64,000 nt of DNA, taken from positions 5,642,001 to 5,706,000 of the forward strand of contig CM074520.1 in the NCBI GenBank assembly GCA_037379345.1. Reading direction: 5' to 3'. Below the pieces are notes generated by a model that worked only from the letters and a program-made list of their open reading frames with translations, did not search any database and had not been told where the DNA came from. This DNA is from Perna viridis. Lineage: Eukaryota. Positions 1 to 64,000 of the stretch are shown piece after piece; position 1 is the stretch's first letter, and the number at the start of each line of letters is the position of its first letter. The position numbers and the translations under genes were made by a program.

Positions 1-338
1 AATGTTTATATACATTTATTAAGAGTTGTTTTGGGAAAAAATATCATTATAAATATTTAACACGCCAAGAAAATTAAAAAAAATCTAGACATGTAAAAAT
101 TCCCTTTCAGTAACAGAGCAGCAAAGCACTGGTAATCTACATACAGATCACATAGGTCTATAAAAAGCTTCAGGCTCACAGGGCTCATATAGCAAACTGA
201 AATTTGTTATTTGTTAAACAGTCATTTGTGGTCACTAAGAATAACCACAGCTGACACAGGGAATGCTAGTAAAGATCTAACCCTTCACACTGGAAGTCAT
301 TATTTCCCATTCATAAAAAAAAATGTTTAACCACTTAC

Positions 339-3300
339 AGGTCCCCTTTAGTTTCCTTTTAAAAGATTTTTTCAGTGATGAAGGTGGAGGGACAGGTTTT
401 TGCCTTTCTGTAAATAACATTTTCTGTGTCGTTCCCTCTGAAGATAAAATAGCAGGCTTTTTCTTTGAATCTTCACTATCCAGATCTAACTTGAGTTCTT
501 CTCTCAGCTTTCTGTCAGCTCTGGACTGGATTCCTGTTCCTGGTATCCTATCTTTGAAGTCACCTTGATCACCAGGCCCTGGGGTAGGTGAAGCTGGTGT
601 TGTAGGGTGCATTTTGTTTGCCTAAAATGCCATAAAACAAGACCTACTGGTAATAGGCATTTACATAACAAAACCTTTTGGGATACATTGGTTGTGTTTT
701 CTCAATAAAAAGTTAAATGTGAAGTAATGAATTATTAAATTATCAAAAATACAGGTTGACTTGTCTTTGGAAATTGTAAGGTGGACAAATACAAATATCC
801 ATCAGAGTTAAAGGTAGACAAAACAATTTTAAATTTAGTGTCCATTCTTTAAACCATCATCGATATATGGTTCACATTGTGCAATCAAACACCAATTCAC
901 CAATGTGTTAAATGTACATTAGACTGAATGTCTTGTGAGGGTGTGGAATAGTTTAATTTTTGTTAACAGCGTGTGATTCCAAAGTAATTGGGATACATGT
1001 TTGGGTTACTGAGACAGGTGGGTGTGCGATGATAATACCTGTTTGGGTTACTGAGACAGGTGAGTGTGTGATGATACCTGTTTGGGCTACTGAAACACGT
1101 GGATGAGCAATAATACATGTTTGGGTTACTGAGACAGGAAGATGTGCAATGAAAAATGATCCTTGGATATAAGACCTTGAAACATCAGCTGGACCTAAAC
1201 TAATCTACTAGAAATATATCAATTATTCCAATTTTTTATGTAGAAACAAAAACTTATTTTGAAAGGTTAAACAATACAACATTTTATGTTCAAAGATATC
1301 TGTTTCCCACAAATCAGAAATAAAACATGTGTTCAGGACATGACCAAAAAAACATGTTAATCATTACTTTTATGTTTATAGTTTATTATCGGCTGAAAAT
1401 AAACACGAAGGTCCTGCTTATGACATACAAAGGATTCCTAAACTGGGAAAGAGAGGAGAATTAATTGAACAGAGACTTGCTAATTTTTCCTTGACCAACA
1501 TGTGCATGTTTATCATGTGGATTATACACTTTCAGGACAACATTAGTCATACATTACCTGTGTCATCTACAATATTCAAAACTAAATTGTCACTTAAAAT
1601 CATTTGAGTTCCAAATGTGAATATCATTAAAAGATCATATAACAAAATTATGTATTTATGAAGAATTTTTGTACATGGTATACCCTTTTCTATAAAGGGA
1701 GTTAACTCTTCATTTAATGCAAACAGAGTTAAACAGTGTGTTGTAATTTTTTTTTCATTCTAGATTTGCAAAACTATTTCATCAAAACATCAAAAGCCTT
1801 AAATAAATGTTTCACCAAAAGCAACTATAACATTACAATATACCAGCAACACCATAAATAATTCATAAGTGTGAGATTCAGGGATATCTTTTATGAAATG
1901 GATTTGTTGATAGCCTAAAATAAATGTCCATTGGTGTGTCAAGTAATGAACCTTGACTGTGTAGATTTCAATTTCTATAGATTAACTACCATTGCCATTT
2001 CATCTAGAGCTGTGTCAGACCATCCCTGTACAACAGGCCTTCCTTCCATTACCACTTTGAGGTTTGTAACTTCACCACTACAAACATAATCAGTAGTAAA
2101 TAAATTGTTGATTTGTAAATGACTGGTTGGGTGAACAGTGACAAAGTTTTTAAGTCTGATAATATTTTTAATAATTTGTGATGTCATAAATTCCAAAGAC
2201 TTTCATTGGATTTAAAAGTATTGAAGCACAGGTTATTTTCAGATTTGAGTGGGTTCTTTTTTTAAGTTTTAAGTTGCCTAGGCCAGTTCAAGATTTTAGA
2301 CTACATTTGGTGAAGTATCAAAGTGAATAACTTTATTAATCTTTTAATTAAAAGCATTCTACCTAAAGATGACACTCCTTTATTATACATCTCTTTCAAA
2401 AATAAAATTATCACAAAGTTACACTGTTCCTGAACAAATTCTATAAAACTACATGTGGTGATATGTTTTTATTACATGTATTTTTGTGCTAGCATATGCC
2501 AAAATCTTCATTGAACTTTAGGTACTCAAAAAATTTTAAATAGTACAAACCTGTCTCTGTTTGGAATGACACCAAGGGAGGTAACTTTAGCCTTCTGCAT
2601 TTCTGAAATGTGAAATTTAAAAATAATAACTGTAGGTTAAATAAGTTCTATAGACTTGTTTCAATGAAATACACATTTATTTTTAACTCACAAAATGCGT
2701 ATGTGTACCTTTATATTTGTCAATATGCATTATTATCTAAGGTTTTAAATTATAGACCTGCCCCAGTTGTAAAAATAATCATTGATAATTGAACTTGCAT
2801 TTCATTCAAACATTTAAAAGAATTACTTTGACTGAATTTTTTTACAATGAAAGCACTTCAATAGCAATCAATAAAATCAATGTCAATGACCATTTACTTT
2901 TCTTGACTTATGTTAAAGGACCATGTTATTGTGTCATAAATATCCAAACTAATCAGTTAAATATTCATGAAAAGTAAATTGAAACAAAATAATTTCCTTT
3001 TCATAATTAATTAATCGAAATTTATAATTAGGAAATTTAAATTTCCCATGATCAGTTGAACTGTGACGTCACAAAGTCGGTTTGTAAAGTGGAAGTAATA
3101 GGTCATTGATTACGATGTCCAAAGAAATCACTTTTCCCCTACAATTTCAACCCGAACTAAATAGAAGAAGAGATTGGGGCACAGCATGTAAGCAAATGTC
3201 AGACGTCATTGACGAACAATGGGATTGGCAGCCAGATGACTAGTATTTATAAGGATAATCTTATGGTTACTTCTGAAGAATGTTCGTGTTGCTGGTAAAA

Positions 3301-6300
3301 AAACTTTGAGAACATTTCTCTTTTATCATTCGTGCAATAGTAAAATTGACTGGTCATCATGTTTTGGTGATTAGATTGATTGATTGATTGTTGAGGTTTA
3401 ACGTACGAGCAGCAATATTTCAGCTATATTCAGACAATGAACATGAAATGGATGATAAAATGAACACGAAATGATGATGAAATGAAAAATGGGATGGGAC
3501 ACAAGGATAATAGGGTTGACAAATTTTGATTGCCACTAGAAAAAGGGAGGGATGGGCAAGGTCGGGCAATTTAGCCTCCGGTGGCAGAGCGCAAAGGTTC
3601 CAACTCCTATCGAATACCACAGCAGGGTTCTTTAACATGGGAGGAACATGGCATCTTTCCCAACACGGTGCACCATGGTTTGCGGTCAGGTTTTCCGTAT
3701 TATAGCCTGACAAACCCAGCATGTAACACGCCAGGGGTACCCCATTCCACTATCTGGGGCACACATTCCAGTTGCTCTGTAAGCAGAGCGCCTAGCCCCC
3801 GGCTAGGTTTCTGAGCACTATTTAGTCGCATTTTACGACAAGCTTAGCGCTGCTGCAGGCCTATTCTTTTGACACCAGGACCTGCACGGGGCTTGGTGAT
3901 TAGATATACATGATCGTAGAAATATTTACGGAATATTCTTTGTTTACATATTATTTGCAGTACTTGTATCGGTACCAAACCAACTTAGTGACGTCACGAG
4001 CCAATCGGAAGCTATCGGTAAAAATCAATAAAATCTGGCTATGATCTTCCTTCAGATAGGAGAGTTCTGCAAGATGGCTATCCACTCATATTTCAAGGAT
4101 TTCGAATTTTGCATAGCTTTGAGCATTTTATAAAAGCGCATTTTGCATTAAAGGTTATTTATTTTTGTTTACGTGGGTATGATTTATCATAAGAGCCTAA
4201 CTTAATGCAAAGGTGGTCTTTCCCTTTAGTAAAAAATAAATGTCCAATAGTCATTTTTCATATTTACGGAATGCAAGCCATCTTAGAATGTTTTTAAAAG
4301 GGATGTAACCCACCAACATACAACAACCTGGTTAGTGGTCTCATTGGGGAAAGGATGAACAGTAAACATTTTTCTTTGGAACTTTTTACTATTTACACTA
4401 CAGTAAGTAGCTAAATAGGAATTAAATAAAATAATAGTATCCAAATACTAACCAACACTCAAATCCGTCAAATATTTGAATTTGAAGTCTACTGCTGTTA
4501 ATTGTGCCATTTGGACAGTGAACCAGTCTGTCAGGTTGGAGAGTTATTTCCGTTTACTCAAAATTGTATTTTAAAAAACCAAGTCAAAGCTGGGAATATG
4601 AAAAAGGTCTTTTATAAAGTGGTGAAGTAAAATAACACATATGTCATTTGATTGACAGTCCAAATCATGTAATAAATAGATTCTTTTGTGATAAGTTGAT
4701 GAGCATGCTCAATACACATTTCCATGAGGAAGGGCTTGGGTAGAACAAAAGAACTTTTCTTGTTAAAGTGTATATTGAGCATCCTCTATGCATGTTCTTC
4801 AACTATCGCAGTTAATAAAAAAGGGTCTATAGTATGTGACTGTCTCAATAACCAATCAGCATTTACATAAGTGGTAGTAAAATGTTTCTATAACAGGTAG
4901 AAAACAATCAGCAAAATTAGAGGAAGTTCATTAGCAACCCAGTGTTAAAGAAAGTTTCCTCTTTTTTTACCAATTGTATTAATACTGAAATACTGATGAT
5001 TGGTTTAAATTTCAATATAATGTCATAAAACAAGCATGATGTTACCCACAATGTTTGGAAGAATATGAAATTCAATTGTAAATTTTGTTGATTAAGAATT
5101 ATTTTGGACATACCTTTTGTTGTTATGACTTCCTCTTTGTTGTATGGATATTTCTTGGTTTTGTCCTTAGTATCATCAAGCTTTGAACTCTTATCCAGTG
5201 GATTGTATGGCATCAACATAAACTTTGGGGGTTCCTGTCAGATATAAAAGTTATAAGTAAATAATAGTCAATGTCAAAACACCCTTTAACCTGTTAACCA
5301 GGGAATGTTTTCATATTGGACCTGTTTTTTTTCATATTGGACCTGTTTTTCCATATTGGGCCTGTTTTTCATATCGGACCTGTTTTTCCACACTGTGCCT
5401 GTTTTTCCATATTGGGCCAGTTTTTTTCATATTGGACCTGCTTTTCCATGTTGGGCCTGTTTTTTTTTCCATATTGGACCTGTTGATCCGTATTTATCCA
5501 GTTATTGATCTTCATTGGCTCTTTTTCGATTAGTATTGAATAGGCAATTGCATAAAATATTAATAACTAATATGATCAGGACAAATATTAACTAAAAATA
5601 GGACCAATACAGAACAACAACAGGGTGTATGTGAAACAAAATAGACAAAATACAATTTTATAAGTCAGGCAAGTTATAAAACCAAGCAAGCCGCCATAAC
5701 TCATATTGTAAAAAAATGGGTTCAACCTTTTTCAATTCTTTATCCAGAAGATCTTCATGTAAAACTGGTTCTCTCTTTCTTTTTTCTCTTTTCTTCTCTG
5801 GAATAAAAGCTGGTTGAAGTTTCCTATTAAATAAGTGAAAATATAATGTATGTTTGTAATTGCATTAATAGTCAAAAGTATCCAAATACAAATATAACAC
5901 AAACTACTGAAGCTGATGACACAACAACTAACAGCAGAATACAGTTGTATATAGCATATAGCTATAGAATTGATACATCATTGTAAGTTCTCATGTACAA
6001 CATTGGTATGTATATCTTGGCATGGATACATATTGAAGATTTTTTTAAAAAGAATTGGATGAAAGATTCTTTTCTTCAAAAACCTTGAATATATCATATA
6101 AAGGTATATGTTCATATCTGGATATTAAAATAGAGGTGATAACTGATTACAAAGTTTTAGGCTAGCAACATAAGTAATGAACTCCACCACCAAACTTAAT
6201 ATTACTCAAAAGAAGAACAAAATAAAGTGCACATTGTATTTATTGTGTGAGTACAGATATATAAATTAATATCTAAGAAATCCTGAGATTGCCTACAAAT

Positions 6301-9300
6301 CAGTCAGTAAGAGATGCACAGTTTGCCAACAGACCAGTCAGTCAGAAATACACAGATTGCCTGCAGACCAGTCAGTTGATATCCAGCGATTGCCTACAGA
6401 CCAGTTAATCAGAAATCCATAGATTGCCAACAGACCAGTCGGTAAGAAATCTAGACTGCCTACAGATCATTCAGTCAGAAATCCACAGATTGCTTACAGA
6501 CAAGTTAGTCAGAAATCCATAGATTACCTGCAGACCAGTCAGTAAGAAATCCAGAGATTGCCTACAGACCAGTCAGTAAGAAATCCAAAAATTGCCTGCA
6601 GACCGGTCAGTAAGAGATCCAGAGATTGCTTGCAGACCAGTCAGTAAAAGATCCAGAGATTGCCTACAGACCAGTAAGTCGGAAATGTATAGATTGCCTA
6701 CAGACAAGTCAGCAGATTTATCATGAAATAGAGATTCCTAGTTTTGTTACAAGTAATATACTGATAATTTAGATGTGATGCTCTTATTGTATTCAAATAT
6801 GAAAGTTATTTTAACCTTTCAGCATTAATCTTTTGGCACTACTTATAAAAGGATAAATTCAATGTCACAACAGAAAAAAATAACATTTTAGATTGTACTG
6901 TAAACGTACTAATTTTCGCAGATTCTGTCAAGTGAACATATTCATGAGTATCAATTTTTGCAGTTTCCAAAAAAAAAGGTATAGCTTTAAATGGTATTAA
7001 AATCAATTTTGTGAGTATTATTTTTTTCCGGTTTTCTGTCCACCATGAAAATTAGTACGTTTATGTATATAATTATATATTGCATTAGTTTCTGAATGTA
7101 CAGTACTCTAAACTGTGCTTTTGAATCACCTAACTGAAAACTGAACAAAATGAAAAAAATCACATGGTTGGTAAAGATAAAAGGGACAATGACTGAAATC
7201 CTTCAATTTAAGGTCAATTTTAGAATTAAATACAATTAGTAATAATTACTGATGTTCCTTCATTCAAACTAATGCATTCCCTGTACAACTGTATTAAATA
7301 CACAATATATACATGTAACTAATAGAATAAAAACAGAGGAGGAAACAGGTTTTGTATGATAAAGCACTATAAGAAAGGAATACATAGGTAACCATCACCT
7401 TCTCAATATGTGTATATATAAAGGGAAAGTCTACAAGGAGGCTTTTGCTATAGCCTATAGGGAAATAAAGTTCTCACAGCTAACTTAAACTTTCACAAGA
7501 AGATAACAAAACAAAAGTATTCCTGATTTTCAAATAGAAATTCTTTCTTTTTGGATAAAATATTCACTACCATGACTTTAAGCTGATTTCAAATAGTACT
7601 TTTATACATATTTTTATTTTAAGGTCAATTTTAGAATTAAATACAATTAGTAATAATTACTGATGTTCCTTCATTCAAACTAATGCATTCCCTGTACAAC
7701 TGTATTAAATACACAATATATACATGTAACTAATAGAATAAAAACAGAGGAGGAAACAGGTTTTGTATGATAAAGCACTATAAGAAAGGAATACATAGGT
7801 AACCATCACCTTCTCAATATGTGTATATATAAAGGGAAAGTCTACAAGGAGGCTTTTGCTATAGCCTATAGGGAAATAAAGTTCTCACAGCTAACTTAAA
7901 CTTTCACAAGAAGATAACAAAACAAAAGTATTCCTGATTTTCAAATAGAAATTCTTTCTTTTTGGATAAAATATTCACTACCATGACTTTAAGCTGATTT
8001 CAAATAGTACTTTTATACATATTTTTATTTTATTTCAAACAAATAGAACAATAAATAAAGATTTTTAGCATTGAATATGCATAGCTAATTGATAAATAAA
8101 CATCATTTTGAAAATCAGGTCTTTATAATATCTTGTTTTCAACTATGTAAATAAATTTATAAACAAACACAATCATTCAGGATCTCAACATGGCAAGCTA
8201 ATTTTTTTGGCATTTTCCAGGTGTTTTATTGCATATTTGAAAGTGATATGGATGTTTTTGTCCCTTTAAAAATATTATGACATTGCAAAGCTCTCAGGCT
8301 TGATACAGATGCCTAATGTTGATACACAGGCAGATATTGAACATACAATGAAATAATTTCATTTTATATAAGAAGAAATGATAAGGTCTACATCAAAAAT
8401 ATACATGTATTCATTTTGTCTTTTAAAGACTGTTTCTACTCTAGTAGTAAAATATAGGTCAAAGACAGAAATGGCCATAAACAGCAAGTAGAAGCACAAC
8501 AGACCTGAAATCGTATCCCATGATAAAGGACACCATACTGAATCAAATTTCTAGTGGCTGTGATTTATAGTTGCCGTCAAAATGTTACGAAAATATTTCC
8601 CCGCCTGCCTGACATTCACCATTCCATTTCCCATTAGCCCATTTGCTAGATTGCAATCCGTCCAAAAAATCAGAGTGTCTGTAATAGCTTTTGGTGCATG
8701 TTCATAAAATTTTTTTTTTATTTTTATTCCCACCTTCCTACCTATGTTCTGAGTAGGGAAATATCAAAATAATATATTATCTCAGTATAACAAATAATAA
8801 CAGCCATCAAACTTCAGTAGATGTTGACAGTTGTAAGAATTTGTAACTCAGTCCTGTCAATTATCTGAATTAACTACAAATCCTACTGATGCATATGATC
8901 TTTACAAAAAATTAAGGTGATGAAATGAAGAAGTGCAATCTATAGAAGGAATGTGCTAGTAAAAACTGTAGAAAATTCATGACAACTACATAAACACATT
9001 TTGTGTCAACCACCAAGTACAATGAAGTATTTTTTTCGAGGCAAGAATTGCTATTTGAGAACCCTGATTAATTACCTTTTATCTGCTGTACTGTCAAACA
9101 TGAATACATATGTTAAAACAGACACATGTTAAAACATCTCAATACACAATGTTTGTTTACATTTAAAGTAGGTGTGAAGGAGTCAGCATCTTCTTTCTTA
9201 ATAGTTCATAGTTCAAATACCCATAAACCAAACTTCATTAAGTATTGTCATTACATTAATAGTCCACATTACAACCCCTTCTTAGTTTAAATAATATTAA

Positions 9301-9600
9301 GAAATGTTTAAATGTTATGGGATATGGTAAATTAGATCATATTGTTATACAAATGTACATCATGCACATAAATTAACATGCATTATAATTTTATTTGATT
9401 ACATATTTTATTACAAACCTTGCTACTTTTTGTTGATCATCTAGAGGTGTCATTCTGTTCAGTTCTCTCTTGATTGCAATCTCTGTTATTGACTTTCTAG
9501 CCACATCATCTAACTCACTCCTAAGAGTTATCTCCACTTGTCTGTTGGTGCCAAAGCGAAAAGACCCCCTTTCATCTCGGCCTGGTAAATTTCCTGACAT
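339..9600 (-). CDS. Unidentified multi-exon protein-coding gene, 3'-partial (continues past the window start)
   Basis: Seven GT-AG exons join in frame with matching phases: 9600-9419, 5823-5727, 5234-5114, 4527-4453, 2602-2551, 2077-1990, 621-339 (the last followed by a GTAAGT donor). Protein begins MSGNLPGRDERGSFRFGTNRQVEITLRSELDDVARKSITEIAIKRELNRMTPLDDQQKVAR|KLQPAFIPEKKREKRKREPVLHEDLLDKELKK|EPPKFMLMPYNPLD...|DWFTVQMAQLTAVDFKFKYLTDLSV|EMQKAKVTSLGVIPNRD|SGEVTNLKVVMEGRPVVQGWSDTALDEMAM|ANKMHPTTPASP.... An in-frame TAA lies just upstream of the ATG at 9600. No family recognised. Confidence 0.75.
992..1150. repeat. Intronic minisatellite, about 4 copies of a 39-42 bp unit
   Basis: Recurrent atac[ac]tgtttggg[tc]tactga[ga]aca[gc]g. 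Confidence 0.85.
3377..3892 (-). mobile_element. Short non-autonomous retroposon (SINE-like or RTE-derived) with 13-bp target-site duplication
   Basis: TSD ttggtgattagat at 3364-3376 and 3893-3905. (ATCA)n microsatellite tail at the minus-strand 3' end. GC- and CpG-richer than its flanks, with a structured 5' end. Confidence 0.8.
5305..5482. repeat. Minisatellite, about 20-23 bp unit
   Basis: About 8 copies of ttttccatattggacctg with variable T-runs. Confidence 0.85.
6286..6716. repeat. Minisatellite, 34 bp unit, about 12 diverged copies
   Basis: Unit agtaagaaatccagagattgcctacagaccagtc. Confidence 0.9.
6896..7066. mobile_element. Small MITE-like foldback element
   Basis: Terminal inverted repeats taaacgtactaattttc ... 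gaaaattagtacgttta. Confidence 0.55.
7210..8031. repeat. Apparently identical tandem duplication of a 411-bp intronic segment
   Basis: 7210-7620 is repeated at 7621-8031 (both start aaggtcaattttagaattaaatac). No difference found by eye. Confidence 0.9.
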
Positions 9601-9837
9601 AGTTACACTTTCTTATTCAATCTGAAATTATAGAATTAAAACCAATTTCAATAAATAAAAAAAACAGGACATCTATCATGTTTCTGCAGTGGCTGATCGA
9701 GAAATTTCCAAAAGGGGGCAACTGACTGGCTAAATTTTTTTAGCATAAAAGGGGGCCTGGCCCACCTTTGATCTGCCTATGATCTGTAAGTAATGTTTTG
9801 GTAAGCGTTTTTGGATACACTGTGTAAACTTATGCAC

Positions 9838-11046
9838 TAAACTAGAGGCTCATAAGAACCGGAACTGCTCACCCAGCTTGATAAGCTACATTTATTTTTT
9901 TTTGTAAAAGCAGCCATGTTTTTTTCATGGAAAAAAAATCCCATCATCCATACCTAAGGACCATTAATATAAACTTTCACTGAAATCTGTCCAGTGGTTT
10001 CTGAGGAGATGATATATGAAAGTAATAACATTAAAGATAGCAAAATTAAATACATCCACAAAAGACAATAACTCCATTGTGTTAACAGATTTTCACAAAA
10101 ATTTGACCATGAAAGATCTTATCATGCTGAACACTTTTTGTCTGTTAAAGTTTGGTATAACCTAATGTTTTTTTAAATATAAGTGAAAAACTTCTGCCTA
10201 ACCCTTAAGTTCTATTTGTAGGAACAGAGACAGTATCCATGTTTGTCTATGGATAAAAAAATCCCCACATCAAATCTAAGCAAAACACACTATGGAACAT
10301 TCATACTAAGTTTGGTTCTAAAGTAATTGGTCAAACAGTGTCAGAGGAGAAGATTTTTGAAAGTACTAACATAAAGTAACATTACAAATAGCCAAAATTT
10401 GACCAAAAAAAAGCCATAACTCCATCATGGAATAACAGATTTTCATGAAAATTTATCACAGATAGATGTTATTATGCTGAACACTGTTTGGCATAACCTA
10501 AAGTTTTAGAGATACATACAAAAAAACTGCTGTTGACTCCTATTTTCTATTTTTAGTATAGTGGCCATGTTTGCCTACAGATCTATCACCACATCACTCA
10601 TCAATTCTAGGCAGAATACCCTAAGGAACATTCATACCAAGTATGTTTCTAATTGGTTGAGTAGTGTCAGAGGAGGAGATTTTTAAAAGTAACATTAAAA
10701 TGCGTCCAAAAAGGGCAATAATTTCAACACTGCATAACAGATTTTCACAAAAATTTGACCACAGATAGATCTCATCATGTTAAACATGTTCCTTTGTCAG
10801 AGTTTGGCTAAACCTAACAGTTGCTGTCTGACCCTTGTGTTCAATTTTTAGTACAACAGCCATGTTTGTCTACGGATAAAAAATTCCCATATCAGTTCTA
10901 GGCAGAATACCCTAAGGAACATTCTTACCAAGTATGGTTCTAATTGGTCTAGTTGTGTCAGAGAAGAGTTTTGAAAACAATGTTGACGAAGATGACACAT
11001 GCCAAGTGATGACAGTAACTCACATCGCCTGATCTTAAAAGTCAAA
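9838..11046. mobile_element. Non-autonomous element with 3-4 diverged internal repeats of about 300 bp (Helentron/HINE-like satellite carrier)
   Basis: Recurrent blocks cctaaggaacattcataccaagtatggttctaattgg...gtgtcagaggagaagattttt and taacagattttcacaaaaatttgacca. Starts aaactagaggctc. Family assignment is from general knowledge of bivalve repeats. Confidence 0.6.
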
Positions 11047-13139
11047 GTCAGGAAGAAAAGACCTATAAATCTAGACCTAGTTCAGATGAAACTTCAACGA
11101 CTTTTTTCAACAGCATATTTGGTATCGCTCACCCACTGATGTGGCTTCTCCTTATACTGTAAAGATGATGCTCACCCTTTGATGTGAGCCTCTACTAGTA
11201 CTATTTTCATGGTTGCTCACATTTGTGTTTCTGTTACAAGAAAATATTTGCTGATTATCAAAGTTTTGTTTTATATGAGCCAAGGAGGACATGTGTGGAA
11301 TCCATCAACGAAACTAAAATTCCCCATTAACATTTCGTAAAATAGGGCTAAATTGCCTTTAAACATTTTTTTACATTGGAAATATGAACAAAAATATGTC
11401 ACAATGGACCAAAGTCTGAACATAATATACCCAGATAATTTTTATTGATAATTTTTTAGATACCTTTGTCAACCCTGACTTCTACTTTCATTATTAGCAG
11501 GCAGTGGAAAAAGCATGTGTACAAATAAAACAAACTTAAATGTTTTAAATTAAGGTCATTGTTTTTTAATTCCCTGATGTAAATGATGTTTCAATAACAA
11601 TGTTGTTTTTTTCTCAATGTTACATAATAAATGCAGTAGAGAACATTACGGTACATTTGCCCAATTAACCAAGCAGCCAATGAGTTTTTCAAAACAGATA
11701 AAATTTTGATAAACTGAAATTTAGCTTCCTGGCTGGGCATTCCTTTATAAAATCCTTTCATTGCTTAATGCACAATTAGGGGACAACAATTTGATTCTGA
11801 GGGGGGAGGGGGTCCTGGCAAACTCCATGAGGTCCAAATATTTATTTTTGAAATTTTCAACCACATCCATACATCAGTGCAAGATTATTTATTTCCATTT
11901 CCCTGTATAGTCTAGCGATCTGGACAAGGGTAAGAAAATTCATTTATTTTCTAGGAAATGTAGGCCAGAATATTTGTTTTCAACTTTTTCAGGGCCAAAA
12001 TATTTATTTCAAAAACTGGCAGGCTCCTAAGAATCTATTATATGGTTGTCACCTTATAGACAATAGACAATTTTATTTGCACAAACACATTTACAGTAAA
12101 TGGTTATGGCATGAACAAAAACAGAACAATGTAATATACGTTACATATAAACTAAATTTATGACCATGGTGCGACAGTGGTATAAATCTGATCAAAACAG
12201 ATTAATCTACAGTTTTAATGTTATATATTAATATAATTTCTGTTAAATTAAATTGACCTTCGATTCCAACATTCACTCATGAATTTGATAGTTATTTTTA
12301 GTATTTCTATAGAGCTACTGTTTAATATGTATGCTATGTCTCTTGGTGTGAGGTGAGGTTTTGATGAAGAAATTGAATTATGGTTGTCCAATTTCATTCT
12401 GTATTGATTTCTTTGCAGTGAGAAATGATATATATCCTCTATGTTCCCACTATCACATGATTAACGAAGACGTTTTTTTCTCTCTATGTTTTTGTACCGA
12501 CCCCTTTCTATTTTGAAGAAAGTACAGAACCAACATGTATTTAGTCTTACAAGAAAAAAATGTTGCAAAATTGTTAATGTGCACTCTAAAATGAGTAAAG
12601 AATGGTTTAGATTTTCTTGACCAAAACCTCATGAGGATACCAAATAACAGCTTTCAACAGATTCATAACACACTACTTTATTGATGTTTAACCTTACAAA
12701 AAAGTAATACACATTGCCCAATAAAACCTGTATTTTTTAAGTAGTGCCTACTGGGACAGGCACTACTTCTAAAACCTTGCTTTTTGCCATGTGAAAGTAC
12801 TTGTGCCAGTTAAAGACAGTTGTGGACATAAACATCTCAAATAATGTATCTTCCACTTTACAGCAAGTAATTTGCTTGTTTCTGAGCGATTTTTTTGTGA
12901 TTGACTGTTTCTTTTGTTGTATTTCTTAAATATGTTGCAATCGTTTGACAATTTGGTGTTTCAATTTTAGCAAGTAAAGTTTTACTTTTAACATCTGAGT
13001 CACGAAATACTTAGATGATTCCTGTTTAAAAGACTTGCAAAGCAATCTTATACCATTAAAATATGCGGATCACTTTAAGTACTGTGTATCTTTTTGTTGC
13101 TGTTCAGAGGTTTTACGAATAGGTATGAAGAGCGCCCTG

Positions 13140-13364
13140 TATAAGTGCATGGAAACACAACCACCTGCCGTCGGTTTCAAATGGCAGCCATATTGTTTAT
13201 GTGTTGTTGGGTTACGCTCGGGTATTTCCGTTTAATCACGACTTTATTAGCAACGGAATAAGCCGAAAAACTCCGATAAAAAATCGATCTTTTCCGTTAA
13301 CATCTGGTTCCCGATTACTATTATTCCTGATATAAATGTATTTAGAACCAGATACAAAGAAATC
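13140..13364. promoter_or_regulatory. Bidirectional promoter of MRPL28 and the minus-strand gene, with overlapping YY1-type motifs
   Basis: Local CpG-rich patch between head-to-head genes. caaatggcagccatattg (13178-13195) reads AAATGGC on + and AATATGGC on -. Confidence 0.6.
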
Positions 13365-16300
13365 ATGTCGCTTTCCAGGGTCAGATTCAACGGAACATTT
13401 GTTTACGCTAGAAATGCTCTTCGTCTGCATAAAAGCAGTCAGTAATTAAATCTTATATAATATTGAAAATTGTAAAATCTAGTCTTTTATATAGTAAATT
13501 CTAGTCGGCACAGGAGAAAATGAGCCAATGTTATAATTTACCCAACTTACATGAATTGTAAGATTTTAACCCTTTGAGTGCCAAAGCTTTTCCTTGATTT
13601 TGCCAAGAAAGAATTTGAACATTCAAATTCAACTGTTCTGCTTATGACATCGACAATAACCTGACGTTACAAGAAAGGGCACAACAGCGGGGCGATCAAA
13701 TGCGGAAACCAAAAAAAAGGCATTGCATATGGGATTAATCTCTTAAATGTTTTACGAATGTAATTTTTACTGTCAAGTTACTCAGTACATGTACGCATTG
13801 ACATATGTACATATACATGTACGTACTTAAAAATGAAAGAAAGAAAAAAACTATAACGAACATAGGTATGATATAGTTAGTCATTTCAGAAAAGTGCTTT
13901 CAACTTGGGGGTTTTCTAAATAAATCTTATTTACCCTCTTCATAGATCAATCCAAAAGGGGGCAGGAGCTGGGTTCCCCCCTAAAGTCGACAAAATTCAG
14001 TTGATAACATAAAGGAAATCACTGAGCCATGACGGAGTCAGGCTTCCTCTTACGCCACTTTCATGTATCCTAACTTAAGGAACTACAATATATGAAATGA
14101 TACCTTCTGCAGGTCAAATTCTCAGAAAAGGAGCCTTTTTTTTTTTCTTCTGATGTAGCTCGATATGTTGGATGAAAGGATTTGTTTCTGTTATCGGGTT
14201 AAAAATTTATAAGTTGCTGGATCAGACCTAGCTTAACATGTTTTGACTACATTTCATTTCCAGTCAGACTAGAGGGAAAACAATCTTCTTTCTAAGTATA
14301 ATTCATTCAGATCTCGTTTTTTTTTATCTTGAACTTTATGAATGAAGCTTTAAAACAATAAAAGGAGTACTATCAAATTTTATACATTACAATTATTACT
14401 TGGAAGCTGAGTTATTTTCCTCTAATCAGAAAAAAACCTTTCGTTATTACAAAATGTGCATGTAACTAAATTAAATTTTCTTAATCATATTTTCAGCTAA
14501 AAAATTGTTATGTGCAATAAATGTCAACTTTAAGTGAACAACCTTATCAAATATTTTGCAATTTTATCAAAATACGTATATTTACATGTATATAATGCAT
14601 CGTTGAAATTATATATTTAAAGTTTATCATTTGTTATTTGTTGCTTTAATTGTGAAGAGTTTTTATTTTTTTGTTTTGTTTTTTTTTTTATTTCCTCTAT
14701 ACGAAATACATGTGATTTAAATCGATTGCCCTGAAGGTAATATAAGAGAGAAGTAAATGAAATGTGAACATTTGATCAATAGAAAATGACAAATAGACAA
14801 AAGATCAAAACATTCAAGAAATGGATTTGTCATTTTTCAATTTACCCTGTAAAGCACCCCACACATCATCACGTTCAGATTTGTGACGTCATTTACATTA
14901 TTGCAGAACAATTGACTTGTTGAATGTGTAGACAACAGTTGCTAAGCCTGTATATAGGCTCTTTGGCATAGTAAGGGTTAAGTAATGCTCTTTCATACAT
15001 ATATGCCATGGGTTTGATTTCTCCCTTTCTACAGACAAACCTGTGTATCTAGAATAAAAAACTTGAGGCATAGCTTCCCCTGGATATGAGAAAGTTCACA
15101 ATAATAGTTTTTAAAAGTGGCACTAGTCACTTTTGGGATTCAGAGTGGCACTTTTTTGCCATGTAGTTGTGAAATGAAACACCGTTTTAACGTTGACATG
15201 CTTTTTTAAACTTTTAACACATATTTCAACAAGTATTTTTCTTACAATCATTTTTTTAGAACCAGCAGCTTATGAATACAGATGGGATGATGATGTTGAC
15301 CACCTTTTACCTGAACATTACAAACAGAGGTGTGAAGAATTCATGAGGCGAGATCCTACTCCTGTACATTACAGAGCAGCTAAAGAAAGGTTCAAAGTCA
15401 ATCCTAAAACAAATAGATGGTATGTATTATATGTATGTATTAAAAAATATCTACATTGTGTATCCTTAATTGTCAAATGTTTCCTCTCTGACACATCAGT
15501 TAGAATAAAAATAGGAATTAAGAATGTTTCGTTATTAATGTAAACTTTGTACATCATCATAGATAAAATGTAAATAAACAGACAGTATTGAGCCACTCTT
15601 AGGCCGAATAAATTTATACCTCTGTTTCCTGTTACATAGAATAGATGCAAATGTATGGTTAAATGCAACAAATGCACCATCGTATAACCCCAATAAAAGT
15701 AGTAAATACTTACAGAGATCACCAAAAGATCTTCAGTAAGTGTAAACACACCTTCAAGTTAGCTCTGAAAGGCCCCAACAATGAAAGTAATAAAATCCAC
15801 GGTAACAGGACAATGACACTCCTTCAAAATAAATTAAAAAATTTGAATAGTGACACAGAGACACATTTGCCCATGATTAGAATGAAATCATTCAATACTA
15901 ACCAATTATCATGCTCCAAGCACAGTAGACAACTTGGAAATAGTGGACAAACATAAAAAATTGACAAAATTAGATTAAGGCAATGCAAAATCACAGAAAA
16001 ACATGCTTCATTCTTAAATTACTGGTTGAAAATTTGGAATTTTCATGTTAGAGGCATGAGTCTGTTGGGTTACAGGAAACAGAGGTATGGTTTTATTTGG
16101 AATTTATTTTGTATTGCTTTGTCAAAATTTTCTTTGATCCCTTGAGAGTAAACTTCTCTGATATGTGCATTAGGACCAATTTTCTTGGATTAACAGATTA
16201 TCTATTGTTTACTTCACTTCATCACTGACATGAGTCCTCCAAGATGTATATTTATCTTGTTTTGAAGATGACTCTTTCGTTATTTATATTATTATCTGTT

Positions 16301-19300
16301 CAAGATCTGGATCTCCTTGAGAAATTTATCAGACTTAAACTTGTTCAGCTGCGATTCAATCATAAGATCATAGAATTTTACATTCATAGAAATACATGTA
16401 AATTCAGGTATTTAAAAGAGGCAAGCATAAGAACCTATAAATGTAGCTATAAAAGTAATGACTTTATATAATGAAAGTTCTTTAATTCATGGATACCAAT
16501 TTTCATTGAACAGGGGAGAAACACAAATTAGTGGATTCTTGCATTCTTGGTTTTGAGGTTTTAGGTATACACATTAATGGAAATCTCCTTTTTGTTGGGA
16601 ACCAAATTTCAAGGTTTGGCTTACGCACAAAAACCACGAAAATTGGTACCCCACGAACAATAGTACTTTCACAGTTATCAAAATGAACTCATTCAGAAAC
16701 TGAATGGCATTTTTTGATTGATTTTGTTCATAATGTCCCTGATTGGTCAAGACATATTTTACAAGTACACTGTGATGGATGTTGTTTATGAGGACAAAAG
16801 TTGAATTTCTGAGTAGGTCCTTTGTTAAGTATTCAAAATGTTTTCAGGGAAGTAAATCAGAATGAACCAGTACATGTAGTTTTTCCAGAGGAATGTAACA
16901 ATGGTCTGTGGGGAGGGGAAGGCATTGTGGTTGGAGATTACCTGGCTAGATGGAAGAGGAAACGTACTATGGAGTAAGTTCAATTTTCAGTCTTTTTAGA
17001 ATGGATACTGGTGTAAGACAAGATCATGCACACTTGTCCTTTACTAGTTATACATTTTTGTATATAATAAAAAAGAATCAAGGGCTTTAGCGATTTCACA
17101 GGGATTTGTGTTTTTGCATGTTAATCTCATAATGACAGCTGTTAGAAATGATGGAGGCATTTTCTCCGACTATGGGTAGGTTGCATGTCAATGCAGGGTT
17201 ATGCAGAATAAATAGTTACATGGTAGCATGCACTTTCCCCAAAAAAAGTCTTTAAATTTCTTCCACTCTTGGGAGAAATTTAGTGTTTTCACTTATCCCA
17301 CTTAGAATCTTACATGTAACATCCAGTAATAAACAGCATTACTATGGCCAATTTTTTTTATTTAAAGTATCATCACGTGTTTTAATGATGGTACAATGGA
17401 ATTCCAAACATTCATTTGCCTATAGTGCAAAAAACAAGTGTAACACTTTCTAACACCAGTCAGGAGACAGGGAATTGAGCAGAAATTCAAGGAATTACGT
17501 CGGATAGGCACAATTCACAAAACTAATTATTTATCACAAAAATGTGCATGGCAAAGAAAACAATATGGCTTACATGTAGTTAAATACAATGTATGTTAGC
17601 AGTAAACCTACTTTACATGTTTTATTTACTAATTTCAATGTACCCAAAGGGGTTACTACAAAAAAAGTCATAACATTATAAAGTTGCTTAAAAAGCAGCA
17701 AAATATAAAGTTCTCAACTGAAAAAAAGAAATAAGCTAAAGAAAAAAAAACAAGTTTTTTATTTTGATGACAGGACAACCCTGAATATCAGATCTTGAGG
17801 TGCATGCTTCAAAAAATAAATTATGAAAAATTTATGCCTAAATTTAATTTGTTAAAATGGTATGAAGCAGTGCTTTAGAAATTTATTTACCAGTAGGTCT
17901 TTTCCCACAGCTGATATCAGTGTGCAAAACTACCGGGTAAAAATGTAACTCACCACAGGTAACTGGAAATAGGAAATATAAAGTCCTGTTTAGTACTTAT
18001 AGGATAATTAATTGGAAAGAGTGTATAACCAAAATATGATCATGAGTGCCGAAGAACATGTAGATTTAACAAGTGTGAGGAACTTGTTCCTTTCACGAGT
18101 TAAATCTTATTGTGTTCTTGGCTCAAGTGATCATATTATGGTAATTCAGAATGACCAATTGATTATCATATTTATTATACAGATTTCCTCCATTATTCGT
18201 TGCTACTTTTAACATAAATTTTAAATTTTGTGTCGGCAGAATGATATTTGTGTTGTGAGGCTTTGTGATGTTTGGCGGGAGAAAGTCCACAGAGTGAAAT
18301 TACAGAATCTATTTCACAGTTTGAATTATCAAAATTTTGTACACAGGGAATATTTTGGTAAAATCAGTGCAATCTATATGATAAATGTACTTAAATAAGC
18401 TTATGTTTCAAATAACTAAATTGTAGAATACCTTTCCTATGGAAGCCATGTTTACGGAGGAGATATTATTACAGTGAGATTTTAGATAAATGGTACCATA
18501 TGATTGTAACAATGAGGACGTGTGATCTCATTGATGAAGCCTATGGTTTTGACAGTTATATTCTAAAGGTAACTTTATTAAAGTTCTTCGTTAGAACAGA
18601 TTTCAAACTTTCAAAATTGATCCTGCTTATCTTTGGTAAATGTAGTACTTCTGTTTAAAACATAGTTTTCTCTTGAAACTCTTTTGCTGTTCCAGATCAT
18701 TACTTCTGGTGAAATAAAAACCATGTTTGGTTTTTCTTAGTTCTCATATACTGATTTGTTCAATGGCATTAGTGACATCATCAGTGTCCCCACACAAAAC
18801 TAAGGATATCAGGCATGAATTACCAAACACATGAAAATGGATATTTTTAAAAGATCAAATACTATAAATAGAATAATAGAAAATAATTGCAATATTAAAA
18901 AGTAAAAAAAAATCAGACTGTCTACTTAGTGAGCAGTTGGTCATCACAAATTTCAATCATGTAATTACTCCTGGCTAAAGACAACAAAATGTACACAGTA
19001 AATATTTGATTATTTTCTTGATAAAGAAAGTACAGAAAATCAGTGTCAAGACATGGCAATAGAAATTTATAAAGGGAATGTATTGATATGTAAAATGGCT
19101 GAAATCCAGTAAACATATTCAGAGAAAAAAACAATAATATTTGAAATGAGAACTGTTTCATGATATCATTTTGAAAAAGAACCGTTATCAGATACACAGC
19201 ATCATAAATCATGACTGAATTAACAACAATAACTTTTTGTGAATTATTCTCTATTTTTGTTCATTCCTGCTGTTGATAGACGCATGAAAGAGATCTGAAT

Positions 19301-21201
19301 TCACGTCTTGGTATGAAGTTTAAACGAGCCATGTTACTAGCCTTAGTTAGAAAAGATATGTATCCAGATGACCCAGAGAAGAGAGAAAAGATCTATAATA
19401 AATATAAGCAATACATTATACCAGTGAGTGATTATAATGTGTATTTGGTCATTTTCAGATTCAATAGCAACTGTCTGTTTTTGAAAACTTGTTCAGTCAG
19501 TTGGTGATCAGGAGCTGTTTTTTTTACCGAGGTTTGCTTAACTGGGGGACTCTAACCACAATAACCCTCCCCTGTGTCTGCCATGTAATTTCTCAGTTGA
19601 CGTATTATTGAGTCAGAGACACTGGCTTGCCTTTAATGATACTATTGATATAATCTGTTTAATTTCTTATAATTTTTCCCCTTCTGACAACTTTTGCTGA
19701 AGGGAAATTAGGTTTCCATTTTGTCCCTCATTTTTTTCCTTATGCTTGCTGATATTTATTTGATATTTGGTACATTCATTAAACATGACAAGTTACAGAT
19801 TAAGTAAAAATTGTTCCATTCCTTTTTTTTACTGAGTTATGGTACTTGGACTTAAAAAAATCATGCAAAAACTAAGTTTTCTACACTTTTCTTTCCCTAC
19901 GCAACAGGTATACATGTGATATTTGGTACATTTCTTTGGTAAAGTTCAGATTTTGTTATTTTCCCTTGCTTTGTTGAGTTATGGTCTTTGATAATAAATG
20001 CACTCAGTATTCCACACTTTTCTTGCTAACAAATTTTGCATGAAGTTTGCATTCTGTTCTCTTCAGCTGATTTTTCTTCCAGGAGGGGACTTTGTCATGC
20101 CATACAGTACTCTCAGATTGCATGTTACATCATATAAGAGTGACTTTTTTGTTATCGTTTTGAAATTAAAGGAATTAAATAATTGAAAAGAGAAGAAAAT
20201 TGAAATTAAATCTTCATAATATGATAACATTATAATTGAATGAAGTTGTTTGAATGGCCACAATAATTTTTTTGTTTTTGTTTTATTTTTTTCAGGAAGA
20301 AGAGGCTGAGTGGTTAGGTTTAACTATAGAAGAAGCGGTTGAAAAGGGCAGAGAGATAGAGGAAGCTCTTAATCAACCAATACCTCTCAAATATAAGCTA
20401 GCCAAAGCTTTAGCTTACAGATTACAAGGTAAGGGACATGTCAACCAACTCCTCTCAAAATGAATACATTTTTTAAACAACTGCAAAAGAATATTTTGGT
20501 CAAATAATGGTATTAACCTGCTGTCGTCTGCATTGTTGGCATCTATAAACTTTCAATTTTGTATTGAAATCCCTTCCTGCGTTTTTTTTTTTTTTTTGAT
20601 TTACATCACTTACATTTTTTCAGTAACAGGAATCAAAGGCAAAGCCCTTTGATTAGCATCCATACAGCAAAATTTTTTCGCCATTAGTTGGAATGTCAAA
20701 TTTTGTGCTATATTGTTTCCAAACTAGTTGTATCAATAATAACTAAGTCCCTATGCTTAAGTTTGTGAAATACTAATATTGTGTTCACACTTATGCCACT
20801 GAACAGAGTTCAACATGCTATGGTCATATCATGGAGCTCCTAACTGTGTCATGATCGATGAAAGCAGGTCTATCAGCTGTTTAACCTGTCCATCATTAAA
20901 AGGGGGCATATAGTTTATGTAATCTGTGGCTCAAAAACTTATTAATCATTATTTTTCAAACAATACAAAGCACACTGTGAATGTGCACTTTTCATTATGA
21001 AAAAAAATTGCCAAAAGGCCACAGGTCTGGACATGTCATTGATCTTGATAAGTCTTCTTTTTTTCCTTCAACAAACCTTTAACATGTTCTCTCTTTACAG
21101 ATGTTTCTGATGAAAATTTCCAGGAAGTGAAAGAAGATGATTTAACTAGTAAATTAAAAAAACTTAATCCATTTGGCAAATCAAAAGATAAGAGAAGCTG
21201 A
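13365..21201 (+). CDS. MRPL28: Mitochondrial large ribosomal subunit protein bL28m (39S ribosomal protein L28)
   Basis: Seven phase-compatible exons: 13365-13437, 15260-15419, 16848-16973, 18427-18568, 19280-19423, 20296-20428, 21101-21201. Diagnostic segments: [97 protein letters not shown]. The Arg-rich, acid-free N-terminus fits a mitochondrial presequence. Confidence 0.96.
13570..14977. mobile_element. Non-autonomous piggyBac-type DNA transposon in MRPL28 intron 1
   Basis: TTAA on both sides (13566-13569, 14978-14981). Termini CCCTTTGAGTGCCAAAG and, as reverse complement, CCCTTACTATGCCAAAG. No transposase ORF. Confidence 0.7.
15600..16104. mobile_element. MITE in MRPL28 intron 2
   Basis: Inverted termini atacctctgtttcctgt ... 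acaggaaacagaggtat. Confidence 0.6.
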
Positions 21202-22965
21202 TGACAACTACATGATTCAACAGTATTGAGTGAATGAATGAGTGAAAACCACATATGAAAGTGAAATACAGATGTAAACTCTGTGATGTTTTTATTAGTG
21301 ATGGTGTCATTTGATAATGTTGACTTGAATAAATTTGGTATAAACTAAAGCCAGTAGTTTATGTCCAACTTAAAATTCTAGTGCTTAAGTGCTTCGTAGG
21401 AAGATTTAAAAAGTTAGAAGGGTCTTACAACAGTGATTCAAAGATGCACCAAGTGGATTGGTCATATTTTAGTTTACTCATTTGTTTATTTTATATCACT
21501 ATCTCATTAAAATGTTTACATATTTCTTATCATGTGTGTGACCTGGTTCTGTTCAGTATCTTTATTGCAACAGAATGTATTTATCTTTTATATGTATTTT
21601 ATTAATTTAAACATGTATGGAAAAAGTCAAAATATGCCATTCTGCCAGGCAGATTAAAAATCTATTTCATTAAGTCTTTTATATGTGTCAGAGAAATACA
21701 GGTTTTCTGCAGCTTATTAAGAAAACAAATTCTGCATATGTGTTGAAGACTAAACCCTAGTCACCTATAACAGCCCTGGAATGAAATCTGTAACATATCC
21801 TTAATGATTGATGGCATATGATTGACAATGACATATTTAGGAAATGGATGAAATAGATCCATATCACATCCACTACACCCCCTCAACTCATACAAACCCT
21901 CAAGCAAACGTTCAGGCTGATATGGCTGTCTCTATGTCCAGAATGGATATGGTGAATATAATATACATAGATATGAAGTTTAGAAGTAAATGTTATGTAC
22001 CATTCAGTGAACTTATTATCTGTCATTATGATCTTTGTAACATTTACTGACTTTGTTTATTATGAAATATATAATAAGAATCTGTATTGTTGTTGTGTAG
22101 TGCTTTTTTTTTCAAAGTGTATTGATAATAATTTTGTGAGTACGGTAGGTAGTCTAAGATCTATTCAATTTAAGATACTGTAGATTATACAATTATTTTG
22201 AATTCTAAATACCAGTTTTTTAATAGTGTGTGGAATAATAGAAATTTCCTACAGAATCTGTACAAAATGTTTTAAACAAAGTGCCTTTATTAAAGTTCAA
22301 ATATCTCAAAATTAAGTTCTTGACCTTTGTTTTTTTATATTAGAATTTATTGGTATGTTAATTCAAGGTAAATTAGAAATATCTACATAAAAATATTATT
22401 AGGTATGATCTAACTGTTTAAAATAAATATACGTAGTTAAAACTTGGCAAAGACATTTGTGTGATAATTGCGCAGCTAGGTGGTATGTTAATCAATATTT
22501 CAGACCCCTAAATTTACGTGTAGTTAAGTAAAGAACCATGTAATAATCAGGCAGATCCTTTATAGTATTAGTTATAATGATGAAGAAAAAATGAGTTATT
22601 CTTCTTTGTGGACTGTATTCAATACATCTTAAGCCTAATATACATAGAAAGTTCTAAGTACCAAACATAAAATACAAACAATGGTTGAGGTGATACAAGC
22701 TGCAGGAAAAAACACAGAACAAATGATGCTTTCTACATTTACATATGCCATATTTTAATTTAACTACCTTTTTGGTCACAGAACTGTATTTTAGATATTT
22801 ACTAGATAAAAAATTTACTATCAAATTAATTTATAATAGTTTGATGCTCTGCACCTTGTTTAATAGAAATATCTGGAGAAGAAAAATATGCTAAACATTA
22901 TGCTTAAATGGTGAGAATTTGGTATTTCAGTAGGGGGTAAGGCTTATTTATTGTAGGTTCAAAAA

Positions 22966-23415
22966 CTCTTCTGGAGCTGGCATGTCTTGTTTGTGCATAT
23001 ATGTGTAACTTAAGTGTCTTCATTTCTGATTTATCAAGGGACTTTAACCTTTTTGAAAAGACTTTTGGTATGTTTCTTGTGTAATATTTTTTTCCACGGT
23101 GGCCAGATTTAAAAAAAGGGAGGGTTGTGATCACGCCATAGTACTTTAACCCACCACATTTTTTGCCTGCCCCAGGTAAGGGATTTCTGGCCTCTGTCTT
23201 GTTTTGTTTACACTTTCAGTTTACTTTTTACGTTTCTGGAGTCAATTTTGCTGTACCTGTATATAATGTTGTTTTGGTGACAGCTGCAACCTGCCCTGTG
23301 GTATGAGGGTTATCATGTCGTTCATTGAAGACCAGTGATTGGCTTTGAGTTAACATATTTCATCCCGATGGGGTTGTTGTCTTTTTGACATGCTCACCGT
23401 ATCCATTCTCGTTAT
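22966..23415. repeat. Interspersed repeat; second copy at about 35172-35500
   Basis: Both sites share ctggagctggcatgtc, ggttgtgatcacgcca..gtactttaacc and atttctggcct. Confidence 0.7.
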
Positions 23416-23839
23416 ATTTTATCATGGACTTTATATTGCATATTATTGTACACTCCCTGATTTTATAAGATCTACAATAAAAAATTATGCTACTAAAACG
23501 ACTCTGATATTGGCTATGTCTCTTTGAACTTGTTTGGACATTTTTTTTTTCTTGGGTAAGTTAAATTAAACTTTTATTATGGATGTTAAACATGCATATA
23601 GCATTTTTTTATAATTCGATATTCTCTTGACCCTCATGTGCAATAGAATAAAGGCGGATATATGAAAATCTGTAATTACATCGCCTAACCTTTGAATTTA
23701 AGTAGACCACCACGATGAGAACGTGATATATTAGCGATAAGTTTTCGAGCTTAAACAGCACGAGACATCTGGTTTAGATGCTGCAAAATACAAACTTGTA
23801 TATTTAATTTTTTTATTTAAAAAAAAAGACCTAATTCAA

Positions 23840-24035
23840 TTAAAGGTGTGAGGTCGAGAAATGGACTCTTAATCAAGGTTTTTGATTAATCCACCCAAGC
23901 TTGTAAAACTAATATTGAGTAATCTCTTTCTCATTCATACCAATTAAGTCCACTCAGCCTGTAATAGAGTATTATGAGCACTGCTTAGTTCTTGGGTAAT
24001 TGACACCACTGAGCAATTTTGTCTATAAATCCTTT
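23840..24035 (+). promoter_or_regulatory. Putative promoter of cluster gene A
   Basis: TATAAAT at 24024-24030, AGGTGTGA at 23844-23851, several TAAT cores. Confidence 0.4.
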
Positions 24036-24879
24036 ATTTGTTAATAAGCTGGCATACGCTTCTCAAATATAACTCATTGAACACTGAACGGTAGAAGCTA
24101 ACATAGTCTAATATATTTGTTTTGGTGACCAAACCTATCTTTTAAATTAAACTATTCATGAGAAGGATATACATGTATTAAAATGAGGATCCCCGATAAG
24201 CAAACGAACATACAGACTGACGAACGGGTAAGCAATGTCTAAAGAAACATGCTTTCTAGATAATTCTCGGGTGGTTGGAACCCTCTTTTATTGGAATATA
24301 TTTGTATGCATAACTATGACAAGAAATGAGCATCTATAAGTTTTGTGTATCCGCCCCTAATTTGTTCAACAACATGATGCATAATTTAGTAGTACAGTAT
24401 AGCTAATGAGTCAAGTTCTGTAAAATTACCAATTAACATAAGTTTTCATGGGTTTTTGCCTGAATTTGAATCAATCTTAAGTTTTAAAAAACACGAAAAC
24501 AGTTTCCGGCGTAGAGACGAACATAGATGGTAAAGAGAAATTGTATTCATAGGAACACTTTTTAAAAGTATCAAGATTTCAGATATGACGCTGAAATAAG
24601 TGTGAAGTTTCCATTTTCTTTATTTGTGAAATTTCATATATCTCGAGTTGATACAGCACAATATACTGTTCGTGTTACAATGGTTGAATCAGATCTTAAT
24701 CATTCCGAAGACAAGTCGATTATTCCTTTGGGTTAGTCTAAAATGTCAAGTGTTCTTTTTTGTGTGTCGATGATATACTGCTCCTGGGTAAAATTGTTTC
24801 TATGTTGTCGAATCCTTGGGGGATATTTATCTTCTTTACATCGTAATCATGTACTTAATATTTGGTTTTGTTTTTGCAG

Positions 24880-25992
24880 TTGAATTGGAACCATCCAGAG
24901 ATGACGGTGGACAAGGCACAGAAATCACTGCATCTATCCATTAGCTCACCCGACATCACAGCGTATTCTACGGCTAATCTGAACTTTTCCATGGAAATCA
25001 ACCCAGATAGTCTAACAAACGATACCGAAATTGGTGAACTGATTCAAAATATTGTTTTAAGCAGTGACGATAACATATCCGATTTCGATGACGCTATGTC
25101 AACAGATTCGGACAATGAAAATGTTCCCGAAATTGATTATCAAGAAGAACTTCTTTCGCGGTGGTATTACTACGCAAGCTTTGTGTACCAGAAAGATTTA
25201 TCGAACAGAGAGATCGATGGTTGTGAGAACCCCGACGCATCACAACTAGTTGGCGGAATTATTAACACAACAGAAACAGACTCCCCGAGGGACAGTGATA
25301 CTACATTTGCAATTGATGACACTTGTGACAAACCGAACCGCCCAAATTCAGAAAATAGCAGCATTGAACAACAAGTTACAGACGATTTGTTATCAAAGAC
25401 ACACTATCTGACGTTGGACTTTTCTGAACTTGTCAACGAGTCTTCCGTTTCCGAAATAAAAAACTTTGTTCCTAGAATGACAGATGACAATGAACCGTGT
25501 GTTGGAAATACAGAACACTGTGATCCGACACTGAATTCTGCAGATGTCAGTGCAGATCCTATTTTTTTATCTTGTGGAGATCGTACAATGTCAGTCATTG
25601 CATCCTCTTCTATATGTATGGATGAATTTAGTCTTGCAGATTCCGAACTAGATCCAAGTGAATTGATGCCTAATAAAAAGGTACACATTCTTCGACGAAC
25701 AACGACTTTATACAATCTTAACGCTACCAATCATCAGCCTATTACTAATTCATCAAAGACTTCAAATCGTTTGTTAAAAGCAATGAAATCTGTCAAACGA
25801 AGCCTGACTCCTACACGGAGGGTGAACAGTAGATTGTGTAACGATAACGATAGCGACGGACAAGAGCTTGCATCTCCATCTCAAGATATACAGTTACACG
25901 ATAGGCGTACTGTAGTAAGAAAACTCAGGAAGTTTAGGGACAGTTTCCGGCGTAAAGACAAACACCGAATACAGACTCTGGCTATGCTTTGA
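24880..25992 (+). CDS. Cluster gene A: uncharacterised acidic, disordered protein with conserved C-terminal helix and TLAxL end (terminal exon)
   Basis: 1.1-kb ORF after the acceptor tttttgcag (24879). Ends DRRTVVRKLRKFRDSFRRKDKHRIQTLAML. AATAAA at 26064. Possible in-phase upstream exons 24183-24227 and 24657-24731 (uncertain); otherwise start at ATG 24901. Confidence 0.85.
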   Translation: MNWNHPEMTVDKAQKSLHLSISSPDITAYSTANLNFSMEINPDSLTNDTEIGELIQNIVLSSDDNISDFDDAMSTDSDNENVPEIDYQEELLSRWYYYASFVYQKDLSNREIDGCENPDASQLVGGIINTTETDSPRDSDTTFAIDDTCDKPNRPNSENSSIEQQVTDDLLSKTHYLTLDFSELVNESSVSEIKNFVPRMTDDNEPCVGNTEHCDPTLNSADVSADPIFLSCGDRTMSVIASSSICMDEFSLADSELDPSELMPNKKVHILRRTTTLYNLNATNHQPITNSSKTSNRLLKAMKSVKRSLTPTRRVNSRLCNDNDSDGQELASPSQDIQLHDRRTVVRKLRKFRDSFRRKDKHRIQTLAML

Positions 25993-26876
25993 ACATAAAA
26001 AGATTTGTAATTTATTAAGAATTTGTTAGATGTAAAATTTCTCATTGTTCACTTAATAGTGCTAATAAATCTTGAACTATCAATTAGTCTTAGCTCATGT
26101 TTTCAGTCCTTTAAAAGTCAGTTAGCAATGCGTCGTCTGACTCCATGTATACATGTACACTAAGTAAAACCGAAAAAAAGATAATACGTGAATATGAACC
26201 GTTCAGTCAGATTCTGAAAGAAACACAGTATACAGATAACGAACGAACAAAACCTTCATTAACTGACGAATTGAAAAGAAGATGGGGTATAATTTTTGGC
26301 CTACAATTGCTATATTTTGAATAACCCAATACATATTAGAAAGACATCGCATCAATGTATGTTACCATATAAAACATGTTTAAACTATGTGTTTGTTTTT
26401 ATTATTACTATTTTTTTTGTTTTTTTGTTTTTGTTTTTTTGTTGTTTTTTTTTTGTTGTTTTTTGTTTTATTTGTTTTTTTTGGGGGGTCCTGTCCGTTG
26501 CCTTGTTATGCTGTGGATACGCATTTCGCCTGGTACAATTTCATACGGTGTAACAGTGATAAAACCAAAAACAACAATCGTACACTGTGGTTTTGCCAAT
26601 AGGTCAATTAGGACTACTTTTTGATGGGACACTGGGTCACAAAAAAATTTCACTGCGATTATAATACAATAGGTGGACTTAAAATTGAAGAATAGAATTA
26701 CGAAAACAAAAGGGGGTACAAGCATAGGTATATACTGTGATACAATACGAGAATATAATTATGTTATGGTGACAAATGCAGACGTAAATAAGAGAGGTGT
26801 AAAGGTACTCAAAAATCATGTTGGAAGTATGAGTTAGGATGCATGGGGAACGAATAGAAAGTTTTAAATTAATTCG

Positions 26877-27891
26877 ACTACCGGCCGCTGAATGGAACTC
26901 GATCAATCTGTGATCAAAATCAATTTTGTGTACATAAAATCAAATTCCGTCATAACAAAATCATTTTTGTCGTACAAAATTATGTTATACAGATTTGTTT
27001 ATGATCACTTCAATTTTGTGAGACAAAATTCAATTTTGTGCGACAAAAGTCTATTTTGTGTCACAAAATTCAACTTTGTCTATTTTGTGTCACAGAATCC
27101 TTTGGATATGCAAATGAATTCTCTCTCATTGCGATTTCTGTAAGGCGGCCTCTCATTGGATGTAGTAACCGCGGGTCTCGCAGGTTTCCGATTACTTCCA
27201 GCAAGGGAATATCATATGGTTGATGCACTTTTCTGCAAGAGTTATACTTTATTAGGTATTACTTACTTTTTGCAGAATAGCTTATCACCCATATGATATG
27301 TCCTTGCCCGAAGTAATCGCAAGACCAGTGGTTACTATATCCAATGAGAAATCTTCTTACAACATCGCGATGAGAGAGTTCATTTGCATATCCAAAGGAT
27401 TCTGTCAACTAATTTGCATACAAAATTGACTTTTGTGACACATAATTGAATTTTGTCTCACAAAATTGACACAAAAGTGAATTTTGTTTTTAATTGCACG
27501 CAAAAGGGATTTTGGTATGACAGATTTCAATTTTCTGAACGCAAAGTTGAATTTTGTGACAAAATTTAATTTAGTCATAATATTTCTCTGTTTTTTTATG
27601 CACATTAGTTCATGGAATCCAAACTAAACTAATTCCATACAAAATTGACTTATGTTACCCAATATTCAAATCAGGTAACAAAAGTAAAGTTTTTGATACA
27701 AAAATAAATTTTGACATGACAAAGGTAACTTTTGTCCACTGACAGATTTCTTCGTTTACAAAATTAAATTTTGTAGTATGTTATAAATTTTGTTAATCTC
27801 AACTCATTTTTTGTTGAACAAAATTCACTTTTGTCTGTACAAAATTGAATTTTGAGTACAAAACCACAAGAGTCCCATCCGGCGCCCCGTA
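26877..27891. mobile_element. Foldback/MITE with AT-rich subterminal repeats and internal inverted arms
   Basis: Diverged TIRs taccggccgctgaatggaactc / gagtcccatccggcgccccgta. Many acaaaatt.aattttgt units. Internal inverted repeat cagaatcctttggatatgcaaatgaa (about 27092) / ttcatttgcatatccaaaggattctg (about 27380). Confidence 0.75.
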
Positions 27892-27894
27892 TCG

Positions 27895-28900
27895 ATTCAA
27901 TTCAATTATTGAAACAAGAAAATTATGTAAACAGTCAACATTTTGTGTCTTCATAGACTTTAAAAAGGCTTATAATTGGGTTAATAGAAATTTATTTTTT
28001 ACCAAGTTGGATGAACTTGGATTAAGTTCAAAGATGATGAATGCTTTATATGCTATATAATATAAAGTTCAATCTCGTGTAAAATTGAATTGTAGTATGA
28101 GACTGGGTTAATGTGTTTTCAGGACTACAACAAGGATGTATTATATCACCCTTGCTGTTTAATATTTTTATTAATGATCTTGTAGATGAGATTAAAACCT
28201 TGAATGTTGGTGTTAGATTAGACGATGCTATTGTCTCTAATCTACTATACACAGACGACATAGTGCTTTTATGTGAAAATGATTTACATAGAATATTAGA
28301 TATTTTAAACCAATGGTGTCAACGTAATTATTTAATTGTCAATATAGCAAAGTCTAAAGTTGTTCATTTCAGACGACAATCAATGTCTAAAACAGGTTTT
28401 TTTTTTTAATGGCGATAAGATGGAATTGGATAAATATACATACCTTGGATTAGTTTTAAATGAATATTTGAATTATGAATATATGGCTAAAACTGTAGCT
28501 AAGTCTGCAAGTAGAGCATTGGGTTTATTGAGTATAAAGCACATGGTGGTTCTGACTATTCTATTTTTACAATACTTTTTGATACTATGCTGATGTCTGT
28601 CATTGAATATGGTGTCTCAATATGAGGCTGTGGCGAATTTTTTAAAAGTATTAATGCAGTTAAAAATAGAGCAACGTGTTTCTGTATGGGGGTTGGTAAA
28701 TATACCTCAAATCTTGCATTATATTGTGATATGGGCTGGAAGCTTTGCATAGTGAAACAATGGTCAAGTATTTCTATAATGTGGTTACGATTTATAAAAA
28801 ATGTGTAATGACAGATTGAATCAGAAAGTTTTTTTTTTTTCTGTGAGCCTACAGACATTGTATCAATCGAATTAAAAAAAAATTAACTTTAAGAGTCCAT
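27895..28900 (+). pseudogene. Degenerate non-LTR retrotransposon (CR1/L2-like) reverse transcriptase fragment
   Basis: Frameshifted RT motifs VFIDFKKAYNWV, GLQQGCIISPLLFNIFINDL, LLYTDDIVLL (YADD variant), YTYLGLVL. Confidence 0.92.
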
Positions 28901-30259
28901 AGTAAATTTAGAGAGTTGAATGTTAACCATTTTTATACTACTGACTTTATTGACTGATATATGTTCTTTTATGCAGCTTAAAATCTGCCATGAACCTGTA
29001 TTAAGTAGGAGAAATATTTTATACAAGTAAAATGAGTATCAGTGTTTTATGTTTTGTACCCTACTGTAATTTTATTTTAATGTACAGTCTATCATAACTC
29101 TTTGAAAAGAGTGGCTCTCAATACATGTAAATGAATGCACATGTTTTTATAGGCAATGATTTATATTATTAACTATAGTCATATTGTTTGAAGTTTTCTG
29201 AATTTTATGTTGTGTATCACTATTTTATATGTATATGTATGTATATATGAGAGGCGAGACTTAAATAATGAATAGTATGTCTGTCTGCATACATATAGTA
29301 ATTTGTTCACCCGACTTACCAACATTCTTCTCCAAAGCCAGGCGAGGTATCTCAAAAGATTGGTGTAGAAATTGATATCTTAGATGTTCTAACCATTAAT
29401 GGCTTAGTAACAAAAACGACAGTTAGGATCTGGTAGTTCCTGTGTCATTGCTTTATGCAACGTCTGTAAAATGTTAATGTTTTGGTTAATTTAATGAACT
29501 CAATTGCGCAGATTGTACCCAAACTCGACAGGAATGAACTACTACAAATCATCCATATTTTTTCGTGGGCTTGGCGGATTGAGATAACTACTACCATTAC
29601 ATTTTACCATTTTTGTTTTTTTTTATATATATAAAGTCAAACTTGACTATCATGGTTGTTCATTGTTGACATTTTCCCGTTCATTTCTCGTTATGACGAT
29701 GGAATCTCACAATTTCATGAACTGCGGATTTTGATAAATCTATATAAATATGAACCTTTTTAAAATGTCGCATGCAAAAGAAATGAAAGAACCCAATTCT
29801 GACAAAAAATGGGTTACAAATACTTTTCATCCATGTAAGCAACTGATTCTATATTATCATTCATAAAATTCAAGAAATCGTTACAGTCCCTATAGATACC
29901 AGAACATATTTCCACTGATTGTTGGTTTTCGCGTACATTCGCCGCATGCACATGTATACATTTTAAGACCTCCCGTGATATTTAGTCAATTCAACACCTT
30001 ACACAGAACATAAGTGATTTAGAAGCATACTAACAAGAATATTTAACAAACGAAGAAACTTTCGAAATGGCCCGTTCGATGACCCGTAGTGCGGGTGAAA
30101 TGTTCGAGCTTGTTGTTAAAAGTTTCTCCTAGCAACACATAAAAAGTAATTTGGTTACCATATTGAATATGTTTATTAGATAACACATAATAAATTAAAA
30201 GCACTAATTTATGTCAATAACCAAAAAAAAAGTAATAAATGTAAAATTACGTTAACAGT

Positions 30260-31983
30260 TCATAATGTTGCGAGTGTGTGAAGTCGTCGTAAGTCTTTTC
30301 GTCGGAAACTTTCCCGAAACCTGTGTAGTTTTCTTGCCACGGCTTGTTTGTCGTGAACCTGGAAACCTGATATTGCGCATTTCTTTGATGTGGGTCTTAC
30401 ACAGAACTCTTTGGGATGTTGTAAAGCATCGGAGTGGGCAATATCACTTTTAGTTTTTTTCTTCAGTCCTTGTTTCACGTCTTTAATCGCTTGAACGAGC
30501 TTAGGGAGCTTTGCTGAGTACTTTTCCTTTGCATGTGCCACTTTCTCCGTACACACAGGGAATATATCGTTTTCTTTGGTTTGCGCTATAGTCTGTAGAG
30601 CATCTGTTTCTATACCGACCACGTCTTGGCGAAATGTAGATGGCGCAATCGTAGACAAAAAGTCAACAGATAAACATCGGTTGTCGTCGTTCTGGTAACG
30701 CCGGAGATAATTCCTATGAAGAACAGTATCGCGATTTTCATCGATTGACCATGTTTCGGCTTCGGTCAAATTCGTTTTCCCCCTGGTACTTATTGACCAT
30801 TTTGAAAAATCAAGTTTGTCTTGCACCATTGTCGAAGAAGCACAAGGAATAAAATCATGTATCATTGTAGATTGAGCCCGTGGAGTTTTTACGTTCGTGC
30901 TAATGTCATCTGAGAGCATAGTTTCTCCTGAATAATCGATCATTGTAGAACTTGCCATTGGAGCCAATCTTAGTTTAGCAGGCGGCAATTTTTTCGAGCC
31001 ACTGAATAGCGATCGTCTAGCGTTTTGTCGTCTGAATGTGCCCCTGCAAAATTGAGCTCCACCTTTGGCTTTACTATCAAGACAATCTTCGGCTTCAGGT
31101 CTTCGTGTTAATATTATTTCTGTCGATTTGACCAAGTTATTGTCTTGCGTGAAATCAGTCCAATCATTCAGTGACGTGTTGACAAGGGTGTCTGACTCAT
31201 CAAAAGACATGCTCAAATTAGTGACTCTTGTGAGAGACTCAATTTTAGAGACGGATGATGGTGTCACTGGACAAGGACTATTCTTTGCCATCTGTAAAAG
31301 AAATACAAAAATGTATTAAAGAGTGTAAAAGTTTAAGACAAAGACACGTTACAGTAACGAGCTTCTACAACTTAACTGTTTATAGAACCATTTGATAAGT
31401 CCTATTTATGTCAACGTATCTTTTTAAAGGCTTAGGGTTTCTTTGGGGGGGATGGGGGGAGAGGGAGGTCTTTTTTTGTCGATCAGTATCAAAAGGACTG
31501 GCGTTTTTTGTTTTTTGTTTTTTTGTTTTTTTGTTTGTTTTTTTTTTTTTTTTTTTTGTCATTGTACAAAATCTTGACTAGAATATTATCTATCATATAT
31601 TTTTACTATCGTTATTGTATACTTACCACATTATAAAATAGTTGTGATCTTGGCCTCGATTTCAATGCCTTAGTAGAATTTTTCAGCGCTGGAAAAGAAT
31701 AAATTGTTATACCTTAAAAGCATATTGCAATTTTTTTTTAAATGTCTAACGTTTGAACAAAGAGCATGAAGAATATGGCTTGTGAAGTGAAACACGACAA
31801 CTAAATCTTGTACGACTAATAAAATAATACATTATCGGTTTTCAGGATGATTGAATAAAAAAATTCAGATATACGTTTGAATAAAAACAGATGTTTGAAC
31901 AGAAATTTACATATACGCAACGTGTAGTATAAGAGTAACTAGATCTAAGAAAACTTACCTTTTGGGCTGAATGAGAGCTTCAT
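30260..31983 (-). CDS. Cluster gene B: uncharacterised disordered protein, about 372 aa
   Basis: Exons 31983-31959 (MKLSFSPK, phase 1, GTAAGT), 31688-31627 (phase 0, GTAAGT), 31291-30260. Ends DKQAVARKLHRFRESFRRKDLRRLHTLATL. Three STM[IV] motifs. TATAAAAA at 32085-32078; AATAAA at about 30177-30172. Confidence 0.88.
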
Positions 31984-32077
31984 GGTATAAGTTGAAAGTT
32001 GTATTAAATTATTATGTCTTGAAAAAGAATTAGTCAAATTTGTAAAGTGTCATAGTTTTCCAGAAATATATACCCCC

Positions 32078-32345
32078 TTTTTATAGGTTTTAACACTTAC
32101 TAAGTTCGTATTACTCTAACACCTTTCGAAAATGCTTAATTAAGTACATTATAGTCAATAATTGGAGATGCTAGTTTTTACACCTGTTATAATGTACCTA
32201 CATATTTTGTTCCTGCAATTACACCTTAATTAATCTGTTAATTGATCGAAAAGAACCTCGTTACAGGAGTTAATTAGGACCTTAGATTTTGTATTGTTGG
32301 CATGGAGGATTTTTACACCTTTAATAAGTGAAATTTACACTCTCC
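32078..32345 (-). promoter_or_regulatory. Promoter of gene B: TATA box plus four T-box-type half-sites
   Basis: TATAAAAA, then AGGTGTTA (32117-32124) and AGGTGTAA (32178-32185, 32219-32226, 32313-32320), all on the sense strand, with TAATTA cores between them. Confidence 0.6.
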
Positions 32346-32969
32346 ATAAATTGCGTACAATATGAAAAATATTCCTTGAAGTAATTTTGTCACTTTTTAA
32401 AAAGATACACTGAACTAAATAGAGATGAAAGAAAACAAAAAAACACAGTTATGTCGGTCATTATCCGTAAAATACATAACAGGAGAACCAGAAAATAAAC
32501 AAATGTAGTAATAAACAAATAATCTACGAACAAAATATGAACAATCCAATGAATAAACAAAATAAACAGTGAATCGATATTTTAAGATCAAAATATAAAT
32601 GTTAATTATTTTCGCAGCATCCATATCCAATGCAAGAACATGAATTTGTCTTAATTACAGTATATTAGCAGAAATAAATATAACGAAGCTATAGAAATGC
32701 ACCCCACAACGATTAACAAGAAACACAATTGTAATGCATGCACAATTAGTATTTTGGTCTGCATCATTTTGAAATTAATCTCTAACAATTTGAATGCCAT
32801 TTATAACAACTTAACGTTTTTTTGTCTCAGTCTGTAGACCCAGTTACCGGCTAAACGTTTGCCGAAAACATAAAGCATCGGCCTAAAAATGCAACAATTT
32901 AATAATAAAATAGCATTTTTAATCGTTCTTTGAATGCAAGAAAACAATTGAGAGGTTTTAATTTTCGAT

Positions 32970-33660
32970 TCAATTCAATATTATTTTTTTTATTGGAAAG
33001 AGCACATAACAAGCGTCTCGTATTTTTTTCAAGGAATTTCGATTTAAGAAATCTGATAGTGATTCATCGGTAGTGTTATCAGGGATTTCATATCTATTTC
33101 GTAGAGAATTGTAATGAGGACAATTTAACAAGAAATGGTATTCGTCATACGTTCGATCCAAACTGAAATTTACAAAATCTTTCATTTCTTGAGTTTTAGG
33201 TTAAAAGAGCATGAAAAGCTCAAGCAGAACAATAGATCATTTTTCATTTGCAGAGACCGAATCGATTATCATTGGATACTTTTATAAACCTTTATGCCAA
33301 AAAAAAATTCATTATTTGAAAGTTTCTTTCAATTTATTAGGACTTTTAAGATATCAAGAATGTTATTTGTTACTTTTGCCTTCAAATGCAATTACTGTAA
33401 TAAGGAGTCGTCCTACAACTTGAAATTAAATGATGATTTCCGCAAGTCTTATCATAGGAATCATTTCATTAATTGAAAGTTTCTTTCTAACTGTTATGAT
33501 GCAAAAACTTTATTCGTCTTTAATGGGTAATAACTCGCACATGGAGTCGTTCTACAATTTCGACAAAGAGAACTTTATAGGCCTTGTCCCGAAGACAATT
33601 TCTTCTATTAAACGCTCTTTTCCATCTGTTATGGTTTTCAAGATAATGCCTGAATAAAAC
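32970..33660 (-). pseudogene. Degenerate LINE ORF2 3' fragment
   Basis: DEYHFLLNCPHYNSLRNRY is the typical C-terminal motif of CR1/L2-type ORF2. The upstream extent is uncertain. Confidence 0.65.
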
Positions 33661-33714
33661 GTCATTCCTTACCTTTCAATGCCAATAAAATGTACAGAAT
33701 ACAACTATCACTAT

Positions 33715-34095
33715 ATGATGGGAACAGAGTAAGGACTAACACACCGTGATGTGAAAAGAAAAGGACTAACGCACCATGATGGGAACATACATACACACCG
33801 TGATGGGAAAAGAAAAGGACTAACACACCATGATGGGCACAGAATAGAACTAACACACCATGAAGGGAACAACACCATAATTGAAACAGAATAGGACTAA
33901 CACACCATGATGGGAACAACACCATTATAGAAACAGAATAGGACTAGCACACCATGATGGGAACAGACTAACATAACATACCATGATAGGAACAGACTAA
34001 CACACCATGATGGTAACAGAAAATGACTAACACCCTATGGTGAGAACAGAATATGACTTACACACCATGATGGGAACAGGATATAGGACTAACAT
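33715..34095. repeat. Minisatellite, about 30 bp unit
   Basis: About 12 degenerate copies of aggactaacacaccatgatgggaacagaat. Confidence 0.9.
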
Positions 34096-35171
34096 TCCAA
34101 ATTTTAACAGCTGGGAAATGGAAAGATCTTTTATAAAAAATTGTATTAGGTCTAGGTAGAAATATGCCATTACTTCATGAAGACCTTAGACTGTAAGGTT
34201 GACATTTGTATTACAACAGTTAATAGTCTGGTACTAATCCATGAACAATTTACATTAATAGAAACTTTTGTTAATTTACTCGATCAAGATATGACAACCA
34301 TTTAAGTGAAGAAAACACGAAAGAATATGAAACAGAATAATCACAATAAGATATAATTTTAACGACTCTTTTTGCCTTTATAATTCTGTCCGAGTCTCGT
34401 TTTATAATACATCCTCAAGCTCTGCTACAATAATCTGTATAAGGTAAAATATAAAAGTTGTAAAATAACAGTCACATTTGAGATGGTAAATACACCTTGA
34501 ATTTATTTAAACGTCGGTAACAGAGATATTTCGCATGATGAAAAGGATAGACCAGAGGATAATTCGCTATCAAATTCAAATTTGTTGACGGCTATGCTAA
34601 TAAGAACTTTTGAAAAATTGGACGAAAATTAGTAAATCACGTAATAAAGCTTGTTTATTGGGTCGTAGCTGACAGATGCCAGCAATAAAAATCTGGATTT
34701 TTTTTTCAGTAGAAGTCAGGGGATGGATATGTTTTTCATTTTAGAAGAAAAACACATATTTATGTTCATAAAAAATGAGACCATTTCAGGTAGTTAGTGA
34801 ATCTATCCCTTTTTGAGGGACTTATCTAATGAATTTTGTTCACTTGCTCATTCCAGGCTTTCATCGATTTCTACACCAAGAAATTTTGGGGAATGGAATT
34901 TACAATACATTGATTTTTATTTTTGTATTTGAAGATCTGTTTTAAACATGAATTTAAACACTTAGGGTTTGTTTGTTTGTTTGTTTTTGTATTTATATAC
35001 ATACTTTGGGTTTCATACCGTGACTAAACAACACTTACATCATTTTGTAATTTAGTACATATGCTATTTATATCCTTGGTATGACAGTGTAAAGTAGAGT
35101 CGTAAGCATACAAGTCATGGGAAGATTTGGGTTTTATTTTACACATGATGGGGACTTTGTAGGGTTATACT

Positions 35172-35500
35172 GGTCTGGAGCTGGCATGTCAGTTAACTAC
35201 TATTAGTCCTCAGTTTGTACACTTGTGTAATTTGTATTCAGTTTCTTTATTTTTGTTGTAACAAGAGACTCAGACCTGTTTGAACTGATTTTCAGGTGTG
35301 TTTAATTGTATAATGTTTTTAAACAGTGCCCAGATTTTAAAGGGGGATGGTTGTGATCACGCCAAAGTACTTTAACCCTTCTTGCATTCTTTTTGCGACT
35401 GTCCCAAGTCAGGAATTTCTGGCCTTTATATGTCGTGTTTCATTTTCACCTTAAGTTTATTTATATTACTTGAGTATAAATGGACAAGTCTTTCGATGTG
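35172..35500. repeat. Interspersed repeat, same family as 22966-23415
   Basis: Shared colinear blocks with the 22966-23415 copy. Confidence 0.65.
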
Positions 35501-35504
35501 TCTT

Positions 35505-36583
35505 TAGCTGTGTATAATGATGTTTTGGGGCCTGTTCTTTCGTTGTAGCTGTGTATAATGATGTTTTGCGTGTATAATGCTGGTTTTGGGCCTGCTCTTT
35601 CGCTGTAGTTGTGTATAATGTTGTTTTGGGGCCTGGTCTTTCGCTGTAGCTGTGACGTTTTTGGGCCTGCTCTTTCGCTGTAGCTGTGACGTTTTTGGGC
35701 CTGCTCTTTCGCTGTAGCTGTGACGTTTTGGGGCCTGCTCTTTCGCTGTAGCTGTGTATAATGACGTTTTGGGGCCAGCTCTTTCGCTGTAGTTGTGTAT
35801 AATGTTGTTTTGGGCCTGCTCTTTCGCTGTAGCTGTGACGTTTCGGGGCCAGGTCTTTCGCTGTAGCTGTGTATAATGCTGGTTTTGGGCCTGCTCTTTC
35901 GCTGTAGCTGTGACGTTTTTGGGCCAGCTCTTTCGCTGTAGCTGTGACGTTTTGGGGCCAGGTCTTTCGCTGTAGCTGTGACGTTTTGGGGCCAGGTCTT
36001 TCGCTGTAGCTGTGTATAATGACGTTTTGGGGCCAGGTCTTTCGCTGTAGCTGTGACGTTTTGGGGCCAGGTCTTTCGCTGTAGCTGTGTATAATGATGT
36101 TTTGGGGCCTGCTCTTTCGCTGTAGCTGTGACGTTTTGGGGCCTGCTCTTTCGCTGTAGCTGTGACGTTTTGGGGCCAGGTCTTTCGCTGTAGTTGTGTA
36201 TAATGTTGTTTTGGGCCTGCTCTTTCGCTGTAGCTGTGACGTTTTGGGGCCAGGTCTTTCGCTGTAGCTGTGACGTTTTGGGGCCAGGTCTTTCGCTGTA
36301 GCTGTGTATAATGATGTTTTGGGGCCAGCTCTTTCGCTGTAGCTGTGACGTTTTGGGGCCAGCTCTTTCGCTGTAGCTGTGACGTTTTGGGGCCAGGTCT
36401 TTCGCTGTAGCTGTGTATAATGTTGTTTTGGGGCCAGGTCTTTCGCTGTAGCTGTGACGTTTTGGGGCCAGGTCTTTCGCTGTAGCTGTGACGTTTTGGG
36501 GCCTGCTCTTTCGCTGTAGCTGTGATGTTTTGGGGCCAGGTCTTTCGCTGTAGCTGTGTATAATGATGTTTTGGGGCCAGCTG
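35505..36583. repeat. Homogeneous minisatellite of interspersed 34-bp and 41-bp variants
   Basis: gttttggggccaggtctttcgctgtagctgtgac (34 bp) and a longer variant containing tataat (41 bp), about 29 units. Confidence 0.95.
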
Positions 36584-36917
36584 TTTTGATTTGTTGTTTA
36601 GTTGGTTGGCTGCCTGTTTTTTGCTTGTCATGGACAAAATCTGAATTAAATAAACAGTAACATCAATAACATGACGAGTACTTCAGCTTCGTAGTTCACG
36701 ATTAGAAGTTTAAGAGCTTTTCATGTGAAAGCATTGTAGATCTACGAAACGAATTGTTATATTGATTTGTCGTATAAGTACATGTATTGTACAAGTAGCC
36801 TTGTTGTGAAACTCTTGTTATTCGAGGAGAGAAAACACAAATTTGTTTTATATTATTTATTTACAGTGTTGTAAACATAAAATAGCACTATATTGTGAAG
36901 AGAATTTGTTACAATGG

Positions 36918-38342
36918 TCATAGATTCGCTAAAGTACAAATGTCAGCAGACTTGTTGCTCCAGCGCTCTTGAAAATATCGAATTTTCCTAATCATTTCCA
37001 CCTTTTCTAAACCTGACAAAGCCAGAAAGGGGTTGCTATTCTTTTTCTCTACTGTCCCCCCTTGTTTATTTTTCCTAGAAAACAAGCGCCTAAGTCTGGA
37101 AATTGGTTTAGAACGAGCATGCGTGGTCGTTTCTTTTCCGGGCTTTTTGTTGTTCAAGTTCAAACTGCCTTTCAACTTCTTCGGCGTAAGACGGAGCTTA
37201 GCTCTGGTGCTTGTTCTTGGGACTCCCTTGTGTGTATTGTAAAAAGATGTTTTTGCATACGCAACTTCGTCTACGACTTCTACACTGACAATGTCTCTGG
37301 TGCTACAGTAACCAATCGATGATAACATTCCAATTTCGTTCTGTGCAATTTCTTGCTTACTAGAGAGAATGTCTTCTTCGCATGAACTCGAGTCATCGTT
37401 GCGACTAATGACGAAAGTCTGGTTGATCTTGGGTCCTTGGAGTGAAGTACATGGAATGCTGTCATTTTGAATGGATGAAAAGCTTTCACTTATACCCGAA
37501 TCTTTTCTACTAAGAGTCATCATTATTTGGTTCTTGTTTTCACCAGGAGATTTTATCATGGTAGAGCATGCTACCGGTTTCGTAATATTTGACTTTCTTC
37601 GTTTGGAGTATCTACCTTGTCTGTTGCGGTTTCGACTTTTTGGAGTATGGTTTTCTTCACATCCTACAACTATACGCTCAAGGATATCTAGATCGATGCC
37701 ATCGAAATTAGTAAATGAATCATCAATATTTGAGTCAAAACTCGCACACTTATTAATTTGCTTGATTTCCGTTGGGTATCCAATCGGTACACAATGTGTC
37801 TCATCTCCAGATGACGAAGAACCAGAAATATTGTAGGAGTCTGAACAAATACTGTCGTTGTATAGGTTGAAGAAATCGTTTTGGCAGTCCTTCGCTTGTA
37901 ATATTGATAAGGATCCGAGTCTTGGAAGTTTCATTTTCTTTGAGGGCCTTTCTACGTCCAACTGATCACTCATCTGGAATTAAAAATAAATGTGATGGTT
38001 AACCGATAATTTATTATGAAACCAGTATATAAATTTATACTAATGAATCGTATAGATGATACATGGAATCAAGAAGTGTATATTAAATGTGCTATATAAA
38101 AATTTGAATTTAGAAATTCCCATATTTTTTTTAACTATATAACAAATGTAATGTTACTGATGGTACTATTATATTAGTATCACGAAACAATCTGGTTGTT
38201 ATCGAAACATTTTACATCTTTCAGCATTTTGCATAAAGACAAAGGATGCTGTTTGCGCAAATTAGAAGTATACAGAAGGTTTAACTGTATTCCATACCTG
38301 ATAAAGTACACGAACCACCTGGTCTGCTTTCACAATCTCCAT
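36918..38342 (-). CDS. Cluster gene C: uncharacterised disordered basic protein, about 366 aa
   Basis: Coding exons 38342-38298 (MEIVKADQVVRVLYQ, phase 0) and 37973-36918. Non-coding first exon ends at 38575; TATAAAAA at 38646-38639. Ends EKVEMIRKIRYFQERWSNKSADICTLANL. Contains PVACSTMI, FYNTHKGVPRTSTR and DSGISES. Confidence 0.86.
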
Positions 38343-39929
38343 TTCTGAAAGATATATCTAAAACGATAATATGAAAAAGAACGAAATTAAGAAATATTGC
38401 AAACCTTAAGATGTAAGATCGACTGCTTACAACCAATTTTAGTGAAACAATGACGTAAATCTGAAAAGAAAAAAAAAACATCGGCTGAACATCTAAGATA
38501 TCTTTACAATCAATCTTCAAAGAGCCTGGATTAACTTTTCCCGTTTTGGAATTAATTTCGAATAAATATTTTACCTTTAACCCAAAGTGCAGATCTTTAT
38601 CACAGTAAGATCACATATTTTAGCCGTGTTACATACGGTTTTTATACCTCCAGAGATCATCTTCACACCAAATACATATTGCCTCGAGATTCAGCCCTTT
38701 GTCTTATCGAAATTTAACACGTAATTATCAAAACAATTGGATTGCTATTCAAAACATTGTAAAATAATAATTGATTCTTCCGTTTTGTTTACTTTATGAG
38801 AAGTTCATTAAAAGATTCTGATTATTTTAATTACATCAATTACTTTTATTAATTATAATAATGTTATTCTATTTCTATATCACGTTTCATTTCCCACATT
38901 TTTTTCTAATGTGTTGTTGAATGTCACACCTACGTAATGCTAACAATTTTTCAACGTGTAAAAATGATTTTGTTTGTAATTTATTTTAAGACTAATAGTA
39001 TTTTCACTATCAGAAAATAATTTTGAAAATGAGAAGTCTGTGAACAACTATATAGAGTTATCTCTCCTTTCACGACATACTTTTGTTTACATTCCAGCTT
39101 GAAACAACCAAGTTTGGTCGCCTGAACTTGTATACCTTTTATTCAAACATTATATAAGTCTTTGTCTTCAGATTAAATGCATTCTTTTTCCATTAATTTA
39201 AACATGAAGAATCGTCTAAAAAAGCGCATTAAAACAGTCACAATTCGTGTTCCTATTCTATCAACAAAATTCTGTTAAATATTATGTCATTTCTGATTAT
39301 TCCTGCTATACACCGCAGTAGTTAAACCAAATCCGTAACTAAATCTAAAGCATAAAACCGAGAGACATAAGACAGAACAAAGGAAATGGAGACCACAGCA
39401 ACCAATAACAAGTAGAGACGGAATGAAAATTACTAATATTAAACTAAATCAAGTGTGTAAATTTTTGCATGTTTGTGAGAGACCGGAGTTCGTATTTCGG
39501 TTATGATAATGCTATTCTTTACATTTTCTGAAAAAAATAGAATAATGAAATAAAAGACTCATTACCACATAGCCTTTGGAGATGGTAATCATTTTCACCA
39601 TATCTTTGATTTATTTTTTTTTAAATGATAAAATTTTGCTAAAATTGTTAGTGAAAAAATAACATTTTTTTTTATTATAATCCTTTACTTGCTCCGTTCA
39701 CGATCAAGAAGCAATACATAACATATATTAGCGATCTGTTCACGATTATTCCTATGGCTTCACAGAGTGACGTTGTTGAAGAACCTGAGTCCGAGCTCAA
39801 TTTAGTCAAGTTGAAAATTGTTAATGTGAGAAACTTCAAGGTTGCATGACAATTTGTACAAATAATGCAATATCGAGACACAAATTGTATATGTTACAGT
39901 GCACTATATTCGTATCCATTTAGTGCAAT

Positions 39930-40730
39930 TCAATTGATGTTAAACATAAGACAAACGCCATGACTTCTGATTCCGTATTGTCAACTTTCCATTCATCTGC
40001 GTCAACATCTCTTTGGCACCTGCGAATCGGGTTCTCACGCGTTATGCCAGAGCTTTCGTAAACTACACGGTCTTTTTTGTACAGCGGTAGAGTTCTTACA
40101 ATTAAACTTTTGGAACAGGGTTGGTTGCTGCGCGATTAAAGTTATCATGTCAATTTTAAAAGTTTTATGGTCGTCATCATGAACTCATGGATTGTTATGG
40201 TGTATCCATCTGCACATCGTGTTTTGTTCACCGTGTCATACACAGTTTTTCTTTACTCTTTCCAAGTCTAAATAATAATAATAGTACTCGTACATCTTTT
40301 CTTGATTAAGATTTCGCACTAGAAATATGCAGTCTTCATATTAAAATTGATGACAAAATAGATGACTTTGATTTTCGTATTGTAAATTTTCCATTTCTAG
40401 ATAGTGATATCGCTGAAGCACATCTTACGGTATTTACATTTCACAGCTGGTCGGTTTCGCTCGTATTTGCAATAAAGTGTAAGGTTTCATGAACGCAATA
40501 AATTCTCATAGAAAAGCTCATGCATCAATACCACAAACTTCTAAAAACATTTTTTTCACCGTTACAAAATATTTATGCAAAAAGTATAACAGCACTAACA
40601 GGTTCTTAATTAAAAATGATGTTGCTCACCCAGTTCTTTACGGATATGTGGTGTCTTAAGCACATTCTTCCAAACAAAATCCGATGGATTTTTAACTGCC
40701 TTTAATAGATTTATTTGTTAAGGATATTTT
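39930..40730 (+). pseudogene. Two decayed fragments of a Penelope-like retroelement RT C-terminal region
   Basis: Translates with frameshifts as DKIDDFDFRIVNFPFLDSDI...SYGIYISQLVGFARIC (about 40350-40470). A second, more decayed copy lies at about 39945-40210. Confidence 0.65.
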
Positions 40731-43120
40731 CTATCTTTTTACCTTGTTTTCACAAAAAGGGATTTTCGCCCCCTAATTGCATCCCTACGAAAAAACTAAG
40801 CCATTTTTTAATATTGCACTAAATCTTGCCTAGTTATCATTTGACGTTAACCTGTAGTGACCAATTATTTCTAATGCTAGTCGGTTTAATGGTACATTGT
40901 ATTTGCATTCATTTATACGTTCTGAGCTACTTTTCAGGATCTGCGAGCATTCTTTAAGTGGATTCCTATTTTGTCTATATGGTTTAGGTTGAAGTATTTC
41001 ATGGAGATAATGAGAGAATTTTATGGTATTTTCGTTGTTTCAGTTCATTTTTTACATTACATTAATTTAAGCGCACCACAGACATGCAGTCAAGAGATGT
41101 TGGTCACTAATGTATCTTGGTGTCGTTATTTTACTCTTTAGTAATAAAAAGATTGAACTTACATTTTTGTCAGTTTTTTTTTTGACGATTACTGAGAATT
41201 ATATACCAACTGAAGTCAGTGCAACGGCCATGCTGCTTATTTCAGTTTGATTTCATTACTCGTATCAATGCATGTACCTTTGTTTCGAGAAAGGTCAGAG
41301 TTCAAGGTGCTAGTATTTGATACATTAGTGTACCTTAAACTATCATAGGAATCTGTATACTACATATTTAACCACAGTCTTGCCTTTTTAAATATTTAGT
41401 CTTAAAATATTGAATACAATCATAATTTTGTTGTTTGTTTTTACTACCTGCAATTGTCGTTTTTAGTTTTCTTTAAAAAAGAAACAACTCAAAACTCAGT
41501 AGAGATTTACCTCCATTCCATATTTTTTTAACAAAATTCCATGTCAAGCTAGCTGATTTTTCTATCTGGCAGATAAAAATGTTGTATTTCATCAACAAAC
41601 ATTACCATTGGGGCATACTTATTTTGTTACATACTACTATGCATAAAACAGTTGTTTCTTTTAACAATACATGTTGTAGATACTATTAAATAATTGGGAA
41701 GTCCAATTGTACCGTCAATTCAGTATCCGTTTTCCAAGTTATTGAGGAGAATTCAGTTTTGTTGACATTGCAGTGTTTTTGTTTTTGGTTTTTTATGGGG
41801 GGTAGGGGGGTGGTTAATGTCATTTTCGCAGTGTGCGATTATTTTCATGAGTAATATTTTTCTTATAAGAGCTTGTTTATATCCAACGATTTTCCGAGTT
41901 TTTCTTTATCAATTTAGATCGAAGACCAGAATTGATATAGCAGTCGCAGGAGCTTCCAGATTTATAAAGCCTAATAGCATCTCCTTCTTTATCAGAATAG
42001 TGCATTAACCATTAACAACAATAAACTTGTATTTAGATACATTTTGATTCGACCCCCGTACTTTCCTTTTTTTCTTTCATGCATTTTTTACAATTTTGAT
42101 GATTATTCGAGGCATAAAAATTCAAGCGATCGATATAAATTGATTCAGTACATGATTACTTGATTTAGGGTCATTTGTGTTCATCGATTTTCGACTTTTT
42201 AAAAGTTGGTTCTGTCCACTTGTATTCGACCTTTTTTATGGGTTTATTTTTGTCTATTAGTATTCGACCCTTTAAAAGGCTTTGTTTTTTTTTGTTTTTT
42301 TTTGTCCATTGGTTTTCGATGTCTATTTTTTTACGTTTGTTCTCGTTTTTTTTTTTCATCATTATTTTAAATATTGAGTAAACTGTGTTTCCCATGATAA
42401 AACTTTTCAATGACTTGTCAAGAAAGTCGGCTGTTTGGTTTTAGGACTTTGAATTTTTAGTTTGTAATGATTGCACAACCAACGAGTAGAAATCACTCGA
42501 ATGAAGAAATTCAATTTTAAATATTTTATTTACATAGCATAGCACTGATTCATAATTTGTCAATAAATTAATTATTTTACAATAATACTATACAAAACAG
42601 TACACATTATCTGCATAACCACAACAACAAAAACAAACAGGAAAGAAAGAAAGTGTGAAGAAGTGAAAAGACAGAAATGCCATCTTAACATATTGCCATA
42701 TTGCACTTTATCATAACATGAGGTCGCTTGTGTCCTATGTACATACATAAAAGCACTAAGAATTAATGACTATCTCATTGTCCCAACTCTCTACTTCTGC
42801 TATCTTACTCAATCTCTCAAATAAAATATTACAAAGAATGAAAACAAGCGACTTACTTTTAAAAAAGTACAATTTTCAATACACGTTATGAACTAAACTG
42901 ATAAAAATATTTTTTTCAATTATTCTTATATTAGCTTTAAAATACTCCTTTCTCAACGCCAAGCTCACACACTACAAACACTTACATCAAATTTCATGCA
43001 GTTTTTAACATTCATATATCTACCCGTAAAATTGTGTAAATACAAATAATTGTCTTTGTCAAATATCACATGTAAAGTTCGTGAACACATTTGTGGATAT
43101 ATTGTCACTAATTTAATGCA

Positions 43121-46100
43121 CTACAGGTTAGCAAGGGTGTGGATCTGTGTTGTGTCTTTCTGACGGAAGCTCTCGCTAAAACGACGCAACTTCTTGGCAA
43201 CAGCACGCTTGTCCATGAGGTGGACCTCGGGTGAAGGAGTCATAAACAGCTTCTTCTTGGTAACAGGTTCACTGTGAATAGATGATGGTCTACGCTGGGG
43301 TGTAGATGCAATGTTCTCGGTGCTCTTAGGCTTGCGGCGGAAACGGAACAACTTCCAGAGTGGTATGATGCCCTTGGGTTTCTTGAAGAGTTGGTTTTCT
43401 TTTGGTGATGTTGACCGGACTGATGAAGGCGGTGCTGGTGGCATACACTGGATCTCGGTCTCACTGACTGGGCTGGCCCTGGATGAGTAAGGTGAGTTGT
43501 TAGGAGCAAAAACACCAGTACTGCTGTAGCTGTGTGGACTGTCAGTGAGGAGGGAGTCAATCATGGCTTGAGTGTTGTGTGTCTCGTTACTGTTTGGTGG
43601 ACTGGTGTGACTACCACTAGAACTAGACTTGCCTGGGATGGCTGGACGATCATCTAGGGATGATGAGTGGGTACTAGCTGAAGAATTGGGAACACTCTGG
43701 ACATTGTCATTCTCTGAAGTCAGGACGCTGACCATGTCTGGCATTGATGCTCGGCGGGCTTCCATGGAACTACCACTGGACTTGTTACCATTCAGGTCAG
43801 TACGAGTGCTGGTACGTGGCAGGGTCTTTGCCTTGTTGTAGAAAGTGACTTCTTCGTACAGGCTGTCAGTGACAAGGTCTTGCTGCTGGGTGGCAGGTAC
43901 AATCATGGATAGGGTGTCATTGCAGGTAGTCTCGACTAGACTGGTACCACAGCTGGATGGAAGGACTTTCTTAGTAGGCAGAGGTGGCTTGCTGGAGATC
44001 CTGTTGATGTTGCGGTAGTAGGATTCTTCAAGTGGCAGCTCTTCAGAACCCTCTTTGATGGACCAGCAGTACACAGAATCCATGTCATCAGTAGAGGAGT
44101 GTGGTCTACAGGATGACGAAGTGGGATCTTCAATCATGGTAGAGGAAGCCCTAGGTATGGAACTGGTACGGTGCTTACTACTGCCACTGCTCTGTGATGA
44201 TGGAGAGAAGTCTTCTATCATGGTTGATGATGCCTGAGGGATGGAGATGCTGCGACGACTACCCTGTGATGAACTAGTACGGTTACGCTGAGCACGACTG
44301 ATGCGCTTTACCCTGTGATGGCGAGGTGATGGTGATGAGCAGTTGGAACTGGTAGAGCGAGTGCTAGAACGAGGTGGTGGTGCAAAACCAGGTGGGATGT
44401 ATTCGGACTCACAACCAATGACTTCTCTAGTGAAGAGCTCCTCAGTGTCAGCTGCAGTGTTGTTGTGGTAGATTACTGGTGTGTTGGTAAGGCGGGCTGT
44501 CATGTTGTTAATCTTGGTCTGACGGTCAACAGTGAAGTCACCATAGTAGTGGAGTCTGGAAAGCAGCTCTTCTTGACGGTCGTCTATGTCTGGTACACAC
44601 TGGTTGTCGTCTGAAGACTCTGACTCAGTAGACCTAGGGTAACCGCTGGAACCATTACTAGCATTGCTGATGTCAGAGGATGATGGCTCTGGTTGGTCGA
44701 TGTTTGGTACCAGGTTGGTTGGTGAGACTGGCTTTGGTGATGGTATGTAGTTACTGTTATTGTCGATGATCAGGGTCATAGCCGAGTCTTCGTAAATGCT
44801 CTCGCTGCTGAGTGAGTTGATGGAAACCAGAGGCCCCTGAAGCATCTTCTGCAGTAGGACATCTTCGTCACAGGAAGTGGTGTCTAGGCAGGTGATGGCT
44901 GGTGTGTTACGCTGGAGGAAGGAAGGAGTTGGTGGATTGTTAAGCTGCTGGTTGGTTGGGTACTCGCTTGGTTCCAACCCAATATCTGAGATGAGGGAGT
45001 TGAACTTCTGGTTTATCTCATCTATATCTGTCTGCAAGGCAGTCTCTTGTCGTTTAATGGCTAACTGTAAAATAAGATTAATATTGGATTAGATATAAAG
45101 AAACTTTAAAAGATCACATTCTTAATTTAAGTTCTGAATTTCTTTGAAATTCAGATCAATTTTGGTATACAGACATCTTACAAGCATTCAATTTGCTACT
45201 ACAAGTAAATATTAATGTAGATGAATATTCTTCATTCAGGTCAGTTAGTTTGTATTATAAAAAAATTTAAAAAATATTATTATAAGAAATGAAATACAAA
45301 TAAAATAACTATACATAAATTTGAAATACAAATACAACATGTATTCAATTATACTAAAAAATCACCATATTTTTATGTACATGTAGTTCACAACATTTTT
45401 TTGTATTTTAAACTCAATTTGGACATAATGCCCTGATCAATAGTGTAAGATGAACCTACTAAGTCATTCCTGTACAAGTTTATAAGGATTGATATTTTGT
45501 AATAGAACATTTTTATACCTAAAGTGAAGACCATACACTACTCTTCTGATATATCAAGAAGAAACATCAAAGAAATAAACTATTGAAGTTTCTGGTTCTA
45601 ACTATGGCAGGTAAGTAGAAAATTCAATTTTTGCCTCTGCTGAATAAAAGCTTTCAATAAGACTTCTACAGGCAAGATTCATGACCATCTTTAATATTTT
45701 TAAATCTTGGCTTTTATATCGAAGTAACACTTAAAACCAAACGTGTGTAATTCAGGTAAGATATGGCCATATGACCTTTATATACTTTTAAATAAAATGT
45801 CCATCAAATCTCATCTCTATAATACAAGGGATGAAACTCTTAATATATACCCAGGTTGCTTGGCAAGATAACTCCTTAGTTGTAAAGAGATAAAGGCAGT
45901 GTCTGAACCAGAAATTTCATTTAACAAAATGAAGTTAATTGACCTACCATATCAGCTTGAAGCATGAGGTACATCTCTTCATGATCAAGATGGTCTGAAA
46001 CATCGGAGTCCATACCAGTTTCCATCCAGTCTGAAAAACATAAGGGAGCATAACATAAGTCTAGAGTCACAATCAAACAAGTTGTACTAGATGTTACAAA

Positions 46101-46642
46101 AAATAACAACGTTATCCCAACTGCTACATTGTAGGACTAGTCATTTGTACAATTTGATATAGTTGCATGCACTTTACATGCCATCATACAAGTATAAATC
46201 AGAAATACCATCATTCTATCAAAGCAGATATCAATGTCCACACAGCATCTAAATCACAGTTTGTCAACAGAGTGTAATCTAACATTACATTTATTGAGAA
46301 TTTATGTGTTGTAGTTTATTATAATTCTCATGAATTTTTAAACATGTTATAAAATGTAATTGTTAAATAGTTAATGGAGTTTGATCCCTAAATTAACAGC
46401 TTGCAAATATCTGATTTATGGCATTTCATCAAGATAGAAACTTTTATGTTTTTTATCTAAATTTTCTCTGGTTAATGTAAAAAAATAATTTCACATCAAA
46501 TTAGTAATAATGCATAATGCAATACAATTGCTGTAGAAATTTTGAAGGAAGTAGAACCATTAAATTAAGACATACCCCAAAGAGAGATATACATCCTCGG
46601 AGATGATCCTAAAGAATCACTTGAATATTCATAAAAATACAT
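43121..46642 (-). CDS. Cluster gene D: longest paralog, about 697 aa, Ser/Pro-rich and disordered, with an N-terminal helical/coiled-coil segment
   Basis: Exons 46642-46576 (phase 1, GTATGT), 46030-45948 (phase 0, GTAGGT), 45064-43121, all in frame: MYFYEYSSDSLGSSPRMYISLW|DWMETGMDSDVSDHLDHEEMYLMLQADM|LAIKRQETALQTDIDEINQKF.... Ends DKRAVAKKLRRFSESFRQKDTTQIHTLANL. TATATAAAAA at 46708-46699; AATAAA at about 42530. Confidence 0.92.
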
Positions 46643-49600
46643 TTGGTGTGTAATATCCAAAACTTATTTAAAACAAAAACTTGACCCATGAACCCTTGTT
46701 TTTATATATGGTCCCATAGTTTGTGAACCATTATATCCATCTGCTGTTCACACAGCCAGCAGATTGTCTAACACCTTTTCCAGTATAATTTCATACCTTA
46801 AATCCACTTAATTTTCAAATTATCTGATGTTAAAAGTTACACCAATTAAAAAAAACACTAGTTTGTAGTTCTCATACCACTGTAATATTAATAACCCATT
46901 CATAGCCTAACTGATCTAATTGTCAACTAATTGACCACACTTCTGGGAGAATACAAAAGTTAGCCCTAATCCTATGAAGTGTGATGGCATCCATTAATTT
47001 TGGTGTCAAACCTTTTTTACCCCCATTTACAGTAACAGTTTAGGTGTTTGTTTAGTTTCTGTCAATATGCTAATCAGAGGAACTCTTTTGTAAAGAAGGG
47101 TGGAATATTACTGGTTTTCAGATTTCAATTTGATGTATTGCCTCAGAGGTTTTTTTTCTGAAGAGTTTTATCCCCTTAACAATACTTTAACCACTACTAT
47201 TTACATAGCAGTGTTTGGTGTTTTAAGACACACAAAAGATTTCTAAAAGCTGTCAGCTAAATTGTCACTATCCTTTGTGTTCTGGTAACTTCTTAATTTA
47301 AGGTGCTGTGTCTACTAAAACTTTTATTCTTTTCTATAAATTACAACAGAAGGTTCAGTAAGGCATTTTTTCATGATATAAAAAAAAAATACAGACAGAC
47401 AGATGCAGCAGAAAATTGTTGTGGACTAGTAACACTGTTACATAATGTTCCATAGTATTGAGTAGTATTGAAATTAAATACAAGTTTACAATCAATATTG
47501 TCCCATTGAATGAATGGAATTTGATATAATTTCTCAATTTATTGAAATTAAATACAAATTTACAACTAGTTTCAAGCTGTTTCTAAACCAACATTTCATA
47601 TAATGTTTTGAAAGATTACAATGGATTACATGTTAACAATCTGTTTAAAATCTTTCATTGACCCAGTTCTGATGTAATTGTGGAAAACTTTTTAATAAAA
47701 AATGTCTACAATCTGTTGATATTTCCACAGTGGGGATGACTTTGTTTGTATTAGGCTAAAGTTGGACTGATAAATTCTTACACATCATTTAATCACATTT
47801 AACTTTTAATGAATGAGTAAATCAAAGTCAATTTGTTCTGGAATTTTCTCCAAAGGGATGTCTTCTAATTTAAATTTTAAATAAGGTTAGCTTATTTGCA
47901 TAGTATTATTAGCTGTATGATAAACTACAGGAGACCAAAGAAAAAACTTCCTGTCACAGGACTTAAAAATACTATGAAAGTACTTCATACCAGGGATGCA
48001 GGACAGATGTTCACCAAATCTGCACTTTGAATGGACTTATTTCAAGGTGACCCAATATTGCTGAGTCAACAGAAATGCTAAGCAGGTGAAAATGATATGT
48101 GGCTGGAAATTGTCAATGGACAAAGGACATGGGCACAAGACACACCTTATTGATGAATATTTGATGAAGTCCATGACAATTCCTTCACCCTAACACAAAT
48201 ACTGATAGACCATTGGCGGATTAAAAAAAAATCTTAAATTCAGATTTGCTTAACTTACGATCACTAGAAATTGAAGATTTGAGGAAAAACTCAGGATTTG
48301 GGGAAATTATCAACCTGATTTTTGTTATAGTATAAAACCAAGGCCAGGTATGATTTGTTTCCAGAAACCTAATAGAGTTGGAATTTGGATAAAAGTCCTA
48401 GTACAATTATCAATAAATGTTAGTCTCTATAAAATTTGGAATAAAGTCAACACCATTAAAGTAATTTCATACAAATTGATTTCTTGAATTAAATCTTGAG
48501 TAATATATCTTACACATTTACAATTAAGATAGAATTTTAGATAGAATACAAACAAATGCTGGAAATTTACCAAATTTTATAATAATAAGACTTGCATATT
48601 TCTACATTTAAATACTTTTCCTATTTCATAACTTTATGAAATAAAATGAAGTAAACTTGCTCTACCTGTAAACTGTGCCACCAGCCTCTGCATCTATTAG
48701 TAATTAATGTGATGTTGTTCCTTTGAAATTTACCCAAGGTATGATAGTTTTTACAGGTATGCACAGGTAAGTTACAGGTAAGAGTCAATTGGATGTTAAT
48801 TGTTTTCTCTTTCATCCTTAATTAACTGATGAAATATTTAAACTCAGTAAATTCAGTAGCCCTATAATCTCTCTCTAATAAAAATTTCAGGGGGGTTTAA
48901 TTGTTTAACAAGTGTCTGTTAAATTCATTAAGGTAAAGATGTGACTTAACCATGCTGAGACAAATAATTAGATAACTGGACTTTAGATTATAGATATGGA
49001 AATATCATTCTAAAATTTTATAACTCATCACTTATGCATTTGGTTGATGTATGAATTTGAAATTTTATTCAAGAGGCAGAAAACAGAATACTAAGTTGAT
49101 ACAGAAGAAGAAAACCACTTAATGATCAAATGTAAGAATGAACTGCTATTAAACTAAAAATACCTTGTACAACAAAGAACAATGGATCCTGAAGGTAATC
49201 ATAAACATTGCAGCTCTCCAAAGACCTACCCAACACCATTATAATAGGCTTCTATCGCCACATTTACAATTTGTCTTCATGATGAAACATGTTATATACA
49301 GTCACATGTTTAATTAATGAGATTTGTATGTAGAGATAGGGGACTGTTAAAAAAACTAATGTAATTCCAAATCAAAACAATTCAGTAGATAAGGGACAAT
49401 ACTTGAATCTTAGCAGCTGGACACAGGTGTAATAAAACAACAGTATACTATTGTCCAGTCCTGTTGTATACATCTACTTTATCTGGGTGTTCAAACATAG
49501 TTTGTTTACATTTTGTTCTTTCCAATTGAATTAAAATTGGACACAGATTGATTCCCAATCCACTTTAAAAAGATCTAGATAATTGGATAGGTATTTTACA

Positions 49601-52600
49601 AACAAGGGTATTTACCAGGTAATTGTATTATACACTAAACCTATTGTAGTCCATTCCAATGTTTAAAGAATATTCTATTACAAATTAATTATGATATTCA
49701 GTAATTCAATCAATGTTTTAGCTGAACATATGGCATCAAAGAAATCTGGTTATTTGGCATACAATAAGTAAATGAGATGCATCTTCTAAGGCCAAGAAAT
49801 TTCCCATGAGAATGCATACCACTTTGGCATTGATTTGATAGTATTGCATCATTAGGTGTCAAATATTGTGAGAGACTGGACATATCTAAATAGGAAACAG
49901 ATGCAAAACTGTTGTCAAAAGAAATAAATGGGGATCGTGGTTTGTGGAACATCCAGTTTTTTTGGCATTTTAGAGTCATTAAAATCCCTTTATCTTTTTA
50001 GGTCTTATTTTTAAGTGCTTAAATTTATTTTTTAAGTCTAGAACATTATATTATCTCATAAACCCATCAAAAATCCTATTCTTAGTGTGATAAACTTAGT
50101 AATTATTTAACCATCAGACTCCTCAAAGGGCTAACAGGAAGTTTTTACATAAGGTTTTATTTTAAACAAATTTATTTGTCTGGTTTTTGCTTTTATTATG
50201 TCCTGTTTTTATTTCATCCCTTTGAACAACTGTTTGTATAATTATAAGCCTATTTGAACCATAAAATTGGATAAAGGAACAACTGAAATAGTTTTTTCAC
50301 TTAGACAAAAAAATTAAACCTTTAAAATCATATAATTGTGCCATAAATCACTCTTCTTTATCATAACCTTGTAGAACCCCTTTAAGTCAATGCAGACACA
50401 AACATCAGAATAATTCTATCTGATTCTGATATTATGAGAAAATTGCAATGTAAAGTTTATTATCCCAGTAATAATAATCAGATTGACCCTTAAGTAAAGA
50501 AACAATCAAATTCATTCTAAGTGATTTTCATGACATTGACTTAAAGTAAGTGTGAAGTGTTTGAGTTGCTGGGAACATTAGGTATGACCTTCAGAACAAA
50601 GGCCAAGATGTTGAAGTGACCATGATATACCTTTACAGAAACAATAAACACATTTCCCAGAAACACTCATAAACAAATTTGTTAAAAAAAAAATCAAAAA
50701 ATTGACCAGTTTTATAAATGCCATTGGCTAGTAATTCTGCATCACTTTTGAAAGACAAGTCTTAGATCATTAAGTTCAGTTTGACTAAATCTCAATTTTC
50801 CTTACAACTCCCCCCTTTTTCATGTTCAAGAGTGATCTAAATCTTCAAGGGTACGATGATACACACATCAACTCAATAAAAAAGATAGAAAGAGGAAGAA
50901 TTATGTGATGTAAATCTGACCAACCTACCAGACCTTTGCTTAGACAAGAAACCATTGTATTGTACAGTGGGCTTGTACATTTCTCTCCATTGTACAAAAA
51001 CAAAATACTGTCCTCCTCAAAGAACACTGAGCAATCCTCTTCATTACACTCAAACAGGAGCCAATTTTTCACACGATTAAAAGTTCCCTCTGCAATTTCC
51101 TTGGGTAACATTTTGCTATCATAATTTCAGTGAAATGAACTAAGACCCTGGCATGCCATAGATTATATAGGTGAACACTACTCAGTGGGTATAGAGTAAT
51201 GTTGATAGGGGCTGAGTTTATTTGGGTAAATCAGTCAATAATTACTTAATCAAGATCATGTTCTGACACCCAATAACAGGTAATGCAATGTTAATTTCAG
51301 GTAAAGTGTAGGTATATATGCACATGATTGCAATTTAATTCTTACTGATGTAAGAACAATGCATAGTTCAATTTCCATAAATAGATTTAGTGACATATCC
51401 CCAGATTTTGATTAATGCTATCTTATTCAATACCAAACAAATATTTCCCTAAGGCCTGCTCTAATTTTTGTCCAAATTATGAAAATTGTAATTATAATCT
51501 TTATTTACTCATAAACATCTTTATTTATGCACAAAACATATGTGAATTATTATTTATAGTTTACATGGTCATTGTTTCTTATAGTTTTTAACCCATGACA
51601 TAGACCATTTCAATTTGTCCAGCCTACAACCATGTCATCCATCAAGTGCATTAACAAGGCTTGTTAAAAAAATGAAATATTTCATTCAGTACTGTATCAA
51701 CATTTTTTCTCAATAATTCAACAACAGAAATTTCTCATGGAAATTATTAATTGGTCCTCAGTCAAATCTGATTAAATTTTGGTCTTTCTTTCAAAAATGT
51801 CAAAGCTCAAGATGACACTTCTGAACGAAAAAGGAGAGAAATCTTCCCAAGCTCTGATCATTCAAAAAATGAAGCATAAAAAAAAGTTTCTATAAAATAA
51901 TCATAAAATAACATTATGGGTTTAAATGAAAAATTATAGAATAAGAAGATAAAACCATAATCTGCCAATTTATGTAAATATTTTGACCAATGACACCATT
52001 GTTGACTCTTTTACAATCAAAACATTGAGATAATAACTTCATTTTTATGACACAAGTTGGACAAGGTTAGCAGATTTATGCCCCTTGTATAACATGTAAA
52101 AACAGAACCAAACAAAAATTTTTATCAATGGAAAAAATCTAATATCATAATTGTCCCAATTTGACATTTCCTCAGGATTTTTTTACAATTGTGTCAATAA
52201 AAAAAAATTCAATCTAAATAAAAAAATAAAATAATTTTCCTTATGAAACAAATTGTCTTCAACTTACCAGATAAAAAGTGCCCTTTCTCCTGTCTGCACA
52301 TGATAAACTCCTTACTCACTTCATTGTTTTCTTATCAGTTTTACATGTCAAATTCATTAATTCCTAATCATAATTGTTACAAACATGTGCAAACACTTGT
52401 TTCAAAATCCTTTCAAATGTACAACTTTATGTTGAGGTCAGAGGTGAAAGTGACATAGCAATAGCTTTGTGATCACTTAGACCAAAATAAATAGAATGGA
52501 GTTGACCACTCAACACATTGATCCACTGGTGTGTGTCTTATCAGAAGACATTCAACTGAGAAATTTCCTCACATTCACTCCCTAGACAGTTTAATTATTT

Positions 52601-55600
52601 CCTGAACACTATCATTTTCCAGTAAGAATCTACCTTAATTCCATATTTTGATATTGTATTAATTAAATAGCTGAGATTGTTTACTTGTAAACAAAATATG
52701 ATATTGCTTCATGTATAGAAAGATCATGTCTCTAATAGTTCCTAGCTATAATGAATAGTAAGGGCATCTTGACACTTGAGGACCAACAGGTAATTCTAAC
52801 TTAACTTATTGAATTATCATCAAAATTGATTATAAATAACTATTTTAACATTTGAAAAGACAAAATGGTTTAAACAAGACATTATATTACATCAGTAAAC
52901 TTTGGTGAAGAAAAAAAGCATGACATGGAATTTTTCAGATTTTCTAAAACCCCTCATAGAACCCCTTCTTTATCCAATTACAACAAAGTGGTGTCAATTT
53001 TTGTGTGTAAAATTGATTTATTTCTGCCCATTGATTGATGACCAGGTGGAGATCTTATCCAATGGTCAAACAGATCAACATCACATATAAATACAGAATT
53101 TTCACAAAAAAGTTAAAAAATAAAAGTTTATTGGCAATGAAAGAAAATTAATTTTGGAAATAATTAAAACATTTCGGTAATTATTACATTTTCAGTGAAC
53201 ATAGCATTCCATATATAAAAGTTTCAAAAAGAAGATACTGAAAGAAAACACAAATTACAAAATTTAAATAATAATAATAAAAAAAATTAAAATTAAAAAA
53301 ACAGAAAACATAATATCAAAAATTCAAACTTACATGTCATATTTGAATATTTTATCTTACTTTTTTGCTCTTTGTCCATGTCTAAGGACATCATTAAAAT
53401 AACTATAAATATAGAATGAATAAGATAAAGGAAGAAAGAAAAGAGAGTAGTACATTATGACAGAAAAATTCTGTAGTGTCCAAAATCTTAAGAAAGAGAA
53501 TCAGAGCTTAAAATGAAAACTACTTGTGAAAAGAAAACAAATCCTTGTTACATTTTCTTATTCAAGCACAGAAATCCCAATATAATGAGAAACACACTAA
53601 CATGGTTATTTACATACAAAAAAGGGGGAGGGGTGTTATTTTCACTCCTTTATTTGATTTTAACAGTTCTTAGCTTCTCACAATGAACTGTGATAAAAAT
53701 TTAACCATGATTTGGATATATCTATCAATTTGATAAAGGGCCCATAATTCAATTAGGCCCTCCAAGGGTATATTTATCTCCCAATTAGAAAGTAAATAAC
53801 AATATGTTAAAATGAGCATGGCCCTTTATTTTATAACATATCATTAAATTGAGATTTGCCAACTTCTCCAAATGTGAGAAAAGTGACCACTGAGGTGAAG
53901 GTTACTCAACCTTATGTAATACTAACCAGTAAGATTTAGTATAGCCTTAAAATTTGTTTAATCTCATGTAAGAACAGTGATAATTATAAGATTTCAATTT
54001 ATAATGTACGCAAGAAATTATATATTAGTGGGTAAAATTGATTGAATAAATATTGAAAACTTGAAAATCATTTTAACATGAATTAGAACTTTTGTTCTCA
54101 TGGGACAATTTACTCCTCTTAGAAGTATTGCAGCCCTAATGAATTGGAAAATCTTTATCATTGAAGTTAAATGGACAATTACAACACATTTGATGAGATT
54201 TTCCACCTATCAATCTTGAAGATAGCTTTCATTTATTTCTTTGATGCAAATAATATTCATGAATCTTTCCCATACAAAAGAGAACATTAAACTTTAGTAC
54301 TAAGGGATAACCTGCCTAAACGTGAATGACCTTATTACACAAAGACTTGTTGATGTTATGGAATTCATTCCTCTTAAAATAGATGTATTTTAATACAAAT
54401 GTAGTAAATTTGACCTTTGTTGTTAATGCTGACATTTGAGCCTTACACCAGTTCAGAAATGTCCCTTTACTCCTCAATTATGAAAATACTCCAGCTAAGA
54501 AGCCCACAATTTGCTGTTTAATTTTTTTCTTGATAAACCTATTTTTTATGGACAACAATGCCTTCTTTCCTCAATATCTGATCAGTTTAAATAAAGCTGA
54601 ATAAAAAGTATCCTTAATTGACCATGTATAAACTTTTCACCTTTCGGCATTTTATAGGAGACATCCCCTCTATAATTATCTGAACTTGCAATGAAAAACT
54701 GCAACATATATTAGTATATGCTTTGTAACATTGTGATAGTAATTTTGTACTGAAATACTCCTGTATCAATGATAGCAAGATCTACAACATGAGTAATGCA
54801 CCTTTTATATCTATTTCTAAATATTATCATTACAAAGGATTTGTCCATCATAAAGTCACCGAGGGATATCATTATAAAAGATATCAAATTTGACCAGCTT
54901 TAATGCCACCTAGCGATAAGGGATAAAGGTCTAAAACAACTTAAAAATAAAACAGAAACATAAGAATAGCAGCCAAGCTGAGAAAATATATCTTCTCCAT
55001 AGGATAAGCCTGACTATACAGTCAACACAGTATGGGGATATGATCGACATTAAGGACTGGTTTACAATATAAATAAATAATGCTTTTCTTTGCCACTTAG
55101 GCAAACTTATCAAAATAAAGTATAACAGGTGTGAACAACAATATGAACAATGCGGAAAAATTTATCATTTATAACACTAATGACAACTGATACTGCAAAA
55201 CATTAGCTTTAAACTGTCATATAAGCTATAAAGCTTAGAACCATTTGTTTAATTCAGAAAATTCAATGTTCATCAGAATGATTGAAATACAAGATTAAAA
55301 AGGACAAAATATATATGTGCAAACCTCTTATAGCCATTTTATATCTTGAAATTCTTCTCCAGAAACAAACCATCCCAAAAGTTGCAAAAATCTTTTTTTT
55401 TCATCTATATTTAACTGCAGTCTTTGTAAAACTAAACACCAATTTTACAATTTTTCAAAAAAAGATAAAATCTCGACTTTTTTTGCTGCAAGCAGAATAC
55501 AAGACTTCAATCATTGGGGCCAAATGTGGGGTGATTTTGTAAATATCCTTACTTTTCTTCATGCATTTTTTAAAAAAAATTTAACTTTTTTTAACCTCAT

Positions 55601-58600
55601 AAAGATGCATTGTTTATCAAAAGACTCAGAAGTTCTACTTAAATTGAAAGTCAAATTTGATTTTAAAAAAAAATCCCCATTTTGGACCCCAGTTCCAACT
55701 ACAAGGGATAAATCTTGGATAAAAGTGTAAAGAACTGAACCTAACAGATAAAATCACACACCATGACATAGCAAGGACCCAAAGGGCTTAAAGAACAATA
55801 GCATAAAAACATAGTCCAACATTGAAAAACTGTAACAATTCAAACAGATATAAACTTATCTGGAATACAATCTTTTTGAAGTTTGGATTTAAATTGTATT
55901 TAGACCAACACAAAAACACTTCCTATGTTCAAACAACAAAAGAATCTGTTACAAGACATGATTGCAATTGACCATTTAATAAGATAGGGGAAGTAACTCT
56001 CTAATTTTAGGAAATCTGTTATCTGATATCATTAATTGAGATGAGGAACAATTTAATGAAAGTGACCAATTCTACACTTTATCAAACTATCTTTTTCACT
56101 TCTCTGTTTTTTAACAGTCAGTTTGCCCCAATCTATACACTGGCTCAGAATTTAACATTTTAGTAGTAAACATTTCAATACTTGACATGTACCATTTTAT
56201 TGTACCCTTCAACCTTACAACATGAGGGCATAAAAACTGTTCAGAATAGTTACATTGTAATAGTCTCTGTAATAATTGACCCCTTTTACACTGCTCTGTT
56301 TGGACAATACAAATTTTTATTACCTCCCTTATTTTGAGTGTTTAACTTAATATCAAGTAAACATGCAATGAGCATTTAATGTCCTATTATAAAACTTGAA
56401 GTAAACTATGTTTACTGCTATTCAACAAGATCAAGTTATTATAGTGGGTACTTAAAATCCTTCACAATAACTAACACCCAAATGTTATGAAACAATAAGA
56501 TTAACCCACACCTGTCCATTTTCATAACATCCCAAGAAAGGGAATGTGGACAAAATTTTAGCTGTGTCTCTTAAATTAGAGATCACTGTACATTATAAGT
56601 GGCTGTTTTGTCAACTATTGTGAAATGGACTGTCCACCCTGGAATGATATCCCAGTATGCAAAAGGAGTTAGACATGCAACAATCGATCACCAATTATGC
56701 AGTTTTAGACATTCCAATTAAAGGACACAATGAAGGCCATCTGCACAAGAATAAATTTCATTCATGTGTGTAAAACTGTCGAGTTATAATTTTTTATATT
56801 GATTTTTGAAAAAAATGTAAAAAAAAAAGGCTGATGTGGATGACATCAAATTAATTAAAAAAGGAAGCATTCAATAGACTATTTGGATTCAGCAGATTTT
56901 AGAAATTTACATGTTTACATAAACAAGCATTAAACCATAAAAATTATTACCATAAATTGAGTAAAGGCTAAGATATAAATTTCCATATAGTTTAAATTTA
57001 AGAATGCTCAAAGAATAGTGATTTGGGAATGAAACGTTTTCTTCTATTTACATAGCTGTTCATTTCAGTAAAAAAGTAATCAATAATCATTTGAAGTCTA
57101 TTTCACCTCACTAGATGTGCAGGTAAAGAGCACACCTGCCCTGAACAGGTGAGAATGATGCATTTCATGCAAACAGACCAATTAGATCAATCTAAGCAGA
57201 AAATAGAAAACTTGGCCAAACAGGTGAAAGGGTTGAAATTAGCCAACTAGAAAATGTAAATGATATGAAAATAATCTGTCTAGATTTAATTCAATTGATC
57301 CTTGTAAATCTTGCACACATTTTAGTAGCATCACATTCATCTAAGTTGTCAACAATCTTAGTTCATGGATTTGCTTCATAGAATTTCTTAATCTGATCAT
57401 GTTCCTTTTGCCATTTTATGCGATTTATGGACCTTTTAAAAACAAATTTCACTTCAATCAGACCAACTGAATCAGAACTTTTAATTTTAGCAGGAAATGA
57501 GAAAATATAGATAAATTCACATCAATGAATTTGAAAATTGGATACAAATTGTCTTCAGATTAATTTTCAGGGACTGTTAACCATATATTTTAAACATACA
57601 TGGGAAACTATCCTGTTCAGATGTGAAGACCTTATTTTACGATTATCTGATTTAAATACAGTATAAGTCAATTTCTCAAAACTTTATATGAAATGTAAAA
57701 CTAATTATCTCCTGAACCAATTTTGTGCCTCCTTATATTTGCAATTTTCCTGCCTGTCAAAACAATCTCCCACCTATAGATTGGAACACAACATATCAAC
57801 ATGCATGTAAAATGACAACTTAGTATCACACTGGGCTCATGAAGAGCACCCTATCTCTAAAGTAAACACAATTGTTCAGTTTAGTACATATACTGTACCA
57901 AAACTTTCTAAACAGATTATTATTCATACCAACAATGAGTTTTCATTAAACCCCTTTATTAAACTAAAACATGTAAAAAATGCACTTGTTTCAAATCAAA
58001 GATGTTGGATGTACATGAATGTAAAAAAATATTTGGTTTTATTTGATGCTAGATAATTAGTTTAATGACACCTATAGTAAGCATTAACTTTTAATCTCCC
58101 TACTTCACACATGCATGAGAATCTGGGTTCACTTCTGAATGAGAATTAACTCACAGTTATCTTTAACATTTACAACTTAATACAGGGGTGATAACTAAAA
58201 TTGATACAGTTAGCCTATAATCTGTTCTGTCACCCTGATTAATTAGCATTTTTAATTAGGAAACCAGATGCAGTGACCAGATTTGATCAATTACACCATT
58301 GGTGCTGATGTGGTTCTCCTGGAAATTAAAGTGCCATCAACTTAATAGGTCATCAGAGATTTAGAATTATTTGAAATTTCAAATTACAAAACTTCTTGAG
58401 TGAAGTTTTGAATGGATAATTTACTTTAAAATAGATTTTCAAACATTTCCTCACAAACCCTAAATTTATACTGACAAAAGAAACAATACATACCATATTC
58501 ACACATATTTAAGTAAATGTGACAAAGGAAGTTGAATTCCCACAAAAGCTAATATCCTGACACCACATAGTGTGGTCACTTCAACAGTTTTTCTCAAAGT

Positions 58601-61292
58601 GACAATCTCTTTGAAAAGAACCAAGTGTCACTCAAATGTCATCACTATCAAAGCACCCAAAACACATTTATTTCTAGCTGATAATTTAATTACCTGACCC
58701 TAACACATTACCTGTATAAGAAACTTTGACCTGAACAAGTCATGTATTACCAATTAGACATTTAGTAGGCAGTAATTTGAGTGCTTATGACAGTCATAGA
58801 TCTTAGCATTTGAAAAAGTAATGATATGTGTCTTCATGGCTAATTTCACAAATGTTTCACTTTAAAGGGAAATTAAATCCAATGGGTTGTCTGGTTTTCA
58901 TTGTAAAAAATTATATTTTCCATCTGCATGAACTGACCCATGATACCATGTTTCAGTTCTTTAAAATTCACAATAAAATCCAGGTTTTATATACCTGAAC
59001 AATGAATAATTCACTGAATTATTTCTTTTTTTGAAACATGTTTATGATTTTGATCACAAGTTTTATGCTTACTTTATATGTTTTTAATGAAAGCCACACT
59101 TCTGTAATACTTTTGAAATCAAATTGGACATGGACAATTGAAGATAACATGCACTTGGTCACCAATATCATTTCTACTTAAATTATAATTATTTCTGTAT
59201 AACTTAAAACCCTTGTATATTTATATGATAACTAAGCCCATTCTGTTTCAAAATTGTTGAAAACCAATACATTTGTAATTGCTGAACTTAGAGGTGTGAA
59301 AAAACTTTTCTTTTAAATAAGAAGACATTTTCTACTTTTAACTGAAAGTACAAGCATATTTCAAGGTTCTCAGGTGATGTGAGGTTAAGACCATAAAAAT
59401 GTCTCTACATGTAAGATATGACCTGCCCTCAGAGATATAAAGGTCAGGGGACTTAACTCATTGTGTAATAACCATGTTCTTTAAGCCATTAAAACTGTCA
59501 AGTTATCCAATTTGATCAATCAAGATTTTATTTACTACAATTTTAAAATTGATATATCAGATTTTTAACAGTTATAATGCTCCTTGACATGACATATTTA
59601 TTTGAATTTAATTTGAAATGAATTGTGAAAAATAGCAGGCAATTTATCATAAGTTAGCATTAGAATTGCTCAGTGCTTGAGAACTGAGTTGAATTATTGA
59701 TTTAAATTATCATTTGATTATCAAAACTATAATACATTTGGTATTAAATAGATAATTTATCTAGTACCACTACATTTGATATACTGCCAGTAGAAATTGC
59801 AGTTTTAACATTTGAGTGCATTGTTCAAGAAACATGTTAATGCTACAGTGGTATTGTTTTCTGCAGAACATTTAAATGAGGTCTAGTTACAACCATAAAA
59901 AGGTTATCAGAATTAAAAAAAAATATATAAAATTTTAAGTATCCGAGTTATTATAAAATCTTTAAAAATAATTTTTTACAAAAGATAAATCTTAAAATCA
60001 ATATCATGTCAACTATAAAATACAAATTCCACCTGCTTCTTCCTATTATATATTAATTAGATATTTTATATGAAATCAGATATTTCCATAATCAATACTA
60101 TCTTGAAGAAATATTTTCTATCAATTTTTGACAGTTTCCTTTTTGTTTTAAAATGATCTTTTTTCTTTTAAATATAAAGTTTACACAGAAATATTTCACA
60201 TATAAACATTCTGATAAATGATGAAAAAAAAATTTACTTACAAGCTAGTCTTTGATGCATAGTAGACTGATGGCATAACTTGAACTGCATAAGGACTGTC
60301 AAACAACCACACAAGGGACAAAAGTCACAATCAATGTTATTAAGTCACAGATTTATAACAATGTCCTGAATATTTCACTATTTGTAAGTGTTAATACACA
60401 AGTCCTTTGAAGTTAAGTCACTTGGATGCAATCCAGTATTATCAATGATATGGATTGAACACTAGGATGCTTTTTGAAGATTACATCCTTGAGTTAAAGT
60501 CTATCTATATAAATGGTCCTTGGCTTGGGCTGTGATGAAAAATTGACCAAGCAAAAGTCACTATTACTTTACTATGAATGGCTTGTTTTCACAACATTCA
60601 ACTTTCACTATGAAGAATTATTATGACTGGTTGGTAAGAGCTCAGAATTAAAATGCTGTAAAAACATAACTATCTGGCTTCTTTTGTGTGATTGGATCAT
60701 GTGACATCAAAAATCATCAAGGTGTGAAATGTAAACATAGAAGTGTGGTGAAAATTACTCATCTGTGACCATCAGTTTGAAATTTTAGTGAAGATATGAA
60801 ATACTGGCTTCTGATTGGTTATTTAAAAATTGAATGACAGTTGGAAGCATTATCATTGAAATAAAAATACTTATTTTTTAAAATTTGATATTATCAAAAT
60901 AAATGAAACTAAGAACCTCTTAAAAGTTAAAAAAGTTAAATCAATTTATTTTACAGGTTTTATTCATTCAAATGATAAATATATAGAAAAAATGGGTTGT
61001 GGTGAGATCAAATCATTAAGCTTACAACAATGAATGAATAAATGTTTTAGCATACAAAGCAGCAATTTTTCACATTAATTGGTTCCTTCCCTTAACCTTC
61101 TGGGCTGAATTTGCTTTTTGGAAGTTTATTTCAAAAGAATATGTTTCCAAAGTATGAATTTAGGAAAAACATATCTTCGACTTATCATATTAGATACTGA
61201 AGTTAAATTACTAAAATAAATATATGTTTAAGCTTTAGTTAGTTTAAATTATCTTTATTTAAAATCTTGAAGATTATAAAAAATGCAAAAAA

Positions 61293-62468
61293 TTGACAAA
61301 TTAAGGAAGTATCCCAAATCTCTGTCTAGACCAACATAACAGTTTTTGGTAATTATTTTATGATGGGCACACTTCATTGATTGCCATAAAATCAATTAAT
61401 TACAGGTGTACAGAGTTCAAACAGAAATGTGACAATAGATAGTTATGGTGTAAGGGAGGGTGGCACAAGCCCTAGCTAGACTTGAGCTGTGTGTGTGGCT
61501 TCTTTATTATTGTTATGAAAACTGCTTTAAAATAATAAGGGCAATACAGTCAGAGAATTTGGTGTAAAATGACAAAAATGATTTTATATTGTTATATGCA
61601 GTCATGTTAAGTTTAGTGTTAGAAAACGAACTGATATTTTATTCCCTACTGATTTATGCTAAATTCACTATGATCATGCACCATGTATAGCATATTAAAA
61701 GCTTTATAAAAATATCCTTTCATATATGTGAATTTATTTTGAACATTGCTTTCATTTGGAGGTGTGTCCTGATCAAGGTGGGAGATGTAGATAAATGTAA
61801 TAAGCCCAGACTAGTCTGATAAAGGATTATATATAAAGAAGCCAAATATGCAATATCTGTTGATTTTGTTTGAAACTCAGGTAAATTTGACAATCAAATA
61901 AAAAACCATTGAAAAGTTGTTAAAGGAGACAAAATCAATCCTTTATATTAAGGATAGTCTCAAAAAGTATATAAATGTGGACCAACACAGGTGTTGTGGT
62001 ACTTTCTTAATGTTGGGGATCAGGTATCCTGCACTTACCATTTCTGGAATATTTTTTTTTTTTTAGGTTTTATGATAATTAAGGGAGGTGTAAATCATCT
62101 ATAGCCTGCTTAATCATACTTTAGGTATAGAGATAAAAGTAATACTTAGGTTAATTGATGAAATTAAATCATTTGTATACAAAATCTGAGAAAATTCACT
62201 ATTCATAATCCAATTTTGACAAATTAGGAAAGTATCCCAAATCTCTGTCTAGACCAATATTACAGTTTTTTGCAATTATTTCAAGATGGGCACACTTCAT
62301 TGATTGATATAAAAACAATTTATTACAGGTGTACAGAGATCAAAGAAGAAAAGTCACAAAAGATACCTCAGGTGTAAGGGAGGGTGCCACAAGCCCAGGC
62401 TAGACTGTGTGTGGCTTCTTGATTATTGTTATCAAAACTACTTAAAACTACTTAGCTGGGCAATACAC
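61293..62468. repeat. Diverged direct duplication of about 255 bp (61293-61548 and 62216-62468)
   Basis: Both copies contain aagtatcccaaatctctgtctagaccaa, gatgggcacacttcattgattg, ttacaggtgtacagag, ggtgtaagggagggtg.cacaagccc and tgtgtgtggcttctt. Confidence 0.9.
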
Positions 62469-64000
62469 AGTTTGAGCAAAAGGTGTCATATGTTGGTCAC
62501 CAAGTCTTTTTCTGTATTATAAATCATGATCATAGATACCCACATAATTGCAATCACTGAATTAAATAAAACTGAGCAAACATAAATATATTTAAGTCAA
62601 TGACAAGGGTTCTCAACTGCATGCATTTCCTTAATAAATATTAGCAGAGGCGAAATTTCACCAATTGATGAGGATTACAGAAAAATACATTCAAAAGAAA
62701 CCCAATTCATGCTGAAGTCAATCTCAAACTTAGTTTAGTTTTCACACCTCCAGTTATGGCATCCTCTTAGTCTGAGCATCTCATATTTGCTTGAATTATT
62801 TACATGAAACAAAATATCCATTTATCCTGAGACACCTTATTTGACCAAAATATTTATGAGACACCTAGCCTTTGACTTCACAAACAGAAAACTTAATTTG
62901 TGTTTGACCAAAATATTTATTTGACACCAAACCTCTTTTCCTCTCATCCAAAATCCTCTTATTTGACTAAAATATTAGAAGGACATTGAAACTACCACAA
63001 ACCAAATACATTTAATTGTGCCTACTTCCTCTCATAAGCAAGGTGTAAAAACTATAAATCTTTTTTCCTTTAGACAGATAGAAGGAAAAGAAGTTCCACC
63101 ATCTGAAAGAGATTATCCTAAGATTAGTAGTAAAATCTTAAAACAATCAGATCTGGTTTTATCAGAACAATTTAAAGTTTACTCCAGAATCTGATATGGA
63201 ATAATTCCTAAAGAAAACAAAAGATAGTAAGCTGATATGAAATATATCTCCTGACCATTTTTTGTCAAAAGACTTGAGGTACTTGGAAAGCAGCTAACAA
63301 CCAGTGCATGTTAGAAAATTTTTGACAAATTGGGCAAAAATGAGAAAATGATACCTTGGAAGCCTCCTCTTGTTCAAATTTTTGGAATGCAACCCTCCTT
63401 TTTAATGAATTTCTGAAATTACTCCTGACATCTACTTTCAAACCATACACTAAATAATAAGCATTTTGACAATATTTTTTTTTTATACATATATCAAATT
63501 GAATGCAGAAGATGAATAAAGAAAACTTTTATTTAACAAATTAACTATCAGTTTTCAGACATGATTTAAACATTTAAACCTAGGTCAAAAACAGACATTA
63601 TCATCAGAAAAAAAACCACTTCAGACTGACTGACCCTCTGCACACAGCAGGACAGATACCATGGCCTTTAACTTTAGTCATGAAGCTCAGCTCATCTTGA
63701 AAATCTCTAAATTGGACTGTTGTATCAAACCAAACAAGATTAAAACCATTCTTCCTATGAATATGTTATAATGAAAACAGGATGGAAAATAAAATGAAGT
63801 TTCTACTAAATTTATAGGACAAAATAACTTCTATCATTCATTCTCTGATTCATTTTATTCACTTATTTAACTGAACTGAAAAAGATGGGAGGATTTTCAT
63901 TAAAGTCCTTTTTGGTAAAAGTTTAGAAATATCTAAATCCTCTCCAACTTCATGTAAATTAGATGAGATAACAGATTAAAAAATGTCTTATATCTCTTAA

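Follow-up and report, generated by a model that had tools for sequence, protein, structure and literature searches.

Several described systems resemble the proteins analyzed here in one respect or another. Dact/Dapper proteins (Pfam Dapper), the Dishevelled-binding adaptors of vertebrates, pair a leucine zipper with a PDZ ligand at the C-terminus, the stretch between them being rich in Ser. Proteins that dock onto Polo-box domains, such as Cdc25C (LLCSpTPN) and Drosophila Matrimony, carry multiple copies of an S-T core (optimal PMQSpTPL) in which the residue at -1 is invariably Ser, Pro occupies -5, -3 is small and hydrophobic, and +1 is Pro or hydrophobic. The MARCKS effector domain is a helix rich in K/R and Phe whose serines lie in a basophilic-kinase context, and the -ANL end of human catalase functions as a non-canonical type-1 peroxisomal targeting signal (PTS1). 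FHA domains recognize phosphothreonine only, and the SPOP motif reads phi-pi-S-S/T-S/T. In the disordered linker of MST2, autophosphorylated TM motifs are docking sites read by MOB1 and the FHA domain of SLMAP (PMC5663475).

The window, a 64,000-nucleotide stretch of Perna viridis DNA (contig CM074520.1), contains four intact ORFs of 343 to 655 codons, genes A to D, in DNA of 31 to 39% G+C (Table 1). Each ends in a basic helix followed by Phi-x-T-L-A-x-L and a stop codon.

Table 1. Features of genes A to D, in window positions; those called candidate were read from the sequence only.
Gene	Feature	Position	Strand	Remark
A	Candidate TATA	24023	+	
A	Candidate ATG exon	24183-24227	+	MRIPDKQTNIQTDER then GT, phase 0
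A	Large terminal exon	24862..25992	+	376 codons + stop; strand opposite to B, C, D
A	Counterpart of helix-2 motif	25144-25182	+	
A	Counterpart of REVIGCE	25207-25227	+	
A	L-P-R-T-S-T-R-x-x-L	25690-25719	+	
A	C-terminal piece equivalent to that of D	25900-25989	+	
B	TATA-like box	32076-32085	-	
B	Exon 1	31983-31959	-	MKLSFSPK+G, donor phase 1
B	Exon 2	31688-31627	-	ends LKNSTKALKSRPRSQLFYNV, donor phase 0
B	Large terminal exon	30260..31291	-	343 codons + stop
B	P-x-A-x-S-T-M, three copies	30938-30961, 30860-30883, 30824-30847	-	
B	C-terminal piece equivalent to that of D	30263-30352	-	
C	Candidate TATA	38637-38648	-	
C	Candidate ATG exon	38342-38298	-	MEIVKADQVVRVLYQ then GT, phase 0
C	Large terminal exon	36918..37973	-	351 codons + stop; most diverged short form
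C	P-x-A-x-S-T-M, one copy	37554-37577	-	
C	L-P-R-T-S-T-R-x-x-L	37194-37223	-	
C	C-terminal piece equivalent to that of D	36921-37010	-	
D	Candidate TATA box	46694-46708	-	
D	Candidate exon 1	ATG 46594 to 46576	-	GT donor phase 1
D	Exon 2	46030-45948	-	ends DWMETGMDSDVSDHLDHEEMYLMLQADM (QADM then GT); acceptor phase 1, donor phase 0
D	Large terminal exon	43121..45064	-	647 codons + stop; conserved long form
D	Leucine zipper, part in terminal exon	45064-44978	-	
D	Helix-2 motif	44534-44572	-	EELLSRLHYYGDF
D	REVIGCE	44408-44428	-	
D	P-x-A-S-S-T-M-I, two copies	44216-44239, 44132-44155	-	
D	L-P-R-T-S-T-R-x-x-L	43793-43822	-	
D	R-R-A-S-M-P	43739-43756	-	14-3-3 mode-1 pattern
D	S-T-P	43298-43306	-	
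D	K-K-K-L-F	43244-43258	-	after S-T-P
D	C-terminal basic helix and I-H-T-L-A-N-L end	43124..43213	-	
D	3'UTR	42516..43120	-	contigs of RNA-like runs

The gene structures read from the sequence appear plausible and are in part backed by orthologues. In every gene, the large exon starts right after a pyrimidine tract and AG, in phase 0. The preliminary description had proposed a shared arrangement of TATA box and short exons, and orthologues support the two short coding exons of gene B, which match MKFTFSPKVKSLEALKLRERQRSKLYIDQV at the N-terminal end of P0031, a B-like protein of Mytilus coruscus, and exon 2 of gene D, recovered by tblastn with five orthologues as queries; the corresponding features of C, A, and exon 1 of D are candidates. 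A search of the window for the opening 17 residues of M. edulis isoform X1 of D gave no match. Gene A had rightly been described as inverted, and the four C-terminal strings given there proved exact when checked against the sequence. Logan contigs for A, B, and D run collinear with the genome. Within 37401-43400, contigs of four RNA-like runs covered only 42516-43400, the 3' end of D, and gene C had no coverage from these runs in the interval. The last ~110 nt of the D 3'UTR (about 42520-42630), which contain TGTAAATAAA and CAGTGCTATG, are nearly identical in M. edulis.

As the preliminary description had suggested, we searched with a profile of the C-terminal ends, built from the last 45 residues of each protein; in their alignment the residues K, F, K, T, L, A, and L never vary. 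A six-frame search of the whole 723 Mb assembly recovered A to D at E values of 4e-23 to 2e-20, together with an unlinked fifth paralogue on another contig (contig C4; E 1e-4), a 367-aa ORF ending in TLAVM. The family is therefore larger than the four copies first reported, and the search gave no other credible locus in the assembly. A HMMER profile search of 1.84 billion representative proteins returned 58 hits, all named ones belonging to bivalves or gastropods, and reached no non-mollusc protein. No Pfam family matched any of eleven members, for which the cutoff was E 1 in four cases and E 0.1 in seven, and PDB, the ESM Atlas, and the literature yielded no match for the family. These results agree with the original view of paralogs from an unrecognized family conserved only in short motifs, and the four genes and the fifth copy very probably belong to a real, mollusc-restricted family of this kind.

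Gene D is an ancient, slowly evolving, single-copy long form present across Mollusca, and A, B, and C are short derivatives. D is 82% identical to its M. edulis orthologue P0002, and its orthologues (with E values from 0 to 1e-40 for bivalves and Patella) span bivalves and gastropods, where all are unnamed or misnamed as mucin-like. The names 'mucin-5AC-like', 'mucin-4-like', 'serine-rich adhesin for platelets-like', 'flocculation protein FLO11', and 'secreted beta-glucosidase adg3' are composition artefacts: high Ser/Thr content is the only likeness, whereas the family lacks mucin, adhesin, and glycosidase domains as well as tandem PTS repeats, and its acidic N-terminus shows no hydrophobic stretch of the signal-peptide kind. 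Phylogenetic analysis showed that the long forms track the species tree and that the short forms make up one clade (aLRT 90) inside Pteriomorphia, in which A and B are sisters (95). Orthologues of both are confined to Mytilus (P0032 and P0033 for A; P0031, P0068, and P0105 for B) and are intact in several species with the same motifs and tail; short forms are also present in Pinctada, and no orthologue of C was found in the databases. Path length between orthologues is 1.8 for A and B versus 0.18 for D, and the branches of A, B, and C are ~10 times longer than that of D. The old tandem expansion proposed earlier needs revision: these are true paralogues but not equals, D being ancient and A, B, and C short pteriomorph derivatives. 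The suggested comparison of synteny with MRPL28 showed that the gene order MRPL28-A...D is preserved on M. edulis chromosome OY782963.1, with A adjoining MRPL28 in both species.

Structure modeling predicts, in line with the disorder proposed at the outset, that family members are mostly disordered, the exceptions being a leucine zipper at the N-terminus and two further helices, the last of them C-terminal. AlphaFold2 gave pLDDT <50 for 542 of the 703 residues modeled and placed helices at residues 35-74 (pLDDT above 90), 210-243, and 675-702. The N-terminal helix has Leu or Ile at each seventh position, five times, and the zipper of five heptads is encoded by the end of exon 2 and the start of the terminal exon. 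The helix-2 motif and REVIGCE are also present in C in degenerate form.

The TLAxL-stop signature, expected from the four genes to be conserved, is kept in all 51 complete family members examined from bivalves and gastropods. In their logo, T(-4), L(-3), A(-2), and L/F/M(0) each occur in 51/51 proteins, -6 is I/L/F, and -1 and -5 are variable. Full conservation thus falls on one face (0, -2, -4, -6), a strand-like pattern of the kind shown by strand-type ligands such as those of PDZ domains; AlphaFold2 drew the tail as a helix (pLDDT 55-70), not a strand. The earlier proposal of scaffold or inhibitor proteins with a free C-terminal ligand is a reasonable way to interpret this conservation, and we give even chances to the tail being a protein-binding C-terminal ligand. 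A PDZ-type ligand is a more tentative proposal, and the Ala at -2, unusual among PDZ ligands, counts against it.

Across the family we counted 127 instances of S-[I/N/H]-P-x-A-[S/N/A/C]-S-T-[M/L]-[I/L]-[E/D/N]-[D/E]. The core is ST in 107 of 112 anchored instances and never SS or TT, though Ser is 2.5 times commoner than Thr. P-x-A-x-S-T-M-I agrees with the Polo-box consensus at -5 P, -3 A, -1 S, 0 T, and +1 M, and the canonical S-T-P site adjoins an RxLF cyclin-type motif, KRKLF or more generally [KR][KR]xLF, which follows 15-25 residues on in bivalve long forms, Haliotis, and Patella. The fit is imperfect, however, since -2 is mostly S/N/A/C (chiefly Ser or Asn) rather than T/Q/H/M, hydrophobic residues fill -4 in only ~40% of instances, the conservation of Met at +1 exceeds what a Polo-box would need, and the family has no homology to known Polo partners. 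Short motifs fit consensus patterns by chance fairly easily. Only deep conservation argues for function here, and we put forward the S-T-M and S-T-P motifs as Polo-box sites tentatively. P-x-A-x-S-T-M-I might instead serve another reader, either as a pThr-Met site (MOB1, SLMAP FHA) or as a non-phospho strand ligand (SPOP/MATH-like A-S-S-T, LC8 groove), which we consider unlikely. Met comes directly after the invariant Thr in 94/127 instances, much as MST2 docks through multiple TM motifs in a disordered stretch (PMC5663475), but the flanks read A-x-S-T-M-I-[E/D]-[D/E], with -1 always Ser, -2 S/N/A/C, and +3 acidic, and not E/D-G-pT-M-x-R/K as in the SLMAP FHA consensus; an invariant Ser at -1 is the hallmark of Polo-box ligands rather than of those bound by FHA domains or MOB1. 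The fixed A, the polar and variable residue after it, and the S and T that follow resemble the SPOP pattern, yet the fifth position, S/T in SPOP, is here always M or L, and Gln, the dominant LC8 anchor, occupies the Met position in 0/127 instances.

Other explanations concern the helix, the tail, or whole genes. The basic helix and tail could form a MARCKS-like electrostatic switch that binds acidic membranes or calmodulin, is released by phosphorylation of the KRFS/SF serines, and is no peptide-domain ligand; the K/R- and F-rich helix logo (K-K-F-K-R-F-S-x-S-F) with its central basophilic-kinase Ser and the amphipathic helix predicted at 675-692 are consistent with this. It is nonetheless rather improbable, because the most conserved part is the uncharged T-L-A-x-L end, more invariant (51/51) than the basic helix and dispensable for a switch, the short forms A, B, and C have lost the helix serine but retained the tail, and Pfam MARCKS finds no match. 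An -A-N-L end with invariant Leu at 0 and Ala at -2 also recalls a weak PTS1 for PEX5, but a basic residue hardly ever stands at -1 (N, M, T, V, Q, or H occur there), PEX5 needs none of the equally invariant T(-4), L(-3), and Phi(-6), and a disordered phosphoprotein of 650-1500 residues with cytosolic-kinase, 14-3-3, and cyclin-type motifs would make an unlikely matrix cargo; we regard this reading as extremely improbable. By architecture the family is the same kind of protein as Dact/Dapper: a zipper lies at the N-terminus, short conserved blocks punctuate a disordered body rich in Ser, basic residues cluster near the end, and the free C-terminus is conserved. It could belong to that or another described family of disordered adaptors and have diverged beyond recognition. 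With no Pfam Dapper match among eleven members, no sequence similarity, a different motif set, a Phi-x-T-L-A-x-L tail in place of MTTV, and only molluscs met by the HMMER search, this is highly unlikely. Alternatively, D alone might matter, with A, B, and C as duplicates that decay or drift neutrally and have no function of their own; this would accord with the long branches of A, B, and C, with the lack of an orthologue and of coverage for C, and with 5 non-synonymous and 0 synonymous differences in A and B versus 0 and 2 in D against contigs of another individual, although these numbers are tiny. Against drift, however, stand the open frames of 343-376 codons that all three preserve in AT-rich DNA, intact acceptors in the same phase, upstream ATG exons with GT donors, and the conserved Mytilus orthologues and Pinctada short forms, and we judge it very unlikely.

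On balance, a mollusc family of probable phospho-regulated adaptors with D as the ancestral form is the best overall explanation. The window holds in tandem four paralogous genes that are of expressed type and appear to contain introns. D is the ancestral long form: after the N-terminal zipper come ~600 disordered Ser-rich residues in which some twelve short motifs are conserved, then an amphipathic helix of basic character and the invariant Phi-x-T-L-A-x-L free C-terminus. A, B, C, and the fifth copy are short, fast-evolving derivatives that lost the zipper and differing subsets of motifs and always retained the helix and tail. The long form may dimerize through its zipper and, once phosphorylated at basophilic-kinase and CDK-type sites, recruit phospho-readers, for which the P-x-A-x-S-T-M-I repeats and S-T-P (Polo-box consensus) and RRApSMP (14-3-3 mode 1) are candidate sites. 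A PDZ-like pocket may receive its free C-terminus in extended form, with the neighboring KRFS helix acting as a phospho-switch, and the zipper-less short forms may be monomeric partial competitors or specialized versions. We see here a real new family, though of a familiar type, in which nothing stays constant except short docking motifs and the free C-terminus; its function we infer, and it is unnamed so far and detectable only in Mollusca.

The large exons of A, B, C and D end exactly in the C-terminal strings given in the preliminary description, and its picture of little overall similarity combined with a common end holds up, with pairwise identities of only 19-28% and 7 of 14 invariant columns lying within the last 23 residues. 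The window contains no N and is AT-rich. A C-terminal profile search was run with the last 45 residues of A-D, in six frames, over the entire 723 Mb assembly; it recovered A-D at E 4e-23 to 2e-20 and only one further locus, on contig C4 (E 1e-4). Because only these loci match, the shared tail (Phi-x-T-L-A-x-L-stop) is a real and specific signature, and no chance feature of the genome. The copy on contig C4 carries REVEGCE, two S-T-M/L motifs, WSL..LEECY, IPRTSTR and the helix, and it ends in TLAVM; its partner in the tree is an unnamed 402-aa metagenome protein, and the Pinctada short forms lie close by.

Relatives of D, the long form, are widespread in molluscs. In M. edulis, a protein of 703 residues shares 82% identity with D, and full-length relatives are found in scallops, oysters, Tegillarca, Solemya, Mactra, Dreissena and Patella. 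When 13 long forms were combined into a profile and compared with 1.84 billion representative proteins at a cut-off of E <= 0.001, only 58 proteins matched, and all of those with names come from bivalves or gastropods (Haliotis, Littorina, Babylonia, Batillaria, Aplysia, Elysia, Biomphalaria, Bradybaena, Potamilus, Pinctada and Mytilus). Short proteins of the A and B types were found in Mytilus species only, and no C-type orthologue was found. That no named family or domain could be recognised is borne out by the searches: Pfam gave no domain in 11 members (A-D at E <= 1, seven long forms at E <= 0.1), a PDB profile search gave chance matches only (E >= 0.2), and the ESM Atlas gave scores <= 0.84 for the whole protein and no usable match for the C-terminal third. 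Literature searches turned up nothing on six RefSeq gene ids and nothing relevant on the tail or motif strings, and a region-restricted word search that started from the scallop C-terminus yielded family members alone. Judged by these comparisons, the undescribed and well-delimited protein family is real, restricted to bivalves and gastropods as far as databases show. Its members are named 'uncharacterized', 'mucin-like', 'serine-rich adhesin-like' or 'FLO11' in databases. Identity as a mucin, serine-rich adhesin or FLO11 was rejected, given the lack of a Pfam domain and of coding tandem repeats (TRF detected none within A-D), and a secreted mucin-type protein would require a signal-like start, while the N-termini in the alignment of 13 long forms are acidic or helical, not hydrophobic. 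As we read the sequences, these names are composition artefacts.

Positions of the exons, candidate exons and other gene features, in window coordinates unless a contig is named
Feature	Position	Strand	Basis or translation
A large exon/ORF	24862-25992	+	open reading frame
A candidate ATG exon, phase-0 donor	24183-24227	+	sequence reading only
B large exon/ORF	30260-31291	-	open reading frame
B exon 2, phase 0	31688-31627	-	translates LKNSTKALKSRPRSQLFYNV
B exon 1, ATG..G then GTAAGT, phase 1	31983-31959	-	translates MKLSFSPK
B TATA-like box TATAAAAAGG	32076-32085	-	sequence
C large exon/ORF	36918-37973	-	open reading frame
C candidate ATG exon, phase-0 donor	38342-38298	-	sequence reading only
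D large exon/ORF	43121-45037/45064	-	open reading frame
R-R-A-S-M-P in D	43739-43756	-	sequence
D exon 2, ends QADM then GT, phase 0	46030-45948	-	tblastn with five orthologues
D exon 1 candidate, behind TATA box	46594-46576	-	uncertain
MRPL28-like multi-exon gene (Ribosomal_L28)	13371-21201	+	M. edulis gene comparison
MRPL28-like exons	15265-15420, 16846-17007, 18437-18577, 19280-19426, 20280-20433, 21133-21201	+	62-82% protein identity
Fifth copy, 367-codon exon	G000:C4:13472143-13473246 = L008:1495-2598 (piece of contig C4)	-	tail-profile match, E 1e-4

Every large exon is immediately preceded by a pyrimidine tract and AG, and is in phase 0 in all four genes. Exons were searched or read one by one and were never joined into spliced proteins for searches. 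The arrangement first proposed for B, C and D, a TATA box with short exons and one large exon, is plausible and has partial support for B and for D exon 2, which match orthologues; D exon 1 is uncertain and the C model is read from the DNA only. The translations of the two short B exons parallel the N-terminus MKFTFSPKVKSLEALKLRERQRSKLYIDQV of a B-like protein of Mytilus coruscus. No match to the 17 N-terminal residues of M. edulis isoform X1 was found in the window; the M. edulis D gene spans 35 kb. When the four upstream regions were compared as DNA, no common promoter or exon sequence rose above chance. A long series of collinear blocks at 46900-60800 (minus-strand order) is conserved in M. 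edulis, in the sequence that lies upstream of D exon 2 there, and includes, at 50920-51114, a stop-free piece of 65 codons (YDSKMLPKEIAEGTFNRVKNWLLFECNEEDC...) that is 68% identical to M. edulis. These blocks could be far-upstream exons of a D isoform, another gene or conserved non-coding elements.

Reads give the gene models little support. Four RNA-like runs, each from a different study, were examined over 37401-43400; their contigs cover 42516-43400, where D has its 3' end and 3'UTR, and none covers the C region (37401-39600). The Logan contigs that contain A (L002), B (L001) and D (L003) are collinear with the genome and extend into intron or upstream sequence, so they supply no splice evidence. 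Apparent joints at 39621-40195 were rejected as introns, lying inside a high-copy repeat. This repeat (~40000-40400), probably a short interspersed element, piled up in all four runs as hundreds of short contigs of 90-95% identity, with loose ends at 40160 and 40213-40215, and is the source of the false joints. The last ~110 nt of the D 3'UTR (42520-42630, minus strand) are near-identical to M. edulis, a conservation exceeding that of the coding sequence. The block contains TTTTGTA, TGTAAATAAA and CAGTGCTATG, of which TGTAAATAAA is a Pumilio-type element overlapping the D poly(A) signal, and its conservation suggests post-transcriptional control.

Two tandem arrays lie near B and C. A minisatellite at 35510-36558, with ~26 copies of a 34-bp unit and a higher-order period of 109 bp, begins ~360 nt downstream of the C stop codon; a 377-codon ORF at 35504-36637 (minus strand) was rejected as a gene because it is a product of this 34/109-bp array. 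Between B and C, at 33715-34094, is a degenerate array of ~13 copies of a 30-bp unit with higher-order periods of 47, 54 and 83 bp.

AlphaFold2, run on the M. edulis D orthologue with a 13-row alignment, returned a mean pLDDT of 44, with 542 of 703 residues below 50, and predicted helices at residues 35-74 (pLDDT > 90), 210-243 (about 68) and 675-702 (55-70). The first of these has L or I at each seventh residue, five times, and is by this spacing a leucine zipper; it crosses the exon 2/3 junction and is missing in A, B and C, the short forms. The blocks conserved among long forms are helix 2 (SDGYP..DNQCVP..E..SRLQYYSDFTIDRQRKI); R-x-V-E-G-C-E; two to five copies of P-x-A-x-S-T-M-I, the S-T-M motif; SVYTWSI..LEESY-x-R; KPPLPP-x-K; S-V-I-E-P; L-P-R-T-S-T-R-x-x-L; E-A-R-R-A-S-M-P-D; DSILTDSP-x-S..SSGI-x-AP-x-NSP; VFKVPK..PLRKLFRFRR; S-T-P..S-K-R-K-L-F; and the C-terminal helix with the tail (DKKAVIKKFKRFS-x-SF..IQTLANL-end). 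Conservation is thus confined to short motifs, as had been supposed, in an unusually clean motif-only pattern of which the short forms hold differing subsets. The C-terminal helix and tail are retained by A, B and C alike; beyond these, A keeps helix 2, GCE and Phi-x-R-x-x-T, B keeps three S-T-M motifs, WSI and S-x-I, and C keeps GCE, one S-T-M motif, P-R-T-S-T-R and RRLF.

The relatives keep the C-terminal motif on which the four genes were originally grouped, as a T-L-A-x-[L/F/M] end in 51 of 51 complete members. Counting backwards from the last residue (0), all 51 have T(-4), L(-3) and A(-2), position 0 is always L, F or M, -6 is I, L or F, and -1 and -5 are variable, with N (39), M (4), T (3), V (2), H (1) and Q (1) at -1. 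Conservation at 0, -2, -4 and -6 means that one face of an extended chain is kept, always with a free end after it, a pattern shown by C-terminal ligands of the strand type, those of PDZ domains among them. Ala(-2) is small, hydrophobic and atypical among PDZ ligands, and a PDZ-type ligand is a possible but tentative reading of the tail. PTS1 was rejected as the main reading, since it needs [S/A/C]-[K/R/H]-[L/M] and the residue at -1 is almost never basic; -ANL is a non-canonical PTS1 variant only.

We infer the roles of the other motifs from their conservation and from general or published consensus patterns. Over 127 instances, the S-T-M logo (numbered from Thr, 0) is S-[I/N/H]-P-x-A-[S/N/A/C]-S-T-[M/L]-[I/L]-[E/D/N]-[D/E]. 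Of 112 anchored sites, 107 have the S-T pair, and S-S or T-T never takes its place, despite Ser being 2.5 times commoner than Thr, and P stands at -5 in 110, A at -3 in 115 and M, L, I or V at +1 in all 127. The published Polo-box consensus is Ser-(pThr/pSer)-(Pro/hydrophobic) with Pro or Phe at -5 and a hydrophobic residue at -3 (PMC2920843), and the retained Ser-Thr pair, Pro at -5, small hydrophobic residue at -3 and hydrophobic residue at +1 therefore fit it at the sequence level. The S-T-M and S-T-P motifs may be Polo-box sites, an assignment we hold tentatively. The TM motifs of MST2, which serve docking, have the Thr-Met pair in common with the S-T-M motif; as a ligand for the SLMAP FHA domain (consensus E/D-G-pT-M-x-R/K; PMC5663475) it was rejected, only T-M fitting, with Ser at -1, S/N/A/C at -2 and an acidic residue at +3. 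An LC8 (DYNLL) T-Q-T anchor is contradicted by Gln never following Thr in the 127 instances, and a D-box reading of the R-x-x-L after P-R-T-S-T by the loss of the Arg in A- and B-type proteins. SIAH, PxIxIT and ABBA patterns were also rejected for the motif or its surroundings.

In the long forms of bivalves, Haliotis and Patella, S-T-P is followed 15-25 residues on by [K/R][K/R]-x-L-F, which we take to be a CDK-primable Polo-box site beside a cyclin-docking RxL-type motif. The 13 aligned long forms keep E-A-R-R-A-S-M-P-D with little or no change, and it is absent from A, B and C. As a string, R-R-A-S-M-P matches the 14-3-3 mode-1 pattern R-x-x-pS/pT-x-P, and presumably it combines this fit with a basophilic kinase site. 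We assume that K-R-F-S within the basic helix is a further basophilic site, and that Phi-x-R-x-x-T-x-x-x-Phi, kept family-wide, suits kinases of the CAMK/AMPK/PKD/Chk type.

In a maximum-likelihood tree of 521 columns, built by a quick method with SH-aLRT support only from disordered sequences that align poorly, branching among the long forms agrees with the species tree, and all short forms make up one group (support 90) nested in the long-form clade of the pteriomorphs. A and B pair as sisters (95) with Mytilus orthologues for each, and Pinctada also has short forms. Orthologues are separated by a path of ~1.8 substitutions per site in the case of A and B and of 0.18 in that of D, so the short forms have evolved about ten times faster over the same divergence. 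Between the window and contigs of another individual, A and B together differ by 5 non-synonymous and 0 synonymous changes and D by 0 and 2, counts that agree with this difference as a hint only. A and B are 34% and 31% identical to their Mytilus orthologues by tblastn and 41-42% over kept alignment columns, at which distance synonymous sites would be saturated. Synteny with MRPL28 is retained in M. edulis, where the counterpart of the MRPL28-like exons lies just upstream of the adjoining A-type gene and the D orthologue is ~70 kb off on the opposite strand of the same chromosome. This shared arrangement makes the cluster older than the split from Mytilus. Just downstream of the A-type gene in M. 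edulis (OY782963.1, L011:16817-22380) is a very large HEPN_DZIP3/nSTAND3/ankyrin gene, and no counterpart was seen at the corresponding place in the window. The old tandem expansion suggested by the preliminary description needs correcting: on tree and synteny, the cluster is best read as a long gene of ancient origin accompanied by short copies that are derived, and not as four equal old paralogues.

The most likely mechanism, which we consider somewhat probable, is that the family acts as a phospho-regulated adaptor. Such an adaptor would be dimeric and anchored by its free C-terminus, and the zipper-less short forms could compete for subsets of its partners. By architecture, the closest described kind is Dact/Dapper, with a zipper, a Ser-rich disordered body and a C-terminal PDZ ligand, and its N-terminal leucine zipper has a counterpart in the L/I heptads and the confidently predicted first helix. 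Membership was rejected, however, because Pfam Dapper matched neither A-D nor the seven long forms at the thresholds used, and because the Dishevelled PDZ ligand MTTV differs from the T-L-A-x-L tail found in 51 of 51 members. A more specific proposal, which we think unlikely, is that these are mollusc-specific scaffolds or pseudo-substrate inhibitors coupled to Polo kinase and cyclin-CDK that act during early cleavage and oocyte meiosis. In this scheme the long form would form dimers, be primed at S-T-P via the RxLF cyclin-docking site, offer several further Polo-box sites at its S-T-M motifs, be parked by 14-3-3 and use the free TLAxL end as an anchor, with the fast-evolving, zipper-less short paralogues as germline competitors, comparable in role to Drosophila Matrimony or vertebrate Emi2 though independent in origin. 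The conserved Pumilio-type element TGTAAATA at the D poly(A) site would be in keeping with a maternal mRNA under translational control.

The proteins are new as a family and familiar as a kind of protein. They open no long-standing question and show no new mechanism, and disordered families confined to one lineage are common. A set of misannotations in RefSeq and UniProt that arose from composition is corrected, and mollusc biologists gain a named, testable candidate regulator in place of 'mucin-like'. If the motif reading is true, this would be a clean natural case of a family held for several hundred million years, since the bivalve-gastropod split, by short linear motifs and a free C-terminus alone, with a built-in experiment in its zipper-less paralogues, which differ in the motifs they retain and have a tenfold higher rate of evolution.

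Follow-up and report, generated by a model that had tools for sequence, protein, structure and literature searches.

Several known systems act through short linear motifs or are organised as tandem gene sets resembling the locus described here. The PLK1 docking regions of CENP-U/PBIP1 and M18BP1 are disordered, contain adjacent S-T-X motifs (some without proline) together with S-T-P, and possess a helical end, as described in PMC13161223. According to the same source, the Polo-box requires S-pT-X and prefers pT, self-priming by Polo is favored by D, N, E or Q at position -2 without proline at +1, and the tandem motifs of CENP-U, spaced by 20 aa, dock two Polo-boxes (PMC13161223). BRCA2 T207 represents a docking site with serine at -2 (PMC7156385). 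Several T-M motifs lie in the disordered, Mob1-binding linker of Mst2 (PMC4511216). In the yeast paralogues Ace2 and Swi5, motif turnover after duplication preserved constraint in one copy while regulatory motifs were lost in the other (PMC4256066). The Drosophila Bearded genes are small tandem paralogues of a single ancestor that share miRNA boxes, 7-nt words in their 3' UTRs (PMC3261227).

Here we analyze a window of 64,000 nucleotides from the mussel Perna viridis that contains four related genes, A to D. We tentatively interpret them as a tandem array of paralogues within a mollusc family of disordered motif chains, in which D preserves the long form, A, B and C are older short forms that diverged fast, and the proteins may function as phospho-dependent Polo-like kinase 1 docking scaffolds in dividing eggs and embryos. 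Disorder, adjacent S-T-X, S-T-P and a helical end are shared with CENP-U and M18BP1. We found no homology to these proteins, however, and the mollusc repeats are near-identical, number 2-4 per protein and are mostly 25-32 aa apart; the STP of D lies ca. 280 aa from its repeats. Compared to the Mst2 linker, the mollusc proteins lack a kinase domain, carry a fixed P-x-A-x-S before the threonine and also accept L, V, I, F or A at +1. The uneven loss of motifs after duplication resembles that in Ace2/Swi5 and is an already known process, but the mollusc protein is a motif chain throughout and has five short derivatives, with short forms recurring in oysters and pearl oyster. No homology to Bearded proteins is seen and the mollusc proteins are larger.

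Gene layout and family identity

All 19 peptides quoted in an earlier note on this DNA were recovered at their places (19/19), in four long reading frames, A to D. The features are listed below in window coordinates.

24859-25992, + strand: gene A, long open reading frame
24880..25992, + strand: gene A, terminal coding exon; acceptor AG ends at 24879, first in-frame ATG at 24901
within 24880..25992, + strand: gene A, retained features QEELLSRWYYYASF, REIDGCE, A/B-type basic helix, terminal helix and IQTLAML; PxAxSTM repeat absent
30260-31315, - strand: gene B, long open reading frame
30260..31291, - strand: gene B, terminal coding exon with SLTRVTNL, three PxAxSTM repeats, TWSI, LHRNYLR, terminal helix and RRSLF (RxL type)
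30821..30961, - strand: gene B, three PxAxSTM repeats, spacing 26 and 12 aa
31983-31959 and ~31688-31627, - strand: gene B, two predicted short upstream coding exons, GT/AG ends in phase (from sequence only)
36918-37979, - strand: gene C, long open reading frame
36918..37973, - strand: gene C, terminal coding exon with RIVVGCE, one PVACSTM, FYN..PRTSTR, terminal helix and TLANL
37482..37508, - strand: gene C, RKDSGISES, DSG-type phosphodegron-like, C-specific
38298..38342, - strand: gene C, predicted first coding exon (likewise from sequence)
43121-45088, - strand: gene D, long open reading frame
43121..45064, - strand: gene D, terminal coding exon of 647 codons; conserved long form with 22/24 family motifs, in order
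43124..43306, - strand: gene D, C-terminal STP, KKLF (RxL type), basic helix and terminal TLANL
43496..43771, - strand: gene D, long-form block RRASMPD, RPAIPGKSSS, DSLLTDSP, STGVFAPNN, in none of this genome's five short copies
44129..44239, - strand: gene D, two PxASSTMIED repeats 28 aa apart, predicted Polo-box docking sites
45948..46031, - strand: gene D, upstream coding exon, beginning the N-terminal long helix

The N-termini of the predicted B and C exons are similar to Mytilus B and to the M. coruscus orthologue of C, respectively. Gene B has lost SRYY, REVEG and LPRTST. RKDSGISES, which resembles a phosphodegron of the DSG type, is kept in 3/3 C-lineage proteins and absent in D.

Bivalves and gastropods have a long disordered protein of which D is the Perna orthologue, and conservation of the family reaches from limpets to oysters. 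The disorder shows in a structure model with a pTM of 0.30, with 484/703 residues below pLDDT 50 and short helices only. The four window proteins and 13 related proteins gave no Pfam match above the curated cut-off, and a 47-row profile searched against PDB sequences returned 0 matches at E<=10. The best ESM Atlas matches (0.83, unnamed arthropod clusters) fall inside the range of shuffled proteins and serve as a lead only. Databases label family members 'mucin-like' or 'serine-rich adhesin-like'. No description of the family turned up in the literature searched: six locus ids yielded no paper in full-text searches, expression data may still sit in supplements of other papers, and searches combining Mytilus, Polo and disorder returned nothing.

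Gene D retains the long form while short copies keep different motif subsets

The motif patchwork across A to D is real. Using 24 motif profiles trained on distant orthologues, we detected 22 in D, 4 in A, 7 in B and 5 in C, in line with the earlier note, which had described a near-full set in D and differing subsets elsewhere. Two further short paralogues, E and F, are located on other contigs, bringing the genome to six genes. SLTRVTNL, present in B, is the sole profile motif missing from D yet kept by a short copy. In one genome, the six paralogues offer a deletion series made by nature, in which comparison of copies can tie a short linear motif to a partner.

Individual motif pairs were each compared with 2000 shuffles of the target sequence. 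Six of eight internal pairings, covering five motifs, exceed the shuffled controls: VPDID..GDF between D and A (p=0.0005), TREVIGCES of D with A (p=0.0005) and with C (p=0.004), CWSIKE between D and B (p=0.031), DTLSMI..DLV between D and B (p=0.0005) and FYN..PRTSTR between D and C (p=0.0005). The claimed DTLSMI counterparts in C (p=0.63) and A (p=0.94) were not recovered, the best local matches lying elsewhere, and the corresponding SxIE profile scored in 0/24 sequences, D among them; evidence for this motif is confined to the direct D/B pair and a derived A/B motif in orthologues. For the pre-terminal basic helix, the proposed A/B pairing holds (p=0.002) while the C/D one falls on the borderline (p=0.085). 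In D, the A/B form of the helix finds no match (p=0.999, shuffles), and D therefore does not carry it. A uniform motif order, also claimed, is seen in D (0/231 motif pairs inverted), A (0/6) and C (0/10) but not in B (3/21), where the inversions are due to one misplaced RRSLF match. With 576 tests at p<=0.02, ca. 11 matches are expected by chance, and the out-of-order matches are probably of this kind. The first reading had overlooked PxAxST[ML], the motif retained most widely, as well as the common 3' heptamer.

Divergence is highly uneven. D is 84% identical to its Mytilus orthologue, at a path of 0.17 changes per column, whereas A, B and C show 41-43% identity and paths of ~1.6-1.9. D having the shortest path, and all named gastropod and heteroconch relatives being long and D-type, the view that D is closest to the ancestor is borne out. 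AU tests rejected neither of two constrained groupings, one uniting mytilid D with every mytilid short form (p=0.189) and the other uniting the mytilid short forms alone (p=0.296), so the short forms may be older or younger than the split between mussels and oysters. Some motif loss took place long after duplication because LPRTST, lost in Perna B, is present in Mytilus B; Perna A and B each lack some motifs kept by their orthologues.

The proposal that the short copies subfunctionalised by differential motif loss survives for one pair. A and B are sister genes (tree clade 95/87) that have lost motifs reciprocally: SRYY and REVEG are kept in 3/3 A-lineage proteins, which have no intact repeat and no TWSI, while 3/3 B-lineage proteins keep the repeat and TWSI and have no SRYY or REVEG. 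Judged from sequence, this is the pattern of subfunctionalisation, with the process itself being putative. Classical subfunctionalisation, in which the copies divided the ancestral motif set and all became necessary, would account for this complementarity and for the persistence of every short lineage in Mytilus, but we consider it unlikely. Since D retains 22/24 motifs, motif loss at the protein level gives no reason why the short copies would be needed. None of the five short copies has any of nine D motifs, new motifs of their own were acquired by C, A/B and F, and A, B and C combined hold 11/24 profile motifs, so that the four-gene set does not show copies jointly restoring the ancestral set.

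Conserved S-T repeats are candidate Polo-box docking sites

PxAxST[ML] is found in 19/22 short sequences, with two copies in D, three in B, one in C and none in A. In a scan leaving -2 and -1 free, serine occupies -1 in 81/81 matches from 46 proteins, and with serine fixed, threonine occupies position 0 in 81/81; in aligned rows, serine -1 is present in 47/47 last and 43/47 first repeats. Position -2 is S64/N8/C7/Q2 (81 matches) and -3 is alanine, as opposed to the leucine preferred by Polo. Position +1 is hydrophobic, with methionine in 69/92 matches of a count whose pattern fixed serine at -1, and L, V, I, F or A tolerated. Repeats are 25-32 aa apart in 33/42 cases, a spacing ruled out as proof of bivalent binding because other family spacings are equally tight; it may result from internal duplication alone.

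Across 25 long forms, STP occurs 47 times against 20.1 +- 4.4 expected (2.3 times; 24/25 proteins) and RxLxF 30 times against 8.4 (21/25), in shuffle counts that overstate significance because the sequences are related and S-T words come cheaply in Ser/Thr-rich proteins. Control words are flat (TSP 21 vs 21.3, SSP 57 vs 52.9), and matches to the general Polo substrate consensus do not exceed expectation in these long forms (182 vs 202). STP is absent from A, B and C.

We propose that the threonine of P-x-A-[S/N/C/Q]-S-T-[M/L/I/V] would be phosphorylated and then bound by the Polo-box, with Polo itself possibly phosphorylating repeats carrying N or Q at -2. A cyclin-CDK docked via RxL could prime the conserved S-T-P, by analogy with relay priming in CENP-U, and the scaffold might be anchored by its basic C-terminal helix. 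Under common 3' UTR control, the short copies would then represent reduced modules: Polo sites in B, none in A, and in C one such site plus the degron-like motif. Apart from gene A, the repeats present the S-T-X arrangement predicted for a Polo-box docking scaffold, and the long forms combine putative CDK-primed S-T-P sites with candidate RxL cyclin-docking motifs. The genome contains two Polo-box loci. Gene A, having neither STP nor repeat, could not use this mechanism. If the Polo reading is true, the family is a candidate lineage-specific cell-cycle scaffold of spiral-cleaving embryos.

Some repeat features speak against Polo docking. Position -2 is mostly serine (64/81) instead of D/N/E/Q, N or Q appearing in 10/81, -3 is alanine and the predominant methionine at +1 suits Mob1 too. 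The repeats could instead be recognised as pT-M docking sites by Mob1 or by a reader with an FHA domain, after phosphorylation by a kinase of the Hippo/Ste20 type, which would make the proteins a signaling scaffold. Several T-M motifs per protein, the enrichment of TM (55 vs 30.1 and 41 vs 17.5), the redundant action of the pT-M motifs in Mst2 (PMC4511216), and abundant bmp2, wnt4 and delta transcripts in the cell group of an oyster member (PMC12551290) are consistent with this alternative. We nevertheless regard it as distinctly unlikely, as it leaves unexplained the invariant serine at -1, the tolerance for L, V, I, F or A at +1 and the enrichment of STP and RxL.

Expression

In three RNA runs of unstated tissue, of which 19-25% each was scanned, the A exon received 0 reads and the B exon almost none. 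One contig of run X1, presumed to be RNA, spans 25657-26083 and covers the end of A and its 3' element. In favor of an embryonic role, cell group 10 of the cleavage/blastula stages has the oyster short member LOC105343634 among its listed markers (PMC12551290 supplement). On the other hand, this member groups with no window gene in the tree; its co-markers are signaling and neural genes, not mitotic ones, and it is co-expressed with delta and neuroD (PMC12551290).

The lack of expression seen in these runs, the low identity of A, B and C to their orthologues and the continuing loss of motifs in Perna A and B would fit short copies that decay under relaxed selection with little function, the patchwork reflecting random erosion. 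We find such decay improbable and give it little weight. Open frames of 340-370 codons persist over ~1.6-1.9 changes per column, the retained motifs are the same within each lineage (mostly 3/3), and all six genes carry a 3' heptamer.

The putative 3' UTRs share the heptamer TAGTGCT

The heptamer is located downstream of each of the genes A to D.

26057..26069, + strand: TAGTGCT then AATAAA, putative 3' UTR of A
30200..30206, - strand: TAGTGCT, putative 3' UTR of B
36884..36890, - strand: TAGTGCT, putative 3' UTR of C
42541..42758, - strand: TAGTGCT (42752-42758) and CAGTGCT (42541-42547) with GTGCAAT between, putative 3' UTR of D

TAGTGCT is present in 8/8 putative 3' UTRs, those of all six paralogues and of two distant clam-type orthologues, while none of the random sets of matched length (0/20000) had a 7-mer common to all eight. 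As it also follows the stop of the adjoining unrelated gene, its frequency in UTRs may be higher than the genomic background suggests. Counting the complementary 8-mer across the genome produced no candidate miRNA. miR-29 was rejected as reader: both mir-29 hairpins of the genome carry AGCACCA, whose site TGGTGCT differs from TAGTGCT by one mismatch. Literature searches for the UTR word retrieved unrelated papers only, and those for the seed word with bivalve miRNAs retrieved nothing. Whatever the protein function, the common word is a directly testable cis-element.

Bearded family proteins possess a basic helix and an NxxN motif. The tandem genes, basic helix, motif patchwork and common 3' UTR boxes seen here are laid out alike, and the oyster member accompanies delta and neuroD, but a Bearded-like set of small Notch-pathway regulators is very improbable given the absence of Pfam matches, NxxN at 1.2-1.3 times expectation without conserved position, and a UTR word that differs from the Brd, GY and K boxes.

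Returning to Polo docking, a broader and more doubtful version is that this is a mollusc-specific Polo-kinase docking scaffold family for eggs and early cleavage, in which a single long master gene repeatedly gives rise to short paralogues with differing docking modules (Polo sites, none, or a degron), all forming one regulon through the 3' UTR word UAGUGCU, conserved between mussels and clams, with some miRNA or RNA-binding protein as its reader. All three words of the D UTR, TAGTGCT, CAGTGCT and GTGCAAT, also occur in both clam-type orthologue UTRs, and a K box is visible by eye only in D and one clam-type UTR.

A molluscan gene family with a motif patchwork

At each end the patchwork span is bounded by the splice acceptor of a large terminal exon, and it contains four long reading frames, A to D. 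Searches of the own genome add two further members, E and F.

24880..25992, + strand: A, short form, terminal coding exon
30260..31291, - strand: B, short form, terminal coding exon
36918..37973, - strand: C, short form, terminal coding exon
43121..45064, - strand: D, long form, terminal coding exon
L004:1492-2661, contig C4: E, short paralogue, N-terminal helix kept, compact motif set
L011:1402-2322, contig C8: F, short paralogue, ending short of the terminal helix

The sequence of B, C and D can be read to include upstream coding exons with GT/AG ends, the peptides of which are similar to the N-termini of Mytilus proteins; gene A was read from its terminal exon. All 19 peptides quoted in an earlier note on this DNA are present in the window frames. 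When its pairings were compared against 2000 shuffles, those of five internal motifs were recovered in six of eight tests (p<=0.031); the DTLSMI pairing did not emerge in either C or A. The pairing of pre-terminal basic helices was upheld for A/B (p=0.002) and borderline for C/D (p=0.085), and the A/B-type helix had no counterpart in D in the shuffle comparison.

The family has at least six members in the genome, a lower bound because the own-genome searches score best candidates only. With D as query, 41 of 7983 scored candidate proteins matched at E<=0.01. Mytilus edulis (82%) stands at one end of their range and Patella and Haliotis at the other, with scallops, oysters, ark shell, clams and Solemya in between. 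Judged by these identities, the DNA probably comes from a mytilid mussel. When 1.84 billion representatives were searched with a profile, 59 matches reached E<=0.001; species-named matches and cluster members are bivalves or gastropods in every case, and matches carrying no species name, for example P0063 and P0101, were not placed. Crassostrea gigas too has short members, of 398 and 183 aa, as does Pinctada, with one of 378 aa, and the terminal helix is missing from the Mytilus-type orthologues of F as well. Pfam gave nothing above cut-off for the family proteins tested and a PDB sequence search gave no match for the family. In the AlphaFold2 model for the D orthologue of M. edulis (pTM 0.30), the ordered parts are one helix near the N-terminus (35-74), short helices in the middle and a pair at the C-terminus; the rest is disordered. 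A to D belong to a real mollusc family that appears to be undescribed. In one Mytilus galloprovincialis model, P0051 (1035 aa), an E-type sequence is fused with a telomere-length-regulation protein, which probably reflects a merged gene prediction.

D retains the motif set and the short copies have lost it unevenly

The motif patchwork is real. Leaving out the Mytilus-like group, we took 33 long relatives, picked anchors from their consensus and built 24 motif profiles, against which 24 proteins were scored with 1000 shuffles each (threshold p<=0.02). As the earlier note had proposed, D has nearly the full set: D and its M. edulis orthologue each carry 22 motifs in perfect order. The short copies carry fewer (E 9, B 7, C 5, A 4 and F 3 motifs), and one of the seven in B is out of order. 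The idea that the four genes divide the motifs of D among them proved mostly wrong, as A, B and C together hold 11 of 24 and nine D motifs are missing from all five short copies. SSGIxAP is found in 0/22 short sequences; SLTRVTNL is the reversed case, retained in B and clam long forms and degraded in D.

In a tree of 41 rows (350/1297 columns retained), every one of the five short copies joins Mytilus-type orthologues with bootstrap 100, and A and B are sisters (support 95/87). AU tests on basal groupings of mytilid short forms rejected neither alternative (p=0.189 and 0.296), leaving the short forms undated. D shares 84% identity with its Mytilus orthologue, E 67%, F 51%, A 43%, C 42% and B 41%. 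In M. coruscus, B and C lie on contigs of equal length, as do A and D in M. edulis, which suggests that these pairs are linked there too. The A lineage has SRYY and REVEG in 3/3 and lacks an intact P-x-A-x-S-T-M repeat and TWSI, while the B lineage has the repeat and TWSI in 3/3 and lacks SRYY and REVEG; motif loss between A and B is reciprocal. A derived ST[IL]CR[DE]EFSL-type motif is common to the two, and their basic helix is also present in F. C has gained RKDSGI[SC]ES. LPRTST is present in Mytilus B but gone from window B, so motif erosion went on later. Taken together, lineage-wise loss, identities and later erosion indicate that D is ancestor-like, that divergence was lopsided and that complementary loss is limited to one sister pair, an account we consider very probable. 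The proposed subfunctionalization by differential loss accordingly fits A/B as a pattern and is not supported elsewhere in the set. The process resembles the motif turnover already known to follow duplication (PMC4256066).

A conserved repeat may dock a phosphothreonine-binding partner

The repeat, P-x-A-[S/N/C/Q]-S-T-[M/L/I/V], was overlooked in the earlier note. It is the most widely retained motif (19/22 short sequences), with two copies in D, E and F, three in B, one in C, none in A and up to four in clams. Numbering from the acceptor Thr (0), unconstrained matches have Ser at -1 and Thr at 0 in 81/81 cases each, with -2 variable. Among 25 long forms, which are related and not independent sequences, STP occurs 47 times versus 20.1 expected (TSP and SSP flat) and RxLxF 30 times versus 8.4; among 24 short forms, likewise related, DSGxxS occurs 6 times versus 0.6. 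We use RxL, DSG degron and 14-3-3 site as presumed assignments for family motifs.

Ser -1 and Thr 0 agree with the Polo-box rule S-pT-X (PMC13161223; PMC7156385). The repeat Thr, once phosphorylated, would dock the Polo-box and the family would act as a Polo scaffold, a mechanism that we put forward tentatively from sequence. Several points speak against it: Ser predominates at -2 and Ala stands at -3, long forms show no enrichment of the general Polo consensus, and STP is missing from A, B and C. A further point is that pT-M likewise describes docking of Mob1 (PMC4511216), a less likely reading of the repeat.

A shared word follows the stop codons

TAGTGCT, also overlooked earlier, lies after the stop and ahead of an AATAAA in all six genome genes, at a distance of 27-65 nt for the five short ones and 363 nt for D. 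Among 599 candidate stretches from metagenome contigs we found at least two clam-type orthologue loci (L029 and L030), both carrying the word, 89 and 109 nt from the stop. TAGTGCT occurs 11 times in 128 kb (both strands of the window), and no 7-mer was common to all eight in 20000 length-matched random sets. Because we set the putative UTR ends ourselves at an AATAAA (the second for L030) and an unrelated neighbouring gene likewise has TAGTGCT, the actual background in UTRs could be higher. CAGTGCT and GTGCAAT are common to the three long-form UTRs (D and the two clam-type). About 20-55 nt past the stop, both clam-type UTRs contain CAGTATTA and GTGCAAT, which we take to resemble miR-8/200 and miR-92 sites. 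Several window UTRs have Pumilio-type and CPE-like words after TAGTGCT. As a reader of TAGTGCT, mir-29 was rejected, the genome's two mir-29 hairpins being off by one base; these (L027, L028) lie about 3.6 kb apart on contig C1.

Neighbouring features and expression

277-621 and 9391-9612, - strand: frames resembling exons of another gene, no Pfam match for the frames taken singly
about 15200-21203, + strand: multi-exon gene directly upstream of A, read from exon peptides
28101-28409, + strand: reverse-transcriptase fragment between A and B (RVT_1, E=4.7e-15), likely a LINE-type remnant
33715-34094: degenerate 30-bp tandem array between B and C, about 13 copies
35510-36558: about 26 copies of a 34-bp unit in a GC-richer tandem array, 109-bp higher-order period

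The exon peptides of the gene upstream of A presumably resemble mitochondrial ribosomal protein L28; two single exons gave no Pfam match, and its 3' region has TAGTGCT at 21379 and 22098, with AAGTGCT directly after the first. The GC-richer array, just downstream of C, has three open frames on the - strand that are probably non-coding.

For three raw RNA runs of unspecified tissue, of which 19-25% each was read, depth was zero on the A exon and did not exceed 0.13 on the B exon, in a single bin. A contig from run X1, which we guess to be RNA, reaches across the end of A and terminates 14 nt beyond its AATAAA. The oyster short member LOC105343634, counted as a family member and not as the orthologue of a particular window gene, is listed among the markers of cleavage/blastula group 10 (46% of cells, q=5e-22) alongside bmp2, wnt4, delta and neuroD in a published data set (PMC12551290 and its supplement).

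Follow-up and report, generated by a model that had tools for sequence, protein, structure and literature searches.

In the window analysed here, a 64,000-nucleotide stretch of the Perna viridis genome, four clustered paralogous genes (A to D) carry the word TAGTGCT in predicted, otherwise unalignable 3′ untranslated regions. This raises the question of what reads that word. A preliminary description of the window had placed it next to CPE- or Pumilio-like elements in all four regions, and had considered maternal or early-embryo translational control, RNA localisation, or a microRNA with the seed AGCACU(A).

The genes and their shared heptamer

Gene D is a full-length family member, conserved in bivalves and gastropods, and a relative of gene A was found in Mytilus (P0151). 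Gene C is the most diverged copy; its membership is recognised through short motifs only, and it was recovered by neither local profile. Genome searches, together with local profiles run over the 64-kb window plus 40 kb, did not find a fifth paralogue. The four proteins and 30 relatives have no family in Pfam, and look-ups in the Atlas gave no usable match. In four probable RNA runs, genes A and B are without cover and C has a trace only, which says nothing about expression.

Table 1. Coding exons and candidate microRNA sites in the window (position 1 is its first letter)
Feature	Position	Strand	Remarks
Gene A, last coding exon	24880..25992	+	Low-complexity protein; C-terminus is the family basic motif plus TLAML
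Gene B, last coding exon	30260..31291	-	
Gene C, last coding exon	36918..37973	-	
Gene D, last coding exon	43121..45064	-	
Gene D, upstream coding exon	45948..46031	-	Joined to 45064 in contigs of 4/4 probable RNA runs
A site, TAGTGCTA	26057..26064	+	8mer for seed AGCACUA; adjoins AATAAA (26064-26069)
B site, TAGTGCT	30200..30206	-	7mer-m8; AATAAA at 30172-30177
C site, TAGTGCTA	36883..36890	-	8mer; TGTAAATA/AATAAA at 36856-36865
D site 1, TAGTGCT	42752..42758	-	7mer-m8; counterpart is the proximal TAGTGCT in both orthologues
D site 2, CAGTGCTA	42540..42547	-	7mer-A1; immediately upstream of TGTAAATA/AATAAA (42525-42534)
D miR-92 seed match, GTGCAATA	42699..42706	-	GTGCAAT also downstream of both orthologues
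TAGTGCT in 3′ UTR of MRPL28	21379..21385	+	7mer-m8; unrelated housekeeping neighbour

The presence of TAGTGCT on the sense strand downstream of all four paralogues was confirmed (in C, the word itself occupies 36884-36890). It is the sole 7-mer common to the four regions, and the only 6-mers that they share are its two sub-words and AATAAA. Each region compared starts at the stop codon and stops shortly after the first AATAAA (100, 109, 82 and 615 nt), this signal serving as the presumed 3′ end. When segments of matching length were drawn from the window 20,000 times, some 7-mer was common to them in 1.0% of cases, and one containing at least three G/C in 0.005%; in 10,000 dinucleotide shuffles, the corresponding figures were 5.0% and 0. 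D site 1 is covered by unstranded contigs in two of the four probable RNA runs (X1 and X3, among the pieces listed). No common stem-loop was seen around the sites when judged by eye. A general link between TAGTGCT and the poly(A) signal was rejected, the word lying within 20 nt of AATAAA 1,688 times genome-wide, against 2,021 times for its reverse complement.

Two distant clam-type orthologues (31-35% identity) were found. In both, one TAGTGCT and one CAGTGCT are present downstream on the sense strand and antisense AGCACT is absent, so that the conservation for which the preliminary description proposed to look is indeed observed; two AGTGCT would arise by chance with a probability of about 0.005 per orthologue. 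The distal CAGTGCT, a 6mer only, is the counterpart of D site 2.

Hairpin arrays with the complementary seed

Hairpins with the seed AGCACU occur in about 1,500 tandem copies in the mussel genome, a count that is partly estimated. The main array, on C7, holds 1,284 hairpins in 258 kb: among the 1,317 AGCACT occurrences in 400 kb of C7, 1,284 fold as hairpins with this word in the 3p arm, all with the seed AGCACUA, and the hairpin pattern was counted 1,268 times against 3 for the reversed control. A second array of 150 kb on C12 has an estimated 200 hairpins or so, and smaller clusters are found on C6, C7, C9 and C12. (An initial pattern, too strict on the 5p side, had returned 22 loci, all on C1, with no convincing candidate.) The nine commonest C7 hairpins have 17-21 paired bases in the 22-nt arm, for a threshold of about 16 or more. 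The folding z-scores of four correctly cut hairpins range from -4.8 to -6.9, a fifth (z -0.66), cut off-centre, being disregarded.

Conservation is concentrated in the mature arm. Within a repeat unit, the 3p arms of the five hairpins are 96% alike, as compared with 53% for the loops and 45% for the flanks. The units themselves are homogenised (mean difference 1.5%), and between units the non-seed part of the 3p arm varies as much as the spacer (0.012 vs 0.013), with 0.0014 for the seed. The C12 unit resembles the C7 unit almost only at the hairpins: the spacers are unrelated and the 3p arm is the same. The arrays gave no match in Rfam.

Related microRNAs in oyster embryos

The preliminary description also suggested searching mollusc catalogues for the AGCACUA seed, and it is present among embryo microRNAs of oyster. 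In the portions of the oyster study used here (Xu et al., 2014, PMC4138081), the seeds AGCACUA and AGCACUU are found in the 3p arms of eleven novel microRNAs: m0214, m0215, m0314, m0316, m0317, m0338, m0341, m0342, m0345, m0347 and m0348. The commonest mussel 22-mer (854 copies) is identical to m0342-3p at 22 of 22 positions, and 143 C7 copies are identical to m0345-3p. Both species also have a mixed cluster, antisense in a host gene, with an m0315-type hairpin: on mussel C9, two m0315-like hairpins accompany three with the seed AGCACUU (z -4.8 to -6.9), as in oyster cluster 20. The two species differ in copy number, with eleven loci seen in the oyster data and about 1,500 in mussel. A family that is present in the mussel genome and was sequenced from oyster embryos therefore gives strong support to the proposed early-embryo microRNA with the seed AGCACU(A).

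According to the same portions of that source, 3p reads of the family number 0-3 in the egg, are present from blastula to D-larva, and fall to 0 later and in adult organs; several members are still high in trochophore and D-larva (PMC4138081). The 3p sum in blastula is about 2,000 RPM, to be compared with 113,650 RPM for m0250-3p in trochophore. The family is thus not dominant in oyster, and its abundance is modest. For m0342, which matches the main mussel product exactly, the four stages together yield 23 reads, and in both m0342 and m0214 more reads come from the 5p arm than from the 3p arm (831 vs 203 for m0214). Four precursors passed the authors' microRNA criteria and seven are listed as failing; family members were scored as oyster-specific, and clustered novel microRNAs were said to differ in origin (PMC4138081). 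In the part of the paper available to us, no targets are linked to family members, and the main text uses neither the word "miR-430" nor "maternal". The seed is absent from two adult catalogues, the Helix list and PMC11067994, in which none of 15 AGCACU matches lies at nucleotides 2-7. Among the matches listed, our literature search returned no paper on the AGCACU family, its array or genes A to D; MirGeneDB, which lies outside that search, may already name the family.

Comparison with known systems

The seed of miR-430 is AAGUGCU, of which AGCACUU is the reverse complement. Membership in the miR-430/427/302 family was rejected, since the seeds are AGCACUA and AGCACUU instead of AAGUGCU and Rfam gave no match. 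The architecture is nevertheless similar. According to the part of the preprint consulted, the zebrafish miR-430 locus comprises 655 triplets spread over about 577 kb (Hadzhiev et al., bioRxiv 10.1101/2021.08.09.455629); like the mussel C7 locus, it is a giant tandem array with several hairpins per unit and one seed. Every zebrafish unit has a TATA promoter, whereas no TATA consensus was found in the one C7 unit and the one C12 unit inspected. Early-embryo expression is known for zebrafish miR-430 and, for bivalves, is provided by the oyster data. Among lophotrochozoans, a tandem cluster expressed in early embryos of Capitella teleta (CAPTEscaffold_488) is called reminiscent of miR-430 in the portion of the report drawn on here (PMC8915122); the comparison with the mussel arrays covers the tandem arrangement and the embryonic stage.

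As regards the target side, the situation recalls the K-box, Brd-box and GY-box of the Drosophila Bearded and E(spl) genes, where clustered, diverged paralogues with unalignable 3′ UTRs have a common 7-mer microRNA site. The microRNAs and the proteins are different, and the mussel proteins are without a Pfam family.

Sites at other genes

Among the 4,096 hexamers, AGTGCT ranks 11th in the regions that follow 40 nanos, HES and homeobox loci (16 occurrences vs 5.8 expected), and the miR-92 match ranks second of 4,096 at the same loci, the miR-92 seed being taken from the Helix microRNA list. There is no enrichment downstream of 30 GPCR loci (4 vs 3.4 expected). For homeobox loci taken by themselves, the result is borderline (8 sense and 4 antisense sites, 7 of 30 genes, p 0.05), and sites are present at three of four clear HES loci. 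Two of five nanos loci have sites within 1 kb, and one of them has three sites no more than 70 nt from the stop. One of three mitotic cyclins, cyclin A-like, carries a site, and the cyclin B-like gene has none (gene labels were read by eye). The nanos and cyclin sites are no more than suggestive of maternal-mRNA clearance.

Proposed mechanism and alternative explanations

All five sites of genes A to D are canonical (8mer, 7mer-m8 or 7mer-A1), with Watson-Crick pairing to the seed of a microRNA sequenced in oyster. The word TAGTGCT exactly complements the seed of the bivalve hairpin family that the mussel genome holds in about 1,500 copies, and it is very likely that the resulting microRNA binds and silences the A to D mRNAs in the early embryo. 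This reading is based on the sites, their conservation in two orthologues, the arrays, the pre-miRNA-like folds and the 22/22 identity with an oyster embryo microRNA; from there on, we infer. The mussel arrays would be transcribed at zygotic genome activation, Argonaute carrying the 3p arm would pair nucleotides 2-8 to TAGTGCT, and deadenylation and decay of the target mRNA would come next; both outcomes are established for seed sites. For A to D, the prediction is that the mRNAs are repressed once the egg is fertilised, as opposed to being activated in the oocyte. By analogy with miR-430, clearing maternal mRNA is, on a slight balance of probability, the family's main job. A variant of the proposed pairing, compatible with it, has the microRNA tuning early zygotic patterning transcripts (HES, homeobox, A to D) from blastula to trochophore, with no bulk maternal clearance. 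The HES and homeobox sites, the cyclin B-like gene without a site, the modest total abundance and the members that stay high in trochophore and D-larva all point that way, but the nanos locus with three sites close to its stop does not, and a copy number of about 1,500 suggests that output must rise very quickly at an early stage, as with miR-430; we regard this variant as a reasonable possibility of somewhat less than even probability.

The remaining explanations do without this microRNA. AGTGCT could be an RNA-binding-protein element of CPEB, Musashi, Pumilio or MEX-3 type, serving translational control or localisation in the oocyte, with an incidental microRNA match. U-rich runs follow most sites, TAGT-based motifs overlap the site, and TGTAAATA does overlap AATAAA in both C and D as previously described (Pumilio matches arise in about 2% of short and 14.5% of 615-nt random segments). 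However, neither orthologue has the Pumilio element in its downstream region, and random segments contain a CPE in 19-23% (short) or 79% (615 nt) of cases and a Musashi match in 21-27% or 83%. The CPE and Musashi matches are thus at chance level or part of the TAGTGCT motif itself, gene A has neither CPE nor Pumilio element before AATAAA, and no combination of these elements was found that both exceeds chance and is retained alongside the hexamer. Hence the claimed association in all four genes is overstated, and neither the CPE/Musashi code nor the localisation reading is supported, with the Pumilio element of C and D left as a candidate. TTATTGACA is present in B and D, as had been reported, and is by itself at chance level because, when four such segments are drawn, a 9-mer common to at least two of them turns up 85% of the time (66% if it must contain at least two G/C). 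Moreover, such protein motifs do not require GTGCT, invariant in all nine family sites, and the genome contains the matching seed more than a thousand times; a protein element is therefore unlikely. That the arrays are satellite- or transposon-derived repeats yielding no microRNA in mussel, with sites that are relics or chance, would fit the homogenised units and the lack of an Rfam match, but is made very improbable by the 22-nt identity with sequenced oyster microRNAs, the conservation confined to hairpin arms, the 3p arm common to two arrays with unrelated spacers, and the sites kept in distant orthologues. Finally, the array product resembles miR-29 (RF00074) in a 3p arm starting UAGCAC. 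Two miR-29 genes exist in the genome, their seed AGCACCA being one letter away, and the sites might be imperfect targets of these. Yet the rest of the 22-mer is unlike miR-29, the G that pairing with miR-29 would call for is an A in each of the nine family sites, and neither orthologue has TGGTGCT in its downstream region, which leaves this idea with hardly any credibility. The arrays themselves do not belong to the miR-29 family, their seed not being AGCACCA and RF00074 not being matched; oyster miR-29 is read in adults too, in the data consulted (PMC4138081).

Implications

To our knowledge, the factor responsible for removing maternal RNA in molluscan embryos has not been established, and our literature search found no paper on the subject. 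The AGCACU family puts a name to one candidate, for which the seed, the position of the loci, the conserved targets and the stage can be given. The oyster "species-specific" novel microRNAs become one family common to at least oysters and mussels, with target sites also in clam-type orthologues. A second animal lineage having a microRNA array of more than 1,000 copies would make the miR-430 architecture a repeatable solution. We see an even chance that bivalves evolved a miR-430 of their own, an ancient AGCACU-seed family, expanded in mussel to about 1,500 hairpins in two mega-arrays; the family would fire at zygotic genome activation, clear maternal mRNAs (the A to D family, nanos, cyclin A) and perhaps organise a transcription body, as the zebrafish locus does. 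If this is true, bivalves and vertebrates would have converged on both the job and an extreme genome architecture, using seeds that are reverse complements of each other.

Conservation of TAGTGCT downstream of the paralogues

As the preliminary description had it, TAGTGCT lies on the sense strand of all four paralogous window genes (A on the plus strand; B, C and D on the minus strand), at the positions named there. It is the sole 7-mer shared by A-D between the stop codon and the first AATAAA. Of 20,000 matched random draws, 1.0% had some shared 7-mer; a shared 7-mer containing at least three G/C turned up in 0.005%. In A, B and C, the regions before AATAAA are merely 80-110 nt long and each retains one site, which suggests selection after duplication for control through the site. 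D carries TAGTGCT at 42752-42758 (D1) and a second site, CAGTGCTA, ahead of its AATAAA (D2, 42540-42547).

The companion elements of the preliminary description fared less well. A has neither a CPE nor a Pumilio element before its AATAAA. Chance matches to the CPE and Musashi elements are frequent (19-27% in short regions, about 80% in D), and the Musashi match is contained in TAGT itself. In 66-85% of random draws, regions share some 9-mer, as they do here with TTATTGACA. Chance accounts less readily for TGTAAATA, found in C and D (about 2% and 14.5%), yet this element is absent 3' of both orthologues, two distant clam-type D relatives. Genome-wide, no association of TAGTGCT with AATAAA was found.

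These orthologues (31-35% identity, C-termini like the clam proteins) were recovered by a metagenome scan in which 87 stretches were examined. Each has, as in D, a proximal TAGTGCT, a distal CAGTGCT and one GTGCAAT (a miR-92 match), with 0 antisense AGCACT downstream of either. Two AGTGCT within about 550 nt have a chance near 0.005 per locus. Conservation in orthologues, proposed earlier as a check, was borne out by the site pair in 2/2 relatives recovered. With respect to the seed AGCACUA, the sites of A and C are 8mers, those of B and D1 7mer-m8 and D2 7mer-A1; each orthologue has a 7mer-m8 at its proximal site and a 6mer at its distal site. By eye, TCTTGCC and CAGTATT, matches to miR-31 and miR-8, are common to both orthologue downstream regions, and with these extra matches the D 3' region appears heavily microRNA-targeted.

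The proteins of A-D are of low complexity and end in a basic motif plus TLA-x-L; Pfam returned no family for any of them. D shares 82% identity with a protein of Mytilus edulis; further D relatives occur in scallops, oysters, clams, a limpet and other gastropods. B has relatives at 34% identity in Mytilus. C, the most diverged paralogue, is alignable through short motifs and was missed by both local profiles. The D splice 45064/45948 is present in contigs of 4/4 probable RNA runs, two of which have contigs covering D1. Short conserved motifs of the D relatives resemble cyclin-docking, Polo-box and degron motifs, which would fit an unstable regulator.

A microRNA family with the matching seed

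MicroRNAs with the seed AGCACU(A), one of the options of the preliminary description, are listed among oyster developmental microRNAs (PMC4138081). The adult microRNA catalogues examined lack the seed. miR-29 is a very unlikely cognate, the two miR-29 genes of the mussel carrying AGCACCA instead. In the oyster study, eleven precursors have AGCACUA or AGCACUU as the seed of the 3p arm; four met the authors' criteria and seven sit in the failed-candidate table. Their 3p reads number 0-3 in the egg, are present from blastula to D-larva, and fall to zero in later stages and eight adult organs. According to these authors, clustered novel oyster microRNAs have different origins; neither "miR-430" nor "maternal" occurs in their main text. 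The oyster family reaches a modest level: our sum from the tables comes to about 2,000 RPM in the blastula, as against 113,650 RPM for m0250-3p in the trochophore. For m0342-3p, identical to the main mussel product, 23 reads are reported across four stages, and 5p reads exceed 3p reads for m0214 and m0342 (PMC4138081). The low oyster level may reflect fewer copies, or a peak earlier than the sampled blastula.

Hairpin arrays in the mussel genome

A pattern derived from the oyster arms gave, among 29 matches in the mussel assembly, three hairpins on sequence C9. Two more hairpins there have a 3p arm (opening UGCACCAA) matching m0315, which in oyster embryos is the most abundant microRNA of cluster 20 (PMC4138081). 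The C9 cluster is antisense inside a SNF2-type helicase gene. The m0315-type seed is close to that of miR-29.

A second hairpin pattern gave 1,268 matches vs 3 in the control. Within 400 kb examined on C7, 1,284/1,317 AGCACT are hairpin-like, every one with seed AGCACUA. The top 22-mer (854 copies, e.g. C7:12,525,362-12,525,383) is identical to oyster m0342-3p, and 143 copies match oyster m0345-3p exactly. When the five hairpins of the C7 unit are compared, the 3p arm is 96% alike, loops 53% and flanks 45%; units differ by 1.5%, and 181/228 are distinct. The C12 array holds 61 hairpins in 70 kb sampled, hence an estimated 200 or so overall. Its units resemble those of C7 almost solely at the hairpins, and the long unrelated spacer could be where a promoter lies. 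Altogether, the family comprises about 1,550 hairpins, partly estimated, with array size taken from one assembly. Rfam 15 has no match to the arrays.

Coordinates of hairpin arrays and of other features observed
Feature	Position	Content	Remarks
C7 array	12,524,520-12,782,116	258 kb; five hairpins per ~1,006-bp unit	Loci L233-L259; discoidin-domain receptor kinase gene adjoins on right
C7 small clusters	11.88 and 11.93 Mb	12 hairpins	
C12 array	3,605,186-3,755,810	Two hairpins per ~1,450-bp unit	Loci L285-L292, together with C12 small cluster
C12 small cluster	13,955,237-13,959,391 (13.96 Mb)	13 diverse hairpins	
C6 cluster	5.51-5.53 Mb	45 hairpins: 35 AGCACUU, 10 AGCACUA	
C9 hairpins	7,394,048-7,396,850	Three hairpins	
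C9 hairpins, m0315-type	7,394,381-7,394,716	Two hairpins	
MRPL28	Window 13366-22051	Spliced in 4/4 runs; UTR to about 22050	First exon by eye
Short upstream exon of B	Window 31955-31990 (-)	Apparently MKLSFSPK, like start of Mytilus relatives	Junction to large B exon out of frame by eye; other exon/acceptor may exist
Minisatellite	Window 35460-36600	~1.1 kb, minus-strand open frames	Immediately 3' of C
Reverse-transcriptase-like fragments	Window 28000-28900 and 40050-40750	Decayed, intergenic	By eye
Repeat	Window 40160-40215	Highly repeated in the runs	

Sites downstream of held-out genes

Downstream of five nanos and five Hairy/Orange loci, AGTGCT occurs 10 times sense and 0 antisense in 12 kb (2.2 expected); a nanos-type gene at C5 21.78 Mb (L074) has three within 70 nt past the stop. 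A second count covered the first 1 kb downstream and took in homeodomain and GPCR matches as well, in each case the best 30 (of 148 and 150, respectively). Sense/antisense numbers were 4/0 for nanos, 4/0 for HES, 8/4 for homeobox and 4/7 for GPCR loci, the latter giving no signal in this sample. Since downstream regions were taken as DNA past the first in-frame stop, some are intronic. For the 40 developmental loci, AGTGCT ranks 11 of 4,096 hexamers (16 vs 5.8; uncorrected p 0.0004 for this pre-specified hexamer), with the miR-92 match at rank 2; for the homeobox set taken alone, AGTGCT is borderline (p 0.05). The held-out sites are chiefly AAGTGCT or TAGTGCT because the family has two seeds. 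GTGCAA, the miR-92 match, is the top hexamer 3' of the 30 homeodomain loci (L105-L134; 21 vs 7.1).

The window neighbour MRPL28 has TAGTGCT at 21379 in its UTR, with AAGTGCT right after. Among three mitotic cyclins (labels by eye), the site is present in 1/3, the cyclin A-like gene. Some 30 cyclin-like matches, nearly identical and scattered over many contigs, mostly contain stops and are probably mobile-element-borne.

Comparison with miR-430 and possible function

The zebrafish miR-430 locus is described in its preprint as having 313 promoters and 655 triplets over about 577 kb, and as needed for maternal clearance (bioRxiv 10.1101/2021.08.09.455629). The mussel arrays are alike in scale and design; unlike in zebrafish, no TATA consensus was found in the repeat units examined, one of C7 and one of C12. 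The seeds AGCACUA/AGCACUU differ from that of miR-430. The mussel family, although no member of miR-430, thus resembles it in architecture and, by analogy with the oyster data, may do so in timing. A Capitella embryo microRNA cluster has been termed reminiscent of miR-430 (PMC8915122). No literature on the family, array or target set was found in a search whose scope excluded most subscription papers and MirGeneDB. The mussel array is apparently an undescribed mega-array of a microRNA family that, judging from oyster, would be embryonic.

On sequence grounds, TAGTGCT appears to be a genuine conserved microRNA target site, and the family 3p arm very probably pairs with the sites in A-D. A burst of array transcription would accompany genome activation, the 3p arm would enter Argonaute, and, once loaded, it would drive deadenylation and decay of site-bearing mRNAs. 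By a narrow margin, we favor the idea that maternal clearance is the main job of the family.

Follow-up and report, generated by a model that had tools for sequence, protein, structure and literature searches.

Dact (Dapper) adaptors dimerise through a zipper and bind Dvl as well as PKA and PKC, and the missing Dact counterpart of flies and worms has been raised as a problem in its own right (both in the accessible part of PMC3141656). The accessible part of PMC4236578 places the boundary between Dact exons 1 and 2 inside this zipper, lists a motif termed 11g, and holds the family to be chordate-specific after searches that included Aplysia. A different adaptor, Miranda, carries a PP4R3-type FxxP site (in the consulted sections of PMC7776573, where FKKP also appears as an experimentally mapped, FxxP-type ligand of the PP4R3 EVH1 domain) and a basic-hydrophobic motif that binds the membrane and whose binding is turned off by aPKC (in the consulted sections of PMC5783611).

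BH3 motifs, as outlined in the accessible part of a review (PMC9171138), consist of four hydrophobic hotspots and one acidic residue, with Leu and Asp usually shared and with Gly mostly preceding the acid. According to the same text, an Asp-to-Ala exchange destabilises binding, BIM with a Leu-to-Phe exchange still binds BCL-XL, Asn or Gln can substitute for the acid, and BH3 patterns have little predictive value. Bcl-2 family genes are to be expected in molluscs, as far as the available portion of PMC11463336 goes.

Here we analyse a gene of the green mussel Perna viridis, its paralogs and its bivalve orthologs, which share at their C-terminus a basic, predicted helix followed by a short conserved tail. 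The family has neither a name nor a Pfam model. Among the papers listed by our literature search none deals with it; subscription journals and the supplements of other papers lay outside that search and could hold expression data.

Results

Gene D and its neighbours in the window

The window is a stretch of 64,000 nucleotides (assembly GCA_037379345.1, contig CM074520.1, positions 5,642,001 to 5,706,000 of the forward strand), and all coordinates below are counted from its first nucleotide. A preliminary description had drawn attention to a C-terminal helix shared by four open reading frames, A to D, and had offered two readings of it, a divergent BH3 motif or some other basic amphipathic docking helix. 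The features to which we refer are as follows.

24901-25992, plus strand: paralog A, ORF of 363 aa; helix 25912-25947, tail 25969-25992
30260-31291, minus strand: paralog B, ORF of 343 aa; helix 30305-30340, tail 30260-30283
36918-37973, minus strand: paralog C, ORF of 351 aa; helix 36960-36995, tail 36918-36941
43121..45064, minus strand: large last coding exon of gene D, 647 codons plus stop; Ser/Thr/Pro-rich, predicted to be mostly disordered
43121..43144, minus strand: invariant C-terminal putative ligand I-H-T-L-A-N-L-stop; pattern in 49/49 family members
43166..43219, minus strand: polybasic amphipathic helix (predicted), with the core V-x-K-K-L-x-R-F, then S-E-S-F
43244..43258, minus strand: [KR][KR]xLF motif, in 38/39 full-length orthologs
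43346..43387, minus strand: FKxP (39/39 orthologs), then a second basic-hydrophobic stretch, LxKLFRF[RK][RK] (38/39)
43739..43819, minus strand: RxxS[LMI]PD (35/39 orthologs) and PR[ST]ST (38/39)
44135..44239, minus strand: two PxASSTM repeats; 2-4 copies in 39/39 orthologs
44987..45064, minus strand: N-terminal coiled coil, second half; begins at a phase-0 acceptor that precedes Q-E by five codons
45948..46030, minus strand: small coding exon of gene D, its 3' end within the first half of the coiled coil
60242..60453, minus strand: upstream exon of gene D; joint 46030-60242 in one run

The segment under study, 43121-43225 on the minus strand, translates as the C-terminal 34 residues of ORF D followed by a stop codon, and translation of 43166-43201 (minus strand) returned exactly the residues V-A-K-K-L-R-R-F-S-E-S-F that had been read there. 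D is a spliced gene. The GT-AG joint 45064-45948 is found in contigs of all three RNA-like runs and is absent from the one DNA-like run, the kind of run having been guessed by the tool, with no run that holds this stretch being recorded as RNA. An alternative upstream joint, to 48666, occurs in another run than the joint to 60242. In four of four RNA-like runs (kind again guessed), A and B have no read cover and C has traces only, which we do not take as evidence on their expression. The sequence of D, its conservation, its splicing and the charge of its helix are established by these data and those that follow.

A bivalve family with a conserved C-terminus

ORFs A, B and C share D's type of C-terminal end, and the genome has a fifth paralog, E, on a different contig (L004). 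Near-identical records exist for B (P0127) and C (P0129), and Mytilus edulis has an ortholog of A (P0007), the record of which has the same length as that of the D ortholog. Orthologs of D are present in Mytilus, oysters, scallops, the ark shell Tegillarca, heterodont clams, Potamilus and the protobranch Solemya. A tree made by a quick method did not place the origin of A, B, C and E, all four of which sit on long branches. The most distant homolog, P0134, was matched with an E value of 1.7 on the tail. Without its C-terminus it is unsupported by the whole-profile HMM (-19.5 bits; 271/300 shuffles score higher), whereas a chain of colinear blocks outside the tail scores 32 against a shuffle maximum of 14.6, a score reached by 0/60 and 0/60 shuffles, with 0/300 in a further test, which supports homology. 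By eye, P0134 shows no FKxP or RxLF blocks.

Two sets of sequences were counted. The set of 39 consists of D orthologs and counts among them one fragment as well as the D of the window itself; the set of 49 comprises 40 D orthologs, D, A, B, C and E, three Mytilus paralogs and P0134. Isoforms, P0080 (frameshifted end), P0133 (a fused model), P0081-P0086 (tail-less paralogs and one unrelated record) and P0127-P0130 (alleles of B, A, C and E) were left out. The counted rows are related to each other, and clams are over-represented among them.

The helix segment is kept in the 39 D orthologs with a conservation far above chance. Four exposed positions are K/R in 39/39, and Ser directly follows the third hydrophobic residue in just as many. 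The net charge of the 18-mer is +7 in D, and 13 of the 14 printed sequences have +7 to +9; the exception is paralog C, with +4 and with the Ser missing. By comparison, the two BH3 segments of the genome's own (L013 and L023) have net charges of -1 and +1. A basophilic-type Ser/Thr kinase site occurs in 48/49 family members and the 1-8-14 hydrophobic spacing in 42/49. Consensus motifs for kinases, calmodulin and cyclins are short and common.

Behind the helix, the tail shows a hydrophobic residue at -6, Thr at -4, Leu at -3, Ala or Gly at -2 and a hydrophobic residue at 0 in all 49 members. The distance from the helix Phe to the protein end spans 17-21 residues owing to a linker of variable length, and we therefore regard helix and tail as separate elements. 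Ser or Thr at -2 is found in 0/49, and the tail is therefore not a class I PDZ ligand like that of Dact; amphioxus Dact and Dact4 also lack a class I (MTTV-type) PDZ end in the accessible part of PMC4236578.

Upstream of the helix, Px[AS][SC]STM-type repeats occur 2-4 times per protein in all 39 orthologs, with PxASSTM-type copies also present in B, C and E, and an STP motif is found in 28/39. PR[ST]ST resembles motif 5b of Dact1/3. We take the [KR][KR]xLF motif to resemble the cyclin-docking RxL motif, and RxxS[LMI]PD to be of the basophilic kinase/14-3-3 type. D's FKxP matches the FxxP pattern of PP4R3 EVH1 ligands.

Predicted structure and database searches

An AlphaFold2 model of the last exon, built on a 40-row alignment, predicts D to be largely disordered, with 438/647 residues at a pLDDT below 50, and to have both an N-terminal and a C-terminal helix. 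Confident helices were predicted at last-exon residues 2-27 (pLDDT >90) and about 160-193, and the segment under study was modelled as a helix at residues 619-646, with a pLDDT of 82 in the block 621-630 and of 72 in the block 631-640. No hydrophobic anchor was found in D (maximum 19-mer hydropathy 1.18). Pfam searches with whole proteins and with short ends returned nothing at the cut-off, and the C-terminal profile had 0 matches at E 10 in a PDB sequence search. In the ESM Atlas, P0055 residues 700-806 gave no usable match, and the top feature score for P0003, 0.83, came with no assignment.

Comparison with BH3 segments

Were the helix a divergent BH3, these would be mollusc BH3-only proteins neutralising pro-survival Bcl-2 proteins. 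There is a likeness to BIM, BAD, NOXA and EGL-1, in that the protein is predicted to be disordered, four hydrophobic residues lie on one face of the helix, and a small residue and an acid mostly follow. Hydrophobic residues at i, i+4, i+7 and i+11, as described for A to C (V-L-F-F, V-L-F-F and M-I-F-W, respectively), are in fact present in 49/49. It had also been said that orthologs with mostly bulky residues at the small site and no conserved acid would count against BH3, and this is not the pattern of the family, in which the small site is Ser in 42/49 and the acid site D/E in 43/49. The best fits are mytilid D (3/49), with a small residue at h1+1, Leu, Ser and Glu, and the distant P0134, with a small residue at h1+1, Leu, Ser and Asn. 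Phe in the Leu slot and the non-acidic Asn may both be tolerable on the evidence available from PMC9171138, and Bcl-2 family genes are present in the genome (11 matches).

The residues at the single hotspots nevertheless depart from BH3. In D orthologs h1 is Val in 39/39, the small site Ser in 39/39 and h4 Phe in 38/39, but h2 is Phe in 36/39 and Leu in only 3/39 (Leu in 9/49 overall), and h1+1 is Ile, Met or Leu in 36/39 and Ala in 3/39, a small residue being found there in 6/49 overall. A small residue at h1+1 is typical of pro-apoptotic BH3 motifs. The acid site of the 39 D orthologs is Asp in 23, Glu in 11, Ala in 4 and Val in 1, so that the acid is lost in 5/39, of scallop and ark-shell types; over the 49 members the count is Asp 26, D/E 43, Ala 4, Val 1 and Asn 1. 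Paralogs A, B and C carry R, R and Q at the small site and D, E and E at the acid site, only A having Asp, just as the preliminary description stated, all of whose residue readings proved correct, and E too has R/Q at the small site. Gly at the small site occurs in 0/49, and so does the combination of Leu, a small residue and Asp.

An invariant exposed K/R face and an invariant terminal ligand are likewise foreign to BH3, and no BH3 match was returned by Pfam and none by PDB. The missing hydrophobic anchor also counts on this side, although some BH3-only proteins equally do without one. Nor is the spacing rare, because the relaxed rule matches 4 times in 615 residues of the unrelated, helical TELO2 part of P0133, where 4/15 amphipathic 12-mers have D/E at i+9. 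When the last 40 residues of D were predicted in complex with L013, the genome's Bcl-xL-like exon (141 aa, lacking the last helix), the score was 0.24 against a mark of 0.34, with alignments not used, a result that weighs neither for nor against BH3.

Comparison with Dact and other zipper families

Six vertebrate Dact loci were fetched by means of the motif 4b pattern, two of them with a full C-terminus and one with exon 2. The likeness to Dact had been noticed before the patterns were written, and the tests on Dact are thus not blind. Dact proteins (PF15268) resemble D in size (600-850 aa), in a zipper cut by a phase-0 intron at D's register, and in a C-terminal [LV]-x-K-K-[IL]-x-R-F, after which comes a hydrophobic peptide at the very end; the exon layout is also alike, with small 5' exons and one large Ser-rich last exon. 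The core [VLM]x[KR]K[FLIM]x[RK]F is common to the family and to motif 11g of Dact1 and Dact2. In all stored DNA (461,620 six-frame residues) this 8-residue core occurs 9 times, 7 times in the family and twice in Dact C-termini; when the Dact ends are shuffled it arises in 129 and 94 of 200,000 cases, and about 2 chance carriers near the C-terminus are expected per 20,000 proteins, which weakens the match. In Dact2 exon 4, the best score of a PSSM of the untrimmed 18-residue helix falls on motif 11g (12.7 bits, the next at 0.2; 4/5000 shuffles of the 40 residues), but in Dact1 the motif's score is not significant (1.6 bits, third; 951/5000 shuffles), and 11.4 is reached by an unrelated window in L037. 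The terminal 7-mer ranks 5/608 in Dact2 and 10/620 in Dact1, within the top 2%, and PR[TS][ST] is shared by 45/49 members and Dact1.

At the zipper, D, E and Dact2 have a phase-0 acceptor placed five codons ahead of Q-[DE], and from there on 26 ungapped positions of D and Dact2 contain 6 identities and 17 positives. Dact1 motif 2a can be aligned before the intron by eye only, because Dact exon 1 is missing from the fetched loci. Against this, the Dact2 zipper score does not rise above heptad-preserving shuffles (329/5000), nor above that of FAM167 L029 (277/5000). The zipper intron is also present in 6/6 intron-bearing LURAP and FAM167 matches and therefore marks a wider group at best, rather than being specific to Dact. 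LURAP/FAM89 (PF14854) and FAM167 (PF11652) resemble D in their coiled coil, where Q-[DE] lies five codons downstream of a phase-0 intron, and differ in being short proteins. Homology to LURAP/FAM167 by sequence was rejected (hhalign 0.2%; heptad shuffles not beaten, 9981 and 6593 of 20000), and D and E are absent among the genome's 17 LURAP/FAM89 and 4 FAM167 matches.

The hallmark motifs 4b, 2d/e, 11b, KIKAS and MT.V occur in 0/49 and an 11d-like motif in 3/49, and the family is without the YPSPLHA, DSRPSS/GFY, SEYSAEC and RRWxS blocks. The middle blocks beat shuffles in 0/5 Dact ORFs, both positive controls having passed, hhalign gave a probability of 0.1% twice, and PF15268 matches the Dact controls but not the family. 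The Phe stands 17-21 residues from the end in the family as opposed to 11 in Dact, and Thr at -2 is missing. The family hence falls outside Dact as Dact is defined, although its layout is Dact-like. A search of the Perna viridis genome for a canonical Dact gave 0 candidates, which is in keeping with a diverged homolog, if weakly, as there was no positive control.

Some other candidates were considered and dropped: the YAP/TEAD omega loop (Pro and a second Phe are missing), shugoshin, the p27 KID, a PIP box and PTS1.

Discussion

Of the two readings in the preliminary description, the basic amphipathic docking helix agrees with the ortholog data, on the strength of its K/R positions (39/39) and of its charge, whereas the orthologs lend poor support to its BH3 headline. 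We propose, at what we would call even chances, that the two-part C-terminus is no BH3 segment but a docking tail, switched by phosphorylation, in a Dapper-like signalling adaptor. The zipper would dimerise the D protein, and the basic helix would tether it to an acidic surface, with the inner plasma membrane the likeliest and calmodulin a possible one. A basophilic kinase of the PKA/PKC type could then phosphorylate the Ser in [RK][RK]F-S or S-F and so release the helix, a step that PP4, recruited via the nearby FKxP, might reverse, and the free end I-x-T-L-[AG]-x-L may enter a peptide-binding groove, most likely that of a PDZ domain, for example Dishevelled's. The partners, the kinase and the localisation of D named here are those we infer.

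The model borrows from Miranda, which shares with D a segment rich in K/R and Phe that contains a Ser, an adjoining PP4-type FxxP and the nature of a coiled-coil adaptor; the Miranda motif is N-terminal and that of D C-terminal, and the two are likened by features, not by sequence homology. The dense K/R, bulky hydrophobic residues and embedded Ser by which basic-hydrophobic motifs are recognised are all found in the helix, paralog C being the exception in charge. The acid at i+9, retained in 43/49, is something that a purely polybasic membrane helix would not need, and its conservation in mid-helix favours a shaped protein groove. Judged by sequence, a role at the membrane, in calmodulin binding or in nuclear import looks the same.

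It is conceivable that the family is genuinely homologous to Dact/Dapper, though very diverged, and acts in Wnt/PCP signalling, a view that we hold tentatively and at well below even chances. It is not exclusive of the docking-tail explanation but a sharper form of it, in which the zipper would dimerise the protein, the 11g helix would act as a kinase/14-3-3 switch (the C-terminal helix of Dact1 reportedly contains a PKA/14-3-3 site) and the terminal peptide would go to the Dishevelled PDZ domain. Gene D and the mussel paralogs might then be a protostome branch of Dact/Dapper recognisable only by its zipper intron and its helix plus tail, which we regard as possible yet doubtful in view of the hallmarks that it lacks. 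An unlikely alternative makes the helix a nuclear-import or chromatin/cell-cycle element in a protein regulated by CDK, Polo and PP4, the tail then being a docking motif of non-canonical type. The conserved [KR][KR]xLF (38/39), STP (28/39), FKxP (39/39) and Px[AS][SC]STM-type repeats (39/39) would suit such a protein, and its dense K/R is presumably compatible with a nuclear localisation signal. PP4 clients of the FxxP kind are rich in cell-division proteins in the consulted sections of PMC7776573. This alternative is set back by the degeneracy of the cyclin and Polo-box consensus, by a strict Phe periodicity that import would not need, and by P0134, in which no FKxP or RxLF block is visible. 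The BH3 idea, the most exciting at first reading, is the least supported and in our judgement very improbable; it would have to accommodate mostly Phe in place of Leu, a bulky h1+1, the lack of Gly, a net charge of +7 in D and the terminal ligand.

Whichever partner the tail may have, about a dozen short motifs have been kept in this family from protobranch to heterodont bivalves, and it has undergone expansion in the Perna viridis genome, which contains at least five copies. If the tail is only a convergent docking device, it would be a modest new motif family. If the kinship with Dact were true, the origin of Dact would shift from chordates to the bilaterian ancestor, overturning the chordate-specific origin given in the accessible part of PMC4236578, a non-class-I ligand of the Dishevelled PDZ domain would be revealed, and there would be a route to the long-sought Dact counterpart of flies and worms.

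Paralogs and neighbouring sequences

The helix-plus-TLA tail in which D (minus strand, last coding exon 43121..45064) ends has been lost in further Mytilus paralogs (P0081, P0082 and P0084-P0086), in which the STM repeats, WSI and PRTST are still present. In one sequencing run, a 9-base in-frame insertion was seen in D's last exon at window position 44380. Between the tandem paralogs B and C lies a 375-codon ORF (35504-36631, minus strand), which is built from a tandem DNA repeat and is probably not a gene.

At L026:8550-8906, E, the fifth paralog, which is on another contig, has a TELO2 exon upstream of it, and broken LINE-like endonuclease and reverse-transcriptase frames lie close to E (L027:4163-7615). 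One Mytilus galloprovincialis model (P0133) fuses TELO2 with an E-type gene, which is probably a gene-model error.

The Perna viridis genome also carries two Bcl-2/Bcl-xL-like genes side by side (L013 and L014; G000:C11, 18.43 Mb), and the BH3 of the second has Lys and Asn at the sites of the first gene's Ile and Asp.

An intron common to several coiled-coil families

At least six LURAP-domain genes form a tandem cluster (L005-L010; G000:C6, 41.42-41.44 Mb), and the three inspected all lack the coiled-coil phase-0 intron. The genome's FAM167 proteins (L028-L030) are likewise basic at the end, with a [RKQ]-R-[FY]-S motif near the stop.

A phase-0 intron five codons ahead of the coiled-coil Q-[DE] was found in Dact2, in D and E, and in three genes each of the LURAP and FAM167 groups, at the following sites:

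Coiled-coil phase-0 intron sites
Window 45065, minus strand: acceptor, D
L004: paralog E
L011
L012
L028-L031
L036

That an intron of the same phase and place is common to these genes hints at a single zipper superfamily.
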